A stretch of 64,000 nt of DNA from Acidobacteriota bacterium (GTDB lineage: Bacteria > Acidobacteriota > UBA6911). Of the stretch, positions 1-64,000 are shown one piece after another. The position numbers were made by a program, and so were the translations under genes. Numbering within the stretch: position 1 is the stretch's first letter; the number at the start of each line of letters is the position of its first letter. The stretch spans positions 4,288,001-4,352,000 of the forward strand of contig OY761556.1 in assembly GCA_963664705.1 (NCBI GenBank), in the 5' to 3' direction. The notes under the pieces are model-generated. The model was not told the DNA's origin. It saw only the letters and a list, made by a program, of their open reading frames with translations, and searched no databases.

Positions 1-2672
1 GAACTGTATCCCATCGAATAGCGGAATCCATTTTGTCCGTTAAAGAAAACCGAGGCATTGCTCTTCAAGCCTTTGAACAGCTTGATAGGCACGGATGCGG
101 AGAAGTTGATCCGGTGTCCGACATCATACCTAGAACGCGCCAGCGGAGGATCGTTGGGAGTGAGTCCTGCCGGGTTGTTCGCCCAGTTGGATCTCGCAAC
201 ACTCGAAGTACCATCGTTGATCCCATAGGAACGGCCATAGAAGTACGAACCGCTCACGCTGAGAGCCTTGAACGGACGCTCCACCTTGAAGCTCAAGGAC
301 CACGATTTTCCCTTGTCGGTGTTGGTGAGAAGCATCACATCGTTCAAGGTCGAATCAAATTTCGAGAACGTGCTGCGGCCGTCCGGCAAGGTACCGGTGG
401 GTACGTAATTGAGGTTCTTGTAGACAATGTCCTTCAGGGTTTTTGTGTACAGGAATTCCCCAGTGCCAATCAGGCCCAGAAATCCAAGTTCCCGATCAAT
501 GGCGGCCGTCATGCGCAGAATCGCAGGGTATTTGTAATCCGGGTCGATGACGTTGATAGTCTGTCTGCCGGTCGTGCCACCGGTAATAGTGGTCGGCTGG
601 TTCAGAGCATCTGACACAAACGGGATTTTGTTGCTGGAGCTGTAACTAACGGAAAGGCTGGTAAAATCAACACCGGTATTGCCGTATTGATTAGACATCC
701 AGACATAGGGGGTACGGCCGGTGAACAAGCCAATGCCACCGCGGACCTGAGTTCTTTTCCCCTGTTCGTTGGTCAGTGTCCAGTTAATACCAACACGCGG
801 GGACAACATCGTCGGAGCCGGCACGATATTGGTCCCATACCCGAATTTCGTGCTGGCGACCGGGTTTGTGTGCGGATTATCCGGGAATCTCGGGATATCC
901 ACTCTCATACCGTAGGTCAGCATGACATTGCTTCGAGCGCGCCATTGGTCGCCGGCATAAAAGCCGAACTGGTATACCGGAAAATCGGCGGCATTGATGG
1001 GGTCGCTCGAGTTATTTGAGAAATTGTGGCTGTAAGACTGGGCAATACCGGCCTGGAAGTTGGCGATATTGCTGAAGCGGTATCCACCATAGAAATACTG
1101 GATAAACGCATTATAAAACTTGTAGAACTCATTGTGAGTCCCGATTGAGATTGTGTGCTTCCCTTTGACAATTGTCAGGTCATCGGTCACTTCCACGATA
1201 TCCTGATTCAGCTTATTCACCTGGGACGAGTACTCGGAACCCAAATAGACATAGCTGGCATCGGGGAAATCGACACGAACTTCAGGGAAGGGCTTTTGCC
1301 CGGCCTGGTCACCGCGAACATTGCGCTCACGCTGATAGGTGACCCGGAACTCGTTATAAACCTTACCCATCGTGCTGTTCAACTGTCCAACGAACGACTT
1401 CATGACATCTGTCATGCTGTAGAAGTTCGTGGGGAGTTTGTAGGAGTCGCTGTAAATGGTGCCGGTATAGGATTCGCCTTTGACGTAATTCATCCGGACC
1501 ATCAACTGGTTGTGTTTTGACAGGTTTATGTCGCCGCGGAGGAAGAATTTGTTGGCGTTGTTCGGCCGCGAAAATTCACCGCCTGCGCCGGCATCGTAGC
1601 CATACGTATTTTTGGCCACGTCGATGACCTGCTGCACCAGGGCAGCATTTGCCCAGGTCTGACCCGACGCACCGTCCAGCGAATACCCGGTCGGAGTATT
1701 CTTTCGCGCCCAATCAAAGTTCGAGAAGAAGAAAGCCTTATCCTTCACGATTGGCCCGCCGACGCTGAAACCGACCTGCTTATCACTGAAAGTACCCACA
1801 ATGGAGTCCGCGGGAGTCGGATTCGCTTTCGTCGCAATCCCTGGAAGCGATCGCATCCAGTCCTGGTTTCGTCCAAAAAAGTAACCGGTGCCATGGAAAG
1901 AGTTCGTTCCACTTTTGGTAACGGCATTGATGCCGCCGCCGGAGAACCCGCCCTGCCGCACATCATAAGGAGAAACAGCCAACTGGATTTCCTGAATGGC
2001 ATCGATGCTTATCGGCTGTGTACCGGTCTGACCGCCGGGAGTTCCTGAGTCCGCCAGGCCGAAAACGTCATTATTAACAGCGCCATCGATCTGCATGTTG
2101 TTATAGCGATTGTTGCGGCCCGCTATGCTGATAAATGCGGTTCTGTCGGCTCCGTCCGCGGTATTGTTGAAGTATGGCGAGGTGCGGGCGAAATCAGCAA
2201 TGCTGCGGGAAATGGAAGGCAGTTCACGAATGGATTGCTCATCCACGTTCGCCATTGTACCCGAAACGGAAGTATCGATCAGCTGCGCATCAGCCGTAAC
2301 GGTTACGGTTTCGGATGCAACCGCAGGCTGAAGGACAAAATCAACCCGACGGGATTCACCCAGGGCGATCTGGATATCCTTCTGTTCCTGTGTGCCGAAT
2401 TTTGCAGCACTGGCCTTGATCACATACGGGCCACCCACACGTGCGGACGGGATGATGTACCGTCCATCCGACTGGCTGACCGCTTCATAGGTCGTTCCCG
2501 TTGGAACGTGCACTGCGGTGATGACTGCTCCCGGGATCACTGCCTTCTGTGAATCCATAACCGCTCCGGCAATACTGCCGGTGGTAACCGTCTGTGCCGC
2601 AAGAATCCCCGGCAAAACGGTCAGGGCACACAAGGCAAGGCATCCCCAAAGTACGACGATTCCTCTTCTCAT
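1..2672 (-). CDS. TonB-dependent receptor, Oar-like, with N-terminal carboxypeptidase-regulatory-like domain (3' end runs off the window)
   Basis: Not in the ORF track because it has no stop in the window. Manual translation from ATG 2672 (AGGAG upstream) gives MRRGIVVLWGCLALCALT..., GSIAGAVMDSQKAVIPGA, plug motifs NNMQIDGAVNND and IDAIQEIQ...GGGINAVTKSGTNSFHG, then barrel motifs GGPIVKDKAFFF and SPRVG. Confidence 0.9.
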   Translation of the reverse strand, partial: MRRGIVVLWGCLALCALTVLPGILAAQTVTTGSIAGAVMDSQKAVIPGAVITAVHVPTGTTYEAVSQSDGRYIIPSARVGGPYVIKASAAKFGTQEQKDIQIALGESRRVDFVLQPAVASETVTVTADAQLIDTSVSGTMANVDEQSIRELPSISRSIADFARTSPYFNNTADGADRTAFISIAGRNNRYNNMQIDGAVNNDVFGLADSGTPGGQTGTQPISIDAIQEIQLAVSPYDVRQGGFSGGGINAVTKSGTNSFHGTGYFFGRNQDWMRSLPGIATKANPTPADSIVGTFSDKQVGFSVGGPIVKDKAFFFSNFDWARKNTPTGYSLDGASGQTWANAALVQQVIDVAKNTYGYDAGAGGEFSRPNNANKFFLRGDINLSKHNQLMVRMNYVKGESYTGTIYSDSYKLPTNFYSMTDVMKSFVGQLNSTMGKVYNEFRVTYQRERNVRGDQAGQKPFPEVRVDFPDASYVYLGSEYSSQVNKLNQDIVEVTDDLTIVKGKHTISIGTHNEFYKFYNAFIQYFYGGYRFSNIANFQAGIAQSYSHNFSNNSSDPINAADFPVYQFGFYAGDQWRARSNVMLTYGMRVDIPRFPDNPHTNPVASTKFGYGTNIVPAPTMLSPRVGINWTLTNEQGKRTQVRGGIGLFTGRTPYVWMSNQYGNTGVDFTSLSVSYSSSNKIPFVSDALNQPTTITGGTTGRQTINVIDPDYKYPAILRMTAAIDRELGFLGLIGTGEFLYTKTLKDIVYKNLNYVPTGTLPDGRSTFSKFDSTLNDVMLLTNTDKGKSWSLSFKVERPFKALSVSGSYFYGRSYGINDGTSSVARSNWANNPAGLTPNDPPLARSRYDVGHRINFSASVPIKLFKGLKSNASVFFNGQNGFRYSMGYS

Positions 2673-2904
2673 GATTCTTCTCCTGGTAACAAGTGTTTTA
2701 ACAGAGCGGAGAGATAACAATTAATAACGCACTATTTCAGCCCGCAATAAAACACACGTAGAGCCACTCACTTCAAAACGAACGGGATAAGCTATCCCAA
2801 GAACGGTGGATGGTCAATCAATTCGTTAGTAATTTGGAGATTTATTAGAATATGCTAATTATAATTTCCTGCGACAAGAAATGGCAAGATTGTCAATCTG
2901 AGCC

Positions 2905-3924
2905 CTATTTGTGAAGAAAGGGGCGTATCCCAAATTCCAGAAGCGCTCCGAAAAGAGCCGAACATGGAATCGTCAGAACCCAGGCCCACACAATGTTCTT
3001 CGCTATCCCCCAGCGGACAGCGGAAAGGCGCTGAATGGACCCGGCCCCCACGATCGCTCCGGTAATGGTGTGGGTTGTGCTTAGTGGAATTCCAAAAAGC
3101 GAGAGGAAAACAATGGTGACCCCGCCTCCCGTCTCGGCACAAAACCCACCGACTGGTTGCAGTTTCGTCAGCCTCATTCCAAGAGTTTTCACGATTCGCC
3201 ATCCGCCGAAATAGGTTCCAAGGGCAATCGCGGCGTGGCAGGAGAGAATCACCCACAGGGGCACATGCTGTTTGGCACCCGCAGCCGACGCCGGGTGCAG
3301 GTTTGCCGAAATCAGCAAAGCCAGGATAATGCCCATCGTCTTCTGCGCATCATTCATTCCATGGCTGAAGCTGAAAATGGATGCGGAGACCAACTGCCCT
3401 CTGCGGAAGAACCGATCCACATTTCGCGGAGTGGCATTCCTGAAAATAAAATAGACCAGCATCATTATGAGCCGGCCAAGCACCAGTCCGACGATTGGGG
3501 CAATAACAATGTAAGGAATGATTTTGAGCAGCCCCGCCGGCTTTAGCGCAATCCACCCGGCTTTTGCAACCGCTGCGCCGGCAAAACCTCCAACCAATGC
3601 GTGCGATGAACTGGTCGGTAGTCCGAACCACCAGGTTATCAAATCCCATATGATCGCACCCAGCAGTCCAAACATTACGAGGTAAGGATCCAGGAATTGC
3701 TGGTGGACGATATCCTTTCCAATCGTGGACGCCACCTTGGTCTCGAAGAAGAATGCTGCGGCAAAGTTGCATAATGCCGCAAGCAGAACGGCGGCTTTGG
3801 GAGATAGGACCCTTGTTGAAACCACGGTTGCAATAGAATTGGCCGCATCGTGAAATCCATTCAGGAAGTCGAAAGCGAGTGCAACCGCAATAACGATAAT
3901 TACCAGAACCAGTTGACTATCCAT
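2905..3924 (-). CDS. pit: Inorganic phosphate transporter, PiT family
   Basis: NGFHDAANSIAT, GLPTSSSHAL, HGMNDAQK and PLSTTH PiT signature motifs; hydrophobic. Confidence 0.95.
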   Translation of the reverse strand: MDSQLVLVIIVIAVALAFDFLNGFHDAANSIATVVSTRVLSPKAAVLLAALCNFAAAFFFETKVASTIGKDIVHQQFLDPYLVMFGLLGAIIWDLITWWFGLPTSSSHALVGGFAGAAVAKAGWIALKPAGLLKIIPYIVIAPIVGLVLGRLIMMLVYFIFRNATPRNVDRFFRRGQLVSASIFSFSHGMNDAQKTMGIILALLISANLHPASAAGAKQHVPLWVILSCHAAIALGTYFGGWRIVKTLGMRLTKLQPVGGFCAETGGGVTIVFLSLFGIPLSTTHTITGAIVGAGSIQRLSAVRWGIAKNIVWAWVLTIPCSALFGALLEFGIRPFLHK

Positions 3925-3985
3925 CGCACTCCTCGGCCAAACCTTGTCGTATATCCATCTCGGCAGGTAAAAATACAGATGAATT

Positions 3986-4029
3986 ATTAAGAAATGATTA
4001 AGAAATGGATATCTTTCGGTTAAGAAGTC
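3986..4029 (-). promoter_or_regulatory. Pho-box-like 11-bp-period direct repeats upstream of pit
   Basis: ATTAAGAAATG at 3986 and 3997, and GTTAAGAAGTC in phase at 4019; about 60-100 bp upstream of the pit start. Confidence 0.6.
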
Positions 4030-4093
4030 CTGCGGTAAGCGAGGCTATCCGAGTGCGGGGCTCAGGAATTGTATTAGCAAAAATCGCCCTCGG

Positions 4094-6793
4094 CTAAAAC
4101 GTATATTTGAGCGCGACTTCAATCTCCCTTGCATTTTCTGCGTTGGAGATAACGCCGAAAGTTGGCGTTCCCAGAAAGTTCCCCGGCTGCTGGAAATTGA
4201 CATTATTAAATGCATTGAACATCTGCACTCTGAACTCCAGCAGGTTCCCGTCTCCGGTAACCTTGGTTCTCTTCAAAATGCTGATGTCCCATTTCCTTTC
4301 GGTAGGCGAGAGCAGTATATTGCGGCCCGAATCCCCAAACCATTGCGGGTTGCTGCCATCATAATCAGGCATAACAAAATCCGAGGTTTCGAACCACTTA
4401 TCGACGGTGCGTCTGGAAGCCGGAAGAATCCCGGAACCCAGTCGGTTGGGCCGGTCGCCCCAGACTCCGTCATTATTGGGGTCTCCAAAAACCTCCGGAT
4501 TGAACGGCCATCCCGATGTTATCGTGGTAATCCCGGATATCCGCCAGCCCTCAAAGAGCGGGGCCAGCTTGCCCGCCCAGCTCGAGGAGATCCACTTCCC
4601 GCGTCCAATAGGCAGATCAAGAATGTAGTTAACATTGAACTGCATCGGAGCCGCGAAAGCATACGTAGAACGCTCTCCAGCCATGTTCCGCGGATTGCTC
4701 GGATTGACAAACGCCCATCCCCAGCAGTCGCTCAGGGCGCGGTTCCAGTTAAAACCGGTCTGCAGCGAGAAAGCCCCTGTGAGTCGCCGCTGCAATTGGG
4801 CATTGATGGCATGGCTGGTATACGATGCTCCGCTGGTCATTATATCGAATTGCCCATATTTGGGGTTCGGTCTCCTCGGTTGTATCGGTGAACCATAAGC
4901 GGCCGGAAGCGGCACGTTCGCTGGAATTGTCCGGAAAAGGTGCGTCGTCTTCTGGCCATCATAGGCAAGTTCAAGGCTCCAGCCGGGCTTGAACTCGTAT
5001 TGCAGGGACGCGTTCCAATTCTGCACATAGGGATTTCTCAAATGAGGATCAGCCGCTTGAATGGTAATGGCCGCCGGAGTTGTTGAATCAAAGGGATTGG
5101 ACAGATTCAAGGCGGGAGTTGTGGGAGATTCCGCTTTTTCAATATAGAAAAAAGGATAATTGCGGCCGATATAGGTCAGGCCTTGAATCGGATTCATGAA
5201 GCTGTGCGTGATCTTGTAGGACAACCGAAAGACCAGGGCATTATTGCCGAACGGGCTGTATGCGAAGCCAAGGCTAGGCTCCCAATCGTTTCTATCCGGA
5301 TAGGCGGCCTCGCCCGCATTCAGGTTCAGCCCCATCTCACGAGCCCTGTGCGAGCCGGTAACAACGATTTCCCCATCCGGAGACGGTTCGAAAAGCAGCG
5401 GATAAAAGAAGGAAACCCGGTCCTGGGTCGAGCGGAAAAAGGGAGTATAGCTATAGGCAAGCGCCATGTTGATTGTAAAGTTCCGGTTGATCTTCCAATC
5501 ATCCTTTACGGCAAGCTGCCAGTTTCTTCGTCGCAAATCAGAGCGGTTGGACCCGATTCCCCGCCTGGCGGAGTACGGTATGCCCAAAAGAAAATCTGCA
5601 AAGGCATCCCCTGTAAACAAACCGGAAAAACCGAATTGGCCGCGCCTCGAGCCCCACGTCCTCATATTATTCAACTGAATGGAGTTCAAATACCCGGAGA
5701 GCCCGATTGTGTGATTCCCATGAACATAGGTGTACTCACCCTTGAAGCCATAGGTATTCTGGCAAAAAGTTTCCGGCGAACCATTGGCGAAACCGGCACC
5801 GGGGAAACTGAAGCCGAAGCCGAACCCGAGAGGCGCATATCCCAAAATATCCATTTGCGGATAGCCCTCATCCATTAAATCGAGCGCACGAACGCCTGCA
5901 ATCCCAAATGAACCCAGCAACCCTTCCTGAAAGGCCTGCTTCGAAAGCTGAATGCTCGTGTTTCTATCAAAGCTGAGATGAAGGCTTAAAACCTTATTGC
6001 TGCTGAATGAATGCGTCAGATCGGCGGAAATGCTTTGCGTCCGCTGATTCATGATTGTTCCAAATGAGGGGAGCGTGGAAACAAGGGATTGTCTCCCATC
6101 ATTAATAGTGTAGTTGCCAAAGATCTTGGTTTGCGGACTGAATTCGTAATCGACGCGCGAGCTGATGCTGTTGTTATTATTTCCAAATGGCTGATTATTG
6201 ACATAGTTGCGCATCGGATCATCGCGCGTAGGGTCGGGGAAAAGCGATAATAGCTTGGCTGACACCGGATTGATGCGCTCTACCGGAATTTTATTGCCGG
6301 AAAATGGCTCATATGTAAATGGATCGATCAATCGAATAGCGGTATTGGCGCTGAAATCACCGCGTTTCATCTCATAAGTTGGGACCAGGGAAAGCATCGT
6401 GGAGCCTTTGATGATTCTCAGTCCATCATAGCTGCCAAACACTTTCAGCCTTTTTGTAACCAGCGCTCCGAAACTTAATCCAAACTGGTTTCGCTTGAAT
6501 TCGGGAAGTGGTTCTCCAACCGGATCGAAGAAATTGCGGGCATCGAAATTATCGTTGCGATGATACTCATAAACCGAGCCGTAGTACTTGCCCCGTTTAC
6601 GAACGGAGAAAGGATTCACGACAAGCGCAACCGATTCATCCTTAGGCGCATTTGAAACGGACCATACCTCCTGCATCCGTATGCCGAAGGCATCGATTTG
6701 CTCCAATGCAGGTTCCTGCTTCTCATCCTTGGCAAATGCAGCCCCATTGATCAGGATAAAGGTTGAAACGAGTAGCGCCAAAACAGTTTTCAT
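4094..6793 (-). CDS. TonB-dependent-receptor-like outer membrane beta-barrel with most of the plug missing
   Basis: Signal peptide MKTVLALL...AAFA, then GSVYEYHRNDNFDARNFF, RNQFG, DDWK, FNAFNNVNF and C-terminal LKYTF. Confidence 0.85.
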   Translation of the reverse strand: MKTVLALLVSTFILINGAAFAKDEKQEPALEQIDAFGIRMQEVWSVSNAPKDESVALVVNPFSVRKRGKYYGSVYEYHRNDNFDARNFFDPVGEPLPEFKRNQFGLSFGALVTKRLKVFGSYDGLRIIKGSTMLSLVPTYEMKRGDFSANTAIRLIDPFTYEPFSGNKIPVERINPVSAKLLSLFPDPTRDDPMRNYVNNQPFGNNNNSISSRVDYEFSPQTKIFGNYTINDGRQSLVSTLPSFGTIMNQRTQSISADLTHSFSSNKVLSLHLSFDRNTSIQLSKQAFQEGLLGSFGIAGVRALDLMDEGYPQMDILGYAPLGFGFGFSFPGAGFANGSPETFCQNTYGFKGEYTYVHGNHTIGLSGYLNSIQLNNMRTWGSRRGQFGFSGLFTGDAFADFLLGIPYSARRGIGSNRSDLRRRNWQLAVKDDWKINRNFTINMALAYSYTPFFRSTQDRVSFFYPLLFEPSPDGEIVVTGSHRAREMGLNLNAGEAAYPDRNDWEPSLGFAYSPFGNNALVFRLSYKITHSFMNPIQGLTYIGRNYPFFYIEKAESPTTPALNLSNPFDSTTPAAITIQAADPHLRNPYVQNWNASLQYEFKPGWSLELAYDGQKTTHLFRTIPANVPLPAAYGSPIQPRRPNPKYGQFDIMTSGASYTSHAINAQLQRRLTGAFSLQTGFNWNRALSDCWGWAFVNPSNPRNMAGERSTYAFAAPMQFNVNYILDLPIGRGKWISSSWAGKLAPLFEGWRISGITTITSGWPFNPEVFGDPNNDGVWGDRPNRLGSGILPASRRTVDKWFETSDFVMPDYDGSNPQWFGDSGRNILLSPTERKWDISILKRTKVTGDGNLLEFRVQMFNAFNNVNFQQPGNFLGTPTFGVISNAENAREIEVALKYTF

Positions 6794-6808
6794 ACCATCC
6801 CTTAAAAC

Positions 6809-6822
6809 ATATATATATATAT
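6809..6822. repeat. (AT)7 dinucleotide tract
   Basis: ATATATATATATAT about 15 bp upstream of the 6793 start codon in otherwise GC-rich DNA. Confidence 0.9.
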
Positions 6823-6893
6823 GCGGAGGCCCGATTGGATACAGCAACGCACTGCACGAAGCCAAAAGGTTCGCACCCCCATGCCCGGCAACA

Positions 6894-7571
6894 CTAATAG
6901 AGGAGTTCGCCGTCGACAACCATTGGCTTGACGGCAAAAGTTGCCCTCAACCTTGATTTGGCGCCGGAGAATTCAAGAAGCTCGAACGTCAGATTTCCGC
7001 TGTCCTTGCTAAGGATCGGGACTCCGTTCACTTCCCTTGGAAAAACAAACTTGGCTCCCACGCTCTCTTCACGCGGAGGAAAATATTCGCTGACTTCCAA
7101 TTGCGGGAATGACGGAGTAGACAGATACGCTTTGTTCTTCAGCGTCTTGGCAGTTTCGCTCTGAAAAAATCGGCGCAGGCTGCTTTCTTCATTGGGATCA
7201 TTGGAGCGGTAGCTAATGGAAACGACAATCCAGTGAGACATATCCATATCGAGATTATTGCGCTGGGCTTTATCGAAGTGTCGCCTCTCGTCGATCGGCA
7301 TATTGTCATATCCATGATTGAGCTGCTGAACGCGCGCATAGGCTTCACGGATGGGACGAGCAGACAAAAACCGAATGTAGAAAGTATTATAAATTTCCTT
7401 CTCGCCGGAAATGCCGCTTCCGACTCCGCTGATCACGCGCGTGAAAGTCTCCTGCCTGGCCCAGGGAGACGTATTCAGCATCTGGACCGCCTTGTCCATC
7501 GACCAACGGGTAAAAGCGTCCGGTGGTGCGCCGGCAAGCAATGCAAAGAGAATTCCAAATAATGTCGTCAT
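6894..7571 (-). CDS. Hypothetical exported protein
   Basis: Likely start MTTLFGILFALLAGA (signal-like); soluble mixed alpha/beta sequence. Confidence 0.65.
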   Translation of the reverse strand: MTTLFGILFALLAGAPPDAFTRWSMDKAVQMLNTSPWARQETFTRVISGVGSGISGEKEIYNTFYIRFLSARPIREAYARVQQLNHGYDNMPIDERRHFDKAQRNNLDMDMSHWIVVSISYRSNDPNEESSLRRFFQSETAKTLKNKAYLSTPSFPQLEVSEYFPPREESVGAKFVFPREVNGVPILSKDSGNLTFELLEFSGAKSRLRATFAVKPMVVDGELLY

Positions 7572-7744
7572 AGGGGGGCAATTCTGGCACAGGCGGCCCA
7601 AAAACTCTACGGTTACTTGAAGATCAGAGCCGGGATCTCCTTGGAGAAATGCGCGGCAAACAGGAAAAACTGCCCTGATTGCCACGAATGTCCCCATCCC
7701 TAAACAAGCGCCTTCACCGGACTATCTTCCATTACTGTCCGCAT

Positions 7745-8302
7745 TTATAGCGCAATCACACCTTTTTGTATCAGGATCTCGAGAGTCCAGCGGGCAGCAT
7801 TTCCCACGACGCTCATGCATTTCGAAGGATCACTATGCCCACCCGCCGCTTCAAATGCCAGCCAGTCCTCCGGATTTTGAAGGTTGAAGGAACGGCCGAA
7901 AAGGCTCTTTTGAACCTGCGGACAAAGAATGGAACCATACTGACTGCTAAACTTGTCACCCAGGCATCGAGCCGCTTCCATTGCACGGCCCAATTGTTCC
8001 CTGCCTTCCGGCAGCATTTCCGTTGCCGAAACCTTATCCGCCGGGCGACCCAAATAATAGTCGAGCACAATGGTGCCCCCAATCACTCCACCACAAGCAC
8101 CCGTCGAAAGCCCAGCCTGCCCGCCGCACGAAGAAGTTGCGACCTGAACCACAATGCCATCAAAGCCGAGAATCTCCCTTAGCGCCGCTGCTGTACACTG
8201 CAAACAACTCCCGGAATTTCTTTCATAGGCCACGCCAAGTTCGAAAGCTTTATCCAGCAAAGAAGCCAACGAAAGTGTTCTGTATTTTTCGGATACCAAC
8301 AT
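7745..8302 (-). CDS. C-GCAxxG-C-C family putative redox protein
   Basis: SCLQC, TGACGGVIGG, YGSILC and SKC cysteine pattern. Confidence 0.85.
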   Translation of the reverse strand: MLVSEKYRTLSLASLLDKAFELGVAYERNSGSCLQCTAAALREILGFDGIVVQVATSSCGGQAGLSTGACGGVIGGTIVLDYYLGRPADKVSATEMLPEGREQLGRAMEAARCLGDKFSSQYGSILCPQVQKSLFGRSFNLQNPEDWLAFEAAGGHSDPSKCMSVVGNAARWTLEILIQKGVIAL

Positions 8303-8320
8303 GAGTGTCTCTTTCCATAT

Positions 8321-8369
8321 AGATTTCGGATTCCAGATTCCAGATTTTGGACTCCGGATTTTGGATTCC
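8321..8369. repeat. Degenerate heptamer tandem repeat (RGATTYY x7)
   Basis: AGATTTC GGATTCC AGATTCC AGATTTT GGACTCC GGATTTT GGATTCC. Confidence 0.85.
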
Positions 8370-8507
8370 TTGCATTTTCCTCTATTTCACGGCAAAGTTC
8401 GATGCTGTAATGCATATCGGTGAGGAACAGCCTTGGCTGGATGAATAAACCGAATCATCCGCCCGAGAAAGCAAGCATGTCGTAAAGCGGAAAAAGAGAG
8501 TGCGCGC

Positions 8508-9401
8508 ATGAATGATTACCTGCTGAGTCTGTTGCTGGGAATTGTGGAAGGCTTGACCGAGTTTCTGCCTGTCAGTTCAACCGCTCACCTGCGAATAACG
8601 GAAGCTCTGTTGCATGTCAGCCTCTCCAGCGGATACTGGAAAATGTACTCCATCGTTATCCAGCTGGGCGCGGTACTCTGCCTTCCCGTCTATTTCAGCA
8701 AACGGATCTCGGCATTTCTGGCTACATTCCCGCAAGGCGAACGAGGCGATCGCACGCTGTTCACGCATCCACTGAGCCTGACGTGCGTTGCCTTCGTCGT
8801 AACAGCAGTTCCGTCCTTCCTGCTGGCCAAGATCATTGGCAAACATCTCGAGAGTCTTACGATCATGGGCGGCTCGCTCGTGATTGGCGGCGTCATTATG
8901 TGGATTGTTGACAGGGCAAATTCGAAAGCGGAGCAGGCGGGACAAGGAAATCTCAAAAGCCGCATCACCACCTGGCATATGGAAGAGATGCGTCTCTGGC
9001 AGGCGATCTGGATTGGCGCATGCCAGATATTTTCCGCAGTATTCCCCGGGACATCGCGTTCGATGGCAACGATTGCAGCCGGACAGGCGGCCGGAATGTC
9101 GAGAGCCTCCGCCCTCGAGTTTTCCTTTTTTCTTTCCATTCCGACGATGGCTGCGGCTACGGGGTACGATTTATTGAAATCACTGGCGGGAAAAGGGGAA
9201 AACCCGATCGGGATCGGCCAGATGACATCCCACGAGTGGGGTGTTCTCGCGATCGGGTTCGTCGTATCATTTATTGTCGCATACGGCGTAGTGGCCTGGT
9301 TCCTGTCATGGGTACGACGAAGAGGTTTTGTTCCCTTCGCGATTTACCGGCTGGTCGCGGGCCTGCTGGTATTGGCATGGGCATGGAATTACCGCGGATA
9401 A
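8508..9401 (+). CDS. uppP: Undecaprenyl-diphosphate phosphatase
   Basis: GIVEGLTEFLPVSSTAH and PGTSRS BacA motifs. Confidence 0.97.
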   Translation: MNDYLLSLLLGIVEGLTEFLPVSSTAHLRITEALLHVSLSSGYWKMYSIVIQLGAVLCLPVYFSKRISAFLATFPQGERGDRTLFTHPLSLTCVAFVVTAVPSFLLAKIIGKHLESLTIMGGSLVIGGVIMWIVDRANSKAEQAGQGNLKSRITTWHMEEMRLWQAIWIGACQIFSAVFPGTSRSMATIAAGQAAGMSRASALEFSFFLSIPTMAAATGYDLLKSLAGKGENPIGIGQMTSHEWGVLAIGFVVSFIVAYGVVAWFLSWVRRRGFVPFAIYRLVAGLLVLAWAWNYRG

Positions 9402-9426
9402 ATGCCGCGTCCCGACGCCTGTCTCC

Positions 9427-11502
9427 TTATTTATTTCGGTCAAACCACTCAAGGACGCCCTTCTCCAGTTCTTTCAGATCCGGTTTGTGTCCTGCAATCG
9501 TGGAAGATTCCAACCACTCTTTATTCAAATCCCCCAGGTTAATTCCGGATCCTTCCCGAATAAAGATCGGGATTTGATGGAGATCGGCTGGAACCGTAAT
9601 GGTTCTGCCGCCCTTGTAAATATTTGCGGGGCGCCAGGCATCCTGCCAGCGTGCGCCTGCAGGCAGATAGACTTCCTGTTTTCGTTTGTCCTTTTCCCAG
9701 ACAGGCGAAACCAGTATGTCTTTGCCGTACAGGAAGGTCCACCAGTTGGACCATGCTGCCGTAGCCTTGGGATCTGCAAGAAACAACGGCCTTACAATCG
9801 GCTGCCCGGACCGGGAGGCTTCCCTGGCATGGGCAAAACCATAATCGACAAGCCGCTGATGCAGCCTCGCATAGAGGCGCCAGACCGCAATCAGGGTGGA
9901 GTCATAGTAGGGTTCCCGCGGAAGATTCCAGAAAGCCACGTTGCGCGTGGGGCCTACCTCCATGATCGGTGTGAAGCAACTGAATGCGAGCCAGCGCGCG
10001 CACATATCCTGATCGAGAGTCTGATCGTTGTAGCCGCAGGTATCGGAACCCCAATTGGGGTATCCCATCACAGCCGATCTCTGGACTGCGATGATAGATG
10101 CCCGCAACCCCCATTGCGTTCCCCCGATATCGCCGCCCCAGAACACTGCATGTTGTGAACTGCCCGTATACGCACCGCGTGGCATGGCAATAAAATCATC
10201 CCCGCGATATTTCCGTGCTATCTCGGCCACGCTTTTTGCATAGAGAGCCATATAGGCATTCCGGTTTTCCCGGATAGACTTGCCGTCAAATCGTCTGAAA
10301 GGCCCGTCATCCGGTATCTGCTCTTCGCCGCGATCGAGCTTGAAGCCGGCAACCCCCATTTTCAGCAGCTTCTCTATCCCTGCCTGCCAGTACGCTTTTG
10401 CGGCCGGATTCGAGAGATCCACCATCGGGTAATTGCTGGGACTTGGTTTCTGCCCTGCAAGAGTGTATCCCTTCTCTAATCCCTCCTTTTCCATGCGCCC
10501 CTGGAGAAAGGGAGCTATCCAGAGAACCATCTGCGTCTGCAGCGAATTCAACCACTTTACGGATGCTTCGAAATTCGGAAGCCGTTGCGGATCGACTTCA
10601 AAATCGTCATAGCCAAGCCGACCCGGCCCCCATGGACGATCGATCCAGTAGACACCACACGGAATTCCGTAAGCACGCATCATCAGGACATCTTCTATCA
10701 TCTCTGAATTGAAAGGTCCGCGCACCGGAGTGCCGTCATAGTAAGTCGTTCGTTGTGTGTGTTCATCGCGCCAGCGCCAGGGAGTGAACATCCATTTCGG
10801 CGGCAGGATTGGAGGGCCTGCATCCATGGCGTGAGCGGAAACAATCTCCGCCGGAGTCGCGGCCGTGTAAAGCTTGAACTCAAGCGCCGGCCCCTCAAAC
10901 TCCACGCGAACTCGACGCGGATCGGTTGCGCAAAAATCGTACTGCCCGGGCCAATCGGTTTTCATGAACAATCCATAGCCGCGCGAGGAAAGATAAAAGG
11001 GCGCATATACAGATGTAGTCGGTTTGACGATCATCTCTACCTTCTGACCTCGAAGGTTCATTGCCTCTTTCAATCCTGCAGCCCATGAATTCTGCTGTGG
11101 TCCGTCAACAACACGTTCCATCAGTCCGGTAAAATATTCCCTTCCGTCGGCGTTGATATCAAATCCCCACTTGCGGATGTCGCCCCCGGGCTGCGCACCT
11201 AAACGCACGGAATAGTTGCTTCCTTCCGGCAATACAGATATGGAGATTTTCCTCCCATCCTGCGTTTCCGATTCCCACGCGAGCGGCCTTCCTTGCGGTT
11301 TTGCACTCAACTGAACGGGGATAACCACGCGACCGGCTGCCGTCTCAAAATAGAAGCCATTCAAATGGAGGGGAATAGACATGTATTTTGATGGCAGGTG
11401 CAGGCCCGGCAGCACAGGGCTGCTTTGCAATGCCGGCTGCATAGACAATAGAATCGGCACTCCCGCCAGAATAAAAATGCGCAATAGTTTTCCGAATATC
11501 AT
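9427..11502 (-). CDS. Glycoside hydrolase family 31 (alpha-glucosidase/xylosidase-like), secreted
   Basis: YWIDRPW, GFKLDRGE (nucleophile region), WGGD, WGSDTCG and YLPAG motifs; signal-like N-terminus MIFGKLL after GGAG. Confidence 0.9.
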   Translation of the reverse strand: MIFGKLLRIFILAGVPILLSMQPALQSSPVLPGLHLPSKYMSIPLHLNGFYFETAAGRVVIPVQLSAKPQGRPLAWESETQDGRKISISVLPEGSNYSVRLGAQPGGDIRKWGFDINADGREYFTGLMERVVDGPQQNSWAAGLKEAMNLRGQKVEMIVKPTTSVYAPFYLSSRGYGLFMKTDWPGQYDFCATDPRRVRVEFEGPALEFKLYTAATPAEIVSAHAMDAGPPILPPKWMFTPWRWRDEHTQRTTYYDGTPVRGPFNSEMIEDVLMMRAYGIPCGVYWIDRPWGPGRLGYDDFEVDPQRLPNFEASVKWLNSLQTQMVLWIAPFLQGRMEKEGLEKGYTLAGQKPSPSNYPMVDLSNPAAKAYWQAGIEKLLKMGVAGFKLDRGEEQIPDDGPFRRFDGKSIRENRNAYMALYAKSVAEIARKYRGDDFIAMPRGAYTGSSQHAVFWGGDIGGTQWGLRASIIAVQRSAVMGYPNWGSDTCGYNDQTLDQDMCARWLAFSCFTPIMEVGPTRNVAFWNLPREPYYDSTLIAVWRLYARLHQRLVDYGFAHAREASRSGQPIVRPLFLADPKATAAWSNWWTFLYGKDILVSPVWEKDKRKQEVYLPAGARWQDAWRPANIYKGGRTITVPADLHQIPIFIREGSGINLGDLNKEWLESSTIAGHKPDLKELEKGVLEWFDRNK

Positions 11503-11640
11503 CACTGGCTCATCTCCAAGGGATTGTACGCTAAGAATATAGTAGGATTGATTTGCACAGCGCAACGAAAACGGGTAATAAGTCACCTATCTCCGGCCGA
11601 CGGACACTCCGCGGCTTACATCGTCTTGAGGGGTCTTTCG

Positions 11641-13164
11641 ATGAAACGATGCGTCCTGTTGGTTATGGCGGCCGTTTTGATTTCAGTCCAACTTAATAAT
11701 GTATCTGCGCGGAGCCCCAAGGTCCTGACTTGGGGAGACCAGGGAAACGGAACCTACGCAAACCCCGTCCTCAAATCCGACTACTCTGACCCGGACATCC
11801 TGAAAAATGGGGACGATTTTTATCTCATCGCTTCCGATTTCCATTTTGTAGGAATACAGGTCCTGCACTCCAAAGATCTGGTCAATTGGAAAATCATCGG
11901 TCAGGTCTTCAACCGCCTGTCCATGGGATCCAAGTATGATGAGATGAAGGCCTATAGCCAGGGAACCTGGGCCCCGGCGCTTCGATATCACAACGGAGAG
12001 TTTTATATCTTCGTCTGTACTCCCCAGGATGGATTATTCATGTGGCACGCCAGGAATCCCGCAGGCCCCTGGTCTGAAACAATCACGGTCAAAGCTATTC
12101 CGCGCTGGGAAGATCCCTGTCCTTTCTGGGATGACGACGGGCAGGCCTATCTGGTTCATAGCCAGGTAGGAGCGGGCCCCCTGATTTTGCATCGCATGAG
12201 CACCGATGGAACGCAACTGCTGGATGAAGGCAGGGAAATATACCGCGGCCCGGTCGCCGAGGGGCCGAAACTCTACAAACGCAAAGGCTATTACTATATA
12301 TCCCTGCCGGAAGGAGGCGTCGATACCGGCTGGCAGACAGTGCTGCGATCCAGGAACATCTATGGTCCGTATGAACGAAAAGAGGTTTTCCCAAAGGGAA
12401 GCCCGCATCAGGGAGGGTGGGTTGAACTTGATAATGGAGAGACGTGGTTCATGTCATTCAAATCCACCGGATACCTTGGAAGAATCTGCTACCTGAATCC
12501 CATACGGTGGACCGAGGACGGCTGGCCGGTTTTTGGAAACAACGGCCTTCCCGTGGATACCTGGAAAAAGCCTGATGTCGGGAAAAACTATTCCCCGGGG
12601 CATCCCCAAACCAGTGATGAATTCAAAGACAAAACGCTTTCCCCGATCTGGCAGTGGAATCACAACCCTGTTCCTTCCGCATGGTCACTCTTGGCGCGAC
12701 AGGGCTGGCTCAGGCTTACCGCTCAGCCAGCCAGCGGATTAAGCACTGCACGGAATACCCTCACCGAGAAGCTATGGGACAACACCGGTTCCGTCGAAGT
12801 CAAAATGGATGCCGGCCGGATGAAGGACGAACAATGCGCAGGATTTGCGTTCATGAGTGGCAGTGATTTCGGATGGATAGGAGTTAACCAGAATAAGGGT
12901 GTTCGCAGAGTACAGTGGAACGGAGGCGAGGGTCCGACTCTTACGCGCAAGGAGGTCTGGTTCAAGGGAGTCTATAGTGGCGATACGGCACAGCTCTACT
13001 ATAGTCTTGACGGTAAGAACTTCATCGATACAAAGACATCCTTTCGGCTTCTGTTCCGGTTCTGGAAAGGCGCACGCATTGCCATCTTCAGCTTTGGGGC
13101 GGAACCCGGATCTGCAGACTTCGACTATGTCCGATACGATTATGGAGAGCCTGGAAGGAAATAA
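11641..13164 (+). CDS. Glycoside hydrolase family 43 (beta-xylosidase/arabinofuranosidase-like), secreted
   Basis: NPVLKSDYSDPD, WAP, WEDPCPFWDDDG, AEGP and HQGG motifs; C-terminal beta-sandwich. Confidence 0.92.
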   Translation: MKRCVLLVMAAVLISVQLNNVSARSPKVLTWGDQGNGTYANPVLKSDYSDPDILKNGDDFYLIASDFHFVGIQVLHSKDLVNWKIIGQVFNRLSMGSKYDEMKAYSQGTWAPALRYHNGEFYIFVCTPQDGLFMWHARNPAGPWSETITVKAIPRWEDPCPFWDDDGQAYLVHSQVGAGPLILHRMSTDGTQLLDEGREIYRGPVAEGPKLYKRKGYYYISLPEGGVDTGWQTVLRSRNIYGPYERKEVFPKGSPHQGGWVELDNGETWFMSFKSTGYLGRICYLNPIRWTEDGWPVFGNNGLPVDTWKKPDVGKNYSPGHPQTSDEFKDKTLSPIWQWNHNPVPSAWSLLARQGWLRLTAQPASGLSTARNTLTEKLWDNTGSVEVKMDAGRMKDEQCAGFAFMSGSDFGWIGVNQNKGVRRVQWNGGEGPTLTRKEVWFKGVYSGDTAQLYYSLDGKNFIDTKTSFRLLFRFWKGARIAIFSFGAEPGSADFDYVRYDYGEPGRK

Positions 13165-13194
13165 CGCAGGGCGCATCTGACCGGAATGCCTCGC

Positions 13195-13917
13195 TTACGC
13201 TCCAAGTCCTGGATGCCCGCTCTCATCCAGGTAACGGCCGAGGTATTTGTCATGCCCGCCGGAAAGCACGATCACAGCGGTAACACAACCGATCAGACAA
13301 AAAAACATGTCGGTTTGCGTATCCCAGATATACCCTTGAGTCCCAAGGAATGCTTCGGTGCCGCCGCCGGGACTTGTAATGGCGGCCAGCCATTCCACAA
13401 TTTCGTAACCTGCCGAAATAGCCATCGGCACCGCTATCGCAAAAAGCGTAAGCACTTTCCCCCTGCGAAGGGGCGAAGTGCGGATCACGAACTCGCGAGC
13501 ATAGATCGCCGGCCCGAAGCCCTGCATGAAATGACCAATTTTGTCGTAATTGTTGCGAGTCCAACCAAACCAATCCTGCATCCAGAAGCCCAGCGGCACC
13601 CTGGCATAGGAATAGTGGCCGCCCAGCATGAGAATTACGGAATGGATAGCGATCAAAGTGTAGGTCAGGTTGGTAAGTGGAAACCGTCGGTAAGTCCACA
13701 GCAGGACGGGCAACGCGATAAAGCACGGAGCCGTTTCCAGAACCCAGGTCAGGCGCGTATCATGCGGCTTTATGCCCGACCAAATCCAGACCAGGAGCGC
13801 AATACACAGCAATAGCACGGGATATCTGCCGTTGAGCGATTGCACTTTTCCAGCCTGTTTCGGGAGCATGGCGCTGCCAACTCTATCACGTTTCAATGAA
13901 GCACAGGCAAGCATCAT
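13195..13917 (-). CDS. DUF2238 / YjdF-like inner membrane protein (true start may be 13869)
   Basis: TWVLE, GGHYSYARVPLG, RNNYDKIGHF, YEIVEW and FLGTQGYIWDTQTDM. Confidence 0.88.
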   Translation of the reverse strand: MMLACASLKRDRVGSAMLPKQAGKVQSLNGRYPVLLLCIALLVWIWSGIKPHDTRLTWVLETAPCFIALPVLLWTYRRFPLTNLTYTLIAIHSVILMLGGHYSYARVPLGFWMQDWFGWTRNNYDKIGHFMQGFGPAIYAREFVIRTSPLRRGKVLTLFAIAVPMAISAGYEIVEWLAAITSPGGGTEAFLGTQGYIWDTQTDMFFCLIGCVTAVIVLSGGHDKYLGRYLDESGHPGLGA

Positions 13918-14098
13918 TTCATGTGTGCCCGGAAAACAGGCGCGAAGCCCGTTACGCCATTTCCAACATTATTGTCGGAACAAAAAAAATATAATTACAT
14001 TTATGTAGATTTTATGCCTTTGACCCGTTTTTGTCATACATGGATTATATAATTGATAATATTATGTTTATAGGATAAATACGCATCACGGAGGTTTT

Positions 14099-14114
14099 TG
14101 GCATCTGTATTGCA
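14099..14114 (+). promoter_or_regulatory. Sigma54 (-24/-12) promoter of glutamine synthetase III
   Basis: TGGCATCTGTATTGCA, exact GG-N10-GC spacing, preceded by an AT-rich tract (about 13980-14080). Confidence 0.75.
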
Positions 14115-14218
14115 TTAAAATAGGCGGGAGAGAGTAAATGGAATCTTATACACGCTGCGATGCGGATCGTCCCAAGGCCGGCGCAGTAGTTAACTTGATA
14201 TGAAAGGGAGCCAAAGAA

Positions 14219-16393
14219 ATGAGTACCTCGCGAATGAACGCGGTTGCAGCCGTTACCAGCTATAAGCCAATAGAAAAGCCATTGAGCTTCTCGGAAACAC
14301 CGTCGAAAGATCTGTTCGGACTGAATGTATTCAGCGATTCCGTGATGCGGGAGAGATTGCCGAAGGCGGTTTACAAGGCGATGCGTCGCACAATTGATAA
14401 AGGCGAAAAGCTGGACATCTCTGTGGCCGATGCAGTAGCCGTGGCCATGCGCGACTGGGCCATCGAAAAGGGAGCCACCCATTATGCTCATGTATTTTAT
14501 CCTCTGACCGGACAGACTGCCGAGAAGCATGACAGCTTCCTTGAACCGGACGGCAAAGGTGGCGTTCTGGCCGAGTTTTCCGCAAAGCAGTTGATCCAGG
14601 GCGAACCGGACGCATCCAGTTTCCCGTCCGGCGGACTGCGCGCGACGTTCGAGGCGCGCGGTTATACGGCATGGGATATAACCAGCCCAGCCTACATTCT
14701 GGAAAATCCGAATGGCACGACGCTCTGCATCCCGACAGCCTTCTGTTCCTGGACCGGAGAAGCTCTCGACAAAAAGGTTCCACTGCTCCGATCCATGCAG
14801 ATCCTGAATATCCAGGCCCAGCGGATTCTCAAGCTTTTCGGCAATGCGGATCCCGGGCTGGTATTTTCCACGGCAGGATGCGAGCAGGAATACTTCCTGA
14901 TCGATCGAAACTTCTTCTTTGCCAGACCAGATCTGATCAATGCAGGCCGCACGCTCTTTGGAGCCAGACCGCCCAAGGGACAGGAACTTGAGGATCAGTA
15001 TTTTGGCGCCATTCCTGAACGCGTCCTGGCATGCATGCTGGAAACAGAACGCGAACTCTACAAGCTTGGCGTGCCGGTCAAGACGCGGCACAACGAGGTT
15101 GCTCCGGCTCAATACGAAATTGCTCCTGTGTATGAAAATGCAAATCTGGCTACCGATCATCAGTATCTGACCATGACCACGCTCCAACGCGTGGCGCAAA
15201 AATACGGGATGACCTGCCTGTTGCATGAAAAACCTTTTGCAGGAATTAACGGATCGGGCAAGCATCTGAACTGGTCGCTCGGAACGCATTCGGCAAATCT
15301 TCTGGAACCGGGGAACACGCCCCACAGCAACATGCAGTTCCTGGTATTCTGCGCCTCCGCGATTCGCGCCGTCCATCTGCATGCGGACCTGTTGCGCTCG
15401 ACGGTAGCGCATTCCGGAAATGATCACCGCCTCGGCGCCAACGAAGCGCCGCCGGCCATTATCTCGATTTACTTGGGCGAACAGCTCACCGATATCTTTG
15501 AACAGATTGCCAAGGGCGGAGCCAAGTCCTCGAAAGAACCGGGTTACCTGAATGTAGGGGTGGATACTCTGCCTGCATTTCCGAAGGATGCGGGAGACCG
15601 CAACCGTACCAGCCCGTTCGCATTCACCGGAAACAAGTTCGAATTCCGCGCCGTTGGTTCCAGTCAGTCGGTAGCCGGGCCCCTGGTCGCATTAAACACC
15701 ATCATGGCGGAATCCCTGGACTATATCGCCACCGAACTTGAAAAGCAGACGCAGGGCGATTTCTCAAAGCTCAACGGCGCCGTACAGTCCGTGCTGAAGC
15801 AAATCATGAAGGATCATGGCGCCATCATTTACAACGGCGACAACTACATTGATGCATGGCACAAGGAAGCCGTAAAGCGAGGTTTGCCGAATCTCAGCAA
15901 TACCGTTGACGCGCTTCCGGCCCTGATGGCAAAGAAAAATGTCGACCTCATGGAGAAGTACAACGTCCTCTCCCCGCGTGAAATGGAGAGCCGTTGCGAA
16001 ATTTACCTCGAGCGCTATGTCAAGGATGTCGCGGTGGAATCGAAACTGACGCTGGAAATCGCCAAGACGACGATTTTCCCCGCAGCAGTGAAATATCAGA
16101 ACACGCTCGCATCTACAGCGCTGGCTCTCAAGGAATTGGGAAAGGTCCCCTGCACCGCGGTGCTGGATGAGTTGACGGATCTTGTGCAGAAGTTTGAGGT
16201 TGCAATCAATACGCTGCAGAAAGCGCTCGATCATCATTCTGAAGGATCCACGCTGGATCACGCAAAGTTCGCGCGTGACATGATTGTTCCTTCGATGGTC
16301 AAGGTCCGCGAAGTATCGGACAAGCTGGAGGGCGTCGTTTCCGATGAATTCTGGCCGTTGCCGACCTATCAGGAAATGCTGTTCATCAAGTAA
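14219..16393 (+). CDS. glnN: Glutamine synthetase type III
   Basis: 724 aa; [73 protein letters not shown] and [11 protein letters not shown]. Confidence 0.96.
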
Positions 16394-16416
16394 GTCGTCT
16401 CGACATTGACTTGTCT

Positions 16417-16451
16417 AAGGGGAGAAGAGCTGAGCTCTTCTCCCCTTTTTT
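16417..16451 (+). terminator. Rho-independent terminator
   Basis: AAGGGGAGAAGAGC-TGA-GCTCTTCTCCCCTT followed by a T run. Confidence 0.9.
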
Positions 16452-16509
16452 CTCCCCCCTCGACCCGCTGAATCGCTCAGATTTTCCAACTTCACAAATT
16501 CTCTAAATC

Positions 16510-16523
16510 TTGACTCGGATCAA
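16510..16523 (+). promoter_or_regulatory. Crp/Fnr-family (FNR/DNR/NnrR-type) box upstream of qNor
   Basis: TTGAC-TCGG-ATCAA compared with consensus TTGAT-N4-ATCAA. Confidence 0.7.
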
Positions 16524-16690
16524 GGATATTGATCCCGGCCTGCTCGAAAATGTAGAAGTCATTGGAGAACGGCGCGGGAAAATAATAATATCTTAACAAT
16601 GGTTCCTGCCCCCCTGAGAACCGTCAAGCAATCCAGTTGAAGAGGATTATTGGGATTTCCCCCATCGACCGTAGAAGGGAGCGATGTGCG

Positions 16691-18952
16691 ATGTCTACCA
16701 ACACGCTTAAAACGGCAGCTATTGTATGTTTCATTGTTGCAATGGGCGGGCTCCTGCTCGGCGGCATGTTTGCCAACCGCGAGGCGCCTCCTTATCCCGG
16801 GCAGGTTGTGGGACCGGAGGGTACCGTTCTTTTCACCAAAGCGGATATTCTAGCCGGACAGGATGTATACCAGCGTTATGGGCTGATGGATCATGGCAGC
16901 GTCTGGGGTCACGGCTCTCAGCGCGGAGCTGAGTTTTCGGCCTTAACGCTGCATATGGTAGGAGTGCGTGTACAGGAAAGCATTTCGGAAAACCTCTATA
17001 GTCGCCCCTATTCCGGGCTGGGCACAGAGGAACGCGATCTGGTCGACATCCGGACGCGACGACTGATGAAAACAAACCGCTATGATGCGGCAACGGATTC
17101 GCTTCGCCTTGAACCAGGTCAGGTTGCAGCTCTGGCCGACGTTGAAAAATACTGGGAGCATACTTTTAGAGACGGCGATACGAGTTATGGGTTTCTTGCC
17201 GGCACGATACCAACTCCCGAAGAGAGAAAGCAGATAGGCCGGTTCTTCTTCTGGACCTCGTGGGCGGCTTCGACACTTCGCCCCAACACTGATCACACCT
17301 ATACAAACAACTGGCCGCCGGATCGCGCGGTCGGCAATGCGGCAACAACCCAAACCTATATATGGAGCATTGCCGGCATCATCTCGCTGTTCGTTACGCT
17401 GGGGCTCTTCATTTACTGGGTACACCATGATCACCTCTGGTACGGAGAACCTCAGGGGATTCCCCTTGCGGAGAAGCTCGTCGAAATGCCCCTGACTTCC
17501 AGCCAGATGAAAGCCGCAAAATATTTCCTGGTGGTCATTCTGCTGTTCCTGGTGCAAACCTCATTCGGCGGCCTGCTTGCACACTACACGGTGCATCCGG
17601 GCAGTTTCTATATCCCTCTTGTTGGGAAACTCATTCCCTATAGCTGGGCAAAATCCTGGCATCTGCAATTGGCAATCTTCTGGATTGCCACAACCTGGGT
17701 AGCCTCGGCCATCTACCTGGCTCCAATCATTGGCGGCCGGGAACCAAAGGGGCAAGGCATTCTTGTCCAGGCCTTGTTTGGAGCAATCCTGATTGTTGCC
17801 GTGGGCAGCCTCACGGGAGAAGTTGCAGGGATCAAGGGGATGCTCGGAAATATGTGGTTCTGGTTCGGGCACCAGGGCTGGGAATTTCTGGAGCTTGGAA
17901 GACTCTGGCAGATTCTGCTTTTTGTCGGATTGTTGGCCTGGCTGTTTATCGTATACCGCGCCGTGAGCAATCGCACCACTCGAATTGGCGATGCAGACTT
18001 CAAAAGTCTGGTCAATTTCTACGTGCTCAGTGCAATTCTGGTGGTTGTGTTCTTCGCATTCGGACTTCTGTTTAGCAGAGGCTCGCATTTGACAGTCGCC
18101 GATTACTGGCGCTGGTTTGTTGTCCACATCTGGGTTGAAAGCATTTTCGAGTTCTTCGGGGTCGCCGTGATTTCGGTCCTGCTGGTGTCAATGGGATTAG
18201 CTTCGGCTAAGGGCGCTCTCAGGGTTGCCTATTTTACCGCGGCGCTTGTGTTCCTTAGTGGGATCCTCGGCACAGCCCATCACTACTTCTGGTACGGTGG
18301 ACCTTCGCTCTGGCTTGCAATCGGTTCGGTCTTTTCCAGTATGGAACCTGTACCTATGTTTGGACTTGTCGTTCGAGGTCTGATGGAATACCGTTCCATC
18401 CAGAAACAGGGTCAGCAGTTCTCCTATAAATGGCCGATGTATTTCCTCGTTGCCAGCTCCTTCTGGAATTTTCTGGGAGCCGGAGTATTTGGTTTCCTGA
18501 TCAATCTCCCGATTGTGAACTATTACGAGCACGGAACCTACCTCACGATGAATCATGGGCACGGCGCGCTTTTCGGAGTATACGGCATGCTGTCCATCGC
18601 TTTGCTTCTGTTTTCGTGGCGTGGCCTGGTGGAGCGCACGCACTGGTCGGACGTCCCGCTCCGAATTTCATTCTGGGGCTTTAATGCAGGCCTCCTGGTA
18701 ATGACCCTCGGCACTCTTTTCCCGATCGGTATCGCGCAGGCCTGGACTAGTTTCCGGGAAGGGCTATGGGTTGCCCGGGATGCGAGCTTCTTTGCACGAC
18801 CATTCGTTTCGTTTCTTGGACAGTTCAGGATTATCCCGGACACCATCATTATCGTGCTGGGAGTAATTCCACTGGTGATCTTCCTCTTCAGGACATTCCC
18901 GCACCTGAAGCCACTGCAGACAAAAGAGACACTGGATTCGGAAAAGGTGTAA
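16691..18952 (+). CDS. norZ: Quinol-dependent nitric oxide reductase (qNor)
   Basis: GSVWGHGS, YTNNWP, WHLQLAIFWIAT, EFLELGRLWQ, HIWVESIFE, GTAHHY and NHGHGALFGVYG. Confidence 0.95.
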   Translation: MSTNTLKTAAIVCFIVAMGGLLLGGMFANREAPPYPGQVVGPEGTVLFTKADILAGQDVYQRYGLMDHGSVWGHGSQRGAEFSALTLHMVGVRVQESISENLYSRPYSGLGTEERDLVDIRTRRLMKTNRYDAATDSLRLEPGQVAALADVEKYWEHTFRDGDTSYGFLAGTIPTPEERKQIGRFFFWTSWAASTLRPNTDHTYTNNWPPDRAVGNAATTQTYIWSIAGIISLFVTLGLFIYWVHHDHLWYGEPQGIPLAEKLVEMPLTSSQMKAAKYFLVVILLFLVQTSFGGLLAHYTVHPGSFYIPLVGKLIPYSWAKSWHLQLAIFWIATTWVASAIYLAPIIGGREPKGQGILVQALFGAILIVAVGSLTGEVAGIKGMLGNMWFWFGHQGWEFLELGRLWQILLFVGLLAWLFIVYRAVSNRTTRIGDADFKSLVNFYVLSAILVVVFFAFGLLFSRGSHLTVADYWRWFVVHIWVESIFEFFGVAVISVLLVSMGLASAKGALRVAYFTAALVFLSGILGTAHHYFWYGGPSLWLAIGSVFSSMEPVPMFGLVVRGLMEYRSIQKQGQQFSYKWPMYFLVASSFWNFLGAGVFGFLINLPIVNYYEHGTYLTMNHGHGALFGVYGMLSIALLLFSWRGLVERTHWSDVPLRISFWGFNAGLLVMTLGTLFPIGIAQAWTSFREGLWVARDASFFARPFVSFLGQFRIIPDTIIIVLGVIPLVIFLFRTFPHLKPLQTKETLDSEKV

Positions 18953-19063
18953 CGGGTGGGGTTGTTGCCGGTCACGGGTTCCAGGTTGATTGTTTTGAAT
19001 CTCAACCTGGAACCTGAAGCAGGAAAGTTGGAAAACCTGCTATCCCCTGCTTAAGGAGGCAAT

Positions 19064-19624
19064 ATGAATACTGCAACAGGAATACTTCGTGACGAGCATA
19101 AAGCCATCTTAAAAATGCTCGATGCGCTGGAAGAGACTGCACAACAGATTCAACAAGGGAAGGAAGTCTCTGCGGAAACTCTTTCGGGTCTGTTGGAGTT
19201 TCTTCGGATATTCGCAGATCGCTGCCATCACGGCAAGGAAGAGGAGTGCCTGTTCCCGCTGCTTGAGAAAAAAGGACTGCCGCACGATGCGGGACCGCTA
19301 GCGGTCATGCTCCATGAGCATGGGTTGGGAAGAGAATTGATTCGGAACATGGTTGAGGCTTCCGACGCAGTAACCGCCGGGCAAAAGGGAGAGGCTCATC
19401 AATGGGCCAGGGCGGCCATGGAGTATGCGGCGCTGCTTCGAGCCCATATTTCAAAAGAAAACGACATCCTTTTTGTATTGGCCGACCAGTTGCTCTCAGA
19501 ATCCGAACAGATGCGCATGATCGAGGCCTTTGAGGATGTGGAGACAAACAAGATTGGGGCCGGAACGCATGAACGTTTGCATGGCCTGATGGATAGGTTA
19601 TATGGAGAGATCTTTAAAAAATAA
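19064..19624 (+). CDS. Hemerythrin (HHE) domain protein
   Basis: EH, HHGKEE-LFP, EH and HISKENDILF iron-ligand motifs. Confidence 0.9.
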   Translation: MNTATGILRDEHKAILKMLDALEETAQQIQQGKEVSAETLSGLLEFLRIFADRCHHGKEEECLFPLLEKKGLPHDAGPLAVMLHEHGLGRELIRNMVEASDAVTAGQKGEAHQWARAAMEYAALLRAHISKENDILFVLADQLLSESEQMRMIEAFEDVETNKIGAGTHERLHGLMDRLYGEIFKK

Positions 19625-19640
19625 GGGGCAATCACGCACC

Positions 19641-20639
19641 ATGGCGGAATTAGCAGAGCAACCCCTGTTCATGAGGCGCGTGATCCAGGGTGTATTTCTC
19701 GCGTTAAACATCTGGATTGCGGTGCAATTCGTATTTTTCGTGCGCTATTTCGAATCGGGCGGGCAGGCGGCACAGGTGCCCCGTCCGCCCGGAGTAGAAG
19801 GCTGGCTTCCCATCGCGGGATTGATGAATCTGAAGTACCTTGTTATCACGGGACAGATTCCTGGCATTCATCCCGCCGCGATGTTTCTGCTGCTGACTTT
19901 TCTCATCGTTTCCTTCCTGCTGCGAAAAGCATTCTGCAGCTGGTTGTGTCCAGTTGGAACACTATCTGAGTTCCTATGGAAACTCGGCCAGAAGCTGCTC
20001 AAACGATCCTGGGAATTCCCTCGATGGATTGATGCTATTTTGCGGTCGCTCAAATACCTTCTGCTTGCTTTCTTTGTGTTTGCCTTGGGCGGCATGACTG
20101 CCGGCGCAATCGAGGCCTTTCAAACGAGCCCCTATGGCCTGGTGGCGGACATTAAGATGCTTCACTTTTTCCGCTACCTCAGTACCACCGCTGCCATTAC
20201 GATAGGCGCTTTGGTCGTCCTCTCCATTTTCTTCAAAAATTTCTGGTGCCGGTATCTCTGTCCTTACGGCGCCCTGATGGGAATCGCCGCAATCTGCAGC
20301 CCGGCAACAATTCGCCGAGATAAAAACCGGTGCATTGAATGTGGGAAGTGCACACGGGCCTGCCCGTCATTGCTGAAAGTCGATGCGCTGGTTTCCATCC
20401 GCTCCGCCGAATGTACGGGATGCATGGATTGCGTAGCGGTATGCCCTGCCGAAGGCGCACTGCAGATGTCTTTGGGGCGCAGATATCGATTGGCTCCGTG
20501 GATGCTGGCTGCCGGCCTGGCTATTCTGTTCGTTGGAATAGTCGGGTATGCAAAATGGAGCGGATCATGGCATAGCGCCATCCCTGATGTAGTTTACCAA
20601 CAGCTGATTCCTCATCTCGACGAACTCAGCCATCCCTGA
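19641..20639 (+). CDS. Membrane 4Fe-4S protein (YccM/NapH-like polyferredoxin)
   Basis: FCSWLCPVG, WCRYLCPYG and two CxxCxxCxxxCP motifs; several TM helices. Confidence 0.88.
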   Translation: MAELAEQPLFMRRVIQGVFLALNIWIAVQFVFFVRYFESGGQAAQVPRPPGVEGWLPIAGLMNLKYLVITGQIPGIHPAAMFLLLTFLIVSFLLRKAFCSWLCPVGTLSEFLWKLGQKLLKRSWEFPRWIDAILRSLKYLLLAFFVFALGGMTAGAIEAFQTSPYGLVADIKMLHFFRYLSTTAAITIGALVVLSIFFKNFWCRYLCPYGALMGIAAICSPATIRRDKNRCIECGKCTRACPSLLKVDALVSIRSAECTGCMDCVAVCPAEGALQMSLGRRYRLAPWMLAAGLAILFVGIVGYAKWSGSWHSAIPDVVYQQLIPHLDELSHP

Positions 20640-20656
20640 CAAAAATCCCGCTATTC

Positions 20657-20702
20657 CGGGTTTGACCTCAAAAGTTGAATTTCATTTTTAAGGTCAAACC
20701 CG
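20657..20702. terminator. Hairpin between convergent genes (probable bidirectional terminator)
   Basis: CGGGTTTGACCT...AGGTCAAACCCG inverted repeat. Confidence 0.55.
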
Positions 20703-20727
20703 ATTTTGCCGGCTTTCAATGGGTGGG

Positions 20728-22632
20728 CTATTCCTCTAAAGTGGAGGTATCGCCTTCACTCAAGCCCTGCATGCGAGCTTTCAGAACGCGCCGAAGTATT
20801 TTGCCCGACCGCGTTTTGGGCAACTTCTCGACAAACCTGATTTCCTCGGGTTTGGCGATAGGTCCCATTTCAGAGCCTACATACTGCCGCAGTTCTTCTT
20901 CCAGTTCCTTGGATGCAGTGAAGCCCTGCTTCAGAAGGACAAAAGTGTGGATGGCCTGTCCCTTGACCTCATGAGGCAAACCAATGGCAGCGGCCTCCGC
21001 CACGGCGGGATGGGAAGTGAGCGCCGATTCAATCTCCGCAGTCCCCAATCGGTACCCGGATACCTTGATCACTTCATCAACGCGCCCTATGATCCAATAA
21101 TATCCATCTTTGTCACACCGCGCCGAATCGCCAGTAAAGTATACATCCTTGAAGCGTGACCAGTATTGCTGGACATAGCGATCCGGGTCGCCGTAAATCG
21201 TGCGAAGCATTGCGGGCCAGGGTCGCTTCAGCACCAGATACCCTTCTTCGCCCGCTTTTACAGAATTCCCATTCTCATCAACAATATCGGCCTCCTGTCC
21301 AAAAAACGGACGCGTGCCGGACCCGGGCTTCAACGGCAGCGATGGTACGGGTGTAATCATGAACATGCCGGTTTCCGTTTGCCACCAGGTATCCATGATC
21401 GGGCAGCGCTCTTTCCCGATGTTCTTGTAATACCAGCGCCACGCCTCCGGATTAATGGGTTCGCCAACCGATCCAAGCAATCTGAGCGAGGACAGATCGC
21501 GTCGGTTAGGCCAAGCCTCACCAAAGCGCATGAGTCCGCGAATGGCTGTGGGAGAGGTATAGAACACATTGACGCCATACTTTTCCACCATTGACCACCA
21601 ACGATCCGGGTACGGGAAGGTCGGAGCGCCTTCGTACAAAATCTCGGATGCGCCGAGCAGCAAGGGCCCATAGACGATGTACGAATGCCCGGTGATCCAC
21701 CCGGGATCAGCCGCACACCAATAACGATCTTCATCCCTCAGATCAAAAACGCATTTTAGGGTCGTGGCAACGCCGACCTGATAACCTCCATGGGTGTGGA
21801 TGATCGCCTTCGGCTTGCCCGTTGTCCCGGACGTATAAAGCATGAACAAGGGATCTTCAGAATCCAGCACCTCCGTTGGACAGCGCCAGTCGGCGATCGG
21901 TAATGCCATCAGGTCATGCCACCACATGTCGCGCCCTTCTTCCATATCGATGGGCTGCCCCGTGCGTTTGAAGACGACGACATGCTCCACTATCGGGGCT
22001 CGACGGATGGCTTCATCGGCAATCTTTTTCAGTTCGACGATCTTGCCGTTGACATAGGACCCGTCACAGGTGATCACCACACGCGACAGCGAGTCTTCGA
22101 TGCGTCCATGAAGAGCTTCCGTGGAAAATCCGCCATACACCACCGAATGAACGGCGCCTATCTTGGCGCAGGCCAGCATGGCGATAGGCAGTTCCGGAAC
22201 CCGGCCCATATAGATGGTGACCCGATCCCCCTTCCGCACGCCGAGCGCTTTCAGCACGCTGGCGAATTTGCTCACTTCCCGATTCAGCGCAAAATAAGAA
22301 AAAGTTCGCTGTTCTCCCTTTTCCCCCTCCCAGATCAGGGCCAGTTTATTGCGACGCGCTGTTTTCAAATGACGGTCAATAGCGTTGTAGACAATGTTCG
22401 TTTTCGCATCGACGAACCATTTGAAAAAAGGCTTCTTTGAATCATCCAGAACCTTTGTCCATGGGCGATGCCAGTCAATCAGCTCTTTGGCGCACTGCTC
22501 CCAAAAACCAAGATAATCTGCGTCGGCGCGGCGAGCGACTTCATTCCAGTCCTTGATATATGCGCTAGACAGAATGTCCGGTGAAGGATAGTACACTTCC
22601 TCGCGCGAAACCTCGACCACCTGATCGGCCAT
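20728..22632 (-). CDS. acs: Acetyl-CoA synthetase (AMP-forming)
   Basis: YTSGTTGKPK, GWITGHSY, DTWWQTETG and LPKTRSGK. Confidence 0.96.
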   Translation of the reverse strand: MADQVVEVSREEVYYPSPDILSSAYIKDWNEVARRADADYLGFWEQCAKELIDWHRPWTKVLDDSKKPFFKWFVDAKTNIVYNAIDRHLKTARRNKLALIWEGEKGEQRTFSYFALNREVSKFASVLKALGVRKGDRVTIYMGRVPELPIAMLACAKIGAVHSVVYGGFSTEALHGRIEDSLSRVVITCDGSYVNGKIVELKKIADEAIRRAPIVEHVVVFKRTGQPIDMEEGRDMWWHDLMALPIADWRCPTEVLDSEDPLFMLYTSGTTGKPKAIIHTHGGYQVGVATTLKCVFDLRDEDRYWCAADPGWITGHSYIVYGPLLLGASEILYEGAPTFPYPDRWWSMVEKYGVNVFYTSPTAIRGLMRFGEAWPNRRDLSSLRLLGSVGEPINPEAWRWYYKNIGKERCPIMDTWWQTETGMFMITPVPSLPLKPGSGTRPFFGQEADIVDENGNSVKAGEEGYLVLKRPWPAMLRTIYGDPDRYVQQYWSRFKDVYFTGDSARCDKDGYYWIIGRVDEVIKVSGYRLGTAEIESALTSHPAVAEAAAIGLPHEVKGQAIHTFVLLKQGFTASKELEEELRQYVGSEMGPIAKPEEIRFVEKLPKTRSGKILRRVLKARMQGLSEGDTSTLEE

Positions 22633-22828
22633 AATCCGTCTCCCTGTTCTGATACTTCTGGTTCTTGCCGTTGATAAAACTGAGAAATCTAACGAATACC
22701 CCTCGATGAGGCTTTGTAGCTATTATGCCACAATGTAGCAACGAGGGGCCTGAAGAAGTGAAGTGGGGGGGGGCTTGAAGGCTCCGGAACTCCGGGAAGC
22801 CCGGAACCTTCAAGGTATTCGAATTCGC

Positions 22829-24283
22829 CTACTTTGAGGAGCCTGACTTCAACAGTTCAATCTGCCCCTTGCGCGCCAGGTCAATGGCCTCCCCAAGAAT
22901 GCGGCTTGCCTCCTGGGGCGCATGGAATCCCATTGAATTTTCAGCATTGACGAAATCAACGCGCCATTGAGCACTGCGCTGCATCTCCCGCACAGCCTGC
23001 AGCTGCGCATCCGTTTTGCCGGATGCCTTTGCCGCTGAAATCGCTTGGATCAGATCGACGGCAGCATCTTCCGCACGGAGCAAAAGATTGTGATTCCGTT
23101 CCTGGATGATCTCCACCCTCGATTTGATTTCCTCTTCCGAGAAACGATGGCAGACCTGGCAGGAGTTGGAAATATTCAGTAGCGGGCTGCGCACGGAATG
23201 ATTACTGATTTTAATTGCCCCTTCCCTCGTATAGGGCATGTGACAATCGGCGCAAGCCACACCGCTGCGGGCATGAATGCCCTGGCTCCACATTTCGAAT
23301 TCCGGATGCTGAGCTTTCAGAACCTCCGCACCGCTTTCCGCATGCTTCCAGTCATAAAAGCGGTTGCCGTCACTGAATTTGTAGCTGTTGTAGTAGGCCT
23401 CAATTTCCTCGACCTTCAATCCATTGTTCCACGGATAAAAGAGCGTGGCCTTGGGTCCGCAGTAATATTCCACATGGCATTGCGCGCACACCAGCGATCG
23501 CATTTCCTGGCGCGAGGCCAGGGTATTGGGATCATACGGCTCCTCGCGGCTGCTCGTCCGCCATTTCTCGATGGAAGGCAGATGCGCCACCGAGGCTGTT
23601 GATGTCGCCAGGGAGCGTATTCCCAGAATAAATCCGGGGCGCGTTACACGCAGTTGCATCGATTTGGGATCGTGGCAGTCAATGCAGGCCACCGGATGCT
23701 CCACAAGCTTGGTTGCTTCGGAGTACGGCATCGTGCCGATTTTTTCGAAGCCCTTCAGCAATTGCATATAGCCATTCGCACTGACCACCGGATCGTCGAG
23801 ATTGCCGGGAGCGCCATTCTCCAGGCCAACCTTGCGGTAAACTCCAACGTTCGAGGCATGGCACTGCAGACAGGCTCCAGTCTGTTTGAACGGAAGCTGT
23901 ACGCGCTTGGTCTCGCGCTGATCGGACAACATATACGCGTGACCGCGCCGCGCCCGGAAATCCACCGAGAAGGCATATCCCGCAAAAATCGTCTTCAGGC
24001 GGGGATCCTGGACCAATTTATCCGTTGCCAGCGATTCAGATCCACCACCGCCGTATTTTGTACCGGTGCGCTCTGCCGTGCGCTTGTAGCCATCATACTG
24101 GCGCGGAAAATTCTTTCCCCATTCGGCAGGATCTACGGTCCGCTCTGTTAGGTCGACAATTTTGAATACAACCTGCTTGGATTCTTCCTTGCGCGTGGCG
24201 ATCTGCTCTCGCATCCAGAGAACAGCAGCAGTCGCGATCGCCACCAATGCGATAATGATAATCGGAGAGTATTTTTTGCTCAT
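22829..24283 (-). CDS. nrfA: Cytochrome c552 ammonia-forming nitrite reductase (CxxCH-type first haem)
   Basis: Five haem motifs (CLQCH, CIDCH, CAQCH, CADCH, CQVCH); RGHAY, HVEYY, KAQHPEFE and AENSMGFHAP. Confidence 0.93.
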   Translation of the reverse strand: MSKKYSPIIIIALVAIATAAVLWMREQIATRKEESKQVVFKIVDLTERTVDPAEWGKNFPRQYDGYKRTAERTGTKYGGGGSESLATDKLVQDPRLKTIFAGYAFSVDFRARRGHAYMLSDQRETKRVQLPFKQTGACLQCHASNVGVYRKVGLENGAPGNLDDPVVSANGYMQLLKGFEKIGTMPYSEATKLVEHPVACIDCHDPKSMQLRVTRPGFILGIRSLATSTASVAHLPSIEKWRTSSREEPYDPNTLASRQEMRSLVCAQCHVEYYCGPKATLFYPWNNGLKVEEIEAYYNSYKFSDGNRFYDWKHAESGAEVLKAQHPEFEMWSQGIHARSGVACADCHMPYTREGAIKISNHSVRSPLLNISNSCQVCHRFSEEEIKSRVEIIQERNHNLLLRAEDAAVDLIQAISAAKASGKTDAQLQAVREMQRSAQWRVDFVNAENSMGFHAPQEASRILGEAIDLARKGQIELLKSGSSK

Positions 24284-24297
24284 ATCCGGTATAACCC

Positions 24298-24741
24298 TCA
24301 GCGGTTGGGCCCATGCCCGACACTGTCATGGCAGCGGACACAGTAAAGTTCTTCGTCTTTAATTGTCCTGTGCGCGGTTATCTCCCGAACAAACTGCTTG
24401 TGACAATACAGGCAGTTCGCATTCAATACCGCGGCATTCGCGGTCTTGATGCGAATGGGCTCGTCAAAATTCATCAATGTGAAGGCAACAGAGTGATGAT
24501 ATCCGTTGCTGGCCTTGGTCGTCCATTTGCCGATGAAATCGTGCGGCATGTGACAGTCGCCACAGACAGCAAAGGAGTGATGGCTGGCTTTCTGCCAGCC
24601 GTCATATTCGCTGCGCATGATGTGGCAATTGACGCAAGCCTCTGGATTGTTCGACAGATAGGATGCCCCGCGGGCGTAGAAAAACGTATAGCCGCCTGCA
24701 CCCAGGAAAACTCCAATTATTGCACTCAGCAGCAATTTCAT
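24298..24741 (-). CDS. nrfH: Cytochrome c nitrite reductase small subunit (NapC/NirT family)
   Basis: N-terminal TM helix, [16 protein letters not shown], four CxxCH motifs; directly upstream of nrfA. Confidence 0.93.
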
Positions 24742-24848
24742 ATCATGAAAAACAGTTAATTTTTGACTGGAGCAGAGAGTATCACAGATTTGCGAAATCT
24801 TCGATACCATGGACCGCACGAATGCCCTGCGTCAATGCCTCCGGCTTC

Positions 24849-25799
24849 CTAGACGGCAGCCAGGAGCGCTCGTTTGACGAGCGTCTTGGCGATCTGGACT
24901 TTGTACTTGGTGGCACTCAACGGCTTGGCGTCTTCAACCGCAGCCGCGCCGGCCGCTTCGGCATTGGCTTCATTGATAGCCTTGCCTGCGATCGCCGCTT
25001 CGGCCTTGACCGCGCGATACGGTTTCGGGGCAACGGCATTCAGAGCAATCCTCGGAGCTCCTCCCCCCACCATCACGGCACAGTTGACGATCGGGAAATC
25101 GATCGACTTGCGGATGGCGAATTTGAGAAAAGCGCTCTTGGCACCGGCCGGAGGGGTCGGGACCTGGATTTCGGTGATGAATTCGCCGGCAGCGAGAACG
25201 GTGTTGCCGGGGAATTTGACATCAAAGAAATTCTCGGCATTGATCTTGCGCGTGTTGGTCACCACGGAGGCATTCAAAGCAATGAGAGCCGGGGCGACGT
25301 CGCTGGGATGAACGGCGATGCACTTGTTGACGTTGCCGAAGATGGAGTGATAGCGGTTGTCGCCCATCATAGCAAAGCAGGTCGTGCCACCCTTGCGGAC
25401 GCAAGGGAACCGGTTTTCCGGCTTCCGGAAGTACCAGCAGCGGTGGAGCTGAGCGATGTTGCCGCCGATGGTGCCCATGTCGCGGACATGGGGCGTGGCG
25501 ACGCGCAGAGCTGCCTGAGCCAGAGCGGTGTATTTCGCATTGATGTCCTTGTTGGCGGTGATATCCGCAAGGCGTGTGGTGGCACCGATTTTCAGGATAC
25601 CGGCTTCTTCCTTGATGTAATCGAGACCCGGGGTAACGGTCTTGATGTTAATCACGGCTTCGGGGTACGTGGGAAGGATGTTGTCCTTGAGCCGGCCGAT
25701 GAGATCGGTGCCCCCGGCAATGATTTCTGTTTTTCCGCCGGCAAGGGCAGTTTTGACCTCGGCCAGGGTTTTTGCATTCGTATGATTGAAACCTTTCAT
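24849..25799 (-). CDS. Xanthine dehydrogenase family FAD-binding subunit (PaoB/HcrB-like, with 4Fe-4S insert), copy 1
   Basis: AGGTDL, TIGGNIAQ, RCWYFR...C...C...C insert, HPSD and AIRKSIDFPIVNCA. Confidence 0.92.
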   Translation of the reverse strand: MKGFNHTNAKTLAEVKTALAGGKTEIIAGGTDLIGRLKDNILPTYPEAVINIKTVTPGLDYIKEEAGILKIGATTRLADITANKDINAKYTALAQAALRVATPHVRDMGTIGGNIAQLHRCWYFRKPENRFPCVRKGGTTCFAMMGDNRYHSIFGNVNKCIAVHPSDVAPALIALNASVVTNTRKINAENFFDVKFPGNTVLAAGEFITEIQVPTPPAGAKSAFLKFAIRKSIDFPIVNCAVMVGGGAPRIALNAVAPKPYRAVKAEAAIAGKAINEANAEAAGAAAVEDAKPLSATKYKVQIAKTLVKRALLAAV

Positions 25800-25811
25800 G
25801 AGTGTCTCCTC

Positions 25812-26537
25812 CTATGCCTTGCCCATAGCCTGAGCGGCTTCCATAATTGCGGTAGGATGCCGCGGGTAGGTTCCGCAGCAGCAGATATTGCCGGCGAGAG
25901 CCTGTTTGCAGTCATTCTCGGTCGGGTTGGGATTCTTCTGCAGCAGAGCCTTGGCCGAAACGACGAAGCCCGGAGTGCAGTAGCCGCACTGCATCGCGTC
26001 CCACTTGCAGTAGGACTGGATGAGGGAGCGCCATTTGGGATCGGCAGCAATGCCTTCAACGGTCTCGATGGATTTGCCCTCGCATTCGACCGCCAGGGTC
26101 GAGCAGGAGAGGACGGTTCTGCCGTCAATGTTCACGGAGCAGGAACCGCATACGCCGCGGTCGCACATCTGCTTGGCTCCGGTAAGACCGAGTTTGAACT
26201 GCAGGGTGCGCTGAAGAGTCCAATGGGGCTCGATGAGAACTTCGTAGTCCTTGCCATTGACTTTGAGCTTGGTGGTAATGGGAAGGACCTGTCCGGGATG
26301 CGCCTGGGCGAAATGGGCCTTGAGGCCGCCGTAGGTGTTGAAATCCTTGGCGCAGATCGGGCACCTGAAATTGGTGATGGTCGAAGGGGCCTCTGCAGCA
26401 GCAGCGGCAGCCGCTTCGGTAGACAGGGTCAGACCTGCTCCCAGAGAACTGCCGGCAACCACAGCACCGGCGCTTTTAAGGAAGTTTCTTCTTCCTATCC
26501 CAACTCGTTCACTTCCACGGTCGTCTTGATCGGTCAT
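25812..26537 (-). CDS. Xanthine dehydrogenase family [2Fe-2S] subunit with Tat signal and C2H2 zinc finger, copy 1
   Basis: GRRNFLK Tat motif; FRCPICAKDFNTYGGLKAHFAQAH; CDRGVCGSC, QCGYCTPG and GNICCCG. Confidence 0.92.
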   Translation of the reverse strand: MTDQDDRGSERVGIGRRNFLKSAGAVVAGSSLGAGLTLSTEAAAAAAAEAPSTITNFRCPICAKDFNTYGGLKAHFAQAHPGQVLPITTKLKVNGKDYEVLIEPHWTLQRTLQFKLGLTGAKQMCDRGVCGSCSVNIDGRTVLSCSTLAVECEGKSIETVEGIAADPKWRSLIQSYCKWDAMQCGYCTPGFVVSAKALLQKNPNPTENDCKQALAGNICCCGTYPRHPTAIMEAAQAMGKA

Positions 26538-26586
26538 ATTGAGCTCCTATTCCTTGGTAGATTAGTCCCACGGCGAACCTGTGTAA

Positions 26587-26600
26587 TTGACCTAAGTCAA
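26587..26600. promoter_or_regulatory. Crp/Fnr-type palindrome upstream of the Tat-[2Fe-2S] gene
   Basis: TTGAC-CTAA-GTCAA perfect inverted half-sites 50 bp upstream of the start. Confidence 0.6.
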
Positions 26601-26698
26601 GAATACAGAGGAAATATGTTGCAAATCAGAGACGCCCCCCACTCGTCTCCCGGGCTTGCTTCCCTTGCCTTCCTTCCCGGAATCCCCGGATTCGGCAA

Positions 26699-28012
26699 TC
26701 AGTTTGTCCCAGCATGAAGCACCGACTCCTTATGCTTTTGACTATCCGATCTCAGGGCAAGCGCAAGGCAGGCAAGAATAATCAAAGCACACCCCAAAGT
26801 GGTTACAGCCCCCGCATAGCTGCCGGTTGCGGTCTTGATATATCCGACCACCGTAGGCCCAACAAATCCGCCCAGGTTTCCCACTGAATTGATCCATGCA
26901 ATTCCAGCAGCGGCCGCGGTGCCACCCAGGGATGCAGTGCTGAGGGCCCAAAATGGCCCTACCATGGATTTGACGCCGGCAAATGCCAGTGCCAATGCCG
27001 CCAACGAAAGAACCATATTGGAAGTATGCGCGCTGGCAATGAATCCCAAAGCGCCGGCCAGAGCAGCAACGGCAATATGCCAGCGGCGCTCATCCTGGAG
27101 ATCGGAATGCCGGCCATTCAATACCATCAGGACGGTAGCGACAATGTATGGAATTCCATTAAGCAGGCCAATGCGGAATTCGCTCAGATCCGAAAAACTC
27201 TTAATGATTTGGGGAAGCCACATCTCAAACCCATAGCCTCCGACATTAAGCAGGAAATAGATGCCGCACAGCAGCCAAACACGACCGCTGGTAAAAGCAT
27301 CCGCCAGGCGGTGTTTGCCGGCCGGCATGGCTTTCTGTTCCGCTTCGAGTTCCGAAATGAGCCGGCTTTTCTCCTCTGCCGTCAACCAGCCTGCCTTCCC
27401 GGGTCCATCGGGAAGCACCCAAAAAATAAGAATGCCTACCAGCACGGCAGGAATCCCTTCCAGAAGAAAGAGCCACTGCCAACCGGCCAGGCCGCGAAGC
27501 CCATCGAGCTGGAGCAATTTGCCTGAAACCGGCGAGTTGATAAAGCCGGACAATGTGGCAGCTGTGGAAAACAGAGCCACGGTTCGAGCCCTGTCTCGGG
27601 CTGGGAACCAGTAGGTCAGATATAAAATCACCCCCGGGAAAAAACCCGCCTCCGCGGCGCCCAGCAGAAAGCGCATCCAGTAAAATCCCGTAGGATTTTT
27701 GATAAACATCATGCAGGAGGAAACAATGCCCCACAGCACCATGATGCGGGCAATCCAGATCCGGGCACCAATCCTGTGTAGAATGAGGTTGCTTGGCACT
27801 TCGAAGAAGAAGTATCCGATAAAAAACAATCCTGAGCCCCATCCGTAGATCTGGTAATACTTGGACGAATCCACACCGAAAGCTTTCTGAAGCTGGAGCC
27901 CGGCAAATCCTACGTTGATCCGATCAATGTACGCAATGATATAGCAGAGAAACAGCAGCGGAATCAGCCGCCAGGATACTTTGGAAAGAGTTTCTTCCAG
28001 GTCGGACCTCAT
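26699..28012 (-). CDS. MFS transporter, anion:cation symporter family (TtuB-like)
   Basis: AYIDRINVGFA, FEVPSN, GARIWIARIM, RFLLGAAEAGFFPG and GWQWLFLLEG. Confidence 0.92.
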   Translation of the reverse strand: MRSDLEETLSKVSWRLIPLLFLCYIIAYIDRINVGFAGLQLQKAFGVDSSKYYQIYGWGSGLFFIGYFFFEVPSNLILHRIGARIWIARIMVLWGIVSSCMMFIKNPTGFYWMRFLLGAAEAGFFPGVILYLTYWFPARDRARTVALFSTAATLSGFINSPVSGKLLQLDGLRGLAGWQWLFLLEGIPAVLVGILIFWVLPDGPGKAGWLTAEEKSRLISELEAEQKAMPAGKHRLADAFTSGRVWLLCGIYFLLNVGGYGFEMWLPQIIKSFSDLSEFRIGLLNGIPYIVATVLMVLNGRHSDLQDERRWHIAVAALAGALGFIASAHTSNMVLSLAALALAFAGVKSMVGPFWALSTASLGGTAAAAGIAWINSVGNLGGFVGPTVVGYIKTATGSYAGAVTTLGCALIILACLALALRSDSQKHKESVLHAGTN

Positions 28013-28110
28013 CGGGATCTCCTAGGCCTTAATGTATCGGATGCGTGGCTATATTATGAAAAGCAAACCGCGGAAGACATGGAAAAGAGCAGAGAGCTCT
28101 GAAATAATCG

Positions 28111-29052
28111 CTACTTCCCGGCACCCTTCGAGAGGCTTTGGTTGGTCCGCATCAGGTTCTGGAACACTTCCTGGTACGAAGCCTTCTCCTTGAGGCTTGC
28201 ATACGAGCCGGGGAAATAGGTCAGGGTAATATCGGCGGCTCCATCCTCAAAGGCATTCAGGACCACGGCCGCTCTCTGATCATGCGGCAGCCTTGTGTTG
28301 TCGATCATTGGAAAATCAAAAAATCCCACCCAGAACTCCGCTGCGCTTGTTTCGCTGGCCCCACCGTCTCCCTGTGTCTTGATCTCCAGACGCACCTTGA
28401 GCTGCCGTGTCTGCTGATCCGCAGCAAGAACGCGAAGCGAAAACACGCGCGTAATATCATTCAGAGTAAGCGTGGCATCATCCAGGGCGAATCCGCCGGG
28501 ATTCTTTTTCAGACCTTCGAGATCAATCATGCAATCGAATTTCTGTCCGGCGCCTTCCAAAACCAGCATCTGCTTCCGGCTGATCTCGGTTGCCACGCGG
28601 TAAAGACGGTCCAGGTACTGTTTCTTTTGTGAATCGCCCGAACTGACAATCTGCCTTTCCAGGTAGACAAACAGCGGCTTCAGATTCAGAGATTCATGAA
28701 AATTATAGGAAAGCAGTTCCAGGTTCAGCACGCGCTCGTCCAGCGAGGCGGCTCCCGGACGAAGAAACGACTGGATGATGGAAACAAACATATCCTTGCG
28801 AAGCGCGCTTTCCGCTTCTTCGCGCTTGCTCATCAATTCAACCCAGACGCGGGTATTAGTGTCCGTGATCTGCTGACGTTCACGCTCTTTGGCCTCCCGG
28901 ATCTCCCTGTCTTTCAGATAATTGGAGCCGATAAGACCGATGAGCGCCACCGTTACCGCCGTTATCAGACCACCGCTGGACTGCAGGACAATGCCGATCT
29001 TTTCCCAAATATCCCGCTTCTTAGGCTGTTCGTTCTCAATTTCTTCCGACAT
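28111..29052 (-). CDS. Hypothetical membrane-anchored protein
   Basis: 313 aa; one N-terminal TM helix, then a coiled-coil and a globular domain; directly downstream of the 29056 gene. Confidence 0.7.
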   Translation of the reverse strand: MSEEIENEQPKKRDIWEKIGIVLQSSGGLITAVTVALIGLIGSNYLKDREIREAKERERQQITDTNTRVWVELMSKREEAESALRKDMFVSIIQSFLRPGAASLDERVLNLELLSYNFHESLNLKPLFVYLERQIVSSGDSQKKQYLDRLYRVATEISRKQMLVLEGAGQKFDCMIDLEGLKKNPGGFALDDATLTLNDITRVFSLRVLAADQQTRQLKVRLEIKTQGDGGASETSAAEFWVGFFDFPMIDNTRLPHDQRAAVVLNAFEDGAADITLTYFPGSYASLKEKASYQEVFQNLMRTNQSLSKGAGK

Positions 29053-29055
29053 TGT

Positions 29056-29382
29056 CTATTTCCTTTTCAGCGTCATTTTCCCACCGGCCGTCTCGACCAC
29101 ATAATCGTACCGGGTGGCTTTTTCAAAACTGAATACGTCGGCGGTCGGCTTTTGGTCCTTATAAAAGGCCGTCAGCAAACCTTTTCCCTTCTCCGCCGCA
29201 AAAATGTGATAGGTTCCGGTTTTGTCGATGATTCCCGTAAAGGTTTTCCCGGCGACGGTTACTTCCACCTTGGTACCTTCGGGAACCGCCTTGTTTCCAT
29301 CCACGATGGTTCCGAAGATCTCGCCGCCCATTGCCATGGAAGCTAAGGAAAAAACAAGTGCCGTGCAGATCAACAATTTCAT
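29056..29382 (-). CDS. Small secreted beta-sandwich protein (carboxypeptidase-regulatory-like)
   Basis: Signal peptide; GEIFGTIVDG...V.V...DKTGTYHI; GGAGG RBS. Confidence 0.7.
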   Translation of the reverse strand: MKLLICTALVFSLASMAMGGEIFGTIVDGNKAVPEGTKVEVTVAGKTFTGIIDKTGTYHIFAAEKGKGLLTAFYKDQKPTADVFSFEKATRYDYVVETAGGKMTLKRK

Positions 29383-29547
29383 TGTACCCTCCCGATTGTT
29401 ATCCTGGTCACTCTACCGCAACAACTGAAAAAAACAAATCGCGCCCTGATCCAATTTCCCGGGCAATTTCGCATTCAAGAATAGGCCGACAATACGGCCG
29501 ATCAAAAACACCTCATTAAGTTTCAGAAATTCAGGAGGAAAATAACA

Positions 29548-30039
29548 ATGCAACGACACCTAATAATTGTCATAGCTGCATCCCTATTCCTTCTCGCTGC
29601 CTCCCTGGCGCATGCCGAGGATGGTAGCCACGGCGGTCAGGGGTATGTCTTTTTCGCTCCGGGAGCGCTGGTTCAAAATGGAAGCCACTTGGGAATGGTG
29701 CATTTTGGAGGTGGTGGAGAAGGGTTGCTTTACAAAGGCCTGGGCGCGGGAGCGGAATTGGGATATGTCGCCCCATGGCAGGAAACTTCCAACGGCATCG
29801 GACTGCTCTCCTTAAATGGCTCGTACCAATTCCAGCGAAACCGGAAGGTTTCTCCGTTCGTTACGCTCGGTTATTCGCTTGGCTTTCGCAGCGGTCACAT
29901 CAACATGATCAATTTTGGCGGAGGCGCACACTGGTGGTTTGCCAACAGGGTTGGACTTCGTATGGAATTTCGCGACCATCTCTACAGCAGAACCGATCTC
30001 CATTACCTGGAAGGCAGAATCGGGCTGTCATTCAGATAA
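29548..30039 (+). CDS. Outer membrane beta-barrel protein (8-stranded type)
   Basis: Signal peptide, alternating aromatic/Gly strands, SPFVTLG, NFGGG, GLRMEFRD and terminal GLSFR; AGGAGG RBS. Confidence 0.78.
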   Translation: MQRHLIIVIAASLFLLAASLAHAEDGSHGGQGYVFFAPGALVQNGSHLGMVHFGGGGEGLLYKGLGAGAELGYVAPWQETSNGIGLLSLNGSYQFQRNRKVSPFVTLGYSLGFRSGHINMINFGGGAHWWFANRVGLRMEFRDHLYSRTDLHYLEGRIGLSFR

Positions 30040-30084
30040 ACAGGAATGTTGGATTCGTGAAATGCACGGCCGAAGCCCTGGATT

Positions 30085-30792
30085 TCACGAATCTGCTCCC
30101 TTCTGGAATTCAAGCGCAATGAGGGGAGCCTCGGGATTGCCTTCATGCTTGATGAATACAAACACCTCCATCCCCTGCGCCGCCCACGACTGAATCCGCT
30201 GCTGCCATTCCCGGCGTCCATCCGGCGTATACTGCGATTTTCGCAGCCGCAGGTAAGTAAATTGTGTTGTCAGTTGAATCGGCGTTGTCTTTTCATCCGA
30301 ATCATTGATGCAGAGCGCGGCAGAGTAGTTTTGCAGAATCTGATATGTCGACGGATCGAACCAGGAATCGTGCCGGAATTCAAAGACGACCCGAATTTCC
30401 CTTGGCAGAGCTTCCAGGAAGGCGGTCAGCTTTTCGTTGTTGCATTTGAAAAATGGCGGAAGCTGAAAAAGAATCGCTCCAAGTTTCTGCTGCAGTCCCA
30501 TTGATGTCCTGATGAAGTATTGAAGCGCATCCGAAGGGAGGCTTAGACGTTCACTATGGGTAACGCGGCGCGGCGCCTTCAGAACAAACCGGAAATTATC
30601 CGGAACCGATGCGCTCCATGAACTGATTTTGGATTCGTTTGGAATCTGGTAGAAGGTGTTGTTCAGTTCAACACTGCGAAATTGCGTGCCATAAAAACGA
30701 AGGAAGTTTTTTCTGGAGACATCTGCCGGATAGAAGCTCGGCTTCCATTCCGGGTAATCATATCCAGATGTTCCTACATCGATCCGCGCCAT
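30085..30792 (-). CDS. DUF72 (YecE-like) protein
   Basis: VGTSGYDYPEW, VELNNTFY, LFQLPP, EFRHDSW and YLRLR. Confidence 0.92.
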   Translation of the reverse strand: MARIDVGTSGYDYPEWKPSFYPADVSRKNFLRFYGTQFRSVELNNTFYQIPNESKISSWSASVPDNFRFVLKAPRRVTHSERLSLPSDALQYFIRTSMGLQQKLGAILFQLPPFFKCNNEKLTAFLEALPREIRVVFEFRHDSWFDPSTYQILQNYSAALCINDSDEKTTPIQLTTQFTYLRLRKSQYTPDGRREWQQRIQSWAAQGMEVFVFIKHEGNPEAPLIALEFQKGADS

Positions 30793-30803
30793 AGGCCTAA
30801 GCA

Positions 30804-30845
30804 AGAAGCCGGAAGTCAGGAACTGGAAGGCAGGATCCGGAATCC
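30804..30845. repeat. Degenerate heptamer tandem repeat
   Basis: AGAAGCC GGAAGTC AGGAACT GGAAGGC AGGATCC GGAATCC. Confidence 0.6.
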
Positions 30846-30933
30846 GTCACCTGCTTCCAACACACGTCGAAATAAGTTTATAACTTAACCGGACTCATTG
30901 AAATGCCTCACCGGGGCCTGACCGGCAATCGCT

Positions 30934-31242
30934 CTACTGCACCGTAGTGCCGCTGGAGGGTTTGCCGCCTTCAGTCTGCTTGCTCCGCTGAGCTTGAAGT
31001 GCCTGTATCAGCCCGTCCACGATCTGAGTCGGTATGGCAATCACCGCTTTCACCGGCGCGGGCAAAGTTCCGGTTTTCTGCATTTTCAACGCTTCCTCTT
31101 CGCTCTGGGGGCCGATGACGTCGCAAAAGGTAAGAGTGCAGTCCAGGGGAGACACGCTTACCTGGACATAGTTGGAATATACTCTCGGAGAACTGATCGA
31201 GTGATCCGCAATAATCTGTACCGGTCTTTCCTCGTTCGGCAT
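30934..31242 (-). CDS. DUF3467-like small protein
   Basis: VYSNYVQV...D.TLTF pattern; GAGG RBS. Confidence 0.7.
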   Translation of the reverse strand: MPNEERPVQIIADHSISSPRVYSNYVQVSVSPLDCTLTFCDVIGPQSEEEALKMQKTGTLPAPVKAVIAIPTQIVDGLIQALQAQRSKQTEGGKPSSGTTVQ

Positions 31243-31268
31243 GTTGTTCCCTCACTTAAGTTGTAGAT

Positions 31269-31613
31269 TTATCCTGGAGGCCAGTGGAGCATTCGTCCGC
31301 CCAGGATATGGATGTGCAGATGAAATACCGTCTGGCCGGCTTCGGCATTTGTGTTAATTACAGTCCGGTAACCCGTTCCATCGATTCCCTGCTCCTTTGC
31401 AATGCGACCTACCACCGTCAACATATGCCCCAGCAGCACTTTATCATTTTCCAGATCATCGTTCAGCGATGTGATGTGCTTGCGCGGAATCACCAGCAGG
31501 TGAACCGGCGCTTTGGGGCTGATATCCTGGAGGACAAGGCACTGATCGTCCTCATAGAGGATTTTTGCCGGCTTTTCGTGAGCCGCCACCTGGCAAAAAA
31601 TGCACCCGAACAT
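31269..31613 (-). CDS. hinT: Histidine triad (HIT) nucleotide-binding protein
   Basis: CIFC, DISPKAPVHLLVIP, GQTVFHLHIHILGG and WPPG. Confidence 0.95.
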   Translation of the reverse strand: MFGCIFCQVAAHEKPAKILYEDDQCLVLQDISPKAPVHLLVIPRKHITSLNDDLENDKVLLGHMLTVVGRIAKEQGIDGTGYRTVINTNAEAGQTVFHLHIHILGGRMLHWPPG

Positions 31614-31749
31614 TTTCATCTTTCCTTTTTGATAAGCATAAAAAAGCAGTTTCCTGATGGCAAAGGGAAGCATACTCAAAGGCTGCAGGTTACAGATTGC
31701 CGGCTGCAATCTTCGATGGGCATCGGTCAATCTGTGACGGATGAAAGGT

Positions 31750-33003
31750 TCAGCTCACTCTTTCAATATTAGCCCCGAGGCCCGCCAGTTTCTGTTCGAT
31801 CCGGCAATAGCCGCGGTCCAAATGATAGACGCGATCGATCCACGTCTCACCCTGGGCAACGAGAGCCGCCAGAATCAGAGACGCACTGGCGCGGAGATCG
31901 GATGCGAGAACTTTGGCTCCGGTCAGCGGTTTCCCGCCTTTTACCAGGGCTTGCCTGCCATCAATTGTAATATCCGCTCCCATTCGGATCATTTCGAGCG
32001 CATGCATGAAACGGTTCTCAAATATGGTTTCGGTGATGACGGCACTGCCGTCCCCCTGTGTCATCAATGCCATATACTGTGCCTGCATGTCTGTGGGAAA
32101 GGCTGGGTAGGGATGCGTAGTCACATTTTTTGACAGGATCGGATCCTTCCCGCGAACCCGGAAGCCATTTGCATCGGTGGTAATATCAGCCCCAGTCTGA
32201 GTTAGCTGGGAAAGAACAGACATCAGATGCTGCGGACAGCAGTTTCGAACCTCCACATCCCCCCGAGTAATGGCAGCGGCCACAGCGAAGGTGCCGGCTT
32301 CAATGCGATCTGGAATAATGCGATACCGGCATCCGTGCAGTTCCTTAACGCCCTGAATTCGGATGGTGCGGGTTCCATCTCCCTCGATGCGCGCACCCAT
32401 GGCTCGCAACAGGCCGGCCAGGTCACTGACCTCGGGCTCACAAGCCGCGTTGTCCAGAATGGTTTCCCCCTCGGCCAGGGTGGCAGCCATCATGAGGTTT
32501 TCCGTTCCGGTAACAGTCACCGTATCCATCAGGATACTGGCTCCGTGCAGGCCTTCGGAGGAAGCCTCTACGTATCCATGCACGACGTCGCACTTCGCGC
32601 CCATCTGCTCCAGCCCCATCAGGTGCAGGTTCACGGGCCTGGCGCCTATGGCACACCCTCCGGGTAGCGATACTCGGGCTTTTTTAAATCTCGCAACCAG
32701 GGGGCCAAGCACCAGGATGGAAGCCCTCATGGTTTTTACCAGCTCATAGGGAGCCTCCGGCGCACGAATATCCGACGCTTTCAGCACAGCGGTGCCATTT
32801 TCCTGGACTTCTGCCTCCGCGCCCATTTCCTGCAGCAGCCTGCGCGTTGTCAGAATGTCGCGGACATACGGTATGTTTTCCAGGAACAGCGCCTCAGCAG
32901 AAAGCAAAGATGCCGCCATGGCCGGCAGTGCCGCATTCTTTGCACCGCTGACGTCTACGCAGCCCTTCAGGGGGCTCCCTCCAACAACTCGAATCTTATC
33001 CAT
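31750..33003 (-). CDS. murA: UDP-N-acetylglucosamine 1-carboxyvinyltransferase
   Basis: [34 protein letters not shown] and DLRASA. Confidence 0.98.
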
Positions 33004-33871
33004 TAAACACTCCAGGAAGCTTGCGCCCGACGAGGCACCGTGGAATTCCCTGCAGATCGGGCAAAATCGCTTCCACGCTCAACCCCGCATCATTTGCCAG
33101 TTGATGGACTTCGTCTGCCTGTCCCGCGCCGAGTTCAAGCAGAAGGTACCCTCCCGCCCTCAGCCGTGAAGGAACTTCCGGGATCAACTCCTGGTACAGT
33201 TCCATCCCGGTTTCACCCCCAAAAAGAGCGCGGTGCGGCTCGTGATTTCTCACTTCCGGAGGGAGACTACCACAATCTTTCAGCGCGACATAAGGAGGAT
33301 TGCAGAATATGAAATCAAAGGATGGAACACGCGGAAAGCAATCGAGAAGATTCGACCGGATCAGATGAATACGCCCGGAAACTCCATGACGGATCATATT
33401 CCCACGGGCAATCCGAAGCGCAGCCTCCGATATGTCGACCGCACAACCATTACAATCCGGAACTTCGTACGCGATCGAAGCGGCAATGCACCCGGACCCT
33501 GTTCCGATATCAAGAAACCGCGTTCCGCCAGGGGGCTGGTTTCTGATTAAGTGGATCGCCCTTTCAACAAGGATTTCAGTTTCCGGCCGAGGAATCAGAA
33601 CTCCGGGTCCGACGCGAAAGACCAGACCGTAGAATTCCTGTTCGCCCGTGAGATACTGAAGCGGCTCCCCTCCGGTCCGGCGGGTAATCAAACTCTGTAG
33701 GCGTTCCCATGCGTCCCGTGAAAGAACCTCTTCCGGGTGGCTTATCACTCGTACACGATCCCAGCCAAGAACAAATGCAATCAACAGATCCGCCGTGAGG
33801 CGAGGAGACTTTATCTGCGCCCGCTGCAGCTGCTCTTCTGCCCATGCCTTGGCAGTAGCGATCGTGTGCAT
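32996..33871 (-). CDS. prmC: Release factor glutamine methyltransferase
   Basis: GEPLQY, LIPRPETE, DIGTGSG and NPPY; follows prfA. Confidence 0.96.
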   Translation of the reverse strand: MHTIATAKAWAEEQLQRAQIKSPRLTADLLIAFVLGWDRVRVISHPEEVLSRDAWERLQSLITRRTGGEPLQYLTGEQEFYGLVFRVGPGVLIPRPETEILVERAIHLIRNQPPGGTRFLDIGTGSGCIAASIAYEVPDCNGCAVDISEAALRIARGNMIRHGVSGRIHLIRSNLLDCFPRVPSFDFIFCNPPYVALKDCGSLPPEVRNHEPHRALFGGETGMELYQELIPEVPSRLRAGGYLLLELGAGQADEVHQLANDAGLSVEAILPDLQGIPRCLVGRKLPGVFNG

Positions 33872-33938
33872 GGTCGTCTAAACCTCAAAGGCGCGATTAT
33901 TTGAACCAGCGGCTCACCGGCCAAATACACTCTGCCGC

Positions 33939-35006
33939 TTACACGGCTTCTTTCAGCTTTTCCGCCTGGAAGTGCGTAATCAGCGCATCCAGCACGGCGC
34001 TGATATTTCCATCCAGGATATCCGGCAGGTTATGCACCGTCAATCCGATGCGATGATCGGTGACGCGATTCTGTGGGAAGTTGTAGGTTCGTATCTTTTC
34101 GCTTCGATCTCCGCTTTTCACCTGGCTCCGGCGATTTTCGGCAATCGACTTCTGCTGCTCTTCCAGCGCCTTTTCGTACAACCTGGAGCGAAGCACGCGC
34201 ATCGCTTTTGCCCGGTTTTTGATTTGCGATTTTTCATCCTGGCAGGAGACCACTTCGCCGGTCGGGATATGAGTAATGCGAACGGCCGAATAGGTCGTGT
34301 TTACCGACTGGCCACCCGGCCCCGAGGAACAAAATGTATCAATCCGGATATCCTTTTCGTTAATCACAACCTCGACTTCATCCGCCTCGGGCAGCACGGC
34401 AACCGTCACAGCCGAGGTATGGATGCGGCCATTTGCTTCTGTTGCAGGAACGCGCTGAACTCTATGGGTTCCACTTTCGTACTTCAGCTTGCTGTAGGCA
34501 CGATCCCCTTCCAGCATGGCAATAATTTCTTTGAAGCCACCTACCTCAGATTCGTGCTCCTCCATGATTTCGACGCGCCAGCCGGAACGTTCCGCATACC
34601 TGGAATACATGCGGAATAGCTCCGCGGCAAACAAGGTTGCCTCGTTGCCCCCGGTTCCCGCCCGGATTTCCAGGAGCACGTTCTTTTCGTCATTGGGATC
34701 TTTGGGCATCAGAAGAACCTGCAGCGCCTTCTGGCATTCCGTCTCCTGCGTCTGCAGGGACTGCAGCTCTTCATCGACCATCTTTTTCATTTCGGAATCG
34801 GTTTCCGACTCAACAAGAACTTTCGTATCCTCGATCCCCTGAAGGACAGTCTTGTATTCGCGAAATTTTTCCACCACGGCATACAGGTCCCGATGGGCTT
34901 TTGCCTGCTTCTGATAAGCAGCCTGATCCGCAAGAATCACAGGATCTGCGAGCGAAGCGGTTATTTCATCAAACTTCTTTTCAAGGGCATTTAGTTTGTC
35001 AATCAT
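33939..35006 (-). CDS. prfA: Peptide chain release factor 1
   Basis: [17 protein letters not shown] (PxT), GPGGQ and RTYNFPQ. Confidence 0.98.
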
Positions 35007-35054
35007 AGGGTATCCATGAAAGGAATGGAGGCAAAAGGACGCGGGCGTGTCCCG

Positions 35055-36023
35055 CTAGGCGGCTGTCTGCTCTTCTCGAGCTTTGATTCCATCCAGCTCC
35101 AGCGATTCCTTGAGGGCGCGGATGGCAATTTCCAGCTGGTCGTCCGACGGCTCTTTGGTGGTAATGCGCTGCAGCGTCAACCCGGGTAGTACCATCAGCC
35201 GGAAAACTCCCCGTTGGTATCGCGAAGCCGAGAAACGTATCAGCTCATACGATAAACCGGATACAACCGGCACCAGCACGATGCGCGAAAGGAATATCGC
35301 CCAGAAAGCGCTCAATTTGAAGATTGAGAAAACAATAATGCTCACCACCATCACAACCAGCAGGAAGCTGGTCCCACAGCGCGGATGCAATGTCGACTTC
35401 TTGCGGGCATTGTCTATGGTCAGCTCTTCCTTGGCTTCCCAGGTATGCACAACTTTGTGCTCGGCTCCGTGATATTGAAAAACACGGCGGATATCCTTCA
35501 GAAAGCTGATCACAATGATGTAGGTCAGGAAGAAAATAACGCGGATCAGGCCATCAACGAGGTTGAAAACCAGCCAGTTGTGTACAGCGGGAATATACCC
35601 CCGCAACCAGCTTGTAATCCAAAGGGGCAGCAGGATAAAAAGAAGAACCGCGACTGCCACGCCCAAAACCATGGACATGGCAACCGGCACAAACGAGTTC
35701 TCTTTTTCGCTTTTCTGGGATTTTTTCTTCTTATCGTTCTCATCAATGTCTGCCATCGAGGCATTGATGGAGAAATTCAGGGTTCGAATCCCCAGATACA
35801 AGGATTGAACCAGGACCGCAAAACCCCGAATGACAAACCAGGATAGAGGCTTCCAGTACTCGGACACACGCTTGACGGGCTCCTTTTTGACTTCTATGGA
35901 GCCATCAGCGCGACGGACGGCAACGGCATAGGCATGAGGCGTACGCATCATGACCCCTTCGATGACCGCCTGCCCCCCAACCAGTATGTCTTCAGGCGAA
36001 GCTTTGGCTTTATTGTCCGACAT
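35055..36023 (-). CDS. DUF1385 membrane protein
   Basis: GGQAVIEGVMMR, YHGAEHK, HPRCGTSF and LQRITTKEP. Confidence 0.93.
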   Translation of the reverse strand: MSDNKAKASPEDILVGGQAVIEGVMMRTPHAYAVAVRRADGSIEVKKEPVKRVSEYWKPLSWFVIRGFAVLVQSLYLGIRTLNFSINASMADIDENDKKKKSQKSEKENSFVPVAMSMVLGVAVAVLLFILLPLWITSWLRGYIPAVHNWLVFNLVDGLIRVIFFLTYIIVISFLKDIRRVFQYHGAEHKVVHTWEAKEELTIDNARKKSTLHPRCGTSFLLVVMVVSIIVFSIFKLSAFWAIFLSRIVLVPVVSGLSYELIRFSASRYQRGVFRLMVLPGLTLQRITTKEPSDDQLEIAIRALKESLELDGIKAREEQTAA

Positions 36024-36038
36024 CGACAATCTCAGGAC

Positions 36039-36254
36039 CTAGACCGATTTCTTCTTATCCAAACCGTAGCGCTTCTGGAACCGCTCAATACGACCGGCGG
36101 TATCAATCAGCTTCTGCTTTCCGGTAAAGAAAGGATGACAGGCGGAGCACATTTCCAACCGGATCTCCGACTTTGTAGACCGTGTCTCAAATTTGTTACC
36201 GCAGGCGCAAGTCACAACAATCTTTTGATATTTGGGATGAATTCCTTCTCTCAT
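36039..36254 (-). CDS. rpmE: 50S ribosomal protein L31 (Zn-binding form)
   Basis: MREGIHPKY...CACG...[13 protein letters not shown]. Confidence 0.97.
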
Positions 36255-36358
36255 TTCGTCCTCTTCATTCGGGCACACTCCAAGCGAGCGGCACAAGATA
36301 AAACGCAAAGTATACCATTGAGAACAATCTGCCGCCAGCCATTTTCGATAGGGAAAGG

Positions 36359-36467
36359 GATTCGAGATTCCTGATTTCAGATTCCGGCAGGTAAGTAGGT
36401 GTCGTTGGCGGGATGGCGGTGTTTCCCAGTGGGTTGGCAGGAATTTGGAATCCGGAATCAGAAATCG
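36359..36467. repeat. Inverted pair of heptamer arrays
   Basis: GATTCGA GATTCCT GATTTCA GATTCCG ... GGAATTT GGAATCC GGAATCA GAAATCG. Confidence 0.75.
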
Positions 36468-36615
36468 GCTGTCCCTGTGCCTGCAACTCAAAAGGAATCA
36501 ACATGAAAACTTGTCCAATAGATTTTATTGTGGTAGTGTGTACCGTTCTTTTGCTCCCCGTTGCAGAATCTGATCAGTTCGGATGAACTGCAATGCCCAA
36601 AACTCTATGGGGATA

Positions 36616-37569
36616 ATGAAGGTATACTTTCATAATAACTGTTTTGACGGGCTGGCTTCGGCCTCTGTTTTCAGCAATTTTTACGTAAACTCCATCCGAA
36701 AAAATTGTGAATTTCAGTATGAGGGATTGGCTCATCGCGCCGGCCAGTTATTTCTGGATGTGCAGTTTGACGGGGATGAGAACGCCATCGTGGATTTCAA
36801 ATATTCGAGCGATCCACGCCTGACGTGGTGGTTTGACCACCATCAAAGTGCATTCCTAAGTCCTGAGGATGAAGCGCACTTCCGGGCTGATCGCAGCGGA
36901 AGAAAATTCCACGATCCAACCTACCGCTCCTGTACGAAGTTCATCGTAGAAATGCTCCAGAAGCACTTCGGGTTCGATTCCAGCCGCCTAAGCGAATTGA
37001 TCAAGTGGGCCGATATTATTGATGGCGCACAATTTGTGAGCGCACAAAGCGCGGTGGAACTCCAGGAATCGGCAATGAAGCTGATGATGGTCATTGAAGG
37101 GGTTCGCGACAGCAATCGGATCTATGGACTCATCGGCGAATTCCAGAAGAGATCCATGGACGAAATCATGCAGCTGGATTGGGTCCAGGAATCCTTCCGG
37201 CCTCTCTATGAACGGCATCTGCGTTCTATCGACATTATCAAACGGCATGCACACTGCTCGGATAGCACTGTTTTCTTTGATATCAGCGGCCACGACCTGG
37301 AGGGCTACAACAAGTTCATCCCCTATTATCTCTTCCCGCAGGCCACCTACTGTGTCGGAGTAAGTCTTTCAAGTTTCAGAGCCAAGATCTCGGTCGGCTC
37401 CAATCCCTGGAGTCCTCGCCCGCGCAGGCAGAATCTGGCAGCACTTTGTGAGCGCCACGGAGGAGGAGGACATCCGGTCGTCGGCGCAATCTCCTTTGCC
37501 CCAAATGAACTGGAAAAAGCCAGAGCCATTGCCCAGGAGATTGCAGCTGAATTGCGCAAAGACCCCTAG
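36616..37569 (+). CDS. DHH family phosphoesterase
   Basis: HNNCFDG, IVDF, FDHH and GGGGH motifs. Confidence 0.88.
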   Translation: MKVYFHNNCFDGLASASVFSNFYVNSIRKNCEFQYEGLAHRAGQLFLDVQFDGDENAIVDFKYSSDPRLTWWFDHHQSAFLSPEDEAHFRADRSGRKFHDPTYRSCTKFIVEMLQKHFGFDSSRLSELIKWADIIDGAQFVSAQSAVELQESAMKLMMVIEGVRDSNRIYGLIGEFQKRSMDEIMQLDWVQESFRPLYERHLRSIDIIKRHAHCSDSTVFFDISGHDLEGYNKFIPYYLFPQATYCVGVSLSSFRAKISVGSNPWSPRPRRQNLAALCERHGGGGHPVVGAISFAPNELEKARAIAQEIAAELRKDP

Positions 37570-37574
37570 TCGCT

Positions 37575-38816
37575 ATGCCCGAAACCGACTCTCTGCAGCA
37601 TCCTCGCCTGCGGCCGGTGGAAGCATTCCCGGTCCAAATGAATAATCAGGAATATGTTTGTGTGCGGGATCCACAAACCCTTGCCGAGCAACCCATCTTT
37701 TTGAATCAAACACTTCTATTCCTCGTTTCGCGCATGGACGGGGAGCATTCGCTGCGCGATATCCAGGCGGAGTTCTTCCGCGCCAGTGGAGAAATCCTTC
37801 CGATTGAAACGCTGGAAACCCTGGTCCGGCAACTGGATGAACAGCATTATCTCGACAGCCCCTCCTTTAGTGTCTATTACAGGGGCTTGCTGGACCAGTA
37901 TCTGGCCGCTCCTTCCCGCCCGGCGCGCCATGCGGGATCCGCGTATGAAGCGACGCCAGAAGCTCTCTCTGCACAAATTAAGGACTTCTTTGCTCTGCCC
38001 GAAGGTCCCGGTAATAATTCCATCCCGGATATCTCACGGCCGCTGCGCGGGCTGATTTCGCCGCATATTGATTTCACCCGGGGCGGGAGCACTTATGCCC
38101 ATGCCTACAAAGCACTTGCCGATAGTCCCAAAGCGGATCTCTACATCCTGTTTGGCACCTGTCACACGCCGATGCCGGCGCGATTCGCCATAACCGATAA
38201 GGACTATGAGACTCCACTGGGAACAGTCAAAACGGACAAGGATTTCGTCGCACGGCTTCAATCCCGTGTGGGAAATCGGTATATGGATGGTTTTTCACAC
38301 CGCAATGAGCACTCGCTTGAATTCCAGGTTGTCTTTCTGCGCTATATCATGCGAAAGAAGCCGGACTTCAAGATAGTCCCAATCCTGGTCAACTCCTTCC
38401 AGGACATCTATTCCTCCGGCAGAACAGCTCAGGAAGACCCCGAGATCAGCGCTATCGTCGGAGCTATCCGCGAAACCATGCAGGAAACGAGGGGACGCAT
38501 CTGCATTATCGCCGGAGCGGATTTGGCTCACGTGGGAAAGCGCTTTGGTGACCCTTCCGGTCCCACCGAACAGTCCCTGCAAAAAGTCGAACGCGAAGAC
38601 CGCATTTTTCTTCATTTCATCGAGCAGGGAGACGCGGAAGGCATGTTCTGTTCAATCGCCGAAGAAGACGACCGTCGAAGAGTCTGCGGATATCCTCCAA
38701 TTTATATGACCCTTCGCTGCATGGACCAGCCGCGAGGCAAACTTCTTCAATACCGGCAATGGTCCGACCTGAGTGCCGGGGCCGCCGTCACCTACGCCGC
38801 ATTGGCATTGTATTGA
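37575..38816 (+). CDS. MEMO1 family protein (AmmeMemoRadiSam protein B) with N-terminal extension
   Basis: RPARHAGSAY, ISPHID, GTCH, ETPLG, HRNEHSLEFQ, DLAHVG and VCG. Confidence 0.9.
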   Translation: MPETDSLQHPRLRPVEAFPVQMNNQEYVCVRDPQTLAEQPIFLNQTLLFLVSRMDGEHSLRDIQAEFFRASGEILPIETLETLVRQLDEQHYLDSPSFSVYYRGLLDQYLAAPSRPARHAGSAYEATPEALSAQIKDFFALPEGPGNNSIPDISRPLRGLISPHIDFTRGGSTYAHAYKALADSPKADLYILFGTCHTPMPARFAITDKDYETPLGTVKTDKDFVARLQSRVGNRYMDGFSHRNEHSLEFQVVFLRYIMRKKPDFKIVPILVNSFQDIYSSGRTAQEDPEISAIVGAIRETMQETRGRICIIAGADLAHVGKRFGDPSGPTEQSLQKVEREDRIFLHFIEQGDAEGMFCSIAEEDDRRRVCGYPPIYMTLRCMDQPRGKLLQYRQWSDLSAGAAVTYAALALY

Positions 38817-38911
38817 TCCGCCAGTTACAATTTGACTGTCAGGTTGAAGATTCCTTCGTGATGAATTCATAGCGTTCCGCGGCCGGTTTGGGATAGAGTG
38901 TATAGACCACC

Positions 38912-40054
38912 ATGCCTGAAGAGACAATTCTTGTAGTTGACGATGAGCTGGCCAATCTCCAGAAACTCCATCGAACGTTCATCCATCGCTATCCCGTTTT
39001 GAGCGCCGGCTCCGGGAGTGAAGCTCTGGAACTGGCCCGGAAAAATGAAAATGTCGCGGTCATCATTGCAGACCAGCGAATGCCGGACATGACAGGGATA
39101 GAACTCCTGCGGAAGACCCTCGATATTCTGCCGCACGCAATTCGCATCATCTTGACCGGGTATACAGACAGCGATGTGCTTATGGAAGCCATCAACAGCT
39201 GCAAAGTGTTTCGCTATATCGTCAAGCCATGGGAACCGCCGGACCTGCTGATAACAGTGGAACGCGGACTGGAAGCTTATCGACTGGCGCGGGAGAACGA
39301 GCTTTTTCGCAAGGAACTGGTTCGCAGGGAGCGCCTGGCTCGCGAATTGGAAATTGCCAGGGAAATTCAGCGATATATTCTCCCGCCTGCCGCCCCGGAA
39401 ATGGACGGATATGAAATGGCGGTGGAGTATCATCCAGCTCGCGAGGTGGGAGGCGACCTTTATGATTTTGAGTGCGATTCCAATGCGCTCCAGGTCATAA
39501 TCGGCGATGTATCTGGAAAATCAATCCCCGCAGCACTTTACGGAGCTGTTTTCAGCGGGCAATTGCGAGCTCTTTTCCCGGCAGGCAAATCCCCCGCGGA
39601 TGCACTCGAATTTCTCAACAGCAACCTCGTAGCCAGATACCAGTCAGGCAATTATATTGCTGTAACATATTGCCGGCTTAATCTTGAGGATGGCTCAGGT
39701 ATACTTGCTAACGGGGGCATGCCTTTCCCCTTCCTCGTTCGAGGGAATACCGTCACCAGGCTGACAGTGCCGGGAGTACCACTTGGATTGCTGGAGGGAA
39801 CCAGCTACAAACCGCTGGATTTTCATTTGGATCCGGAAGATACGCTGGTTCTATTCAGTGATGGAACGACGGACGCATTAAACAAAGAAGAACATTTTTA
39901 CGATATTGATCGCTTTGCGGAATCCATCCAGCGCCATTCGACTCTGAATGTGGCCGGGATGCTGAAGAGTGCGTACTCGGATGTAATGGAGTTTATCGCG
40001 GGCGCCGAATTAAGCGACGATATAACGATGATTGCCTTGCGGCGAACAAAATAG
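38912..40054 (+). CDS. Response regulator receiver fused to a PP2C/SpoIIE (RsbU-like) phosphatase
   Basis: LVVDDE, DQRMP, KPW; VGGDLYD, GDVSGK, FSDG and DDIT. Confidence 0.93.
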   Translation: MPEETILVVDDELANLQKLHRTFIHRYPVLSAGSGSEALELARKNENVAVIIADQRMPDMTGIELLRKTLDILPHAIRIILTGYTDSDVLMEAINSCKVFRYIVKPWEPPDLLITVERGLEAYRLARENELFRKELVRRERLARELEIAREIQRYILPPAAPEMDGYEMAVEYHPAREVGGDLYDFECDSNALQVIIGDVSGKSIPAALYGAVFSGQLRALFPAGKSPADALEFLNSNLVARYQSGNYIAVTYCRLNLEDGSGILANGGMPFPFLVRGNTVTRLTVPGVPLGLLEGTSYKPLDFHLDPEDTLVLFSDGTTDALNKEEHFYDIDRFAESIQRHSTLNVAGMLKSAYSDVMEFIAGAELSDDITMIALRRTK

Positions 40055-40063
40055 GGGTCACAC

Positions 40064-41329
40064 ATGCTGCTTATCAGAAATATCGCGCAAATCGTCACGC
40101 TCGGCGGAGGGCCGATCCCAAGGGTAGGCAATTCAATGTCCAACCTTGGCATTATCGAAAACGGCGCCATCCTGATTCGCGGGGAACGAATTGTGTGGGT
40201 GGGCCCCACCAAAGACCTTCCGGTTCGAGAACCCGGAATCCGGTACCAGACTTTGGACGGCGTCGGGCTGGATTTGGTAGCGATTCCCGGCTTCGTCGAC
40301 CCGCACACGCACCCGATCTTTGCGGGCACTCGTGTTGACGAGTATGACCTTCGCATTCAAGGCAAGAGCTACGATGAAATCGCGGCCGAAGGTGGAGGCA
40401 TTTCGGAAAGCGTCGGACAGTTGCGAGCAGCCACCCATAGCCAACTCCTGGAGAGATCCGAACGCTATTTCAGGAGCTTCCTTTCCCATGGAACCACGAC
40501 CATCGAAGCCAAAAGCGGCTATGGTTTGAGTTTTGATGATGAGCTGAAGAGCATGCATGTCCTGGGTGCACTCCGTGAGCGCAGCCGGCTGGAAATCGTC
40601 CCGACCTTTATGGGGGCGCATGCGATCCCGGTGGAATATGCCGCTTCCAGAGACCAGTATATTCGGCAGGTCACCGACAGGATGATTCCGCAGGTGGTCG
40701 GCGAAGGGCTGGCACATTACTGCGATGTTTTCTGCGAAAAAGGCTATTTTACCGTGGAGGAAGCTCGAACCATTTTAAAGGCGGCAAAAGAGGCGGGATT
40801 GGGCCTGCGCGTTCATGCCGATGAACTGTCCCCCAGCGGTGGAGCCATGCTTGCCGCAGAGCTGGAAGCCGCCAGTGCCGACCATTTGCAATATATTGAC
40901 GACGTCGGCATTGAAGCTTTGAAACAGGCGGGGACGGTGGCGACGCTCCTCCCCGGCACCGCATTCAATCTGGGGATGATGAAATATCCGCCTGCGCGAA
41001 AGCTGATCTCCGCGGGAGTGCCGGTGGCACTGGGCACCGATTTCAACCCGGGAACCTGTTTCACGCTCAACATGCAGATCATTCTGGCGATTGCATGTAC
41101 CCAGATGCGCATGACGCCTGCCGAGGCCATAACCGCGGCAACGGTCAATAGCGCCTACTCCCTGGGCCTTTCGGACAGGCTGGGGACCATCGAAGAAGGA
41201 AAGCAGGCGGACATCGTTCTCATGGACGTGTCGGATTATCGGGAATTGCCCTACTTTTTTGGCATCAACCATTGTGTCGTGACGGTCAAGAAGGGAAATG
41301 TCGTTATCAACAGATTGGAACAGCCTTGA
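40064..41329 (+). CDS. hutI: Imidazolonepropionase
   Basis: PGFVDPHTHP, GTTTIEAKSGYGL, DVFCE, HADEL and TDFNPG. Confidence 0.95.
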   Translation: MLLIRNIAQIVTLGGGPIPRVGNSMSNLGIIENGAILIRGERIVWVGPTKDLPVREPGIRYQTLDGVGLDLVAIPGFVDPHTHPIFAGTRVDEYDLRIQGKSYDEIAAEGGGISESVGQLRAATHSQLLERSERYFRSFLSHGTTTIEAKSGYGLSFDDELKSMHVLGALRERSRLEIVPTFMGAHAIPVEYAASRDQYIRQVTDRMIPQVVGEGLAHYCDVFCEKGYFTVEEARTILKAAKEAGLGLRVHADELSPSGGAMLAAELEAASADHLQYIDDVGIEALKQAGTVATLLPGTAFNLGMMKYPPARKLISAGVPVALGTDFNPGTCFTLNMQIILAIACTQMRMTPAEAITAATVNSAYSLGLSDRLGTIEEGKQADIVLMDVSDYRELPYFFGINHCVVTVKKGNVVINRLEQP

Positions 41330-42849
41330 GCAAGATTATTGAGTGCGTCCCCAATTTCAGCGAAGGAAGGCGCAGAGAGGTCGTTGATGCTCTATGTGCC
41401 GCTTTTACCAGCGTGCCCGGAGTTGCTCTTCTCGACAGGGAAATGGATGCCGCTCACAATCGCTGTGTCCTTTCGGTTGCCGGGCCGCCGGATGCCATAG
41501 CCGAGGGAGTTCTATCAGCCGCAGGCAAAGCGATTGAACTCATAGATCTGAGACAGCATCAAGGAGAACACCCTCGCATGGGGGCTGTTGATGTCATCCC
41601 TTTTATCCCGATTTCCGACACAAGCATTGAAGAATGCATTGAGCTTTCCGTCCGCGTAGCCCAAACCATCGCCGAACGCTATTCGGTTCCAGTCTATCTT
41701 TACGATCAGTCGGCTCGCATTCCTGAACGACGAGACCTTGCCTATGTGCGCAAGGGCCAGTTTGAGGGGATCCGGGAGGAAATTCGAACGCATCCGGAGA
41801 GGAAGCCTGATTTCGGGCCCTCCGAAATCCACCCCTCGGCCGGCGCAACGGCTGTCGGGGCGCGCCACCCTCTGGTTGCTTACAATATCTATCTCCGATC
41901 CGGCGACTTGCGGATAGCCAAGGAGATTGCGCGCTCGATCCGTTTTGCCGATGGCGGTCTGCGCTATCTGAAAGCTCTCGGTTTCGAGATCAGGGACCGG
42001 CAGCAGGTTCAGGTATCCATGAATCTTACCAATTACGCGTCGACGCCCTTATTTCGCGTATTTGACCTGGTATCGCGCGAGGCTGCGCGCCATGGCGTGG
42101 CCATTGCTTCCAGCGAGATTGTCGGATTGATTCCGCAAAAAGCCCTGGATGATTCAGCGGGATACTACCTGCGGCTCGAGAACTTCAACAGCGATCAGAT
42201 TCTGGAAAACAGGCTTCGGGAATCCCTGGCCTCGAATCCTGGAATCGATGCATTCCTGTCCAGCGTGGCCGATATCTCCCCACTTCTCCCGGGCGGAGGC
42301 AGTGTTGCCGCCGTTGCCGGATCTCTCGCAGCCGCCCTGGGTGAAATGATGTCCGGCCTGACCGAAGGCAGGAGCAAATTCGCAGGAGTGGATGCCGAGG
42401 TGCGCGAGATTCATTCAAGGCTCACAACTGCCAGGAACGCAATGAGGCGGCTGGTGGATGACGATTCGGCAGCCTTCAGCAGCGTTATGGATGCGCTGAA
42501 GCTTCCGAAGGAAACGGAGGATCAGAAGAAATTGCGGGCGGAGGCGGTTGAACTGGCTACCAGGAAAGCTACAGAAACTCCACTGCGCACAGCGCATATT
42601 TCTGTTGAGATCCTGCAGGCTATAAGCGTTCTGGTGAGAGTTGGAAATCCGAATGCCCGATGCGACGCGGCGGTGGGCGCTCAGATGGCCTGTTCGGCAT
42701 TAAAAGGTGCCCAATATAACGTCCTGGCCAACATTAAATCCTTGAAAGATAAGGCATTTGCCGAAAACTGCCGTAAAGAGGTCTCGGATCTGGCCCGGCA
42801 AGGGCAAGCCATTCTTCAGCAAATTGATTCCGAAATCATCGGAGTGTAG
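41326..42849 (+). CDS. ftcd: Glutamate formiminotransferase / formiminotetrahydrofolate cyclodeaminase fusion
   Basis: TTG start overlapping the hutI stop; ECVPNFSEGR, HPRMGAVDV, QVSMNL; C-terminal PGGGSVAA cyclodeaminase. Confidence 0.93.
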   Translation: MSKIIECVPNFSEGRRREVVDALCAAFTSVPGVALLDREMDAAHNRCVLSVAGPPDAIAEGVLSAAGKAIELIDLRQHQGEHPRMGAVDVIPFIPISDTSIEECIELSVRVAQTIAERYSVPVYLYDQSARIPERRDLAYVRKGQFEGIREEIRTHPERKPDFGPSEIHPSAGATAVGARHPLVAYNIYLRSGDLRIAKEIARSIRFADGGLRYLKALGFEIRDRQQVQVSMNLTNYASTPLFRVFDLVSREAARHGVAIASSEIVGLIPQKALDDSAGYYLRLENFNSDQILENRLRESLASNPGIDAFLSSVADISPLLPGGGSVAAVAGSLAAALGEMMSGLTEGRSKFAGVDAEVREIHSRLTTARNAMRRLVDDDSAAFSSVMDALKLPKETEDQKKLRAEAVELATRKATETPLRTAHISVEILQAISVLVRVGNPNARCDAAVGAQMACSALKGAQYNVLANIKSLKDKAFAENCRKEVSDLARQGQAILQQIDSEIIGV

Positions 42850-42993
42850 ACGCCGTAGAAGTAATCCAGCAGCCAAACGGACCACGGTCCCAACGGGGTT
42901 TCTCCTGCATGAATAACCGGGTCCGGAATTCAACGAGGACTGGAGATAGCAGTTCCGCATCCGTCTACTGATGCGGTTTGGACGCTGCTCTGG

Positions 42994-43167
42994 TTAACTC
43001 TTCTCGTTCTTATTCTGCGGCTCTTCCTGGCCGGCTTTGAGCGAAGACTTGAAATTCCTGATTCCCTCTCCAAGTCCCTTGCCCAATTGTGGGATCTTAT
43101 TGACTCCAAAGATCAGGATAACGATCACAAGGATGACAATAAGTTCACCAGTCCCAAGACCAAACAT
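42994..43167 (-). CDS. tatA: Twin-arginine translocase TatA/TatE subunit
   Basis: Below the ORF-track cutoff: [57 protein letters not shown]; GGAGG RBS. Confidence 0.93.
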
Positions 43168-43414
43168 AAGCTACCTCCAAATTAGGGAAACGAGTCATAT
43201 TGAGAGTACTGTATTGATCCGGTAGAAGTCAAATCATAGTGGACTTCGTTCCCTGCCCGGGGAGCATCCCGGGAGCCTTTATGCAACATGGATCGTCCCC
43301 AAAAAAAGGCTTGAGTCCGGCCCAGAGTCCCGTCGGCATCAACGTTCCCGTTTGTTGAGAAACAGGCGATACGCCCTCGGATCCCAGCCCATGGCTCCGT
43401 AATCCCAAAGCTAT

Positions 43415-43434
43415 GGTATATCTATAGCTATACC
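43415..43434. promoter_or_regulatory. Near-perfect 20-bp palindrome (candidate operator or enhancer site)
   Basis: GGTATATCTATAGCTATACC, 18/20 self-complementary. Confidence 0.5.
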
Positions 43435-43487
43435 CCCAAATAAATCGCTTGTGTGGACGCGTGAAATGTCCTATAAATCACGGGCTG

Positions 43488-43504
43488 TAGGCATAAAACT
43501 TGCA
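43488..43504 (+). promoter_or_regulatory. Candidate sigma54 promoter for the corrinoid methyltransferase operon
   Basis: TAGGCATAAAACTTGCA with GG-N10-GC spacing. Confidence 0.55.
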
Positions 43505-43725
43505 CCTTATCATTCAGGAGCATCTGCGAAGGCTTTCATGTGGCCTTTCGCTTCTTGAGCGCCTCCCTCGAAAGCTCGCGATGATCCGGGCACTAGATAT
43601 TTGAAAAAACACTCGATGTTCTTCAGTCCTGCCCTTGATTGTCCAGCGGTAAAGCTGAGAATCATCCGATCTGTTTTCCCGGACCGGCCGCAGGCAGGAG
43701 ATTCTCTCGAAAGGAGCAGTTCAAG

Positions 43726-44547
43726 TTGAAGATAATTGGTGAAAAGATCAACGGAACCCGCAAGCGCGTGCAACAGGCTATTATGGAACGCGATGCGAAA
43801 TTCATCCAGGATTTGGCTTTGAGCCAGGCAGCAGCCGGCGCTGACTGGCTGGATGCCAATGCAGGAACCGCCCCGCAACGCGAACCGGAAGATCTCATTT
43901 GGCTGGTTGAAAATATTCAGGCCGTGACCGAAACTCCGATCTGTCTCGACAGCGCCAATCCCGCGGCATTGGAAACAGCCATCAAGGTAGTAAAGAAAAC
44001 CCCGATGATCAACTCGATCAGCGCTGAACCGCACCGCCTGACTGGCGTGCTGCCGCTTGTTGCTCAATACAAGACTCCCGCGATTGCGCTGGCCATGGAT
44101 GAAAAAGGAATTCCAAAAACAAGGGAAGATCGCCTGAACGTCATTCGCAAGCTTCTCGGCGAAACCCGCAAAGTTGGAATTCCGGATGACTCCCTATATT
44201 TCGATCCCCTGGCGATGACCATTGCAACCGGGCAGGATAACGGCATGGTCTTCTTCGATACCATCCGTTCTATTCGCAGCGAATTTCCCGAAGTTCACAT
44301 TACCTGTGGCCTCAGCAATATCTCTTTCGGAATGCCGGCTCGCGCGTACATCAATCGCATCTTCCTGACTCTTGCCATGCAGGCTGGGCTCGACAGTGCG
44401 ATTTGCGATCCCAATGAACACGAGATCAAAACCACAATGCTGGCCACTGAGCTTTTGTTGAACCAGGACAGACATTGTCTCAAGTATACCAAAGCATTTC
44501 GCGCTGGAGTTTTTAACAGGCCACCATCCGGGGCCGGCAAGGCATAA
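43726..44547 (+). CDS. Methyltetrahydrofolate:corrinoid methyltransferase (pterin-binding, AcsE/MT2-like)
   Basis: TTG start after AAGGAG; IIGEKINGTRK, GADWLDANAG, LDSAN, INSIS and GLSNISFGMP. Confidence 0.92.
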   Translation: MKIIGEKINGTRKRVQQAIMERDAKFIQDLALSQAAAGADWLDANAGTAPQREPEDLIWLVENIQAVTETPICLDSANPAALETAIKVVKKTPMINSISAEPHRLTGVLPLVAQYKTPAIALAMDEKGIPKTREDRLNVIRKLLGETRKVGIPDDSLYFDPLAMTIATGQDNGMVFFDTIRSIRSEFPEVHITCGLSNISFGMPARAYINRIFLTLAMQAGLDSAICDPNEHEIKTTMLATELLLNQDRHCLKYTKAFRAGVFNRPPSGAGKA

Positions 44548-44606
44548 TCCGTTGGCAAGGAACTTTTGAATAATTTCTACTAAAGGAAGCAAAAAAGGAG
44601 AGCTCT

Positions 44607-45245
44607 ATGTCGAAAGAATTAATCGATGCCGTCGTTGATATGCGTGAAGAAGACGCTGTAAAGATTGCTGAAACCCTGCTGAATTCCGGGGCCGATCCGC
44701 TCGGTCTTCTGGACGACTGCCGTGAAGCGCTTGGCATTATCGGTGGCAAGTTCGCCGCTGGTGAATGCTTTGTCCCTGAACTGATTCTGGCCGGCGAAAT
44801 GCTGCGACAGGTTGGCGCGCTGGTAAAGCCCAGGCTTGCCACTTCAGGCGCGGGCGCCCAGAAAAAGATCGGCAAGATCGTCTTCGGAACGGTGGAAGGC
44901 GACATCCATGACATCGCAAAAGATATCGTGGTTTTCATGCTGGACATCAACGGTTTCGACGTAATGGATCTGGGCGTCGATGTGCCGGTTGCGAGATTTG
45001 TTGAGGCCGTAAAGGAATTCAAGCCTCAGGTCGTCGGTCTCAGCGGCTTCTTGACACTCGCTTATGACCCGATGAAAAACACCGTACAGGCCCTAAAGGA
45101 TGCGGGACTTCGGGACAGCGTCAAGATCATGATCGGCGGCGGGCAGATGGATGACCAGGTTGCCGCGTATGCAAAGGCAGATGCCTACGGCAAGGACGCC
45201 ATGGCAGCCGTTACCCTGTCCAAGGGATGGGTAGGGGCGAAATAA
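44607..45245 (+). CDS. Corrinoid (cobalamin-binding) methyl-carrier protein
   Basis: B12 cap domain (F.PELILAG), GTVEGDIHDIAK, DLGVDV, LSGFLT and MIGGG. Confidence 0.93.
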   Translation: MSKELIDAVVDMREEDAVKIAETLLNSGADPLGLLDDCREALGIIGGKFAAGECFVPELILAGEMLRQVGALVKPRLATSGAGAQKKIGKIVFGTVEGDIHDIAKDIVVFMLDINGFDVMDLGVDVPVARFVEAVKEFKPQVVGLSGFLTLAYDPMKNTVQALKDAGLRDSVKIMIGGGQMDDQVAAYAKADAYGKDAMAAVTLSKGWVGAK

Positions 45246-45247
45246 CC

Positions 45248-46591
45248 ATGCCAAAACCGGATAATTTCGATAGTTTATCTCCCGATCAGAAGCGTCAAGC
45301 GCGGCTGGATGCGTGGGTAAACCACGAGAACCTCGAATTTAAGAATCCGGAAGCTGAAAAAGCGTACCGGGAACGCGCTCAGATGTTTGTTGACGTTTTC
45401 CTGCTGAAAAAGCCCAAACGGGTGCCCGTGACTATTTCCACGGGCTTCTTCCCATTCCTGCACGCCGGGTTCACCTGCAAAGATGCAATGTACGATTATG
45501 CAAAACTCGGCAAGGCAATGAAGCAATTTCATACTGAGTTCATGCCTGACGCTACCGCGTCTGCGGGGCTTTACGCACCTGGCACCATTCTGGAAATCCT
45601 GGACTATAAGCTCTATCACTGGCCGGGCCACGGAGTACCGGAAAACACGTCTTACCAGTGCGCTGAAGCGGAATTCATGAAGGCGGATGAGTATGGAGCG
45701 TATCTGAACGACCCCAGCGATTATTTTATCCGCACTTACCTGCCTCGTGTCATGGGAGCGTTGGAACCATGGAAGGAGCTTCCGCCCTTCACGAACCATC
45801 TGGAGCTCCCGTTCATTCCGTGGGGAATGCTGCCCTTTGGTCTGCCTCATATTCAGGAAACTTTAAAAAAACTGATGAAAGCCGGCGAAGTCGCGCTGGA
45901 ATGGGCTGGGAAGGTCGCAGAAATTGACAGCGACAACATCACCAGCCTGGGGCTGCCGAAATATCAGGGCGGTTTCTCAAAGGCACCATTTGACGTCATC
46001 GGCGATACCATGCGTGGCACGCGCGCGATGATGCTCGACACCTTCCGCAAAAAGAAGGAGATCCTGGATGCCTGTGAGCGGAATATCCCTTTCATGACAA
46101 AAATGCCGTATGGAGCGTATAACTGGGGTGCGGCTCCAACAGTATTTTTCCCGCTGCATAAAGGCGCAGACGGCTTCATGTCGCCGAAGAGCTTCAAGGA
46201 ACTGTACTGGCCGTCCTTTAAGCAGGTCATGCTCAATCTGATTAACGATGGTATGATCCCATTCCTGTTTGTCGAGGGAAGCTATAACCAGCGGTTGGAT
46301 CTGATTACCGATCCCGATATCCCGGCTGGCAGCACCATCTGGTATTTCGACAAGACGAATATGAAGGAAGTCAAAAAGCATCTCCAGGGATGGGCGTGCT
46401 TCGCGGGCAACTTCCCTTCATCTCTCTTGAAAACCGGGACTCCCGAGCAGGTCAAAGAACACTGCACGCAACTGTTGAATGATCTTGCCGGAGACGGCGG
46501 ATACTATATGGTTAACGGCGCGGTGCTCGATGAGGCGAATGCGGATAATCTGCATACGTATATCGATACCGTCAAATCCTACAAATACTAG
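45248..46591 (+). CDS. Uroporphyrinogen decarboxylase-fold substrate:corrinoid methyltransferase (MT1-like)
   Basis: PKRVPV, APFDVIGDTMRG, FPLHKG, FMSPKSFKELYWP, CFAGN and GTPEQV; operon context. Confidence 0.82.
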   Translation: MPKPDNFDSLSPDQKRQARLDAWVNHENLEFKNPEAEKAYRERAQMFVDVFLLKKPKRVPVTISTGFFPFLHAGFTCKDAMYDYAKLGKAMKQFHTEFMPDATASAGLYAPGTILEILDYKLYHWPGHGVPENTSYQCAEAEFMKADEYGAYLNDPSDYFIRTYLPRVMGALEPWKELPPFTNHLELPFIPWGMLPFGLPHIQETLKKLMKAGEVALEWAGKVAEIDSDNITSLGLPKYQGGFSKAPFDVIGDTMRGTRAMMLDTFRKKKEILDACERNIPFMTKMPYGAYNWGAAPTVFFPLHKGADGFMSPKSFKELYWPSFKQVMLNLINDGMIPFLFVEGSYNQRLDLITDPDIPAGSTIWYFDKTNMKEVKKHLQGWACFAGNFPSSLLKTGTPEQVKEHCTQLLNDLAGDGGYYMVNGAVLDEANADNLHTYIDTVKSYKY

Positions 46592-46613
46592 TCGAGTTGT
46601 TTCGATGGCATCG

Positions 46614-46647
46614 GCCCGGGGATTGGTTCTCATCCCCGGGCTTTTTT
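46614..46647 (+). terminator. Rho-independent terminator
   Basis: GCCCGGGGAT-TGGTTCTC-ATCCCCGGGC-TTTTTT. Confidence 0.88.
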
Positions 46648-46864
46648 ATTTTTGGGAAGTCCGTGGCTAAAAGGAGGCTATCGATCTGCCACGGGCTTTA
46701 TGAATTTTGAGGTAGCCACAATGCTCCCGCCCTTCACTTTCAACGGTTTTTTCTTTTGAAACAGGACAGCTTTGGATATGATCGGGGCCAGTTTCCAATC
46801 CAGCAGAGGACGAGTATGCGCAGGCAGTCCGCATTGTGGACCGGTGCGAAAAGGAATGGTGAGG

Positions 46865-47974
46865 ATGATGGACTCCCTAAAAATCCGCATTAATGGCAAG
46901 GAGGTTGATGGCAACCGGGGAATGACGGTTTTGCAGGCCGCAGAAAAGGCGGGAATCAGCATCCCCACACTTTGCTATCACAAGGATTTTATCCCTACAG
47001 GCTCCTGCCGCATCTGCGTCGTCGAAGTGGAAGGGTCTGGCAGGTTGATCGGATCCTGCCATACGCCCATTGCAGAAGGAATGATCATTCAAACGCATTC
47101 GCCGAAGGTCCTCTCCGCACGCAAAGCAACGATGGAACTGCTGCTGGCCGGACATACCGGGCCCTGCGTCGCGGATGTTCGAGCAGCCCAATGCGATCTG
47201 CATAGGATTGCCTCGGACCTCGAAGTCGCGCCGCCACGGTTCAGAGTAAAGCGCCCGCGCTTCTATACGATTGAAGATGTCAGCCCTTACGTGCACAGGG
47301 ACTTATCCAAGTGCATCCTGTGCTCCCGGTGTATCAGCGCCTGCAATGAACTCGCAGGCAAACGGGTCTTCGGGACAGGTTATCGCGGATTCGAGACCAA
47401 GGTCATTGTCGATAACGATGTTGCTATCGATAAAAACTTTTGCAGGGACTGCTACCTCTGCGTTGAATACTGCCCCACCAGCGCCCTGATCAAGGCCGGG
47501 CAACCGGAAGACAAAACGCGCGGCAAAAAAATGACTTCTGCATCGCCTAAGCCGCAAAAGCGGGATCGGCGATGCGGAAACCTTCTTCCAATCCTAAAAA
47601 AAGCGCAGGATCGTGCCCATTACCTGTCCCCGAAATTCATGACAAACACCGCTGATTCGCTGAATCTATCGGTAAGTGATGTATACGGAGTGTCGACTTT
47701 CTATTCTTACCTGTCCACACGACCGCTCGGGACCAATGTAATCCGAGTTTGCAAAAGCCTGCCCTGCTACCTGAAGGGATCAGAGATGATCCTGAAGAGC
47801 CTTGAGAATTCGCTTGGAATCAAACCCGGAGAAACGACGCGAGATAAGAGATTTTCCCTGGAATTGGCCAACTGCATCGGGGCGTGCGATCGCGCTCCCG
47901 CAATGCTGATCAACGAAGATGTTCACGGGAACCTGACACCAGGAAAGATATCGAAACTACTCAAGCAATACTAA
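46865..47974 (+). CDS. Fe-S fusion protein: NuoG/HydA-type N-terminal Fe-S module plus NuoE/HydC-type [2Fe-2S] domain
   Basis: IPTLC, GSCRICVVE, H-x3-C-x7-C, CILCSRC, CRDCYLCVEYCP; then VSTFYS, VCKSLPC and CIGACDRAP. Confidence 0.88.
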   Translation: MMDSLKIRINGKEVDGNRGMTVLQAAEKAGISIPTLCYHKDFIPTGSCRICVVEVEGSGRLIGSCHTPIAEGMIIQTHSPKVLSARKATMELLLAGHTGPCVADVRAAQCDLHRIASDLEVAPPRFRVKRPRFYTIEDVSPYVHRDLSKCILCSRCISACNELAGKRVFGTGYRGFETKVIVDNDVAIDKNFCRDCYLCVEYCPTSALIKAGQPEDKTRGKKMTSASPKPQKRDRRCGNLLPILKKAQDRAHYLSPKFMTNTADSLNLSVSDVYGVSTFYSYLSTRPLGTNVIRVCKSLPCYLKGSEMILKSLENSLGIKPGETTRDKRFSLELANCIGACDRAPAMLINEDVHGNLTPGKISKLLKQY

Positions 47975-48021
47975 TCTGCCGCCGGGAGTCCGGACCTCCG
48001 GGCACCTGAAGGAGAACGGCT

Positions 48022-49239
48022 GTGCAAAAACGGATCGTTTTGAAGAACTGCGGACTTGTCGATCCCAAGGATATCCGGTCCTACATCAAGCAGGATGGCT
48101 TCATGGCGCTTGAAAAAGCTCAGAAGCAGATGACTCCGGACCAGGTCATCGAGGAAGTCATCAAATCCGGGCTGTTGGGCCGTGGAGGAGCGGGCTTCTC
48201 CTGCGGCCTGAAGTGGAAGCTGGCCAAAGAGCAGTCTGAGAAGGAAAAATTCCTCATCTGCAATGCGGATGAGGGGGAAGTAGGAACTTTCAAAGACAGG
48301 TATATCCTGGAAAACGATCCTTTCACCCTGATCGAAGCTCTTGCCATTGCGGGCTGGGCGATCGGCGCATCCAAAGCCTTCATCTACCTTCGAGCGGAAT
48401 ATCGATTCCTGTCCGGACTCGTCCTCAACGCCATCAAACAATCGCAAAAAAAGGGATTTTTAAAGCACCTCGAGATTGAGCTGCGCGAAGGCGCAGGCGC
48501 GTATATGTGCGGAGAGGAATCGGGGCTCATGAATTCGATTGAGGGATTCAGAGGCGAAGCCCGCTACAAGCCCCCCTTCCCTCCGGCAAAGGGCCTCTGG
48601 GGCAAACCGACTGTCATCAATAATGTGGAAACTTTGATGAATATTCCTCAGATCGTCCTGAACGGCAGTGAATGGTTCAGGGGATTCGGGACGGAGAAGA
48701 GCAAAGGGACCAAGGTCTTTTCAGTGAGCGGCGATGTGGCCAGGCCCGGCGTTTATGAACTGGAACTTGGAAGCAGGCTGTCGGAACTGGTACTTGAGCT
48801 GGCATCCGCCGCAGAGACAAAGATGATACAGGTTGGAGGCGCCTGCGGACGAATTCTACCGGCCGAACTCATAGACACGCCACTTGCCTATGAAAGCATC
48901 CTGGGAGCCGGCGCCGTTACCGTCTTTGACAAGACGCGCGACATTATCGAAATGATGTGCCGGAACACCGAGTTCCTGGGCGAAGAATCGTGCGGTCGTT
49001 GCGCACCCTGCCGTGATGGTTCGGAGGCTATGCTGGATATATTGCATCGGCTGACCAATGGGGAAGGCGCAAGCGAGGACATCGGCGCGCTGGAAGATCT
49101 GTCAAGAGTGATGTCTCTCTCGGCTTTGTGCGGGTTGGGACAAACCGCATCGGTCCCGGTCATGGATAGCCTGAAGTATTTCAGGAAGGAATATGAAAGC
49201 CGGATCGAGCAGTCACGATTTTTGAGGACCCTTCGATAG
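48022..49239 (+). CDS. NADH-binding flavoprotein, NuoF/HydB-like (short form)
   Basis: GRGGAGF, NADEGEVGTFKDR, GAYMCGEE, NNVET, ESCGRCAPCR and LCGLG. Confidence 0.92.
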   Translation: MQKRIVLKNCGLVDPKDIRSYIKQDGFMALEKAQKQMTPDQVIEEVIKSGLLGRGGAGFSCGLKWKLAKEQSEKEKFLICNADEGEVGTFKDRYILENDPFTLIEALAIAGWAIGASKAFIYLRAEYRFLSGLVLNAIKQSQKKGFLKHLEIELREGAGAYMCGEESGLMNSIEGFRGEARYKPPFPPAKGLWGKPTVINNVETLMNIPQIVLNGSEWFRGFGTEKSKGTKVFSVSGDVARPGVYELELGSRLSELVLELASAAETKMIQVGGACGRILPAELIDTPLAYESILGAGAVTVFDKTRDIIEMMCRNTEFLGEESCGRCAPCRDGSEAMLDILHRLTNGEGASEDIGALEDLSRVMSLSALCGLGQTASVPVMDSLKYFRKEYESRIEQSRFLRTLR

Positions 49240-49293
49240 TCGGTAGCGGGCAGTGGCCACTGCCGACCGGGAAAAACCAGGAGTGAAACCGGG

Positions 49294-49905
49294 ATGCCTA
49301 AGAAGAAAACAGATACGACAGCTGCACTGACGAAGTACTCGTGCCCGTACTGCCGGGACACCTTTGATACTTTCGAATCGATTAAGGCACACTTCCTGGC
49401 CGGACATCCGCAAGGGATATTGCCCGAACCGGAAGGAACGATTCATATCACGGTCAACGGGCAGCAATACAAGCTCCAGGTTGAATCCGACTGGACGCTT
49501 CATTACCTGATCCACGACAAACTCGGACTGACGGGAACCAAACTCATGTGCGACCGTGGAGCTTGCGGATCCTGCACGGTAATCATGAACGGAAGACCCA
49601 TCCTCTCATGCATGACCCTGGCGATCGAATGCAATGGCCAGCGGATTGAAACCGTCGAGGGAATCGCCGCGGCAAACCATCCACTGGTTGAGGAATATGT
49701 CAAACACCACTGCATGCAATGCGGCTATTGCACTCCCGGGTTTGTTGTAACGGCAAAAGCACTCCTGGACAGGAATCTGAACCCGACGGAACAGGACATC
49801 CGCGAAGCGCTGGGAGGGAATCTCTGCCGTTGCGGCACCTATCCACAGCATCCTAAGGCCATTCTTCAGGCAGCCAGGCTGCTGCGGGAAGCCGCGACCA
49901 GATAG
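49294..49905 (+). CDS. Xanthine dehydrogenase family [2Fe-2S] subunit with N-terminal C2H2 zinc finger, copy 2 (no Tat signal)
   Basis: YSCPYCRDTFDTFESIKAHFLAGH; CDRGACGSC, QCGYCTPG and GNLCRCG. Confidence 0.92.
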   Translation: MPKKKTDTTAALTKYSCPYCRDTFDTFESIKAHFLAGHPQGILPEPEGTIHITVNGQQYKLQVESDWTLHYLIHDKLGLTGTKLMCDRGACGSCTVIMNGRPILSCMTLAIECNGQRIETVEGIAAANHPLVEEYVKHHCMQCGYCTPGFVVTAKALLDRNLNPTEQDIREALGGNLCRCGTYPQHPKAILQAARLLREAATR

Positions 49906-49917
49906 TCGGAGGACATC

Positions 49918-50901
49918 ATGAGGAAATTCACGCATATTGAAGCTCGAACAATCGACGAAGCGGCTTCGGCTTTGCGGAGATACGGAAATCGAGCAAGCGT
50001 TATCGCAGGTGGAACGGACATTCTGGGAAAAATGAAGGATGAAATCCTGCCCCGGTATCCCGAGGCTCTCATCAACATCAAATCAATTCCCGGCCTCGAT
50101 TTTTTCAGGGAAGAAGCGGGCGTGCTTCGAATCGGCGCACTGGCAAAACTCGAAGACATCGGGAAAGAACCTTTGATTCGTACAAAATACACCGCCCTTG
50201 CCCTGGCCGCAGCCAGAACCGCATCGCCGCATCTGCGCGAGATGGGAACCCTGGGAGGCAATCTGTGCCAGGATATTCGCTGCTGGTATTACCGCAATGC
50301 AAACAACCGGTTCCCCTGCCTTCGGAAAGGTGGAGGACGATGCTACGCCATTGATGGCGACAATCGGTACCATTCAATTATGGGCGGCAGTGTCGAGGGA
50401 GGTTGTTACGCGGTGCATCCCAGTGATACCGCCCCGGCCCTGATCGCCCTGAACGCCGGCGTCATGACTACAAAAAGGATGATCAAGCTGGAGGATCTTT
50501 TCCAGGTCGATGTGGCGAAAACCACAATTTTGGACCCGGATGAGATGATCACGGAAATTCACGTACCGGAACCATCGGCGGAATCCAGAAGCGCTTTTCT
50601 CAAATTCGCCATCAGAAAGGCTATCGATTTTCCGATCGTAAATTGCGCGGCAATGATCAGCACAGCCGCCGGCAAGATCACGTCCGCACGCATCTGCCTG
50701 AATGCCATCGCAGTGAAACCGTACCGTGCAGTAAAAGCGGAGGAAGCGATCCTGAAAAAAACCATTGATGAAGGGATTGCGGAAGAGGCGGGAAAAGCCG
50801 CTATGGCCGATGCAAAACCGATGGAACGCAATGGCTACATGGTTCAAATTGCTCGAGTCCTGATCAAGAGAGCAATCCTGGCCTGCCGTGAGATGAATTG
50901 A
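49918..50901 (+). CDS. Xanthine dehydrogenase family FAD-binding subunit, copy 2
   Basis: AGGTDI, TLGGNLCQ, RCWYYR Fe-S insert, HPSD and AIRKAIDFPIVNCA. Confidence 0.92.
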   Translation: MRKFTHIEARTIDEAASALRRYGNRASVIAGGTDILGKMKDEILPRYPEALINIKSIPGLDFFREEAGVLRIGALAKLEDIGKEPLIRTKYTALALAAARTASPHLREMGTLGGNLCQDIRCWYYRNANNRFPCLRKGGGRCYAIDGDNRYHSIMGGSVEGGCYAVHPSDTAPALIALNAGVMTTKRMIKLEDLFQVDVAKTTILDPDEMITEIHVPEPSAESRSAFLKFAIRKAIDFPIVNCAAMISTAAGKITSARICLNAIAVKPYRAVKAEEAILKKTIDEGIAEEAGKAAMADAKPMERNGYMVQIARVLIKRAILACREMN

Positions 50902-51143
50902 TGCGCATCACGGTAAATATCTATGCGCACCTCAGGCACCACCTTCGACATGCGGAGGACTCCATCAGGCTGACGACATGGGAAGTGCCTGACGCCACCA
51001 CAACGGCCCAGGTATTGAAGAAGCTGAACCTGCCGAAGGAAGTCAACGTCACAGTATTGGTAAATAACAACAGCGTTCATCAGGAAGCTATTCTGAAAGA
51101 GGGCGATATCGTCCACATCCTCCCGCAGATGGGAGGCGGATAA
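50901..51143 (+). CDS. MoaD/ThiS family sulfur carrier
   Basis: Beta-grasp size, LVNN, LKEGD and C-terminal GGG. Confidence 0.88.
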   Translation: MRITVNIYAHLRHHLRHAEDSIRLTTWEVPDATTTAQVLKKLNLPKEVNVTVLVNNNSVHQEAILKEGDIVHILPQMGGG

Positions 51144-51145
51144 AA

Positions 51146-51227
51146 ACGAATTACGAGTTACGAATGACGAATGACGAATGCAAGGATCAGCCATACCATA
51201 ATTCGTAATTTGTTATTCGTAATTCGC
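51146..51227. repeat. Inverted pair of heptamer arrays (ACGAATK x5 / AATTCGT x4)
   Basis: ACGAATT ACGAGTT ACGAATG ACGAATG ACGAATG ... AATTCGT AATTTGT TATTCGT AATTCGC. Confidence 0.88.
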
Positions 51228-51246
51228 ATTATACCAAGGAGGGTTG

Positions 51247-52485
51247 ATGAGTCAGCAACGAGCATCTGCGCAGCAAAAAACACCGGCATATGCCTGGGTA
51301 GTACTATTTGCTCTTTATATGGCCACTCTGGCTTCACCTCTCAATTTATTCAAATTGCCGCCCGTGATGACCACCATCGTGGACGCATTTAAGTTATCGA
51401 GCGCTCAATCTGGCGATTTGATGTCCATTTTCTCGATTATGGGATTCGTCCTGGCAATCCCTGCAGGCTACATCCTGAAGAAATTCGGAATCAAACTCAC
51501 CGGACTCGTTTCGGTTGCTGCCGTTGCCATTGGATCAACCGTCGGCGCCGTTGCGCCCACTGCCCAAATGCTCTTCGTCGGCCGTTTTATCGAGGGGGTT
51601 GGCATGGGACTGATAATGGTTGCGGCGCCGTTTGCCATCAGCTTGTGGTTCCCGGCACATAATCGCGCCCTGCCTACCGGAATATGGGCCACCAGCGTAG
51701 GTATCGGGAACGTCGCCACACTTTTGCTCGCTCCGTCGATGGCCGCAAGTTATGGCTGGCAATCCGTATGGTGGGCAGGAGCTATCTTTTCGGCATTGGC
51801 ATTTGTGCTGTTTGCCCTGCTTTTCCGCTTGCCCCGCCCAGAAGAAATGTTTGACGCCCCGGCTCCAGCCAATGCTGTCGAAGAAGCGCCTCCGAGCCTG
51901 CTGAAGGGCATGGCCAACCGAGACTTCTGGATGATCAGTATTGCCTTTGGATGCTACAACCTGGTTGTCATGGCTATGTGTACTTTCCTGCCCACCTACC
52001 TGGAAGTCGAACAGCATTACTCGCGCGTGTTTGACAAGGGCATCATGCTGAACGCCTCGTTTATCACAGCCTTTGTCATGCTGGCCTCGATTTTTTCGGG
52101 ACCAGGCGGCGGCCGGATATCCGACCGGTTGGGAAAACGCAAGATGGTCGTTGCCATCCCCTACTTCCTGATGGCACTGACCTTCCTGGTTCCCTTTACG
52201 ATTACGGGCTGGATGATTCCGGCCTATATGATCGTATTCGGACTGGTCGGCGGACCGATTGCTCCCATTCTGCTTGCGTCCGTGCCGGAAGTATCCCCGA
52301 AACCTCAATTGATCGGCATCGGGATGGCCGTAGCAGCATTGGGGCAAAACATTGGAATGTACATCGGGCCAAGCCTCTTTATCCGGATTCAGGCGGCAAC
52401 GCACAGTTGGGCCGTGGCGGGTTATTGGATGATTCCGATTTGCTTGATTGGAATAATTGCCACCTGCATGACAAGGGTCCGCTAA
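51247..52485 (+). CDS. MFS transporter
   Basis: About 12 TM helices; GRFIEGVG, WFP and GRISDRLGKRK motif A; GGAGG RBS. Confidence 0.9.
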   Translation: MSQQRASAQQKTPAYAWVVLFALYMATLASPLNLFKLPPVMTTIVDAFKLSSAQSGDLMSIFSIMGFVLAIPAGYILKKFGIKLTGLVSVAAVAIGSTVGAVAPTAQMLFVGRFIEGVGMGLIMVAAPFAISLWFPAHNRALPTGIWATSVGIGNVATLLLAPSMAASYGWQSVWWAGAIFSALAFVLFALLFRLPRPEEMFDAPAPANAVEEAPPSLLKGMANRDFWMISIAFGCYNLVVMAMCTFLPTYLEVEQHYSRVFDKGIMLNASFITAFVMLASIFSGPGGGRISDRLGKRKMVVAIPYFLMALTFLVPFTITGWMIPAYMIVFGLVGGPIAPILLASVPEVSPKPQLIGIGMAVAALGQNIGMYIGPSLFIRIQAATHSWAVAGYWMIPICLIGIIATCMTRVR

Positions 52486-52499
52486 TCGCTTCATGACTG

Positions 52500-52551
52500 T
52501 CGTGAGATTCGTGGCAGGAAGGGGTTAGAAAAACTGCCACGAATTTCACGA
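52500..52551. terminator. Long hairpin between convergent genes
   Basis: TCGTGAGATTCGTGGCAG ... CTGCCACGAATTTCACGA (17/18 complementary). Confidence 0.65.
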
Positions 52552-52558
52552 ATTGAAA

Positions 52559-54868
52559 TTAGTTCCGCGAAAGTCTCGTAAGATCGAGTGCCACAAAATT
52601 TTTCGATTCCACACGAACCACCTCTTTGTTTTTTGAAAGTTCTTCAAACACACTTCGGATGGGAGTTCCCGGACCGCAGGGAGCATAGGAAAGAGCTTTC
52701 GGCATGATCAGGAGATCGGGATGAGCCCATTGCAGGTATCCCCGGAACGCTTCCTGCGATGCAAACAAACGCCAGAACGGAGGTGCTGTCTGTTCAAAAT
52801 CCTCATGAATGCAGGAGAGCGCATGTAGAGCGGTCTCTTCGCCACCCGCAAACCCCACGCAGAGCCCTTTGCCAGGATTGGCCTGAAGGTATTCCTCTAA
52901 CTCCCAAGCCCCCGCCCTTCGCAAACCGGACTCAATCTCAGCCTTCCTGTCGAACAGGGTCTTATTCAATACGAAGCGGAAGGGCTGGGTCCCCGGATGC
53001 CAGGACCAGTGGGATACAAACATGATCGGCAGTTGCAGCAGTAGGAAACAGATGCTGCCGGCCATCAGGATGGTTCTCGTTTTTGAGGAAGAGGATGCCA
53101 GGACTCCTGCGATGGAGAGGATTGCCAGGACAACCGGGATGGCATAGTAGTTTCCGTCCGTAAAACCCTGATCGGGTGTCCGCACCAGGCAGGCGGTGAT
53201 TATGCCGCCCACCATAACCGGCAGGCTGGCCAGCAGGAACCGGATCTGCCGATTGAAGCGAACAGCACGGAATGCAAGGAGGATCAGCAAGACACAAACA
53301 AAGAAAAAACCGGCATTGCCGGGCCAGGCCATGACATAATGCGAATAGGCCTTTGGATTGAAAAGCAGTCGTCCCCAATAAAGAAAAAACTCTTTATAGC
53401 TGTCTATTGGCGCTCCGGAAAAAATAAATCCGGATTCACTCCACGGATACTTCGGTGTCAGCCCAAGCAATTCCCACTTGTCGACGAATGCCGGCATGGT
53501 TGGAGTTCCGGTCAATAGCCAACTTCGCGACATCAAGCCGATACCGGAACAAAAGGCGATTCCGAGCGCCACAAGCGGCGAATATTTCCAGCCGCCCCCC
53601 GTTTTGCCGATGGTATCGGAAGTACTCCATATCCCGTTCCTTGCCGTGCAGCAATGCACCCAGACTCCGGTGGCCAGGAATCCAAGCATCAACATGGGCG
53701 CATAGGCATAGGCGCTAATCTTCGTTCCAGCCATTCCCAGGACCGCGGCCAAGCCATAGCAAAAATCGGGAGCGCTCCGATGCTTGCTCCAGTTCCATAA
53801 AAACAGTACTGCAATGAAGGCATACAGCGATTGAATCGTATCGGTCTTTGCCGTGGAAGCCATGTTGGAAAAAGCCGGAATACTGCCAACCAGAGCGGTG
53901 ACAAGGAATGCCAGCGTGCGCTCGATATCGAGGCTGCGGACAATCCCGTAAATCGCCAGCAGGCAGATCGCAAACAACACCACGTTAAAGGGGATGATGA
54001 AGGATCCATGGTTCAGCTGAGCCAACGGCAACGTCAGAATCTCAAACTGCTTGGGATAATAATAGACATGATGCATCAGTCTGAGATTGTCAAAGAGCGA
54101 GTGCGGACCTACCAAAACACGCTCCGGCCGCAGGCCGTACCACATCGAATCATAGTCGTTGCCGTAATTGGCCTTCCCGAATTGAGTCAGGATCAGAACT
54201 CCAACGATCAGCGCGGCAAACCTATCCCTCGAACCCAGACGCTCGAAACCGCGAGAAAGCATTACCGAAAGAGGGATCATGGGAGCATAAGCGATGGAAC
54301 AACCGGCGAGGATAATGGAATAGACGCGCAAAGATGCCGCAGTACCCAGCCCAAAGGCAGACAACAGAAGCGCGCCGAAAGTCCACGCTGCAATTCCAGT
54401 TATCATCCGAAGCAGATAATGCCGAATATCCTGGCTCCGGCCATCCTCTGCCCGGGCAAGCCGTTGCACGGCACTCCCTACCTGAATCAGGCATTCCAGC
54501 AGCACCCAGGCCACCGCAGCGGCTAAAAGAACCGAATGTATCTGAAGATACAACATGGAAAGGATGAGGACGACGGCAGTGGCGAACCAGGGGACGCGTT
54601 TTACCATCGCCACGAGAGCCAGAATCAGATAAATGACCAAAAGCTCGATTCCGCCCTGCACAGTTTCGGGTTGCTTCAGATGCCAGGCGTAGGTTTTCCA
54701 GAGGAAAAAGTAGGCCGGCAAGGCAATGCAGATAGCTGCCAGCAGCCCAATTATCGCTGACGGGATCGCCATGGTGCGTGAAGACGTTTCAATCGGATTG
54801 CTTATCTCTGAGGGATTTCTGTGGTTCAAGATTTTTTCCAATAGCGGTTGTGCCGATGGCCTATTCAT
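52559..54868 (-). CDS. Large polytopic membrane protein, possible GT-C-fold glycosyltransferase
   Basis: Many TM helices; YDSMWYGL, YYPKQFE, AKTD and TGTP pattern reminiscent of ArnT/PMT-like families. Confidence 0.55.
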   Translation of the reverse strand: MNRPSAQPLLEKILNHRNPSEISNPIETSSRTMAIPSAIIGLLAAICIALPAYFFLWKTYAWHLKQPETVQGGIELLVIYLILALVAMVKRVPWFATAVVLILSMLYLQIHSVLLAAAVAWVLLECLIQVGSAVQRLARAEDGRSQDIRHYLLRMITGIAAWTFGALLLSAFGLGTAASLRVYSIILAGCSIAYAPMIPLSVMLSRGFERLGSRDRFAALIVGVLILTQFGKANYGNDYDSMWYGLRPERVLVGPHSLFDNLRLMHHVYYYPKQFEILTLPLAQLNHGSFIIPFNVVLFAICLLAIYGIVRSLDIERTLAFLVTALVGSIPAFSNMASTAKTDTIQSLYAFIAVLFLWNWSKHRSAPDFCYGLAAVLGMAGTKISAYAYAPMLMLGFLATGVWVHCCTARNGIWSTSDTIGKTGGGWKYSPLVALGIAFCSGIGLMSRSWLLTGTPTMPAFVDKWELLGLTPKYPWSESGFIFSGAPIDSYKEFFLYWGRLLFNPKAYSHYVMAWPGNAGFFFVCVLLILLAFRAVRFNRQIRFLLASLPVMVGGIITACLVRTPDQGFTDGNYYAIPVVLAILSIAGVLASSSSKTRTILMAGSICFLLLQLPIMFVSHWSWHPGTQPFRFVLNKTLFDRKAEIESGLRRAGAWELEEYLQANPGKGLCVGFAGGEETALHALSCIHEDFEQTAPPFWRLFASQEAFRGYLQWAHPDLLIMPKALSYAPCGPGTPIRSVFEELSKNKEVVRVESKNFVALDLTRLSRN

Positions 54869-54899
54869 CAGGAATCGATGCCTTAGTGGAATTCAGGTA

Positions 54900-55976
54900 T
54901 CATTCAGGCTTCCCCTGGAATCCCAGGTCCTCGATTTTTGAAGAAGTGAAGACGCCGCGCTTGATCAGTTTCTCGACCATGGTGCTGCAATAGTCACACT
55001 CACTACACTCCTTATCACAGGCAGTGACTTTGTCGAAAAACCCGATTTCATCAAGACTTTTGTTATCCAGGTGCATCAGGTGCGACATGGCAACAGAATA
55101 GAGATTGCCCGCCATAAGCTCCAGCAGATCACCATTCCAGCTTTCATTCATGTACGCATTCAGAGCTCTGAGCAGCATGCTCCTGGAACTGGTTCTGCCC
55201 ACGATTTTGAAGTATCCCGTTATGTCAGCATACCGCACGGCATCTTCCGGCCTGATCCAGCCTGCTTTCAGGATCTGGGAAGGGTCTGTTTTTGACAGCT
55301 GGATGCAATTGAGGCTGAAAACATTATCCTCAGACTTGACATTTTTGCCGGCTCCCGGCTTTCTTGATTTGTGCGAGATATAATTGAAGTGGAATTTGCG
55401 GAATGCGCACTGGAACAGACATCCTTCATTGACCATCAGCTTGATCTCCAGCCCGGTCTTCTCTTTGATACGCTTCAGCAGCGCAGGATTCCGATTGATA
55501 TCCACGTCCGGTGTAATTGCATCCGCGCCGGCTTTCCTGAAAATCACTGCTTTCTGAACACAATCGATGTCGCTGAGAACGGATGCGCAGATTTCAATGT
55601 TGGGGAATCGTCTCCGCACCTCCCTGATATAAAGAGGATTTGAGATCGTGACCGCTTCCACTCCCAGCTCCACATGAGCGCGCGCCAGGTAATTCATGGT
55701 GGAATTCAGTATGTCGGACGAATACCAGTCACTCCCTTCACAAATCGAATTGAGAAGCAGATTGACCCGAATCCCTTCGTTGTGAATGGATCCAACCACA
55801 TTGGCGAATTCTCCAAAATCCATTTCGGGAGCAATTCGGCCGGACCCGGAAAACTCCTGCGGGCCGGAAAGATATATTTCGCGGATTCGATTCCCATTGA
55901 GCGTTTTCAGCCGGAATATATCCGGCAGAGTCGCGGGATCGTTATTGTAGGGAACAGAGAATTCAAGATGGGGCAT
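54900..55976 (-). CDS. Peptidase U32 family Fe-S protein
   Basis: GSGR, NLLLNSIC, AVTISNP, NEGCLFQCAFR, WIRPED, FKIVGR and C-terminal CDKECSECDYC. Confidence 0.88.
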   Translation of the reverse strand: MPHLEFSVPYNNDPATLPDIFRLKTLNGNRIREIYLSGPQEFSGSGRIAPEMDFGEFANVVGSIHNEGIRVNLLLNSICEGSDWYSSDILNSTMNYLARAHVELGVEAVTISNPLYIREVRRRFPNIEICASVLSDIDCVQKAVIFRKAGADAITPDVDINRNPALLKRIKEKTGLEIKLMVNEGCLFQCAFRKFHFNYISHKSRKPGAGKNVKSEDNVFSLNCIQLSKTDPSQILKAGWIRPEDAVRYADITGYFKIVGRTSSRSMLLRALNAYMNESWNGDLLELMAGNLYSVAMSHLMHLDNKSLDEIGFFDKVTACDKECSECDYCSTMVEKLIKRGVFTSSKIEDLGFQGKPE

Positions 55977-55999
55977 GATGCCTCACTTCGATTGACATT

Positions 56000-57091
56000 T
56001 TACGATTGCTCATTGACGATTGGCGATTCGGCGGCCAGAAGCACGCGGACAATTTCCTGTAACTGCGTGGCGTCAAAGCCCACCTCCAGGAAACGGATAC
56101 GCGAATCCGGCATAAGCCCCGCCCAGGGTTCTGTCAGAATACCCATGCTTCCGATGCGCGGGGCAATGCGATCGTCTGCCCTAACCAGCAATTCCAGAGT
56201 CCTGGTCTTCTCCATTTCCCGGGTGTTGATGCACCATAGAATAAGGTCAGGCCGGCAAAATCGCGTCACATCCGCAATCATCGCAATTTGCTGAGGATCA
56301 TCCGCCAGATAAACCAATGTCGGACCGTTTCCGAGCAACGATAGAATTTCGGAATCGAGCGGAAGCCACTCTCTCGCCTGGCTGGGATTCAAGCCTTTAT
56401 ACAACCCATCGGCAAATTCAGACCGAATGCCGACAAAGCGGTTGATCTTTGCCGATTGGATAATGAAATCGGGAGCGGCCAGAATGGTGTTGCGCGGCTG
56501 GGTGAAATAAAAAGCGGCAGATTCCTGAGGGATGGGGACGTCATCCCACGGAGCATAGGCTGCGGACTTGGCCCGCTCTCCCTGCTTCAACGTCCTTGCA
56601 TCCACTCGCAGAATCCGGTCCGGACTCAACAGCTTTACGAGGGATAGGACTACCCATTTTTCATACCCGCCTTGAAACAAGTTGGGCCAGACCGATGCAA
56701 TCTTCGCGGCACCGGCCTGCTCAAATCCGTCGATTGTTTCTTTTCCCTTCAGCAGGTCGAACAGCGGGTCATACAACTCTCGGATCATGCTATCCGAAAC
56801 ATTCCGCAGGAATCTCTGGATACGGCTGGCTTCCGGAGACTCTTCCCAAGATATGCAGCCGAACAGACTCTGCTCTGCCTCGGCATAATGCTGTCGCAGC
56901 TCGTTCGCCCGGTTGAGCAAATCCGGGAACTTGTGCTCTATGAAAGTGGCTCTTGCCGCATTAAACCGAAGATAAAACTCCGTGCGCACATCCTCAGGGA
57001 TGCTTGTTACCGATTCCTGAATTTCAATCTCGGAATTGTCCCGAATGAAACTCAACAGATTTTCATATGCCTGACCAAAATTGTCCGACAT
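56000..57091 (-). CDS. Hypothetical protein (weak PD-(D/E)xK-like motifs)
   Basis: 363 aa ORF in tandem with the U32 gene; YEKWVVLSL, PDFII and RPDLIL. Confidence 0.7.
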   Translation of the reverse strand: MSDNFGQAYENLLSFIRDNSEIEIQESVTSIPEDVRTEFYLRFNAARATFIEHKFPDLLNRANELRQHYAEAEQSLFGCISWEESPEASRIQRFLRNVSDSMIRELYDPLFDLLKGKETIDGFEQAGAAKIASVWPNLFQGGYEKWVVLSLVKLLSPDRILRVDARTLKQGERAKSAAYAPWDDVPIPQESAAFYFTQPRNTILAAPDFIIQSAKINRFVGIRSEFADGLYKGLNPSQAREWLPLDSEILSLLGNGPTLVYLADDPQQIAMIADVTRFCRPDLILWCINTREMEKTRTLELLVRADDRIAPRIGSMGILTEPWAGLMPDSRIRFLEVGFDATQLQEIVRVLLAAESPIVNEQS

Positions 57092-57217
57092 GGCACCACG
57101 TCCACCTGTGTAGATGTATTGAGTCTGGAATCCTGGGAAATACGAAGCGGGAACACAGTACGACCCTACCGGTCATATCCGCATTCAGGGAGCTCATTCG
57201 AAAATACAAGAACGTGA

Positions 57218-58180
57218 TCAGGCGCAGCCGAGTATTGCCCTCTTCACCATTGTTTTGGCGATAGGAATCTTCCACTTGTTTCTTTCGCCGGGGAGCGTCT
57301 TGGCCGTTGCCACGGCAGCGGCCCCAGCCGCATCCGCATTGGCTTCATTGATAGCCTTCCCCTTTATGGCTTCTTCTGCCGGCAGAGACCTATAGGGCGT
57401 ATTGTATACGGCATTCAGGCACACCCGGGCGTTTCCGCCCCCCACCATCGCCGCACAATTGACGATCGGGAAATCGATGGATTTCCGGATTGCGAACTTG
57501 ATGAAGGCACTCTTCACGCCTGCGCCAGGAGCAGGGATTTGAACTTCGGTCACAATCTCATCAGCGGCCAGCACAGTCGAACTCGGCACTTTCATATCCC
57601 AGAATTGCTCGGCTTCGATCAGGCGCTTATTGGTCTTGATCTTTGCATTCAAAGCCACGAGGGCAGGAGCCGTATCGCTCGGATTCACCGCAAGACACAT
57701 GCTTTTGGCACCGAATATGGAGTGGTACCGGTTGTCTCCGGCCATGGCGAAGCATTGCTTGCCACCCTTTCGGATGCAGAAAAATCGGTTATCCGGGTTC
57801 CGGAAATACCAACACCGATTGAACTGGCATATGTTGCCCGCAATGGTTCCCATTTCGCGGATATGTGGAGTCGCGGTTCTGTGCGCCCCCTGCGCCAATG
57901 CCGTGTATTTGGTCCGAATCAGATCATTTTGGGCAATGTCTTCCAATCGAACCAGTGCGCCGATTCGGAGCATGCCGCCCTCTTCCTTGATGGAATCCAT
58001 ACCTGGAATGGTCTTGATGTTTACCAGAACCTCAGGATAGTCCGGAAGAATCTCAAATCTCATGGTGCCGAGAATATCCGTTCCCCCTGATATGATCGCA
58101 GCCTTGCCGGCCCGGAGTATCGACGAGGCTTCATCGACTGTCTTTGCATTCACATGAGCAAATTTCTTCCAAGTTTTCAT
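57218..58180 (-). CDS. Xanthine dehydrogenase family FAD-binding subunit, copy 3
   Basis: SGGTDI, TIAGNICQ, RCWYFR insert, NPSD and AIRKSIDFPIVNCA. Confidence 0.92.
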   Translation of the reverse strand: MKTWKKFAHVNAKTVDEASSILRAGKAAIISGGTDILGTMRFEILPDYPEVLVNIKTIPGMDSIKEEGGMLRIGALVRLEDIAQNDLIRTKYTALAQGAHRTATPHIREMGTIAGNICQFNRCWYFRNPDNRFFCIRKGGKQCFAMAGDNRYHSIFGAKSMCLAVNPSDTAPALVALNAKIKTNKRLIEAEQFWDMKVPSSTVLAADEIVTEVQIPAPGAGVKSAFIKFAIRKSIDFPIVNCAAMVGGGNARVCLNAVYNTPYRSLPAEEAIKGKAINEANADAAGAAAVATAKTLPGERNKWKIPIAKTMVKRAILGCA

Positions 58181-58254
58181 TTCAGCTCCTAACCCAGAAA
58201 GGGTTTTAGGGACTCCGTCATAGAAGCGTTTTCCTTACCGAATGACTCCGGAAA

Positions 58255-58934
58255 TCAGGCGCGCGGCTTCAGATTTTTAGCAGCTTCCATCACGGCCAGC
58301 GGATGTCGCTGATAGGTGCCACACCGGCAGAGATTTCCGCCAAGAGCATCTCGAACGTCCGCTTCCGTCGGGTGACTGTTTTTATCCAGAAGCGCTTTGG
58401 CCGTACAGACAAAACCGGGAGTGCAGTACCCGCACTGAAATGCGTTATTGTCTATATACGCCTGAATGATCGGGTGCTTTGCTTTGGCAATTCCTTCGGC
58501 GGTCTCGATAACGGCACCATTACACTCGCAGGCCAACGTCATGCAGGACAGAATCGGTCTTCCATTCATAATCACCGTACAGGAACCGCAGGCTCCCTGC
58601 CCACCACACCAGTCTTTGGGGGAGGTATAGCCAATCTGGTCACGAATCACCTGGCGCAGACTCCAATGCGGTTCTACCGCATACCGGTATTTCCACCATT
58701 TACCGTCAGTTCGATGGTGGTCATGTCTGCAGTGATCTTGACTGGAGCGGCACCTGCCGGTTTTTCAGCGGGAACACTCTTCTTAGTCTGGGCAGTTGCA
58801 AGCTCGGTCACCGCAATGGAACCCAGGGTGGGAGCACCGACCACCAGTCCGGCATCCTTCAGGAAATCGCGGCGGGATATGTGCAATCCTTCCTTGCTTT
58901 CCTGTTCTGCATTCTTGTCTTTTTGGTCTGGCAT
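58255..58934 (-). pseudogene. Tat-signal [2Fe-2S] subunit, copy 3, split by a single-base frameshift near 58690
   Basis: N-part has SRRDFLK...ELTVNGG; the shifted frame continues KYRYAVEPHWSLRQVIRD...CGQGACGSC-like motif, QCGYCTPG and GNLCRCG. Confidence 0.8.
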
Positions 58935-59066
58935 TTTCCCTCTTATTCTTCAGTCCTGGAATCGGGATACAGGACGCATGGAGAACTGCGCGATTGTGCT
59001 GCTATCCTAAAGATGCAATGCTGCCACATCCCCCCATATCCACTCTGGGGGGACGTCGGGCAGCAG

Positions 59067-59576
59067 CTAAATGAACATCTCATCATCCAAAGCAGAACCG
59101 GGGGTTCTCCGGCGCCTTAAAAGGACATCCACGGCAACTCGAAAGGCTCGACTAATCGCACTGAATTCATTAAAGGGGGCAAGTAGATTTCTGCGCAGGA
59201 ACTCAATTGTCTCTTCCGCCTTCTCTGAGGCTGATTGAATCGTGTCCTGAATTTTCAGGATTTCCAGACGAGCGGTGCTGGTGGTTTCGGCGAGGAATGC
59301 ATCCAACTCGGTTACCCGGTCGTGTATGATCTCTGTGGTGACGGCAAGCCTTTCTCTTATCGGCTTTAGCCCTTCCACAAAGTCTCTGACAGTCGATAAA
59401 CTCTCATCCACTTTGGCGGAAACTGCCGCAAAGTTTTTGAGCAGGTCCTTCCCCATCGAGTCAAGCAGCGTACTCATCTGGCGGATGGCCTTATACATTC
59501 CAAAGAAGAGAATGGTCTGGATGACAACCGCAAGGGCCACAACTCCGGTAAATACCGTTAGGAGGGTGTCGTGCAT
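59067..59576 (-). CDS. Membrane-anchored coiled-coil protein (DUF948-like)
   Basis: N-terminal TM helix plus helical repeats; next to the YtxH gene. Confidence 0.65.
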   Translation of the reverse strand: MHDTLLTVFTGVVALAVVIQTILFFGMYKAIRQMSTLLDSMGKDLLKNFAAVSAKVDESLSTVRDFVEGLKPIRERLAVTTEIIHDRVTELDAFLAETTSTARLEILKIQDTIQSASEKAEETIEFLRRNLLAPFNEFSAISRAFRVAVDVLLRRRRTPGSALDDEMFI

Positions 59577-59582
59577 CTTGAC

Positions 59583-59879
59583 CTATGCTTTCTCTTTTTC
59601 TTCCCGGTATGCCTGTTTGCCTGCCTCGATCGCGGCGGCCAGTGAATCACGCTGCTGCTGCAGAAGCTCTTTACCTCTTTCCACATACTCAGTGGTCTTC
59701 CCTGCAACAGCCTTTGTCCGGTTTGTAACGATGTCGGCGCCCTCGCGGGCCTTGGTCATAATCAGCTTCCGGGTTTCCACTCCGCTGCGTGGGGCAAGAA
59801 GGAGTGCTGTGGCCGCTCCGATGGCCGCACCCAGCATTAAATATAGGGCCTTTTCGCCCACGCTGGTTTCGTCGCTCAT
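59583..59879 (-). CDS. YtxH domain protein
   Basis: LGAAIGAATALLLAPRSGVETR; GAGGAG RBS. Confidence 0.9.
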   Translation of the reverse strand: MSDETSVGEKALYLMLGAAIGAATALLLAPRSGVETRKLIMTKAREGADIVTNRTKAVAGKTTEYVERGKELLQQQRDSLAAAIEAGKQAYREEKEKA

Positions 59880-60012
59880 GCTAATTCTCCTCGTAGTTAG
59901 TAGGCATTTTGATAACACGCGCTCGCACCAAAAGTCAAATTCCAAATCCCACCCCAGTACAGCCCATTTGAGCTCAAGACTTGGATCGAGCGGATGCGAT
60001 ATAATGCCTGCC

Positions 60013-60684
60013 ATGCCAACAAAGAAAAACGCCACAACCGAGAATCATCCGGAACGAGTCAAGAAAATCCTGAATGGCTTGGACCGGGCCTTCCCTGACG
60101 CCCAATGTGCCCTCATCCATGCCAATCCGCTGGAACTGCTTATCGCAACGATTCTGTCGGCTCAGTGCACCGACGAGCGCGTTAACATCGTTACGCGGGA
60201 ATTATTCCGGAAGTATCGCAATCCCAAGGATTACGCCAACGCCCCGCGGGAAGAACTGGAAAACGACATCCGCTCAACAGGCTTTTACCACAACAAGGCC
60301 AAGAGCATTCAGGGTGCCTGCCGCCTGATTCTGGACAAATATTCCGGGGTTGTCCCGGATACCATGGAAGAACTGCTCGAGCTTCCCGGCGTTGCCCGCA
60401 AGACGGCTAATGTCGTTCTGGGAGTTGCTTTCGGCAAGGCCGAGGGAATTGTGGTCGATACGCATGTATTCCGCGTCTCCCGACGACTGGACCTGACGCA
60501 ATCCGAGACGCCTGAGCGCATCGAATCGGACCTGATGCAACAGATTCCAAAGAATCGATGGATCGCTTTCTCCCACCAGATGATTCTGCACGGCAGAAAA
60601 ACCTGCAAAGCCAAGAAACCGCTTTGCGCAGAATGCCTTCTGGAAAAGCTATGCAATTCGAAGGAGAAGACGGCCGGCCATTAG
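60013..60684 (+). CDS. nth: Endonuclease III
   Basis: LLIATILSAQCTD, LPGVARKTANVV, VVDTHV and C-x6-C-x2-C-x5-C. Confidence 0.96.
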   Translation: MPTKKNATTENHPERVKKILNGLDRAFPDAQCALIHANPLELLIATILSAQCTDERVNIVTRELFRKYRNPKDYANAPREELENDIRSTGFYHNKAKSIQGACRLILDKYSGVVPDTMEELLELPGVARKTANVVLGVAFGKAEGIVVDTHVFRVSRRLDLTQSETPERIESDLMQQIPKNRWIAFSHQMILHGRKTCKAKKPLCAECLLEKLCNSKEKTAGH

Positions 60685-60715
60685 AAAGCTATGGCCAGGA
60701 GCCGCAGATAGCGGG

Positions 60716-62056
60716 CTATCCCAGCAGGAGAATGTGGATATCCATAACGTTGGTGCGCGTGGGACCGGTCACGATTAAATCGCCCAGCTTCTCGAAAAAC
60801 GAATAGGAATCATTGTTCTCAATCGACCGCTGCAGGAACTCCTTTCCCAACCGCTTTGAGCGGACCAGCGTATCATTATCTGCCAGCGCTCCAGCGGCTT
60901 CCGTAGGGCCATCGGTTCCATCGGTCCCCAGGCTCGCAACAACACAGGGAACCGGCAGCTGGGACAGCTGCTGAATGCAGTGCAAAACAAATTCCTGGTT
61001 GCGGCCGCCTTTGCCGGTTCCGGTAACTCGGACGGTGGTTTCACCGCCGCTGATCAAGCAGGCTGGCCGACGCAAGGGGCGGCGCTGAAAGGCAATTTCG
61101 GCAGCCACACTCATGTGAAAACGCGCCGCTTCTGCGGTATCCCCTTCAAGACGGCTGGTAAGGATTTGAGCATGGTATCCGAGCCTTTTCGCAGTCCGCT
61201 GTGCTGAGGCACAGGCTTGCGCGTTGCTGCCGACGACCATGGCGTCGGTATTGGCAAAAACAGCATCTCCCATTTTGGGCGTTTCCGGAATCTCCCCTTC
61301 AGCGCCGCGCTCAAGTCTTGTTCGAATCGCCGGCGGTACCTGGCCAAGAAGCCTGCGTCTTTGAAGAATATTGATGCAGTCCGCAAAGGTAGCCGGATCC
61401 GGAGACATGGGGCCGGAGGCAATAGTCCCCAGATCATCGCCTACCACATCGGAAAGAATCAGGGAAATGACTCTTGCCGGCGCCAGGAGCCGAGCCAGAC
61501 CGCCGCCCTTGATATCCGAGAGATGCTTGCGTATCGCATTCAGCTCGTATATGTCGGCCCCGCTGTTCAGGAGCAATTGCGTGCATCTCAGTTTGTCCTC
61601 AAACGAAATACCGCTGGCGGGAGAAACCAGCAGCGATGAAGCTCCTCCTGAAAGAACACAAAGGACCAGGTCATCCGCGCAAACCTGGTCGCGAATCAGG
61701 GAACCCATCCGTGAAGCTGCCGCTGCGCTGTTGGGATCGGGCAGCGGATGCCCCGCCTCCAAAATATGCAATCTGTCGAGCGGCAAACCGTGGCCGTGTT
61801 TTGTGACGAGAATACCTCCGGACAAATACCGTCCCAGAATCCCGGCGGTGGCGCGCCCCATGGGAGCGCTGGCTTTTCCGGCACCCAAAACCCATACCTT
61901 CCGGAAGGCGCTTAAATCAAGTCGGCGATTGTCTATCTGCAGGATGCTTCCGATGCGGCGGACATGCTCTCGAAGGGCGGATTCCGGATCCACCGCGCGT
62001 ATTGCTGAAGTCCAAATGCGGGCAGCCTCCTTCCGCAGCATCCGGTGTGACTTCAC
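60716..62056 (-). CDS. Glycerate 2-kinase (MOFRL family)
   Basis: GAGKAS, AGHPLPD, LSGGASSL, IKGGGL, SDVVGD, GGETTV, GGRNQE, TDGTDG and TNVMD. Confidence 0.93.
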   Translation of the reverse strand: MKSHRMLRKEAARIWTSAIRAVDPESALREHVRRIGSILQIDNRRLDLSAFRKVWVLGAGKASAPMGRATAGILGRYLSGGILVTKHGHGLPLDRLHILEAGHPLPDPNSAAAASRMGSLIRDQVCADDLVLCVLSGGASSLLVSPASGISFEDKLRCTQLLLNSGADIYELNAIRKHLSDIKGGGLARLLAPARVISLILSDVVGDDLGTIASGPMSPDPATFADCINILQRRRLLGQVPPAIRTRLERGAEGEIPETPKMGDAVFANTDAMVVGSNAQACASAQRTAKRLGYHAQILTSRLEGDTAEAARFHMSVAAEIAFQRRPLRRPACLISGGETTVRVTGTGKGGRNQEFVLHCIQQLSQLPVPCVVASLGTDGTDGPTEAAGALADNDTLVRSKRLGKEFLQRSIENNDSYSFFEKLGDLIVTGPTRTNVMDIHILLLG

Positions 62057-63096
62057 GGTGTACCCTGGTCAGGTTTGTTCAGATTCCGGAAAACCCTGTC
62101 ATACAGGTCGACGAAAACGCTGACAACCTGCGGGTCAAATTGCGAGGCGGAGCATCGAGTCAATTCCCTGAGGGCATCCTGGGGAGAACGCGGGAGACGG
62201 TAGGGTCGCCCCATGGTGATGGCATCAAAAGCCTCCGCAACGGCAATAACGCGTGCGCCCAGGGGAATCAGGTTGCCTTTAAGACGTCCAGGGTAGCCGG
62301 TTCCGTCGTATCGTTCTCTATTGTGTCGGATAGCCTTTAAAACCTCCTCATCATCCATGATCAATCGCAACAGTTCATCTGCCATCGCAGTGCGCTCTTG
62401 AATATGCCGCTGCTCTTCCGTGGTTAATGCACCCTGCTTGTTCAAGAGCATATCCTCCACAAGAATCATCCCCACATCATGCAGAAGAGCGGCCAGGTAG
62501 ACTTTACGAACGCCGTCATCGGTCATTCGCAGCTCACGGGCTACATATCGGGCTTTCTCGGCAACCCGCAGCGAGTGGCCTTCATTGAACGGGATCTTGC
62601 GGTCGAGCAGCTGAATGAAAACCTGGGTCATCGAATAAAACAGACGACGCGTCTCGGCTGCCCGTTCATCAGCCATCAGTTGCAGATGATGCTGGTATTC
62701 CCGATTGGCGTTCTCCAGACGCCTTTTATCCAAGGCGCGGTTGGCGGAGATGAGAACCTGTTCGAGGTTGAACGGCTTAATAATGTAATCGTACGCGCCC
62801 AAACGCATACTCTCGATAGCCGTGCTCGCATTGTCCACAGCCGTGATCATGACCGCGACAACATCAGGATAAGCCGCCTTTATCTCCTGGAGCAGCTCCG
62901 TCCCCGGTTTGCCGGGCATACGGATATCCGTAAAAACGAGGTCGAATTCGCGGTCGGCCAGCGAGGTGAGGGCCAGTTCTGCATTTCCTACGGCCAGGCA
63001 GTCGTAGCCTGCGTCTTCAAGCGTGGATTTCAGTATCTCCTGGATGTAAACCTCATCATCCACAATCAGAACTTGTCCCTTTTTGGCGTTTGTCAT
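62053..63096 (-). CDS. Response regulator with HD-GYP domain
   Basis: LIVDDE, DIRMP, KPF; HSLRVA, LHDVG and ERYDGTGYP. Confidence 0.9.
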   Translation of the reverse strand: MTNAKKGQVLIVDDEVYIQEILKSTLEDAGYDCLAVGNAELALTSLADREFDLVFTDIRMPGKPGTELLQEIKAAYPDVVAVMITAVDNASTAIESMRLGAYDYIIKPFNLEQVLISANRALDKRRLENANREYQHHLQLMADERAAETRRLFYSMTQVFIQLLDRKIPFNEGHSLRVAEKARYVARELRMTDDGVRKVYLAALLHDVGMILVEDMLLNKQGALTTEEQRHIQERTAMADELLRLIMDDEEVLKAIRHNRERYDGTGYPGRLKGNLIPLGARVIAVAEAFDAITMGRPYRLPRSPQDALRELTRCSASQFDPQVVSVFVDLYDRVFRNLNKPDQGTP

Positions 63097-63188
63097 AAAG
63101 TCCCACCCGGGCATGCGATGCATCAAAGTGTTGACAGGATCCCGCCTCCATAGCAAGATCTACTCTCGCACACAATTGAGGAGCCTCG

Positions 63189-63386
63189 ATGCAAGAGAAG
63201 TTTGCCAGTTTCAGGGAAGCGTGCAACTACAAGGTAAACGAAAAAACGCATGAGTGCGGCGACTGCCGTTTTTTCATATCCGAGGAGCAATTCCTGAATG
63301 CTCCGAGCAACTGGGGGACATGCCCTCACCACTCTCATGCCTTTATCAAATACCGTCGTGCGTGTTATTCCTTCGAAAAACGCTAG
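63189..63386 (+). CDS. Small cysteine-rich protein (possible Fe-S protein)
   Basis: GAGGAG RBS; CGDCRFF...WGTC...ACYSF. Confidence 0.55.
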   Translation: MQEKFASFREACNYKVNEKTHECGDCRFFISEEQFLNAPSNWGTCPHHSHAFIKYRRACYSFEKR

Positions 63387-63533
63387 TTGCTCTTATATCA
63401 CGAAAGCCGGGGAACGCTCCCCTGTTTTTGCCAATAGCCGGAATCCAGGGTCAGGAGCCATAATCCTGCCGTGACGGGATAACTTTTTGTCTGCAGTCCC
63501 GCGCTGCCGCTATAGCCGCAACACCTGCCATCT

Positions 63534-64000
63534 TCATTCGCCCGTTCTGTCGGTAATGGCGTCTGCCACGATGTTTGCAATCACCGCTCGAAGGTGATTC
63601 AGGTCCTTGCCCCCATCCGGATGCACGCGGTTGCTCAATATAATCACAAATGTTTCACTGGAAGGGTGTATCCAAATGGAAGTGCCGGTGAAACCACTGT
63701 GTCCATAGCCGCCGCGGAACAAATCACCTCTTGGCGCGGAGTAGGCGGAATCAATATCCCAGCCCAGTCCCCGAATCTGCGGCGCTCCCGCGGGAGATTG
63801 CGGATTGGTCATCGCATCCACCGCCAGTGGAGAAAGCAGACGCGTTCCTTGATACGTCCCCTTTCCAAGAAGCATCTGCGCGTAGATCGCCAGGTCCTGG
63901 GCTGTCGAAAACAGCCCGGCATGGCCGGCGACACCACCCATTTTCCAGGCAGTAGGGTCATGAACCTCGCCGCGCACCATTTTATCCATGGATTCGGACG
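63534..64000 (-). CDS. Serine hydrolase, beta-lactamase-related (5' end outside the window)
   Basis: GEVHDP, AGHAGLFST, GHSGFTGTS and LSNRVHP. Confidence 0.88.
   Translation of the reverse strand, partial: SESMDKMVRGEVHDPTAWKMGGVAGHAGLFSTAQDLAIYAQMLLGKGTYQGTRLLSPLAVDAMTNPQSPAGAPQIRGLGWDIDSAYSAPRGDLFRGGYGHSGFTGTSIWIHPSSETFVIILSNRVHPDGGKDLNHLRAVIANIVADAITDRTGE

Follow-up and report, generated by a model that had tools for sequence, protein, structure and literature searches.

Three subunit pairs in the window

The window analysed here, a 64,000-nucleotide stretch of an Acidobacteriota genome (genome 4288001-4352000), contains three pairs of genes for small (S) and medium (M) subunits of xanthine dehydrogenase (XDH)-family enzymes (Table 1), confirmed as real by Pfam profile search and sequence reading. 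Two [2Fe-2S] domains in S and FAD_binding_5 plus CO_deh_flav_C in M place them in the xanthine oxidase family, with all Fer2_2, FAD_binding_5 and CO_deh_flav_C matches above the Pfam cut-off. M1, M2 and M3 are mutually 60-64% identical, and all three window FAD subunits carry four Cys in an insert together with AIRK[S/A]IDFPIVNCA, as the initial annotation had it; the four Cys of the M1 insert align with those of PaoB (5g5g_B). The small-subunit N-termini also differ in the way described there: pair 1 gives TAT_signal (E 4e-4) and zf-C2H2_4 (E 4.7e-5) matches, both under the Pfam cut-off, pair 2 reads by eye as CxxC-x12-H-x4-H with no RR motif, and pair 3 reads by eye as RRDFLK, with neither a Pfam TAT match nor a finger. 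The window holds no MoCoBD_1 match, the nearest lying at 4.179 and 4.707 Mb, in agreement with the earlier observation that no large subunit (L) accompanies the pairs within 64 kb. A promoter scan returned fewer sites than shuffled sequences.

Table 1 Subunit pairs and neighbouring genes, in window positions
Feature	Position	Strand	Pfam domains
M1, FAD subunit with PaoB/HcrB-type four-Cys insert	24849..25799	-	FAD_binding_5 + CO_deh_flav_C
S1, 2x[2Fe-2S] small subunit, Tat-like leader and C2H2-type finger	25812..26537	-	Fer2_2
NuoG-N/NuoE-like fusion and NuoF-like gene, directly 5' of pair 2	46772..49239	+	
S2, small subunit, C2H2-type finger, no Tat motif	49294..49905	+	Fer2_2
M2, FAD subunit with four-Cys insert	49918..50901	+	FAD_binding_5 + CO_deh_flav_C
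MoaD/ThiS-like sulfur carrier, GG at end, overlaps M2 stop	50898..51143	+	
U32-family protein, downstream of pair 3	54900..55976	-	
363-aa protein, no known family	56000..57091	-	
M3, FAD subunit with four-Cys insert	57218..58180	-	FAD_binding_5 + CO_deh_flav_C
S3, small subunit, RRDFLK leader, no finger	58255..58934	-	Fer2_2 at 58255-58650

Origin and integrity of the pairs

The three pairs had been described as paralogous, which needs correcting for pair 1: it is a near-identical copy of S-L-M operon genes, not an independent paralogue. Three more copies, 95-99% identical, lie elsewhere in the genome; two of these belong to operons that include a large subunit. M1 matches its copies at genome positions 67 kb, 3.089 Mb and 5.998 Mb with 99% identity. 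The S1 C-terminus, MGKA, represents the final codons of a deleted large-subunit gene, and the S1-M1 junction retains, from the large gene of the 5.999 Mb operon, the closing codons and ribosome site; because the junction keeps that gene's end, pair 1 arose through deletion of the large gene. The annotation's reading would fall, on its own terms, if homologous pairs in relatives routinely adjoined large subunits and the separation reflected mis-assembly or recent deletion. Pair 1 counts against it in part, since its homologues do routinely flank a large subunit and its origin is a deletion, but recent decay or mis-assembly is unlikely, since the cut-down cassette (S-M with no L between) is intact at three loci in this genome and an identical junction recurs in another Acidobacteriota record (L094). 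Assembled contigs bridge the unique sequence on either side and the point where S directly meets M, none spanning the full 1.64 kb repeat.

In pair 3, S3 is split by a frameshift into 58674-58934 and 58255-58650. Contigs of all four runs examined, from two studies, have one extra base at 58692, and close S3 homologues are single ORFs, so the frameshift is an assembly error; pair 3 as a pseudogene is ruled out, the missing base being present in all four. Contigs from three records of one sample, possibly the window's source, cover 48000-60000 unbroken with 0 other differing letters, and the arrangement of pairs 2 and 3 is therefore no mis-assembly.

Among the neighbours of pair 3, homologues of the 363-aa protein stand beside XDH-family enzyme genes in 41 fetched loci; in one case, at genome 3.088 Mb, the homologue lies between M and L. 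This protein has no Pfam or PDB sequence match, and its fold matches comprise only restriction-endonuclease-like and GTPase folds (best Z 7.9, within background); it is possibly an accessory factor. U32-family homologues occur in 22 fetched loci. The NuoE/NuoF-like genes upstream of pair 2 are kept at that place in relatives and are likely the NAD(H) outlet of the pair-2 enzyme, a type that likely stays cytoplasmic with this NuoEF-like module.

Unpartnered large subunits elsewhere in the genome

A genome-wide census of large subunits (MoCoBD), which the initial annotation had recommended, found 24, alongside 10 FAD and 15 Fer2_2 genes. Fifteen of the 24 form one divergent clade (SH-aLRT 100 in a quick, midpoint-rooted tree) made up of nine LH, five LE and one LA. 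All 15 are full-length open frames, and 13 have no small or medium gene within 5 kb; each of the nine conventional large subunits has its own Fe-S partner, adjacent or fused. Facing the 15 are six small/medium gene sets of three types. The partner large subunits score above the MoCoBD_1 cut-off and have the hammerhead plus Moco-binding fold of the xanthine oxidase family, and TatC, XdhC and MocA/MobA-family genes are present in the genome.

Relatives reveal which large subunit goes with which pair: type 1 stands beside LH, type 2 beside LA and type 3 beside LE, each beside one sub-clade only. S1-type genes adjoin LH in 52 of 52 fetched loci (mostly LH-baited and hence biased), S2-type orthologues lie next to LA-type large subunits at 5 of 13 loci, and S3-type homologues adjoin LE-type ones in 7 of 44. 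Across 24 genomes of the genus there are 223 large-subunit matches versus 71 FAD matches, and a FAD gene lies within 3 kb of 19/99 LH, 1/85 LE and 12/39 LA-like matches, orphan counts that fragmented assemblies inflate. On these grounds we consider it likely that the window pairs are the S/M subunits of xanthine-oxidase-family enzymes that assemble in trans, each with its own large-subunit sub-family encoded elsewhere. Docking onto distant catalytic subunits, as first proposed, is thus borne out at the level of genes by 13 orphan large subunits of one clade and by operons that join homologues of each pair to that clade.

The same proposal held the modules to be interchangeable. A fully combinatorial arrangement, with any S/M module docking any of the 15 large subunits and with location and electron outlet chosen independently of substrate, is unlikely. 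The modules are related, and two differ in having a Tat motif; moreover, no S1/M1-type genes turned up in 4 of the 24 genus genomes, all four having LH (G001, G013, G021 and G022). In G013, which is 99% complete, none of the eight fetched LH regions has a small or medium gene nearby, a pattern that would fit cross-use of S3/M3 by LH. Collapse of near-identical repeats could also explain such absence; in G020 an S1 adjoining LH is truncated at a contig end. Against free interchange, the S and L types were always matched, with no cross-type neighbours among 64 loci in which a typed small subunit adjoins a large one, although at one locus (L118) an LH gene comes after an S2-LA-LA-M2-moaD cluster. 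In addition, the S1 motif that normally reads C-R-C reads C-C-C, and loss of this Arg in 55/57 S1 sequences (the other two have no readable motif) is in step with the altered LH described below, whereas S2 and S3 keep it wherever read.

We regard it as improbable that operon break-up and duplication left both the orphan pairs and the orphan large subunits behind as leftovers, with enzyme coming from the two intact operons only. The birth of pair 1 by deletion, its near-identical copies and copy numbers that vary between genomes are what such a history would produce, but every divergent large gene is a full-length open frame, pairs 2 and 3 are intact and, in many relatives, conserved at a locus that lacks a large gene, and LE, which so seldom adjoins a FAD gene, is nonetheless present in all 24 genus genomes (a count that takes in LA-like matches), while this genome offers LE or LA no other partner. 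The second option of the initial annotation, stand-alone Mo-independent flavin/Fe-S oxidoreductases, is very improbable: pair 3 has no adjacent large subunit in 37/44 loci (many on short contigs) and pair 2, coming after a NuoE/F-like module, could serve as an electron relay, yet all three types have homologues in operons with large subunits, the same genome holds unpartnered large subunits of the matching clades, and PaoA export is reported to be blocked when PaoB or PaoC is missing (PMC4273604).

A probably altered metal site in LH

Assembly in trans with matched large subunits would give pair 1 an unusual partner. Xanthine oxidase-family enzymes have a GGGFG Mo loop and a pterin-binding Arg loop, both also visible in PDB alignments, and a Mo-pterin cofactor with a terminal sulfido ligand and no protein ligand. 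Their conserved catalytic Glu corresponds to bovine Glu1261 (PMC4726530) and is called essential for catalysis in this family by reviews (PMC13653126). LH has lost this residue: His replaces it, always together with a Cys in the Mo loop, in 9/9 LH versus 0/119 representatives. In wider sets the His is found in 69/70 and 119/120 sequences, at the position that aligns with the Glu of CODH and HcrA; the Mo loop reads GG[K/R]YCDW in 120/120, and the Arg-loop region reads QHCP, with no Arg, in 118/120, although its exact register is ambiguous and differs between alignment methods. LE and LA, which retain both the catalytic Glu (GIGE or GIAE) and the Arg of that loop, are probably Mo hydroxylases or reductases.

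Other parts of LH are conserved, including Gln681 (70/70) and the DxG and NxxDY/EYK motifs, and the predicted model (pLDDT 82.4) has 1rm6 as its best match, with TM 0.76-0.80 to 1rm6, 1ffu and 1t3q. Cys276, Asp309, Asp541 and His747 are clade-specific invariants; in known structures, the loops bearing three of them line the Mo site. LH probably retains binding of a pterin dinucleotide, but at a metal site that has been rebuilt (Cys276, Asp541, His747 and possibly Asp309), and therefore likely does not use the standard Glu-base mechanism; Cys and His at the predicted metal site would mean unfamiliar chemistry. We do not claim LH Cys388 as the exact counterpart of the CODH copper ligand, as the register is method-dependent and the Cys is missing in distant His-clade members, and Asp541 as a substitute for the phosphate-binding Ser is ruled out, the Ser aligning one residue earlier. 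Gene absence does not discriminate as to whether LH is independent of Moco: XdhC is present in 27/34 and MoaC in 19/34 non-acidobacterial LH genomes, and 10/34 LH genomes have neither a MoaC nor a MoeA match, but these are draft assemblies that may be incomplete, and four of five examined genomes with no such match also have a conventional large subunit.

More tentatively, and at somewhat less than even odds, LH may represent a catalytic class that is new to the xanthine oxidase scaffold, in which Cys276, Asp309, Asp541 and His747 would be protein ligands of a Cys-ligated Mo centre, of a second metal beside Mo or of a non-pterin metal site, and in which one exported Fe-S/flavin module in four copies would run up to nine such enzymes in one anaerobe. 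LH is found in Acidobacteriota, Desulfatiglandales, Oscillospiraceae and spirochaetes, and cultured Sporobacter termitidis DSM 10068 has an intact S-L-M operon with it (L067). We found no description of this His/Cys clade or of the shared system in the open-access literature, the scope of our search, and an atlas search with an LH homologue as query gave generic names only.

Comparison with characterized enzymes

The closest precedent is the glyceraldehyde oxidoreductases GAOR2/GAOR3 of Sulfolobus tokodaii, in which purification and N-terminal sequencing showed M/S subunits common to large subunits from distant loci (PMC4726530; PDB 4ZOH). The gene layout is the same here, adjacent M and S genes lacking a large gene alongside an excess of orphan large genes, so the principle of sharing M/S among large subunits is not new. 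In Sulfolobus, however, one M/S pair serves two large subunits, both retaining the catalytic Glu, and assembly was shown biochemically; here it is inferred from genes, and there are three module types for 15 large subunits in matched sub-clades, nine of which have His for Glu, as well as Tat-like leaders, zinc-finger-like N-termini and a four-Cys insert in M.

The periplasmic aldehyde oxidoreductase PaoABC of Escherichia coli (PDB 5G5G; PMC4273604) shares the small-subunit Tat signal and the four-Cys insert in the FAD subunit, and PaoB, with a Methylobacillus medium subunit, is the best PDB sequence match of M1. Unlike the window pairs, PaoABC is one operon; a separate, more PaoABC-like operon lies at genome 6.11 Mb. 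Scores of all subunits examined fall far below the NCBIfam cut-offs for PaoA (S1 113.8 and S2 128.2 of 322) and PaoC (LH/LE/LA 110-170 of 1180).

Thauera aromatica HcrCAB (PDB 1RM6), the best sequence and structure match of LH at ~19-20% identity, has the same S-L-M order and an extra Fe-S insert in the FAD subunit, but at the three points where HcrA retains GGGFG, the loop Arg and the Glu, LH reads GGKYC, lacks the Arg and has His. Scores are likewise under the 4-hydroxybenzoyl-CoA reductase cut-offs (TIGR03193-5; S 136-141 of 258, M 129-158 of 405, L 153-250 of 995, with LH at 154 bits). The urolithin dehydroxylase UxdFOC of Enterocloster (PMC12658268) resembles Firmicute and spirochaete LH operons in S-L-M order and in a long FAD subunit that contains a second FAD/NAD(P) domain. 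Its UxdF is only 18 kDa, the Uxd C-terminus resembles by eye the conventional operon at genome 6.18 Mb and not LH, and UxdO keeps Glu, its supplement alignment ending ALG[F/I]GE, which rules Uxd out as an LH member.

Model and implications

In the arrangement we favour, the S/M dimer would serve as a scaffold, as in GAOR2/3, with substrate set by the large subunit, and the electron path would link the pterin-metal site, two [2Fe-2S] clusters, FAD and an extra [4Fe-4S] cluster. By analogy with PaoABC (PMC4273604), it is plausible that the small subunit sets enzyme location: types 1 and 3 are likely exported through their Tat signals, in which case the S1 and S3 leaders would take the entire trimer into the periplasm in the manner of PaoA, whereas S2/M2 would stay cytoplasmic together with LA, and electron exchange with NAD(H) would run via the upstream NuoE/F-like genes. 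That the substrates are plant-derived aromatic compounds is a guess on weak grounds.

This model explains the surplus of XDH-type large subunits over partners in genomes of this genus. It would widen the scaffold sharing seen with two Sulfolobus enzymes to a set of about fifteen, in which the scaffold may also decide on export. The pairing rule, S1/M1 with LH, S2/M2 with LA and S3/M3 with LE, makes heterologous expression possible. The new element is LH, with His for Glu and a Mo-loop Cys; as it has no catalytic Glu, automatic names such as 'CO/xanthine dehydrogenase' are probably wrong for it, and the cultured Sporobacter termitidis strain makes its unusual site directly testable.

Results

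We confirmed that the window encodes three pairs of XDH-family small ([2Fe-2S], S) and medium (FAD, M) subunits: all six genes described in the initial annotation lie at their positions and match the expected Pfam families, and the four-Cys insert and AIRK[S/A]IDFPIVNCA occur in all three M proteins, with the insert cysteines of M1 aligning with those of PaoB. The large (Moco-fold, L) subunit reported as missing is indeed encoded nowhere in the window, the nearest L genes lying at 4.179 and 4.707 Mb. The varied N-termini likewise stood, S1 and S2 both carrying a C2H2-type finger, in S1 together with a Tat-like leader and in S2 alone, and S3 only an RRDFLK leader; Pfam TAT and finger matches fall below curated cut-offs, and the Pfam search gave no TAT match for S3.

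The window occupies positions 4288001-4352000 of a genome that is a single 6.89-Mb contig (98% complete, 6% contamination), and contigs of one sample cover 48000-60000 unbroken. A frameshift in the window splits S3; contigs of 4/4 runs from two studies have one base more than the window, at 58692, and relatives' S3 homologues form one ORF. At pair 1, contigs bridge the junction leading directly from S to M as well as the flanks, none spanning the entire repeat, and depth is ~3-6x background, as expected of a repeat. Several of one large subunit's closest homologues are from Acidobacteriota (89-95% identical).

Genome-wide, we counted 27 matches to 24 L genes, three of which are matched twice, 10 M genes and 15 Fer2_2 matches. 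Nine L genes are conventional, each having a dedicated Fe-S partner either next to it or fused to it. The remaining 15 share at most 28% identity with these nine and form one clade (SH-aLRT 100; quick IQ-TREE run, 41 rows, midpoint root), which splits into LH (nine genes on a long stem of 1.22), LE (five) and LA (one, at 2.24 Mb). Thirteen of the 15 have no S or M inside 5 kb; the only two that adjoin both belong to an S-L-M arrangement at 6.00 Mb and an S-M-(347 aa)-L arrangement at 3.09 Mb. Matching S/M sets number six, namely the window pairs and three extra pair-1 copies (67 kb, 3.09 Mb and 6.00 Mb), the pair-1 copies being 95-99% identical in DNA.

Loci fetched from other genomes relate each pair to one sub-clade. 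S1-LH-M1 operons appear in LH-baited loci from many phyla; pair-2 orthologues adjoin NuoG/E- and NuoF-like genes on the downstream side, in clusters that in some genomes include one or two LA and in others lack LA altogether; and pair-3 homologues adjoin LE in genome G013 and several metagenome contigs. After removal of six duplicates, and with 11 more distant S genes below identity thresholds left untyped, S1-type genes occur with LH in 52/52 fetched loci (where the bait biases the count), S2-type with LA in 5/13 and S3-type with LE in 7/44, and the tally holds zero cross-type S/L pairings. Across 24 genomes of the genus, the matches listed comprise 223 L and 71 M genes, an M lies inside 3 kb of 19/99 LH, 1/85 LE and 12/39 LA-like genes, and 18 of 26 M1-like genes adjoin LH, short fragments having been removed by eye and fragmented assemblies inflating the orphan share. 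S1/M1 were not found in four LH-bearing genomes, G001, G013, G021 and G022 (S1 was searched for in 14 of the 24, the remaining 10 having an M1-like match), which counts against strict type matching; none of the eight LH regions fetched from G013 has S or M nearby. In G020, S1 stands beside LH and is broken off at the contig end; repeat collapse can therefore hide S1.

LH departs from the family at its active site. The catalytic Glu is replaced by His (GISHS versus GxGE) in 69/70 locus proteins (one truncated) and 119/120 database homologues, GG[K/R]YCDW takes the place of GGGFG in its loop in 69/70 and 120/120, respectively, and the Arg loop lacks Arg. In profile alignments, His747 aligns with the Glu in both CODH and HcrA, and Cys276 with the Gly after Phe. 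The altered loops are presumably those surrounding Mo in known structures. LH retains the family fold (predicted model pLDDT 82.4; 1rm6, E 9e-52) together with Gln681, DxG and NxxDY, which we take to be pterin-dinucleotide-binding motifs. Of 150 listed representatives of 50%-identity clusters, 128 are full-length; nine of these 128 have His at the Glu position, with mutual identity of 34-49%. The loop Cys is present in all nine versus 0/119 others, and the nine invariably have Asp309 and Asp541 too, which are nearly absent elsewhere. Because these nine constitute one lineage, the sequence pattern shows deep conservation, not independent co-evolution. The Arg of the C-R-C motif is lost from S1 in 55/57 sequences and retained in S2 and S3. 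LE and LA retain Glu and Arg; the LA Arg loop is R-C-E-Q, in which Cys directly follows Arg, an order also found in the copper-binding loop of CODH, and RCE is common to many clade members. A review terms the catalytic Glu essential (PMC13653126).

For location and electron outlet, LH operons with both genes readable fall into two groups: an RR-motif S goes with a short M (14 loci, plus L051, a locus that slipped past the RR pattern and has RR visible in its sequence), and an S without RR goes with a ~780-aa M bearing an additional Fe-S and NAD(P)-binding domain (15 loci). As the split tracks phylum, it reflects a single event or a handful of them rather than 30. It fits an exported version in the first group and a cytoplasmic, NAD(P)-linked version in the second. 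The genome has two TatC copies, and PaoABC is a trimer exported by the small subunit's signal, export failing without the partners (PMC4273604). In pair 2, S2 has no RR motif, M2 is short and conserved NuoE/F-like genes lie upstream, which may provide its NAD(H) outlet.

Features of the window, with genome positions where marked
Feature	Position	Strand	Remarks
Nitric oxide reductase (quinol-type), hemerythrin, polyferredoxin and NrfH/NrfA-like cytochrome c genes	16637-24819		near pair 1
Pair 1 (S1/M1)	24849-26537	-	
Pterin-binding methyltransferase, corrinoid protein, URO-D-family methyltransferase	43639-46591	+	upstream of NuoE/F-like genes
Pair 2 (S2/M2)	49294-50901	+	
Short intergenic element	51146-51230		after MoaD-like gene; several genome copies elsewhere, 78-80% identical
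769-aa multi-pass membrane protein	52559-54868	-	between pairs 2 and 3
U32-family protein, single copy	54900-55976	-	conserved on the downstream side of pair 3 (22 loci)
363-aa protein	56000-57091	-	also genome 3088256-3089299 and 1482535-1483635
Pair 3 (S3/M3)	57218-58934	-	
LA large subunit (locus L033)	genome 2240556-2243225		

Among neighbouring genes, the 363-aa protein recurs beside this enzyme group in 41 loci across phyla and is a candidate maturation or regulatory factor; it has no Pfam or PDB match, and its confident model (pLDDT 88.6) resembles restriction-endonuclease-like folds at background level only. The 769-aa membrane protein has no Pfam or NCBIfam match and was not found in relatives' loci. 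At least 13 paralogues of the URO-D-type gene occur elsewhere in the genome.

Cofactor supply includes two XdhC and several MocA/MobA-family genes in this genome; among 34 non-acidobacterial LH genomes, XdhC exceeds its cut-off in 27 and MoaC in 19. Five rumen-type Oscillospiraceae/Clostridiales assemblies (G058, G061, G064, G072 and G074) gave no MoaA, MoaC or MoeA match; each has several LH genes, and four have a conventional L and four XdhC over cut-off. Incompleteness or cofactor salvage explains these absences as well as Moco independence does. Separately, AFOR_C, of the tungsten-type aldehyde oxidoreductase family, has 25 matches in the genome, a second large pterin-enzyme expansion; many of them are divergent, and two have a divergent XDH large gene nearby (446 kb and 3.01 Mb).

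LH hosts include Sporobacter, Papillibacter and Desulfatiglans, which degrade aromatic compounds; among solved enzymes, the nearest is an aromatic dehydroxylase, and corrinoid methyl-transfer genes lie upstream of pair 2. Our guess at the substrates is aromatic plant compounds.

Discussion

Pair 1 carries a trace of its origin. In the 6.00 Mb operon, S ends in VMKGGA and L in KALGKA, followed by M's ribosome site; in the window, 67 kb and 3.09 Mb copies, S ends in AMGKA, followed by an identical ribosome site. The cassette is therefore an S-L-M operon from which L was excised, copied afterwards. The excision probably predates this strain, since the AMGKA-type ending also occurs in L094, another Acidobacteriota record, and is absent from the S-L-M operons listed.

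Sharing of M/S subunits is already known in principle, given that Sulfolobus GAOR2/3 were shown to have a stand-alone M/S gene pair common to distant L genes (PMC4726530). UxdFOC has an architecture similar to the LH system but retains Glu (PMC12658268). None of the tested subunits reaches an NCBIfam equivalog cut-off, and the open-access literature, to which the search was confined, yielded nothing on the LH clade. The modular genetics amounts to GAOR-type sharing on a large scale and matched by clade; what surprises most is the Cys/His site in the LH partners.

Follow-up and report, generated by a model that had tools for sequence, protein, structure and literature searches.

The locus described here raises the question of what a classical Cys2His2 zinc finger does in an iron-sulfur subunit that is predicted to leave the cytoplasm. 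Such fingers are regarded as eukaryotic-type nucleic-acid binders, and to our knowledge they are rare in bacteria. The window, by which we mean the whole stretch of 64,000 nucleotides analysed (Acidobacteriota bacterium, contig OY761556.1, positions 4,288,001 to 4,352,000), carries at 25812–26537 on the minus strand a 241-residue open reading frame, P0003, for a Tat-signal [2Fe-2S] small (S) subunit of the CoxS/PaoA type. An earlier note on this DNA had claimed an F-x-C-x2-C-x3-F-x5-L-x2-H-x4-H finger between the Tat signal with its Ala-rich linker and the ferredoxin part. We find it somewhat probable that this finger is a zinc-stabilised mini-domain at the end of an export tether, exchangeable in cells of the Dehalococcoidia type, and that in the lineage of the window it has become a fixed ferredoxin cap which outlasts export.

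Indeed, the minus-strand translation of 26298–26369 is exactly FRCPICAKDFNTYGGLKAHFAQAH, residues 57–80 of the reading frame, and translation, Pfam, alignment and structural model all place the C-x2-C-x12-H-x4-H finger there. With C59, C62, H75 and H80 as ligands, F57, F66 and L72 as hydrophobic core, and Y69 and F76 as additional aromatics, the segment follows the classical pattern F/Y-x-C-x2-4-C-x3-F-x5-L-x2-H-x3-5-H, core included. The reading frame and the Pfam layout also confirm the order of the parts: twin-arginine signal and Ala-rich stretch, finger, Fer2, Fer2_2. The HMM scan that the earlier note had proposed did return matches, all of them under the gathering cut-offs: zf-C2H2_4 aligns to residues 57–80 with E 4.7e-5 and 24.2 bits (cut-off 27), and zf-C2H2 gives 16.2 bits (cut-off 25.2). 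At E ≤ 0.01, 53 of 72 relatives match zf-C2H2_4. Because a strict classical-finger pattern occurs only five times in the 8.07 million residues of the six-frame reading frames of the whole genome of the window (G000), four of these being the P0003 gene and its near-identical copies, we regard the motif as more than chance. A scan for promoters and terminators gave nothing exceeding chance.

The signal region (residues 1–50, 26388–26537, minus strand) has the twin-arginine motif GRRNFLK at residues 15–21, with the arginine pair at 26487–26492, an Ala-rich c-region and no lipobox; Pfam TAT_signal matches with E 4e-4, under its cut-off. Together with the hydrophobic stretch, the cleavage motif and the translocase found in the genome (G000 encodes two TatC and also two XdhC genes), this predicts export from sequence. 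Cleavage would fall within residues 44–50. The finger begins past the Ala-x-Ala sites (residues 42–50) and is also retained in homologues without any signal, so that its removal together with the signal peptide, which the earlier note had held against its own reading, is not what we see. Behind the finger, a linker of fixed length with the invariant P86 (26274–26297, minus strand; alignment) leads from H80 to the first ferredoxin strand, and the Fer2 and Fer2_2 domains follow at 25845–26279 (minus strand; Pfam and alignment). These two domains with their two sets of four Cys make P0003 a small subunit of the xanthine oxidase family. Its second-cluster motif reads GNICCCGT, the usual family form being CRC.

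Homologues keep the finger strictly. In a full-length alignment of the best 120 of 5562 homologues, C59, H75, H80 and P86 are invariant (120/120), the RR pair is always present, and position 62 takes only two states, Cys (76 sequences) and Asp (44). Since the codons for Cys and Asp lie two bases apart and no intermediate residue occurs, position 62 appears to be under selection for a metal ligand. The Cys, both His and the Pro are likewise invariant in 72 sequences from several phyla; the loss of the Cys and His positions in homologues, which would have spoken against a genuine finger, was thus not found. Judged by this ligand conservation, the finger likely binds one metal ion, zinc, which supports the earlier option of an extra metal site. 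A survey of the architecture across taxa, also proposed before, found the finger ahead of Fer2 and Fer2_2 in several phyla: 75 of the 79 GTDB loci listed, a sample from at least that many, carry it, and the carriers belong to Acidobacteriota, Desulfobacterota-type deltaproteobacteria, Bacillota, Coriobacteriia, Chloroflexota and Spirochaetota. Of the four loci without it, L011 is frameshifted, L032 lies at the edge of its contig, and L070 and L071 have genuinely lost the finger. The architecture is rare: across 300 other genomes of the phylum of the window, a stop-free match over the finger was seen in G280 alone, among 150 matches listed (417 more lying beyond the listing), and only 9 of the best 150 representatives of 50% clusters have it. 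One further homologue, P0357, joins a signal, finger and first strands of the window type to a different ferredoxin C-terminal part, and is either a recombinant or an assembly chimera.

More importantly, the finger is not tied to export. Of 376 distinct fingers in our pool, 123 belong to proteins without a signal, and a paralogue inside the window, P0124 (49294–49905, plus strand; finger at 49336–49407), which lies behind NuoG-N/NuoE-like and NuoF-like genes, likewise has no Tat signal. A third paralogous S subunit (58255–58934, minus strand) has the Tat signal and no finger, so that the window itself holds both controls. The reading frame of the latter shifts near 58700, by a sequencing error or because it is a pseudogene. 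P0124 stands in a plus-strand series at 43774–50901 that runs from pterin-binding methyltransferase, corrinoid-type and URO-D-like genes through a NuoG-N/NuoE-like fusion and a NuoF-like gene to this signal-less S subunit and an FAD (M) subunit gene, without a catalytic (L) gene. In the signal-less Bacillota-type loci L033–L069, a conserved Ala-rich, helix-like stretch stands ahead of the finger and corresponds to the end of the former signal region.

Structure prediction gives the finger a place in the protein. The full-length model shows a beta-beta-alpha finger (pLDDT 81–90) with strands near 57–58 and 65–66 and a helix at 69–79; over this model and that of the mature chain, these elements have a pLDDT of 81–97. 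With the mature chain modelled at a mean pLDDT of 93.7, finger and linker at 95–97 and a pTM of 0.87, we read the finger as firmly placed against the ferredoxin; the prediction, taken solely from these two scores, is that it packs against the [2Fe-2S] domain of its own chain, on the face formed by strand 2 and helix 1. The finger-less L070 and L071 are altered at 12 conserved positions, and 5 of these lie within residues 101–110, at the end of strand 2 and the start of helix 1; the two sequences are, however, relatives on one long branch, and W106 is found in finger-less paralogues as well. The spacing from the last His to the first strand is constant in 120 of 120 sequences of the Tat clade, 71 of 72 of the signal-less clade and 30 of 32 of the Bacillota type; in 54 lipoproteins it is mostly 11–16 residues and variable in sequence. 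The fixed linker and the predicted packing on its own ferredoxin would explain why the finger is kept where export has been lost.

Compared with known systems, the finger is a known domain in an unexpected setting, on an uncharacterised bacterial molybdenum-type enzyme. It resembles the classical TFIIIA/Krueppel-type finger (PF00096/PF13894) in its pattern, its predicted beta-beta-alpha fold and its hits to ZBTB17, ZNF524 and the SSV1-type B-129. It differs in that it scores under the Pfam cut-offs, is single or rarely double, lacks base-reading residues, has an aromatic at +1 and Cys-to-Asp variants, and is fused to Fe-S redox subunits that are often exported. Foldseek and a wide structural search matched the ferredoxin part only, with family alignments starting at model residue 30 or later, and from the Atlas came nothing but generic C2H2 clusters (0.80), at most a lead. 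The host subunit, in turn, is like that of PaoABC (PDB 5G5G/5G5H), in which, according to the available text of PMC3958847 and PMC4273604, a Tat-signal S subunit that carries two [2Fe-2S] clusters escorts FAD and Moco subunits without signals. The ferredoxin fold (Z 20–22) and a Cys-rich insert in the FAD subunit are shared with PaoABC and with 4-hydroxybenzoyl-CoA reductase (1RM6/1SB3), whereas the solved members have no finger, and here the L subunit has His for the catalytic Glu and the S and M genes of the P0003 locus stand apart from any L gene. P0003 is not a PaoA equivalog, as NCBIfam PaoA gives 113.8 bits against a cut-off of 322.

The finger also occurs well beyond this enzyme family. 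A finger-only profile gave 103 hits, mostly [2Fe-2S] subunits (several named Dehalococcoidales), together with eukaryotic multi-finger proteins. Seven of 401 Chloroflexota genomes match it; G301, G312 and G427 have Fe-S fusions, and the remaining four genomes have unrelated small or other finger proteins. In the 1.5 Mb of G312, where 19 of 33 candidates were scored, there are 13 finger matches, every one of them led by a Tat lipoprotein signal with a Thr-rich linker: nine [2Fe-2S] subunits and four 4Fe-4S dicluster proteins, each of the latter directly upstream of an AFOR-family gene. We then have a metagenome scan with the leader, covering the best 80 of 167 confirmed loci (79 readable, and a small number of duplicate contigs among them), a sample biased by its ranking against a finger-bearing query, in which the finger sits on 45 of 50 [2Fe-2S], 5 of 20 Fer4 and none of 4 UGSC-family proteins. 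The same best 80 of 167 loci include a DMSO-reductase-family (Molybdopterin-oxidoreductase) catalytic subunit with a finger (L166), a truncated protein with a finger (L183) and three more that are too short to class. We had considered the finger to be a mark of xanthine-oxidase small subunits alone, an idea that falls with the Fer4/AOR-family and DMSO-reductase-family carriers. Since the same finger occurs on Fer4 subunits upstream of AFOR genes and on L166, it should fold without a fixed cargo. Two proteins, P0212 and P0349, carry a tandem pair of fingers. As regards gene organisation, G312 (L121–L133) holds many operons of Tat-lipoprotein xanthine-oxidase-family and AOR-family enzymes with near-identical leaders; most adjoin apparent two-component regulators, and some have a small membrane protein.

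Gains and losses of the finger are directly visible. In the G312 operons L130 (with finger) and L131 (without), the ferredoxin part is identical and the L and M subunits are 91% and 96% identical, and in quick trees finger-bearing and finger-less ferredoxin domains interleave. The same trees, with a midpoint root, nest the clade of the window among Dehalococcoidia-type lipoproteins, which makes a direction from lipoprotein tether to fixed cap likely, although a midpoint root on quick trees does not prove it. In our preferred reading, the finger would have originated as the last bead of a Tat-lipoprotein tether (signal, Thr-rich linker, finger, Fe-S domain) on exported pterin enzymes of Dehalococcoidia-type anaerobes, where it travels with the leader between cargo proteins and can double or drop out. 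In the lineage of the window the linker to the ferredoxin would then have become fixed, with the finger packing on its own [2Fe-2S] domain and serving there as a stabilising cap or spacer. Metal would be taken up in the cytoplasm and the finger would pass through the membrane already folded, the FAD and catalytic subunits hitchhiking; export of such a folded S-M-L trimer would follow by analogy with PaoABC, as described in the available parts of PMC4273604 and PMC3958847.

A partner bound in common would account just as well for the strict conservation of the finger and its occurrence on unrelated cargo. In this reading, the main rival, the finger may be a docking handle, its helix face, with the hydrophobics at +1 and +8, binding the same partner throughout: an electron acceptor in the membrane, for example, a factor for maturation, one of the other two subunits (FAD or catalytic), or a second finger. 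We regard this as unlikely, if well worth keeping in mind. The hydrophobic +1 and +8 are retained in all groups, and the finger recurs on cargo of three unrelated folds, each time on the Fe-S-bearing subunit, and is absent from all four UGSC-family proteins with the same leader noted above. In its boldest form, which we believe a shade less probable again, the handle would be a universal plug: in anaerobes, fingers on Fe-S subunits that carry the Tat signal, in all three pterin-enzyme families (xanthine oxidase, AOR and DMSO reductase), would dock dozens of exported oxidoreductases on a single electron acceptor in the membrane, or a single maturation factor, common to them all, and thiol-free Asp ligands would have evolved for life outside the cytoplasm. 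If true, this would explain how many exported enzymes are wired to one membrane chain; a purely structural cap would have a modest impact.

The genome of the window argues against a handle that selects among partners. The M gene (316 residues, no signal) directly follows P0003 at 24849–25799 on the minus strand, with no L gene at this locus. Its product has four invariant Cys (121, 133, 141 and 160) that likely bind a [4Fe-4S] cluster. G000 contains four near-identical S+M cassettes (93% in protein, 95–99% in DNA) at window 24849–26537 and at G000:C1 67009–68648, 3089407–3091048 and 5998591–6002771, two with a nearby L gene and two without, and the finger is nearly the same in three of the four copies. 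FAD and Moco partners, as expected for the xanthine oxidase family, are present: M is adjacent, and L stands in operons with near-identical copies at other places in G000. The genome has nine closely related L genes, seven of them orphans. The four cassettes, two of them lacking a catalytic gene, and the orphan L genes likely form a mix-and-match system in which a single electron-transfer module serves many catalytic subunits. Near-identical fingers facing nine catalytic paralogues cannot choose among them, and L130 and L131, which differ by the finger, presumably both work; the partner selection suggested in the earlier note is weakened accordingly. A conserved N-terminal extension of the L subunits was considered as a finger contact and rejected, as it is retained in the finger-less L070 and L071. 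Immediately downstream of the FAD gene, also on the minus strand, stand cytochrome c genes of the NrfH/NrfA type (22829–24819), a neighbourhood that the other cassette copies lack.

As a concrete partner, family U, of 347 or about 350 residues (e.g. window 56000–57091 and L080:3260–4300, both minus strand), was attractive. It neighbours 17 of 79 loci, each from a Tat-bearing lineage, comes after most G312 operons, and of the 401 Chloroflexota genomes is found in just two, G312 and G427, both of which belong to the three that have finger-Fe/S fusions. However, it also follows finger-less operons (L131 and window 56000–57091); in the phylum of the window it occurs in 4 of 301 genomes, all of one genus, including genomes without a finger-bearing match among the matches listed; and no hit appeared in the flanks examined around signal-less finger loci. 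Its role as a dedicated finger partner is thereby weakened. Family U has no Pfam or PDB sequence hit, and the Atlas gives a weak PD-(D/E)xK lead.

The ligands themselves point to a further possibility, namely that the finger is an extra metal centre, for example for Fe(II) rather than zinc, serving as metal store, redox sensor or electron exit outside the membrane. The drift from Cys2His2 through Cys-Asp-His2 to Asp2His2 is nearly confined to exported proteins: the 253 fingers with a Tat signal comprise 153 Cys-Cys, 97 Cys-Asp and 3 Asp-Asp cases, the 123 without a signal 122 Cys-Cys and 1 Cys-Asp. These counts (100/253 against 1/123) come from related, non-independent sequences and from a pool selected by a pattern requiring Cys or Asp, and so give a ratio, not exclusivity. 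A first impression that Asp at the second ligand is exclusive to Tat proteins (47/154 against 0/105) was broken by P0199, which has Asp and no signal. On a quick tree (a subset of 259 of 273), Cys and Asp exchanged at least 12 times, and four small supported clades are mixed. The named finger-bearing hosts belong to lineages of anaerobes, which would suit such a centre. Even so, we consider it quite improbable. Spacing and core are those of a structural zinc finger, and the Asp bias outside the cytoplasm may reflect the avoidance of disulfides. In the bacterial Ros/MucR fingers the second Cys is often Asp as well, and the equivalent variant Ros87-C27D (Cys-Asp-His2) binds Zn at 2.7 nM and still favours zinc over Co and Cd, as stated in the available portion of PMC12948726. 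Ros itself is a larger beta-beta-beta-alpha-alpha DNA-binding domain, unlike the classical 12-residue spacing found here. The Ros/MucR Pfam model gave no hit in P0003 or its 72 relatives, which places them outside that family.

More doubtful still is the folding checkpoint put forward in the earlier note, in which the finger would hold the signal peptide until cofactors and partners are in place for Tat export. Such a role would suit a finger that, in signal-bearing subunits, invariably follows the signal region and precedes the first Fe-S domain, and the accessible text of PMC4273604 has PaoA export requiring its partners. Against it, the finger is under strong constraint in the signal-less clade B (pattern in 72 of 74 hits, Tat motif in none of the 74) and is present in Bacillota-type proteins, of which some, such as L030 and L040, have visibly decayed signals. 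Tat paralogues in G000 and G312 do without it, and of the solved family members, PaoA included, none aligns over the finger. As whole signal-less lineages keep the finger and exported paralogues lack it, the idea is unsupported. That the finger binds nucleic acid and gives the subunit a second, regulatory role is hardly credible, as the earlier note had held, for although the solved structures closest in sequence are DNA-binding fingers of eukaryotes, there is a single finger in place of a tandem array, no TGEKP-type linker and no set of base contacts at −1, +2, +3 and +6 (helix positions −1, +1, +2, +3 and +6 being T/S, F/Y/L, A/G/E, A/E/D and S/A/N), Arg occurs at −1, +3 and +6 in 1, 0 and 8 of 376 distinct fingers, the mean net charge ranges by group from +0.8 to −3.8, and most carriers have export signals.

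We found no description of a finger on an Fe-S subunit in the part of the literature covered, which takes in few subscription journals, and the word zinc is absent from the available text of a recent paper on the xanthine oxidase family (10.1101/2025.01.17.632430). Here a classical finger belongs to exported redox enzymes of uncultured anaerobes and is mobile among them, and its natural ligand series, which tracks export, offers a test case for finger chemistry outside the cytoplasm. With 13 finger genes in the 1.5 Mb of G312, the finger may also serve as a marker for an unstudied enzyme radiation, and the natural pairs with and without it can be used for experiments.

The rebuilt active site of the catalytic subunits may be a more surprising feature than the finger. 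In the L subunits paired with P0003-type S subunits (e.g. L080:850–3198, minus strand, and L081; 61 close relatives), GG[KR]YC replaces GGGFG and an SGQHCP-like motif replaces RGFG. The Glu of the C-terminal G-x-G-E motif is the catalytic residue of xanthine-oxidase-family large subunits; its column holds His in 59 of the 61, the other two being cut short, so that this L subfamily lacks the hallmark of the hydroxylases. Together with the second-cluster motif of the S subunits in this clade, which is CCC, CIC or CSC in place of CRC, this suggests a different chemistry or cofactor binding. Many Bacillota relatives (e.g. L033:9051–11396 and L070:8232–10589) have an FAD subunit of about 780 residues with an inserted Fer4_20/Pyr_redox_2 NAD(P)H module.
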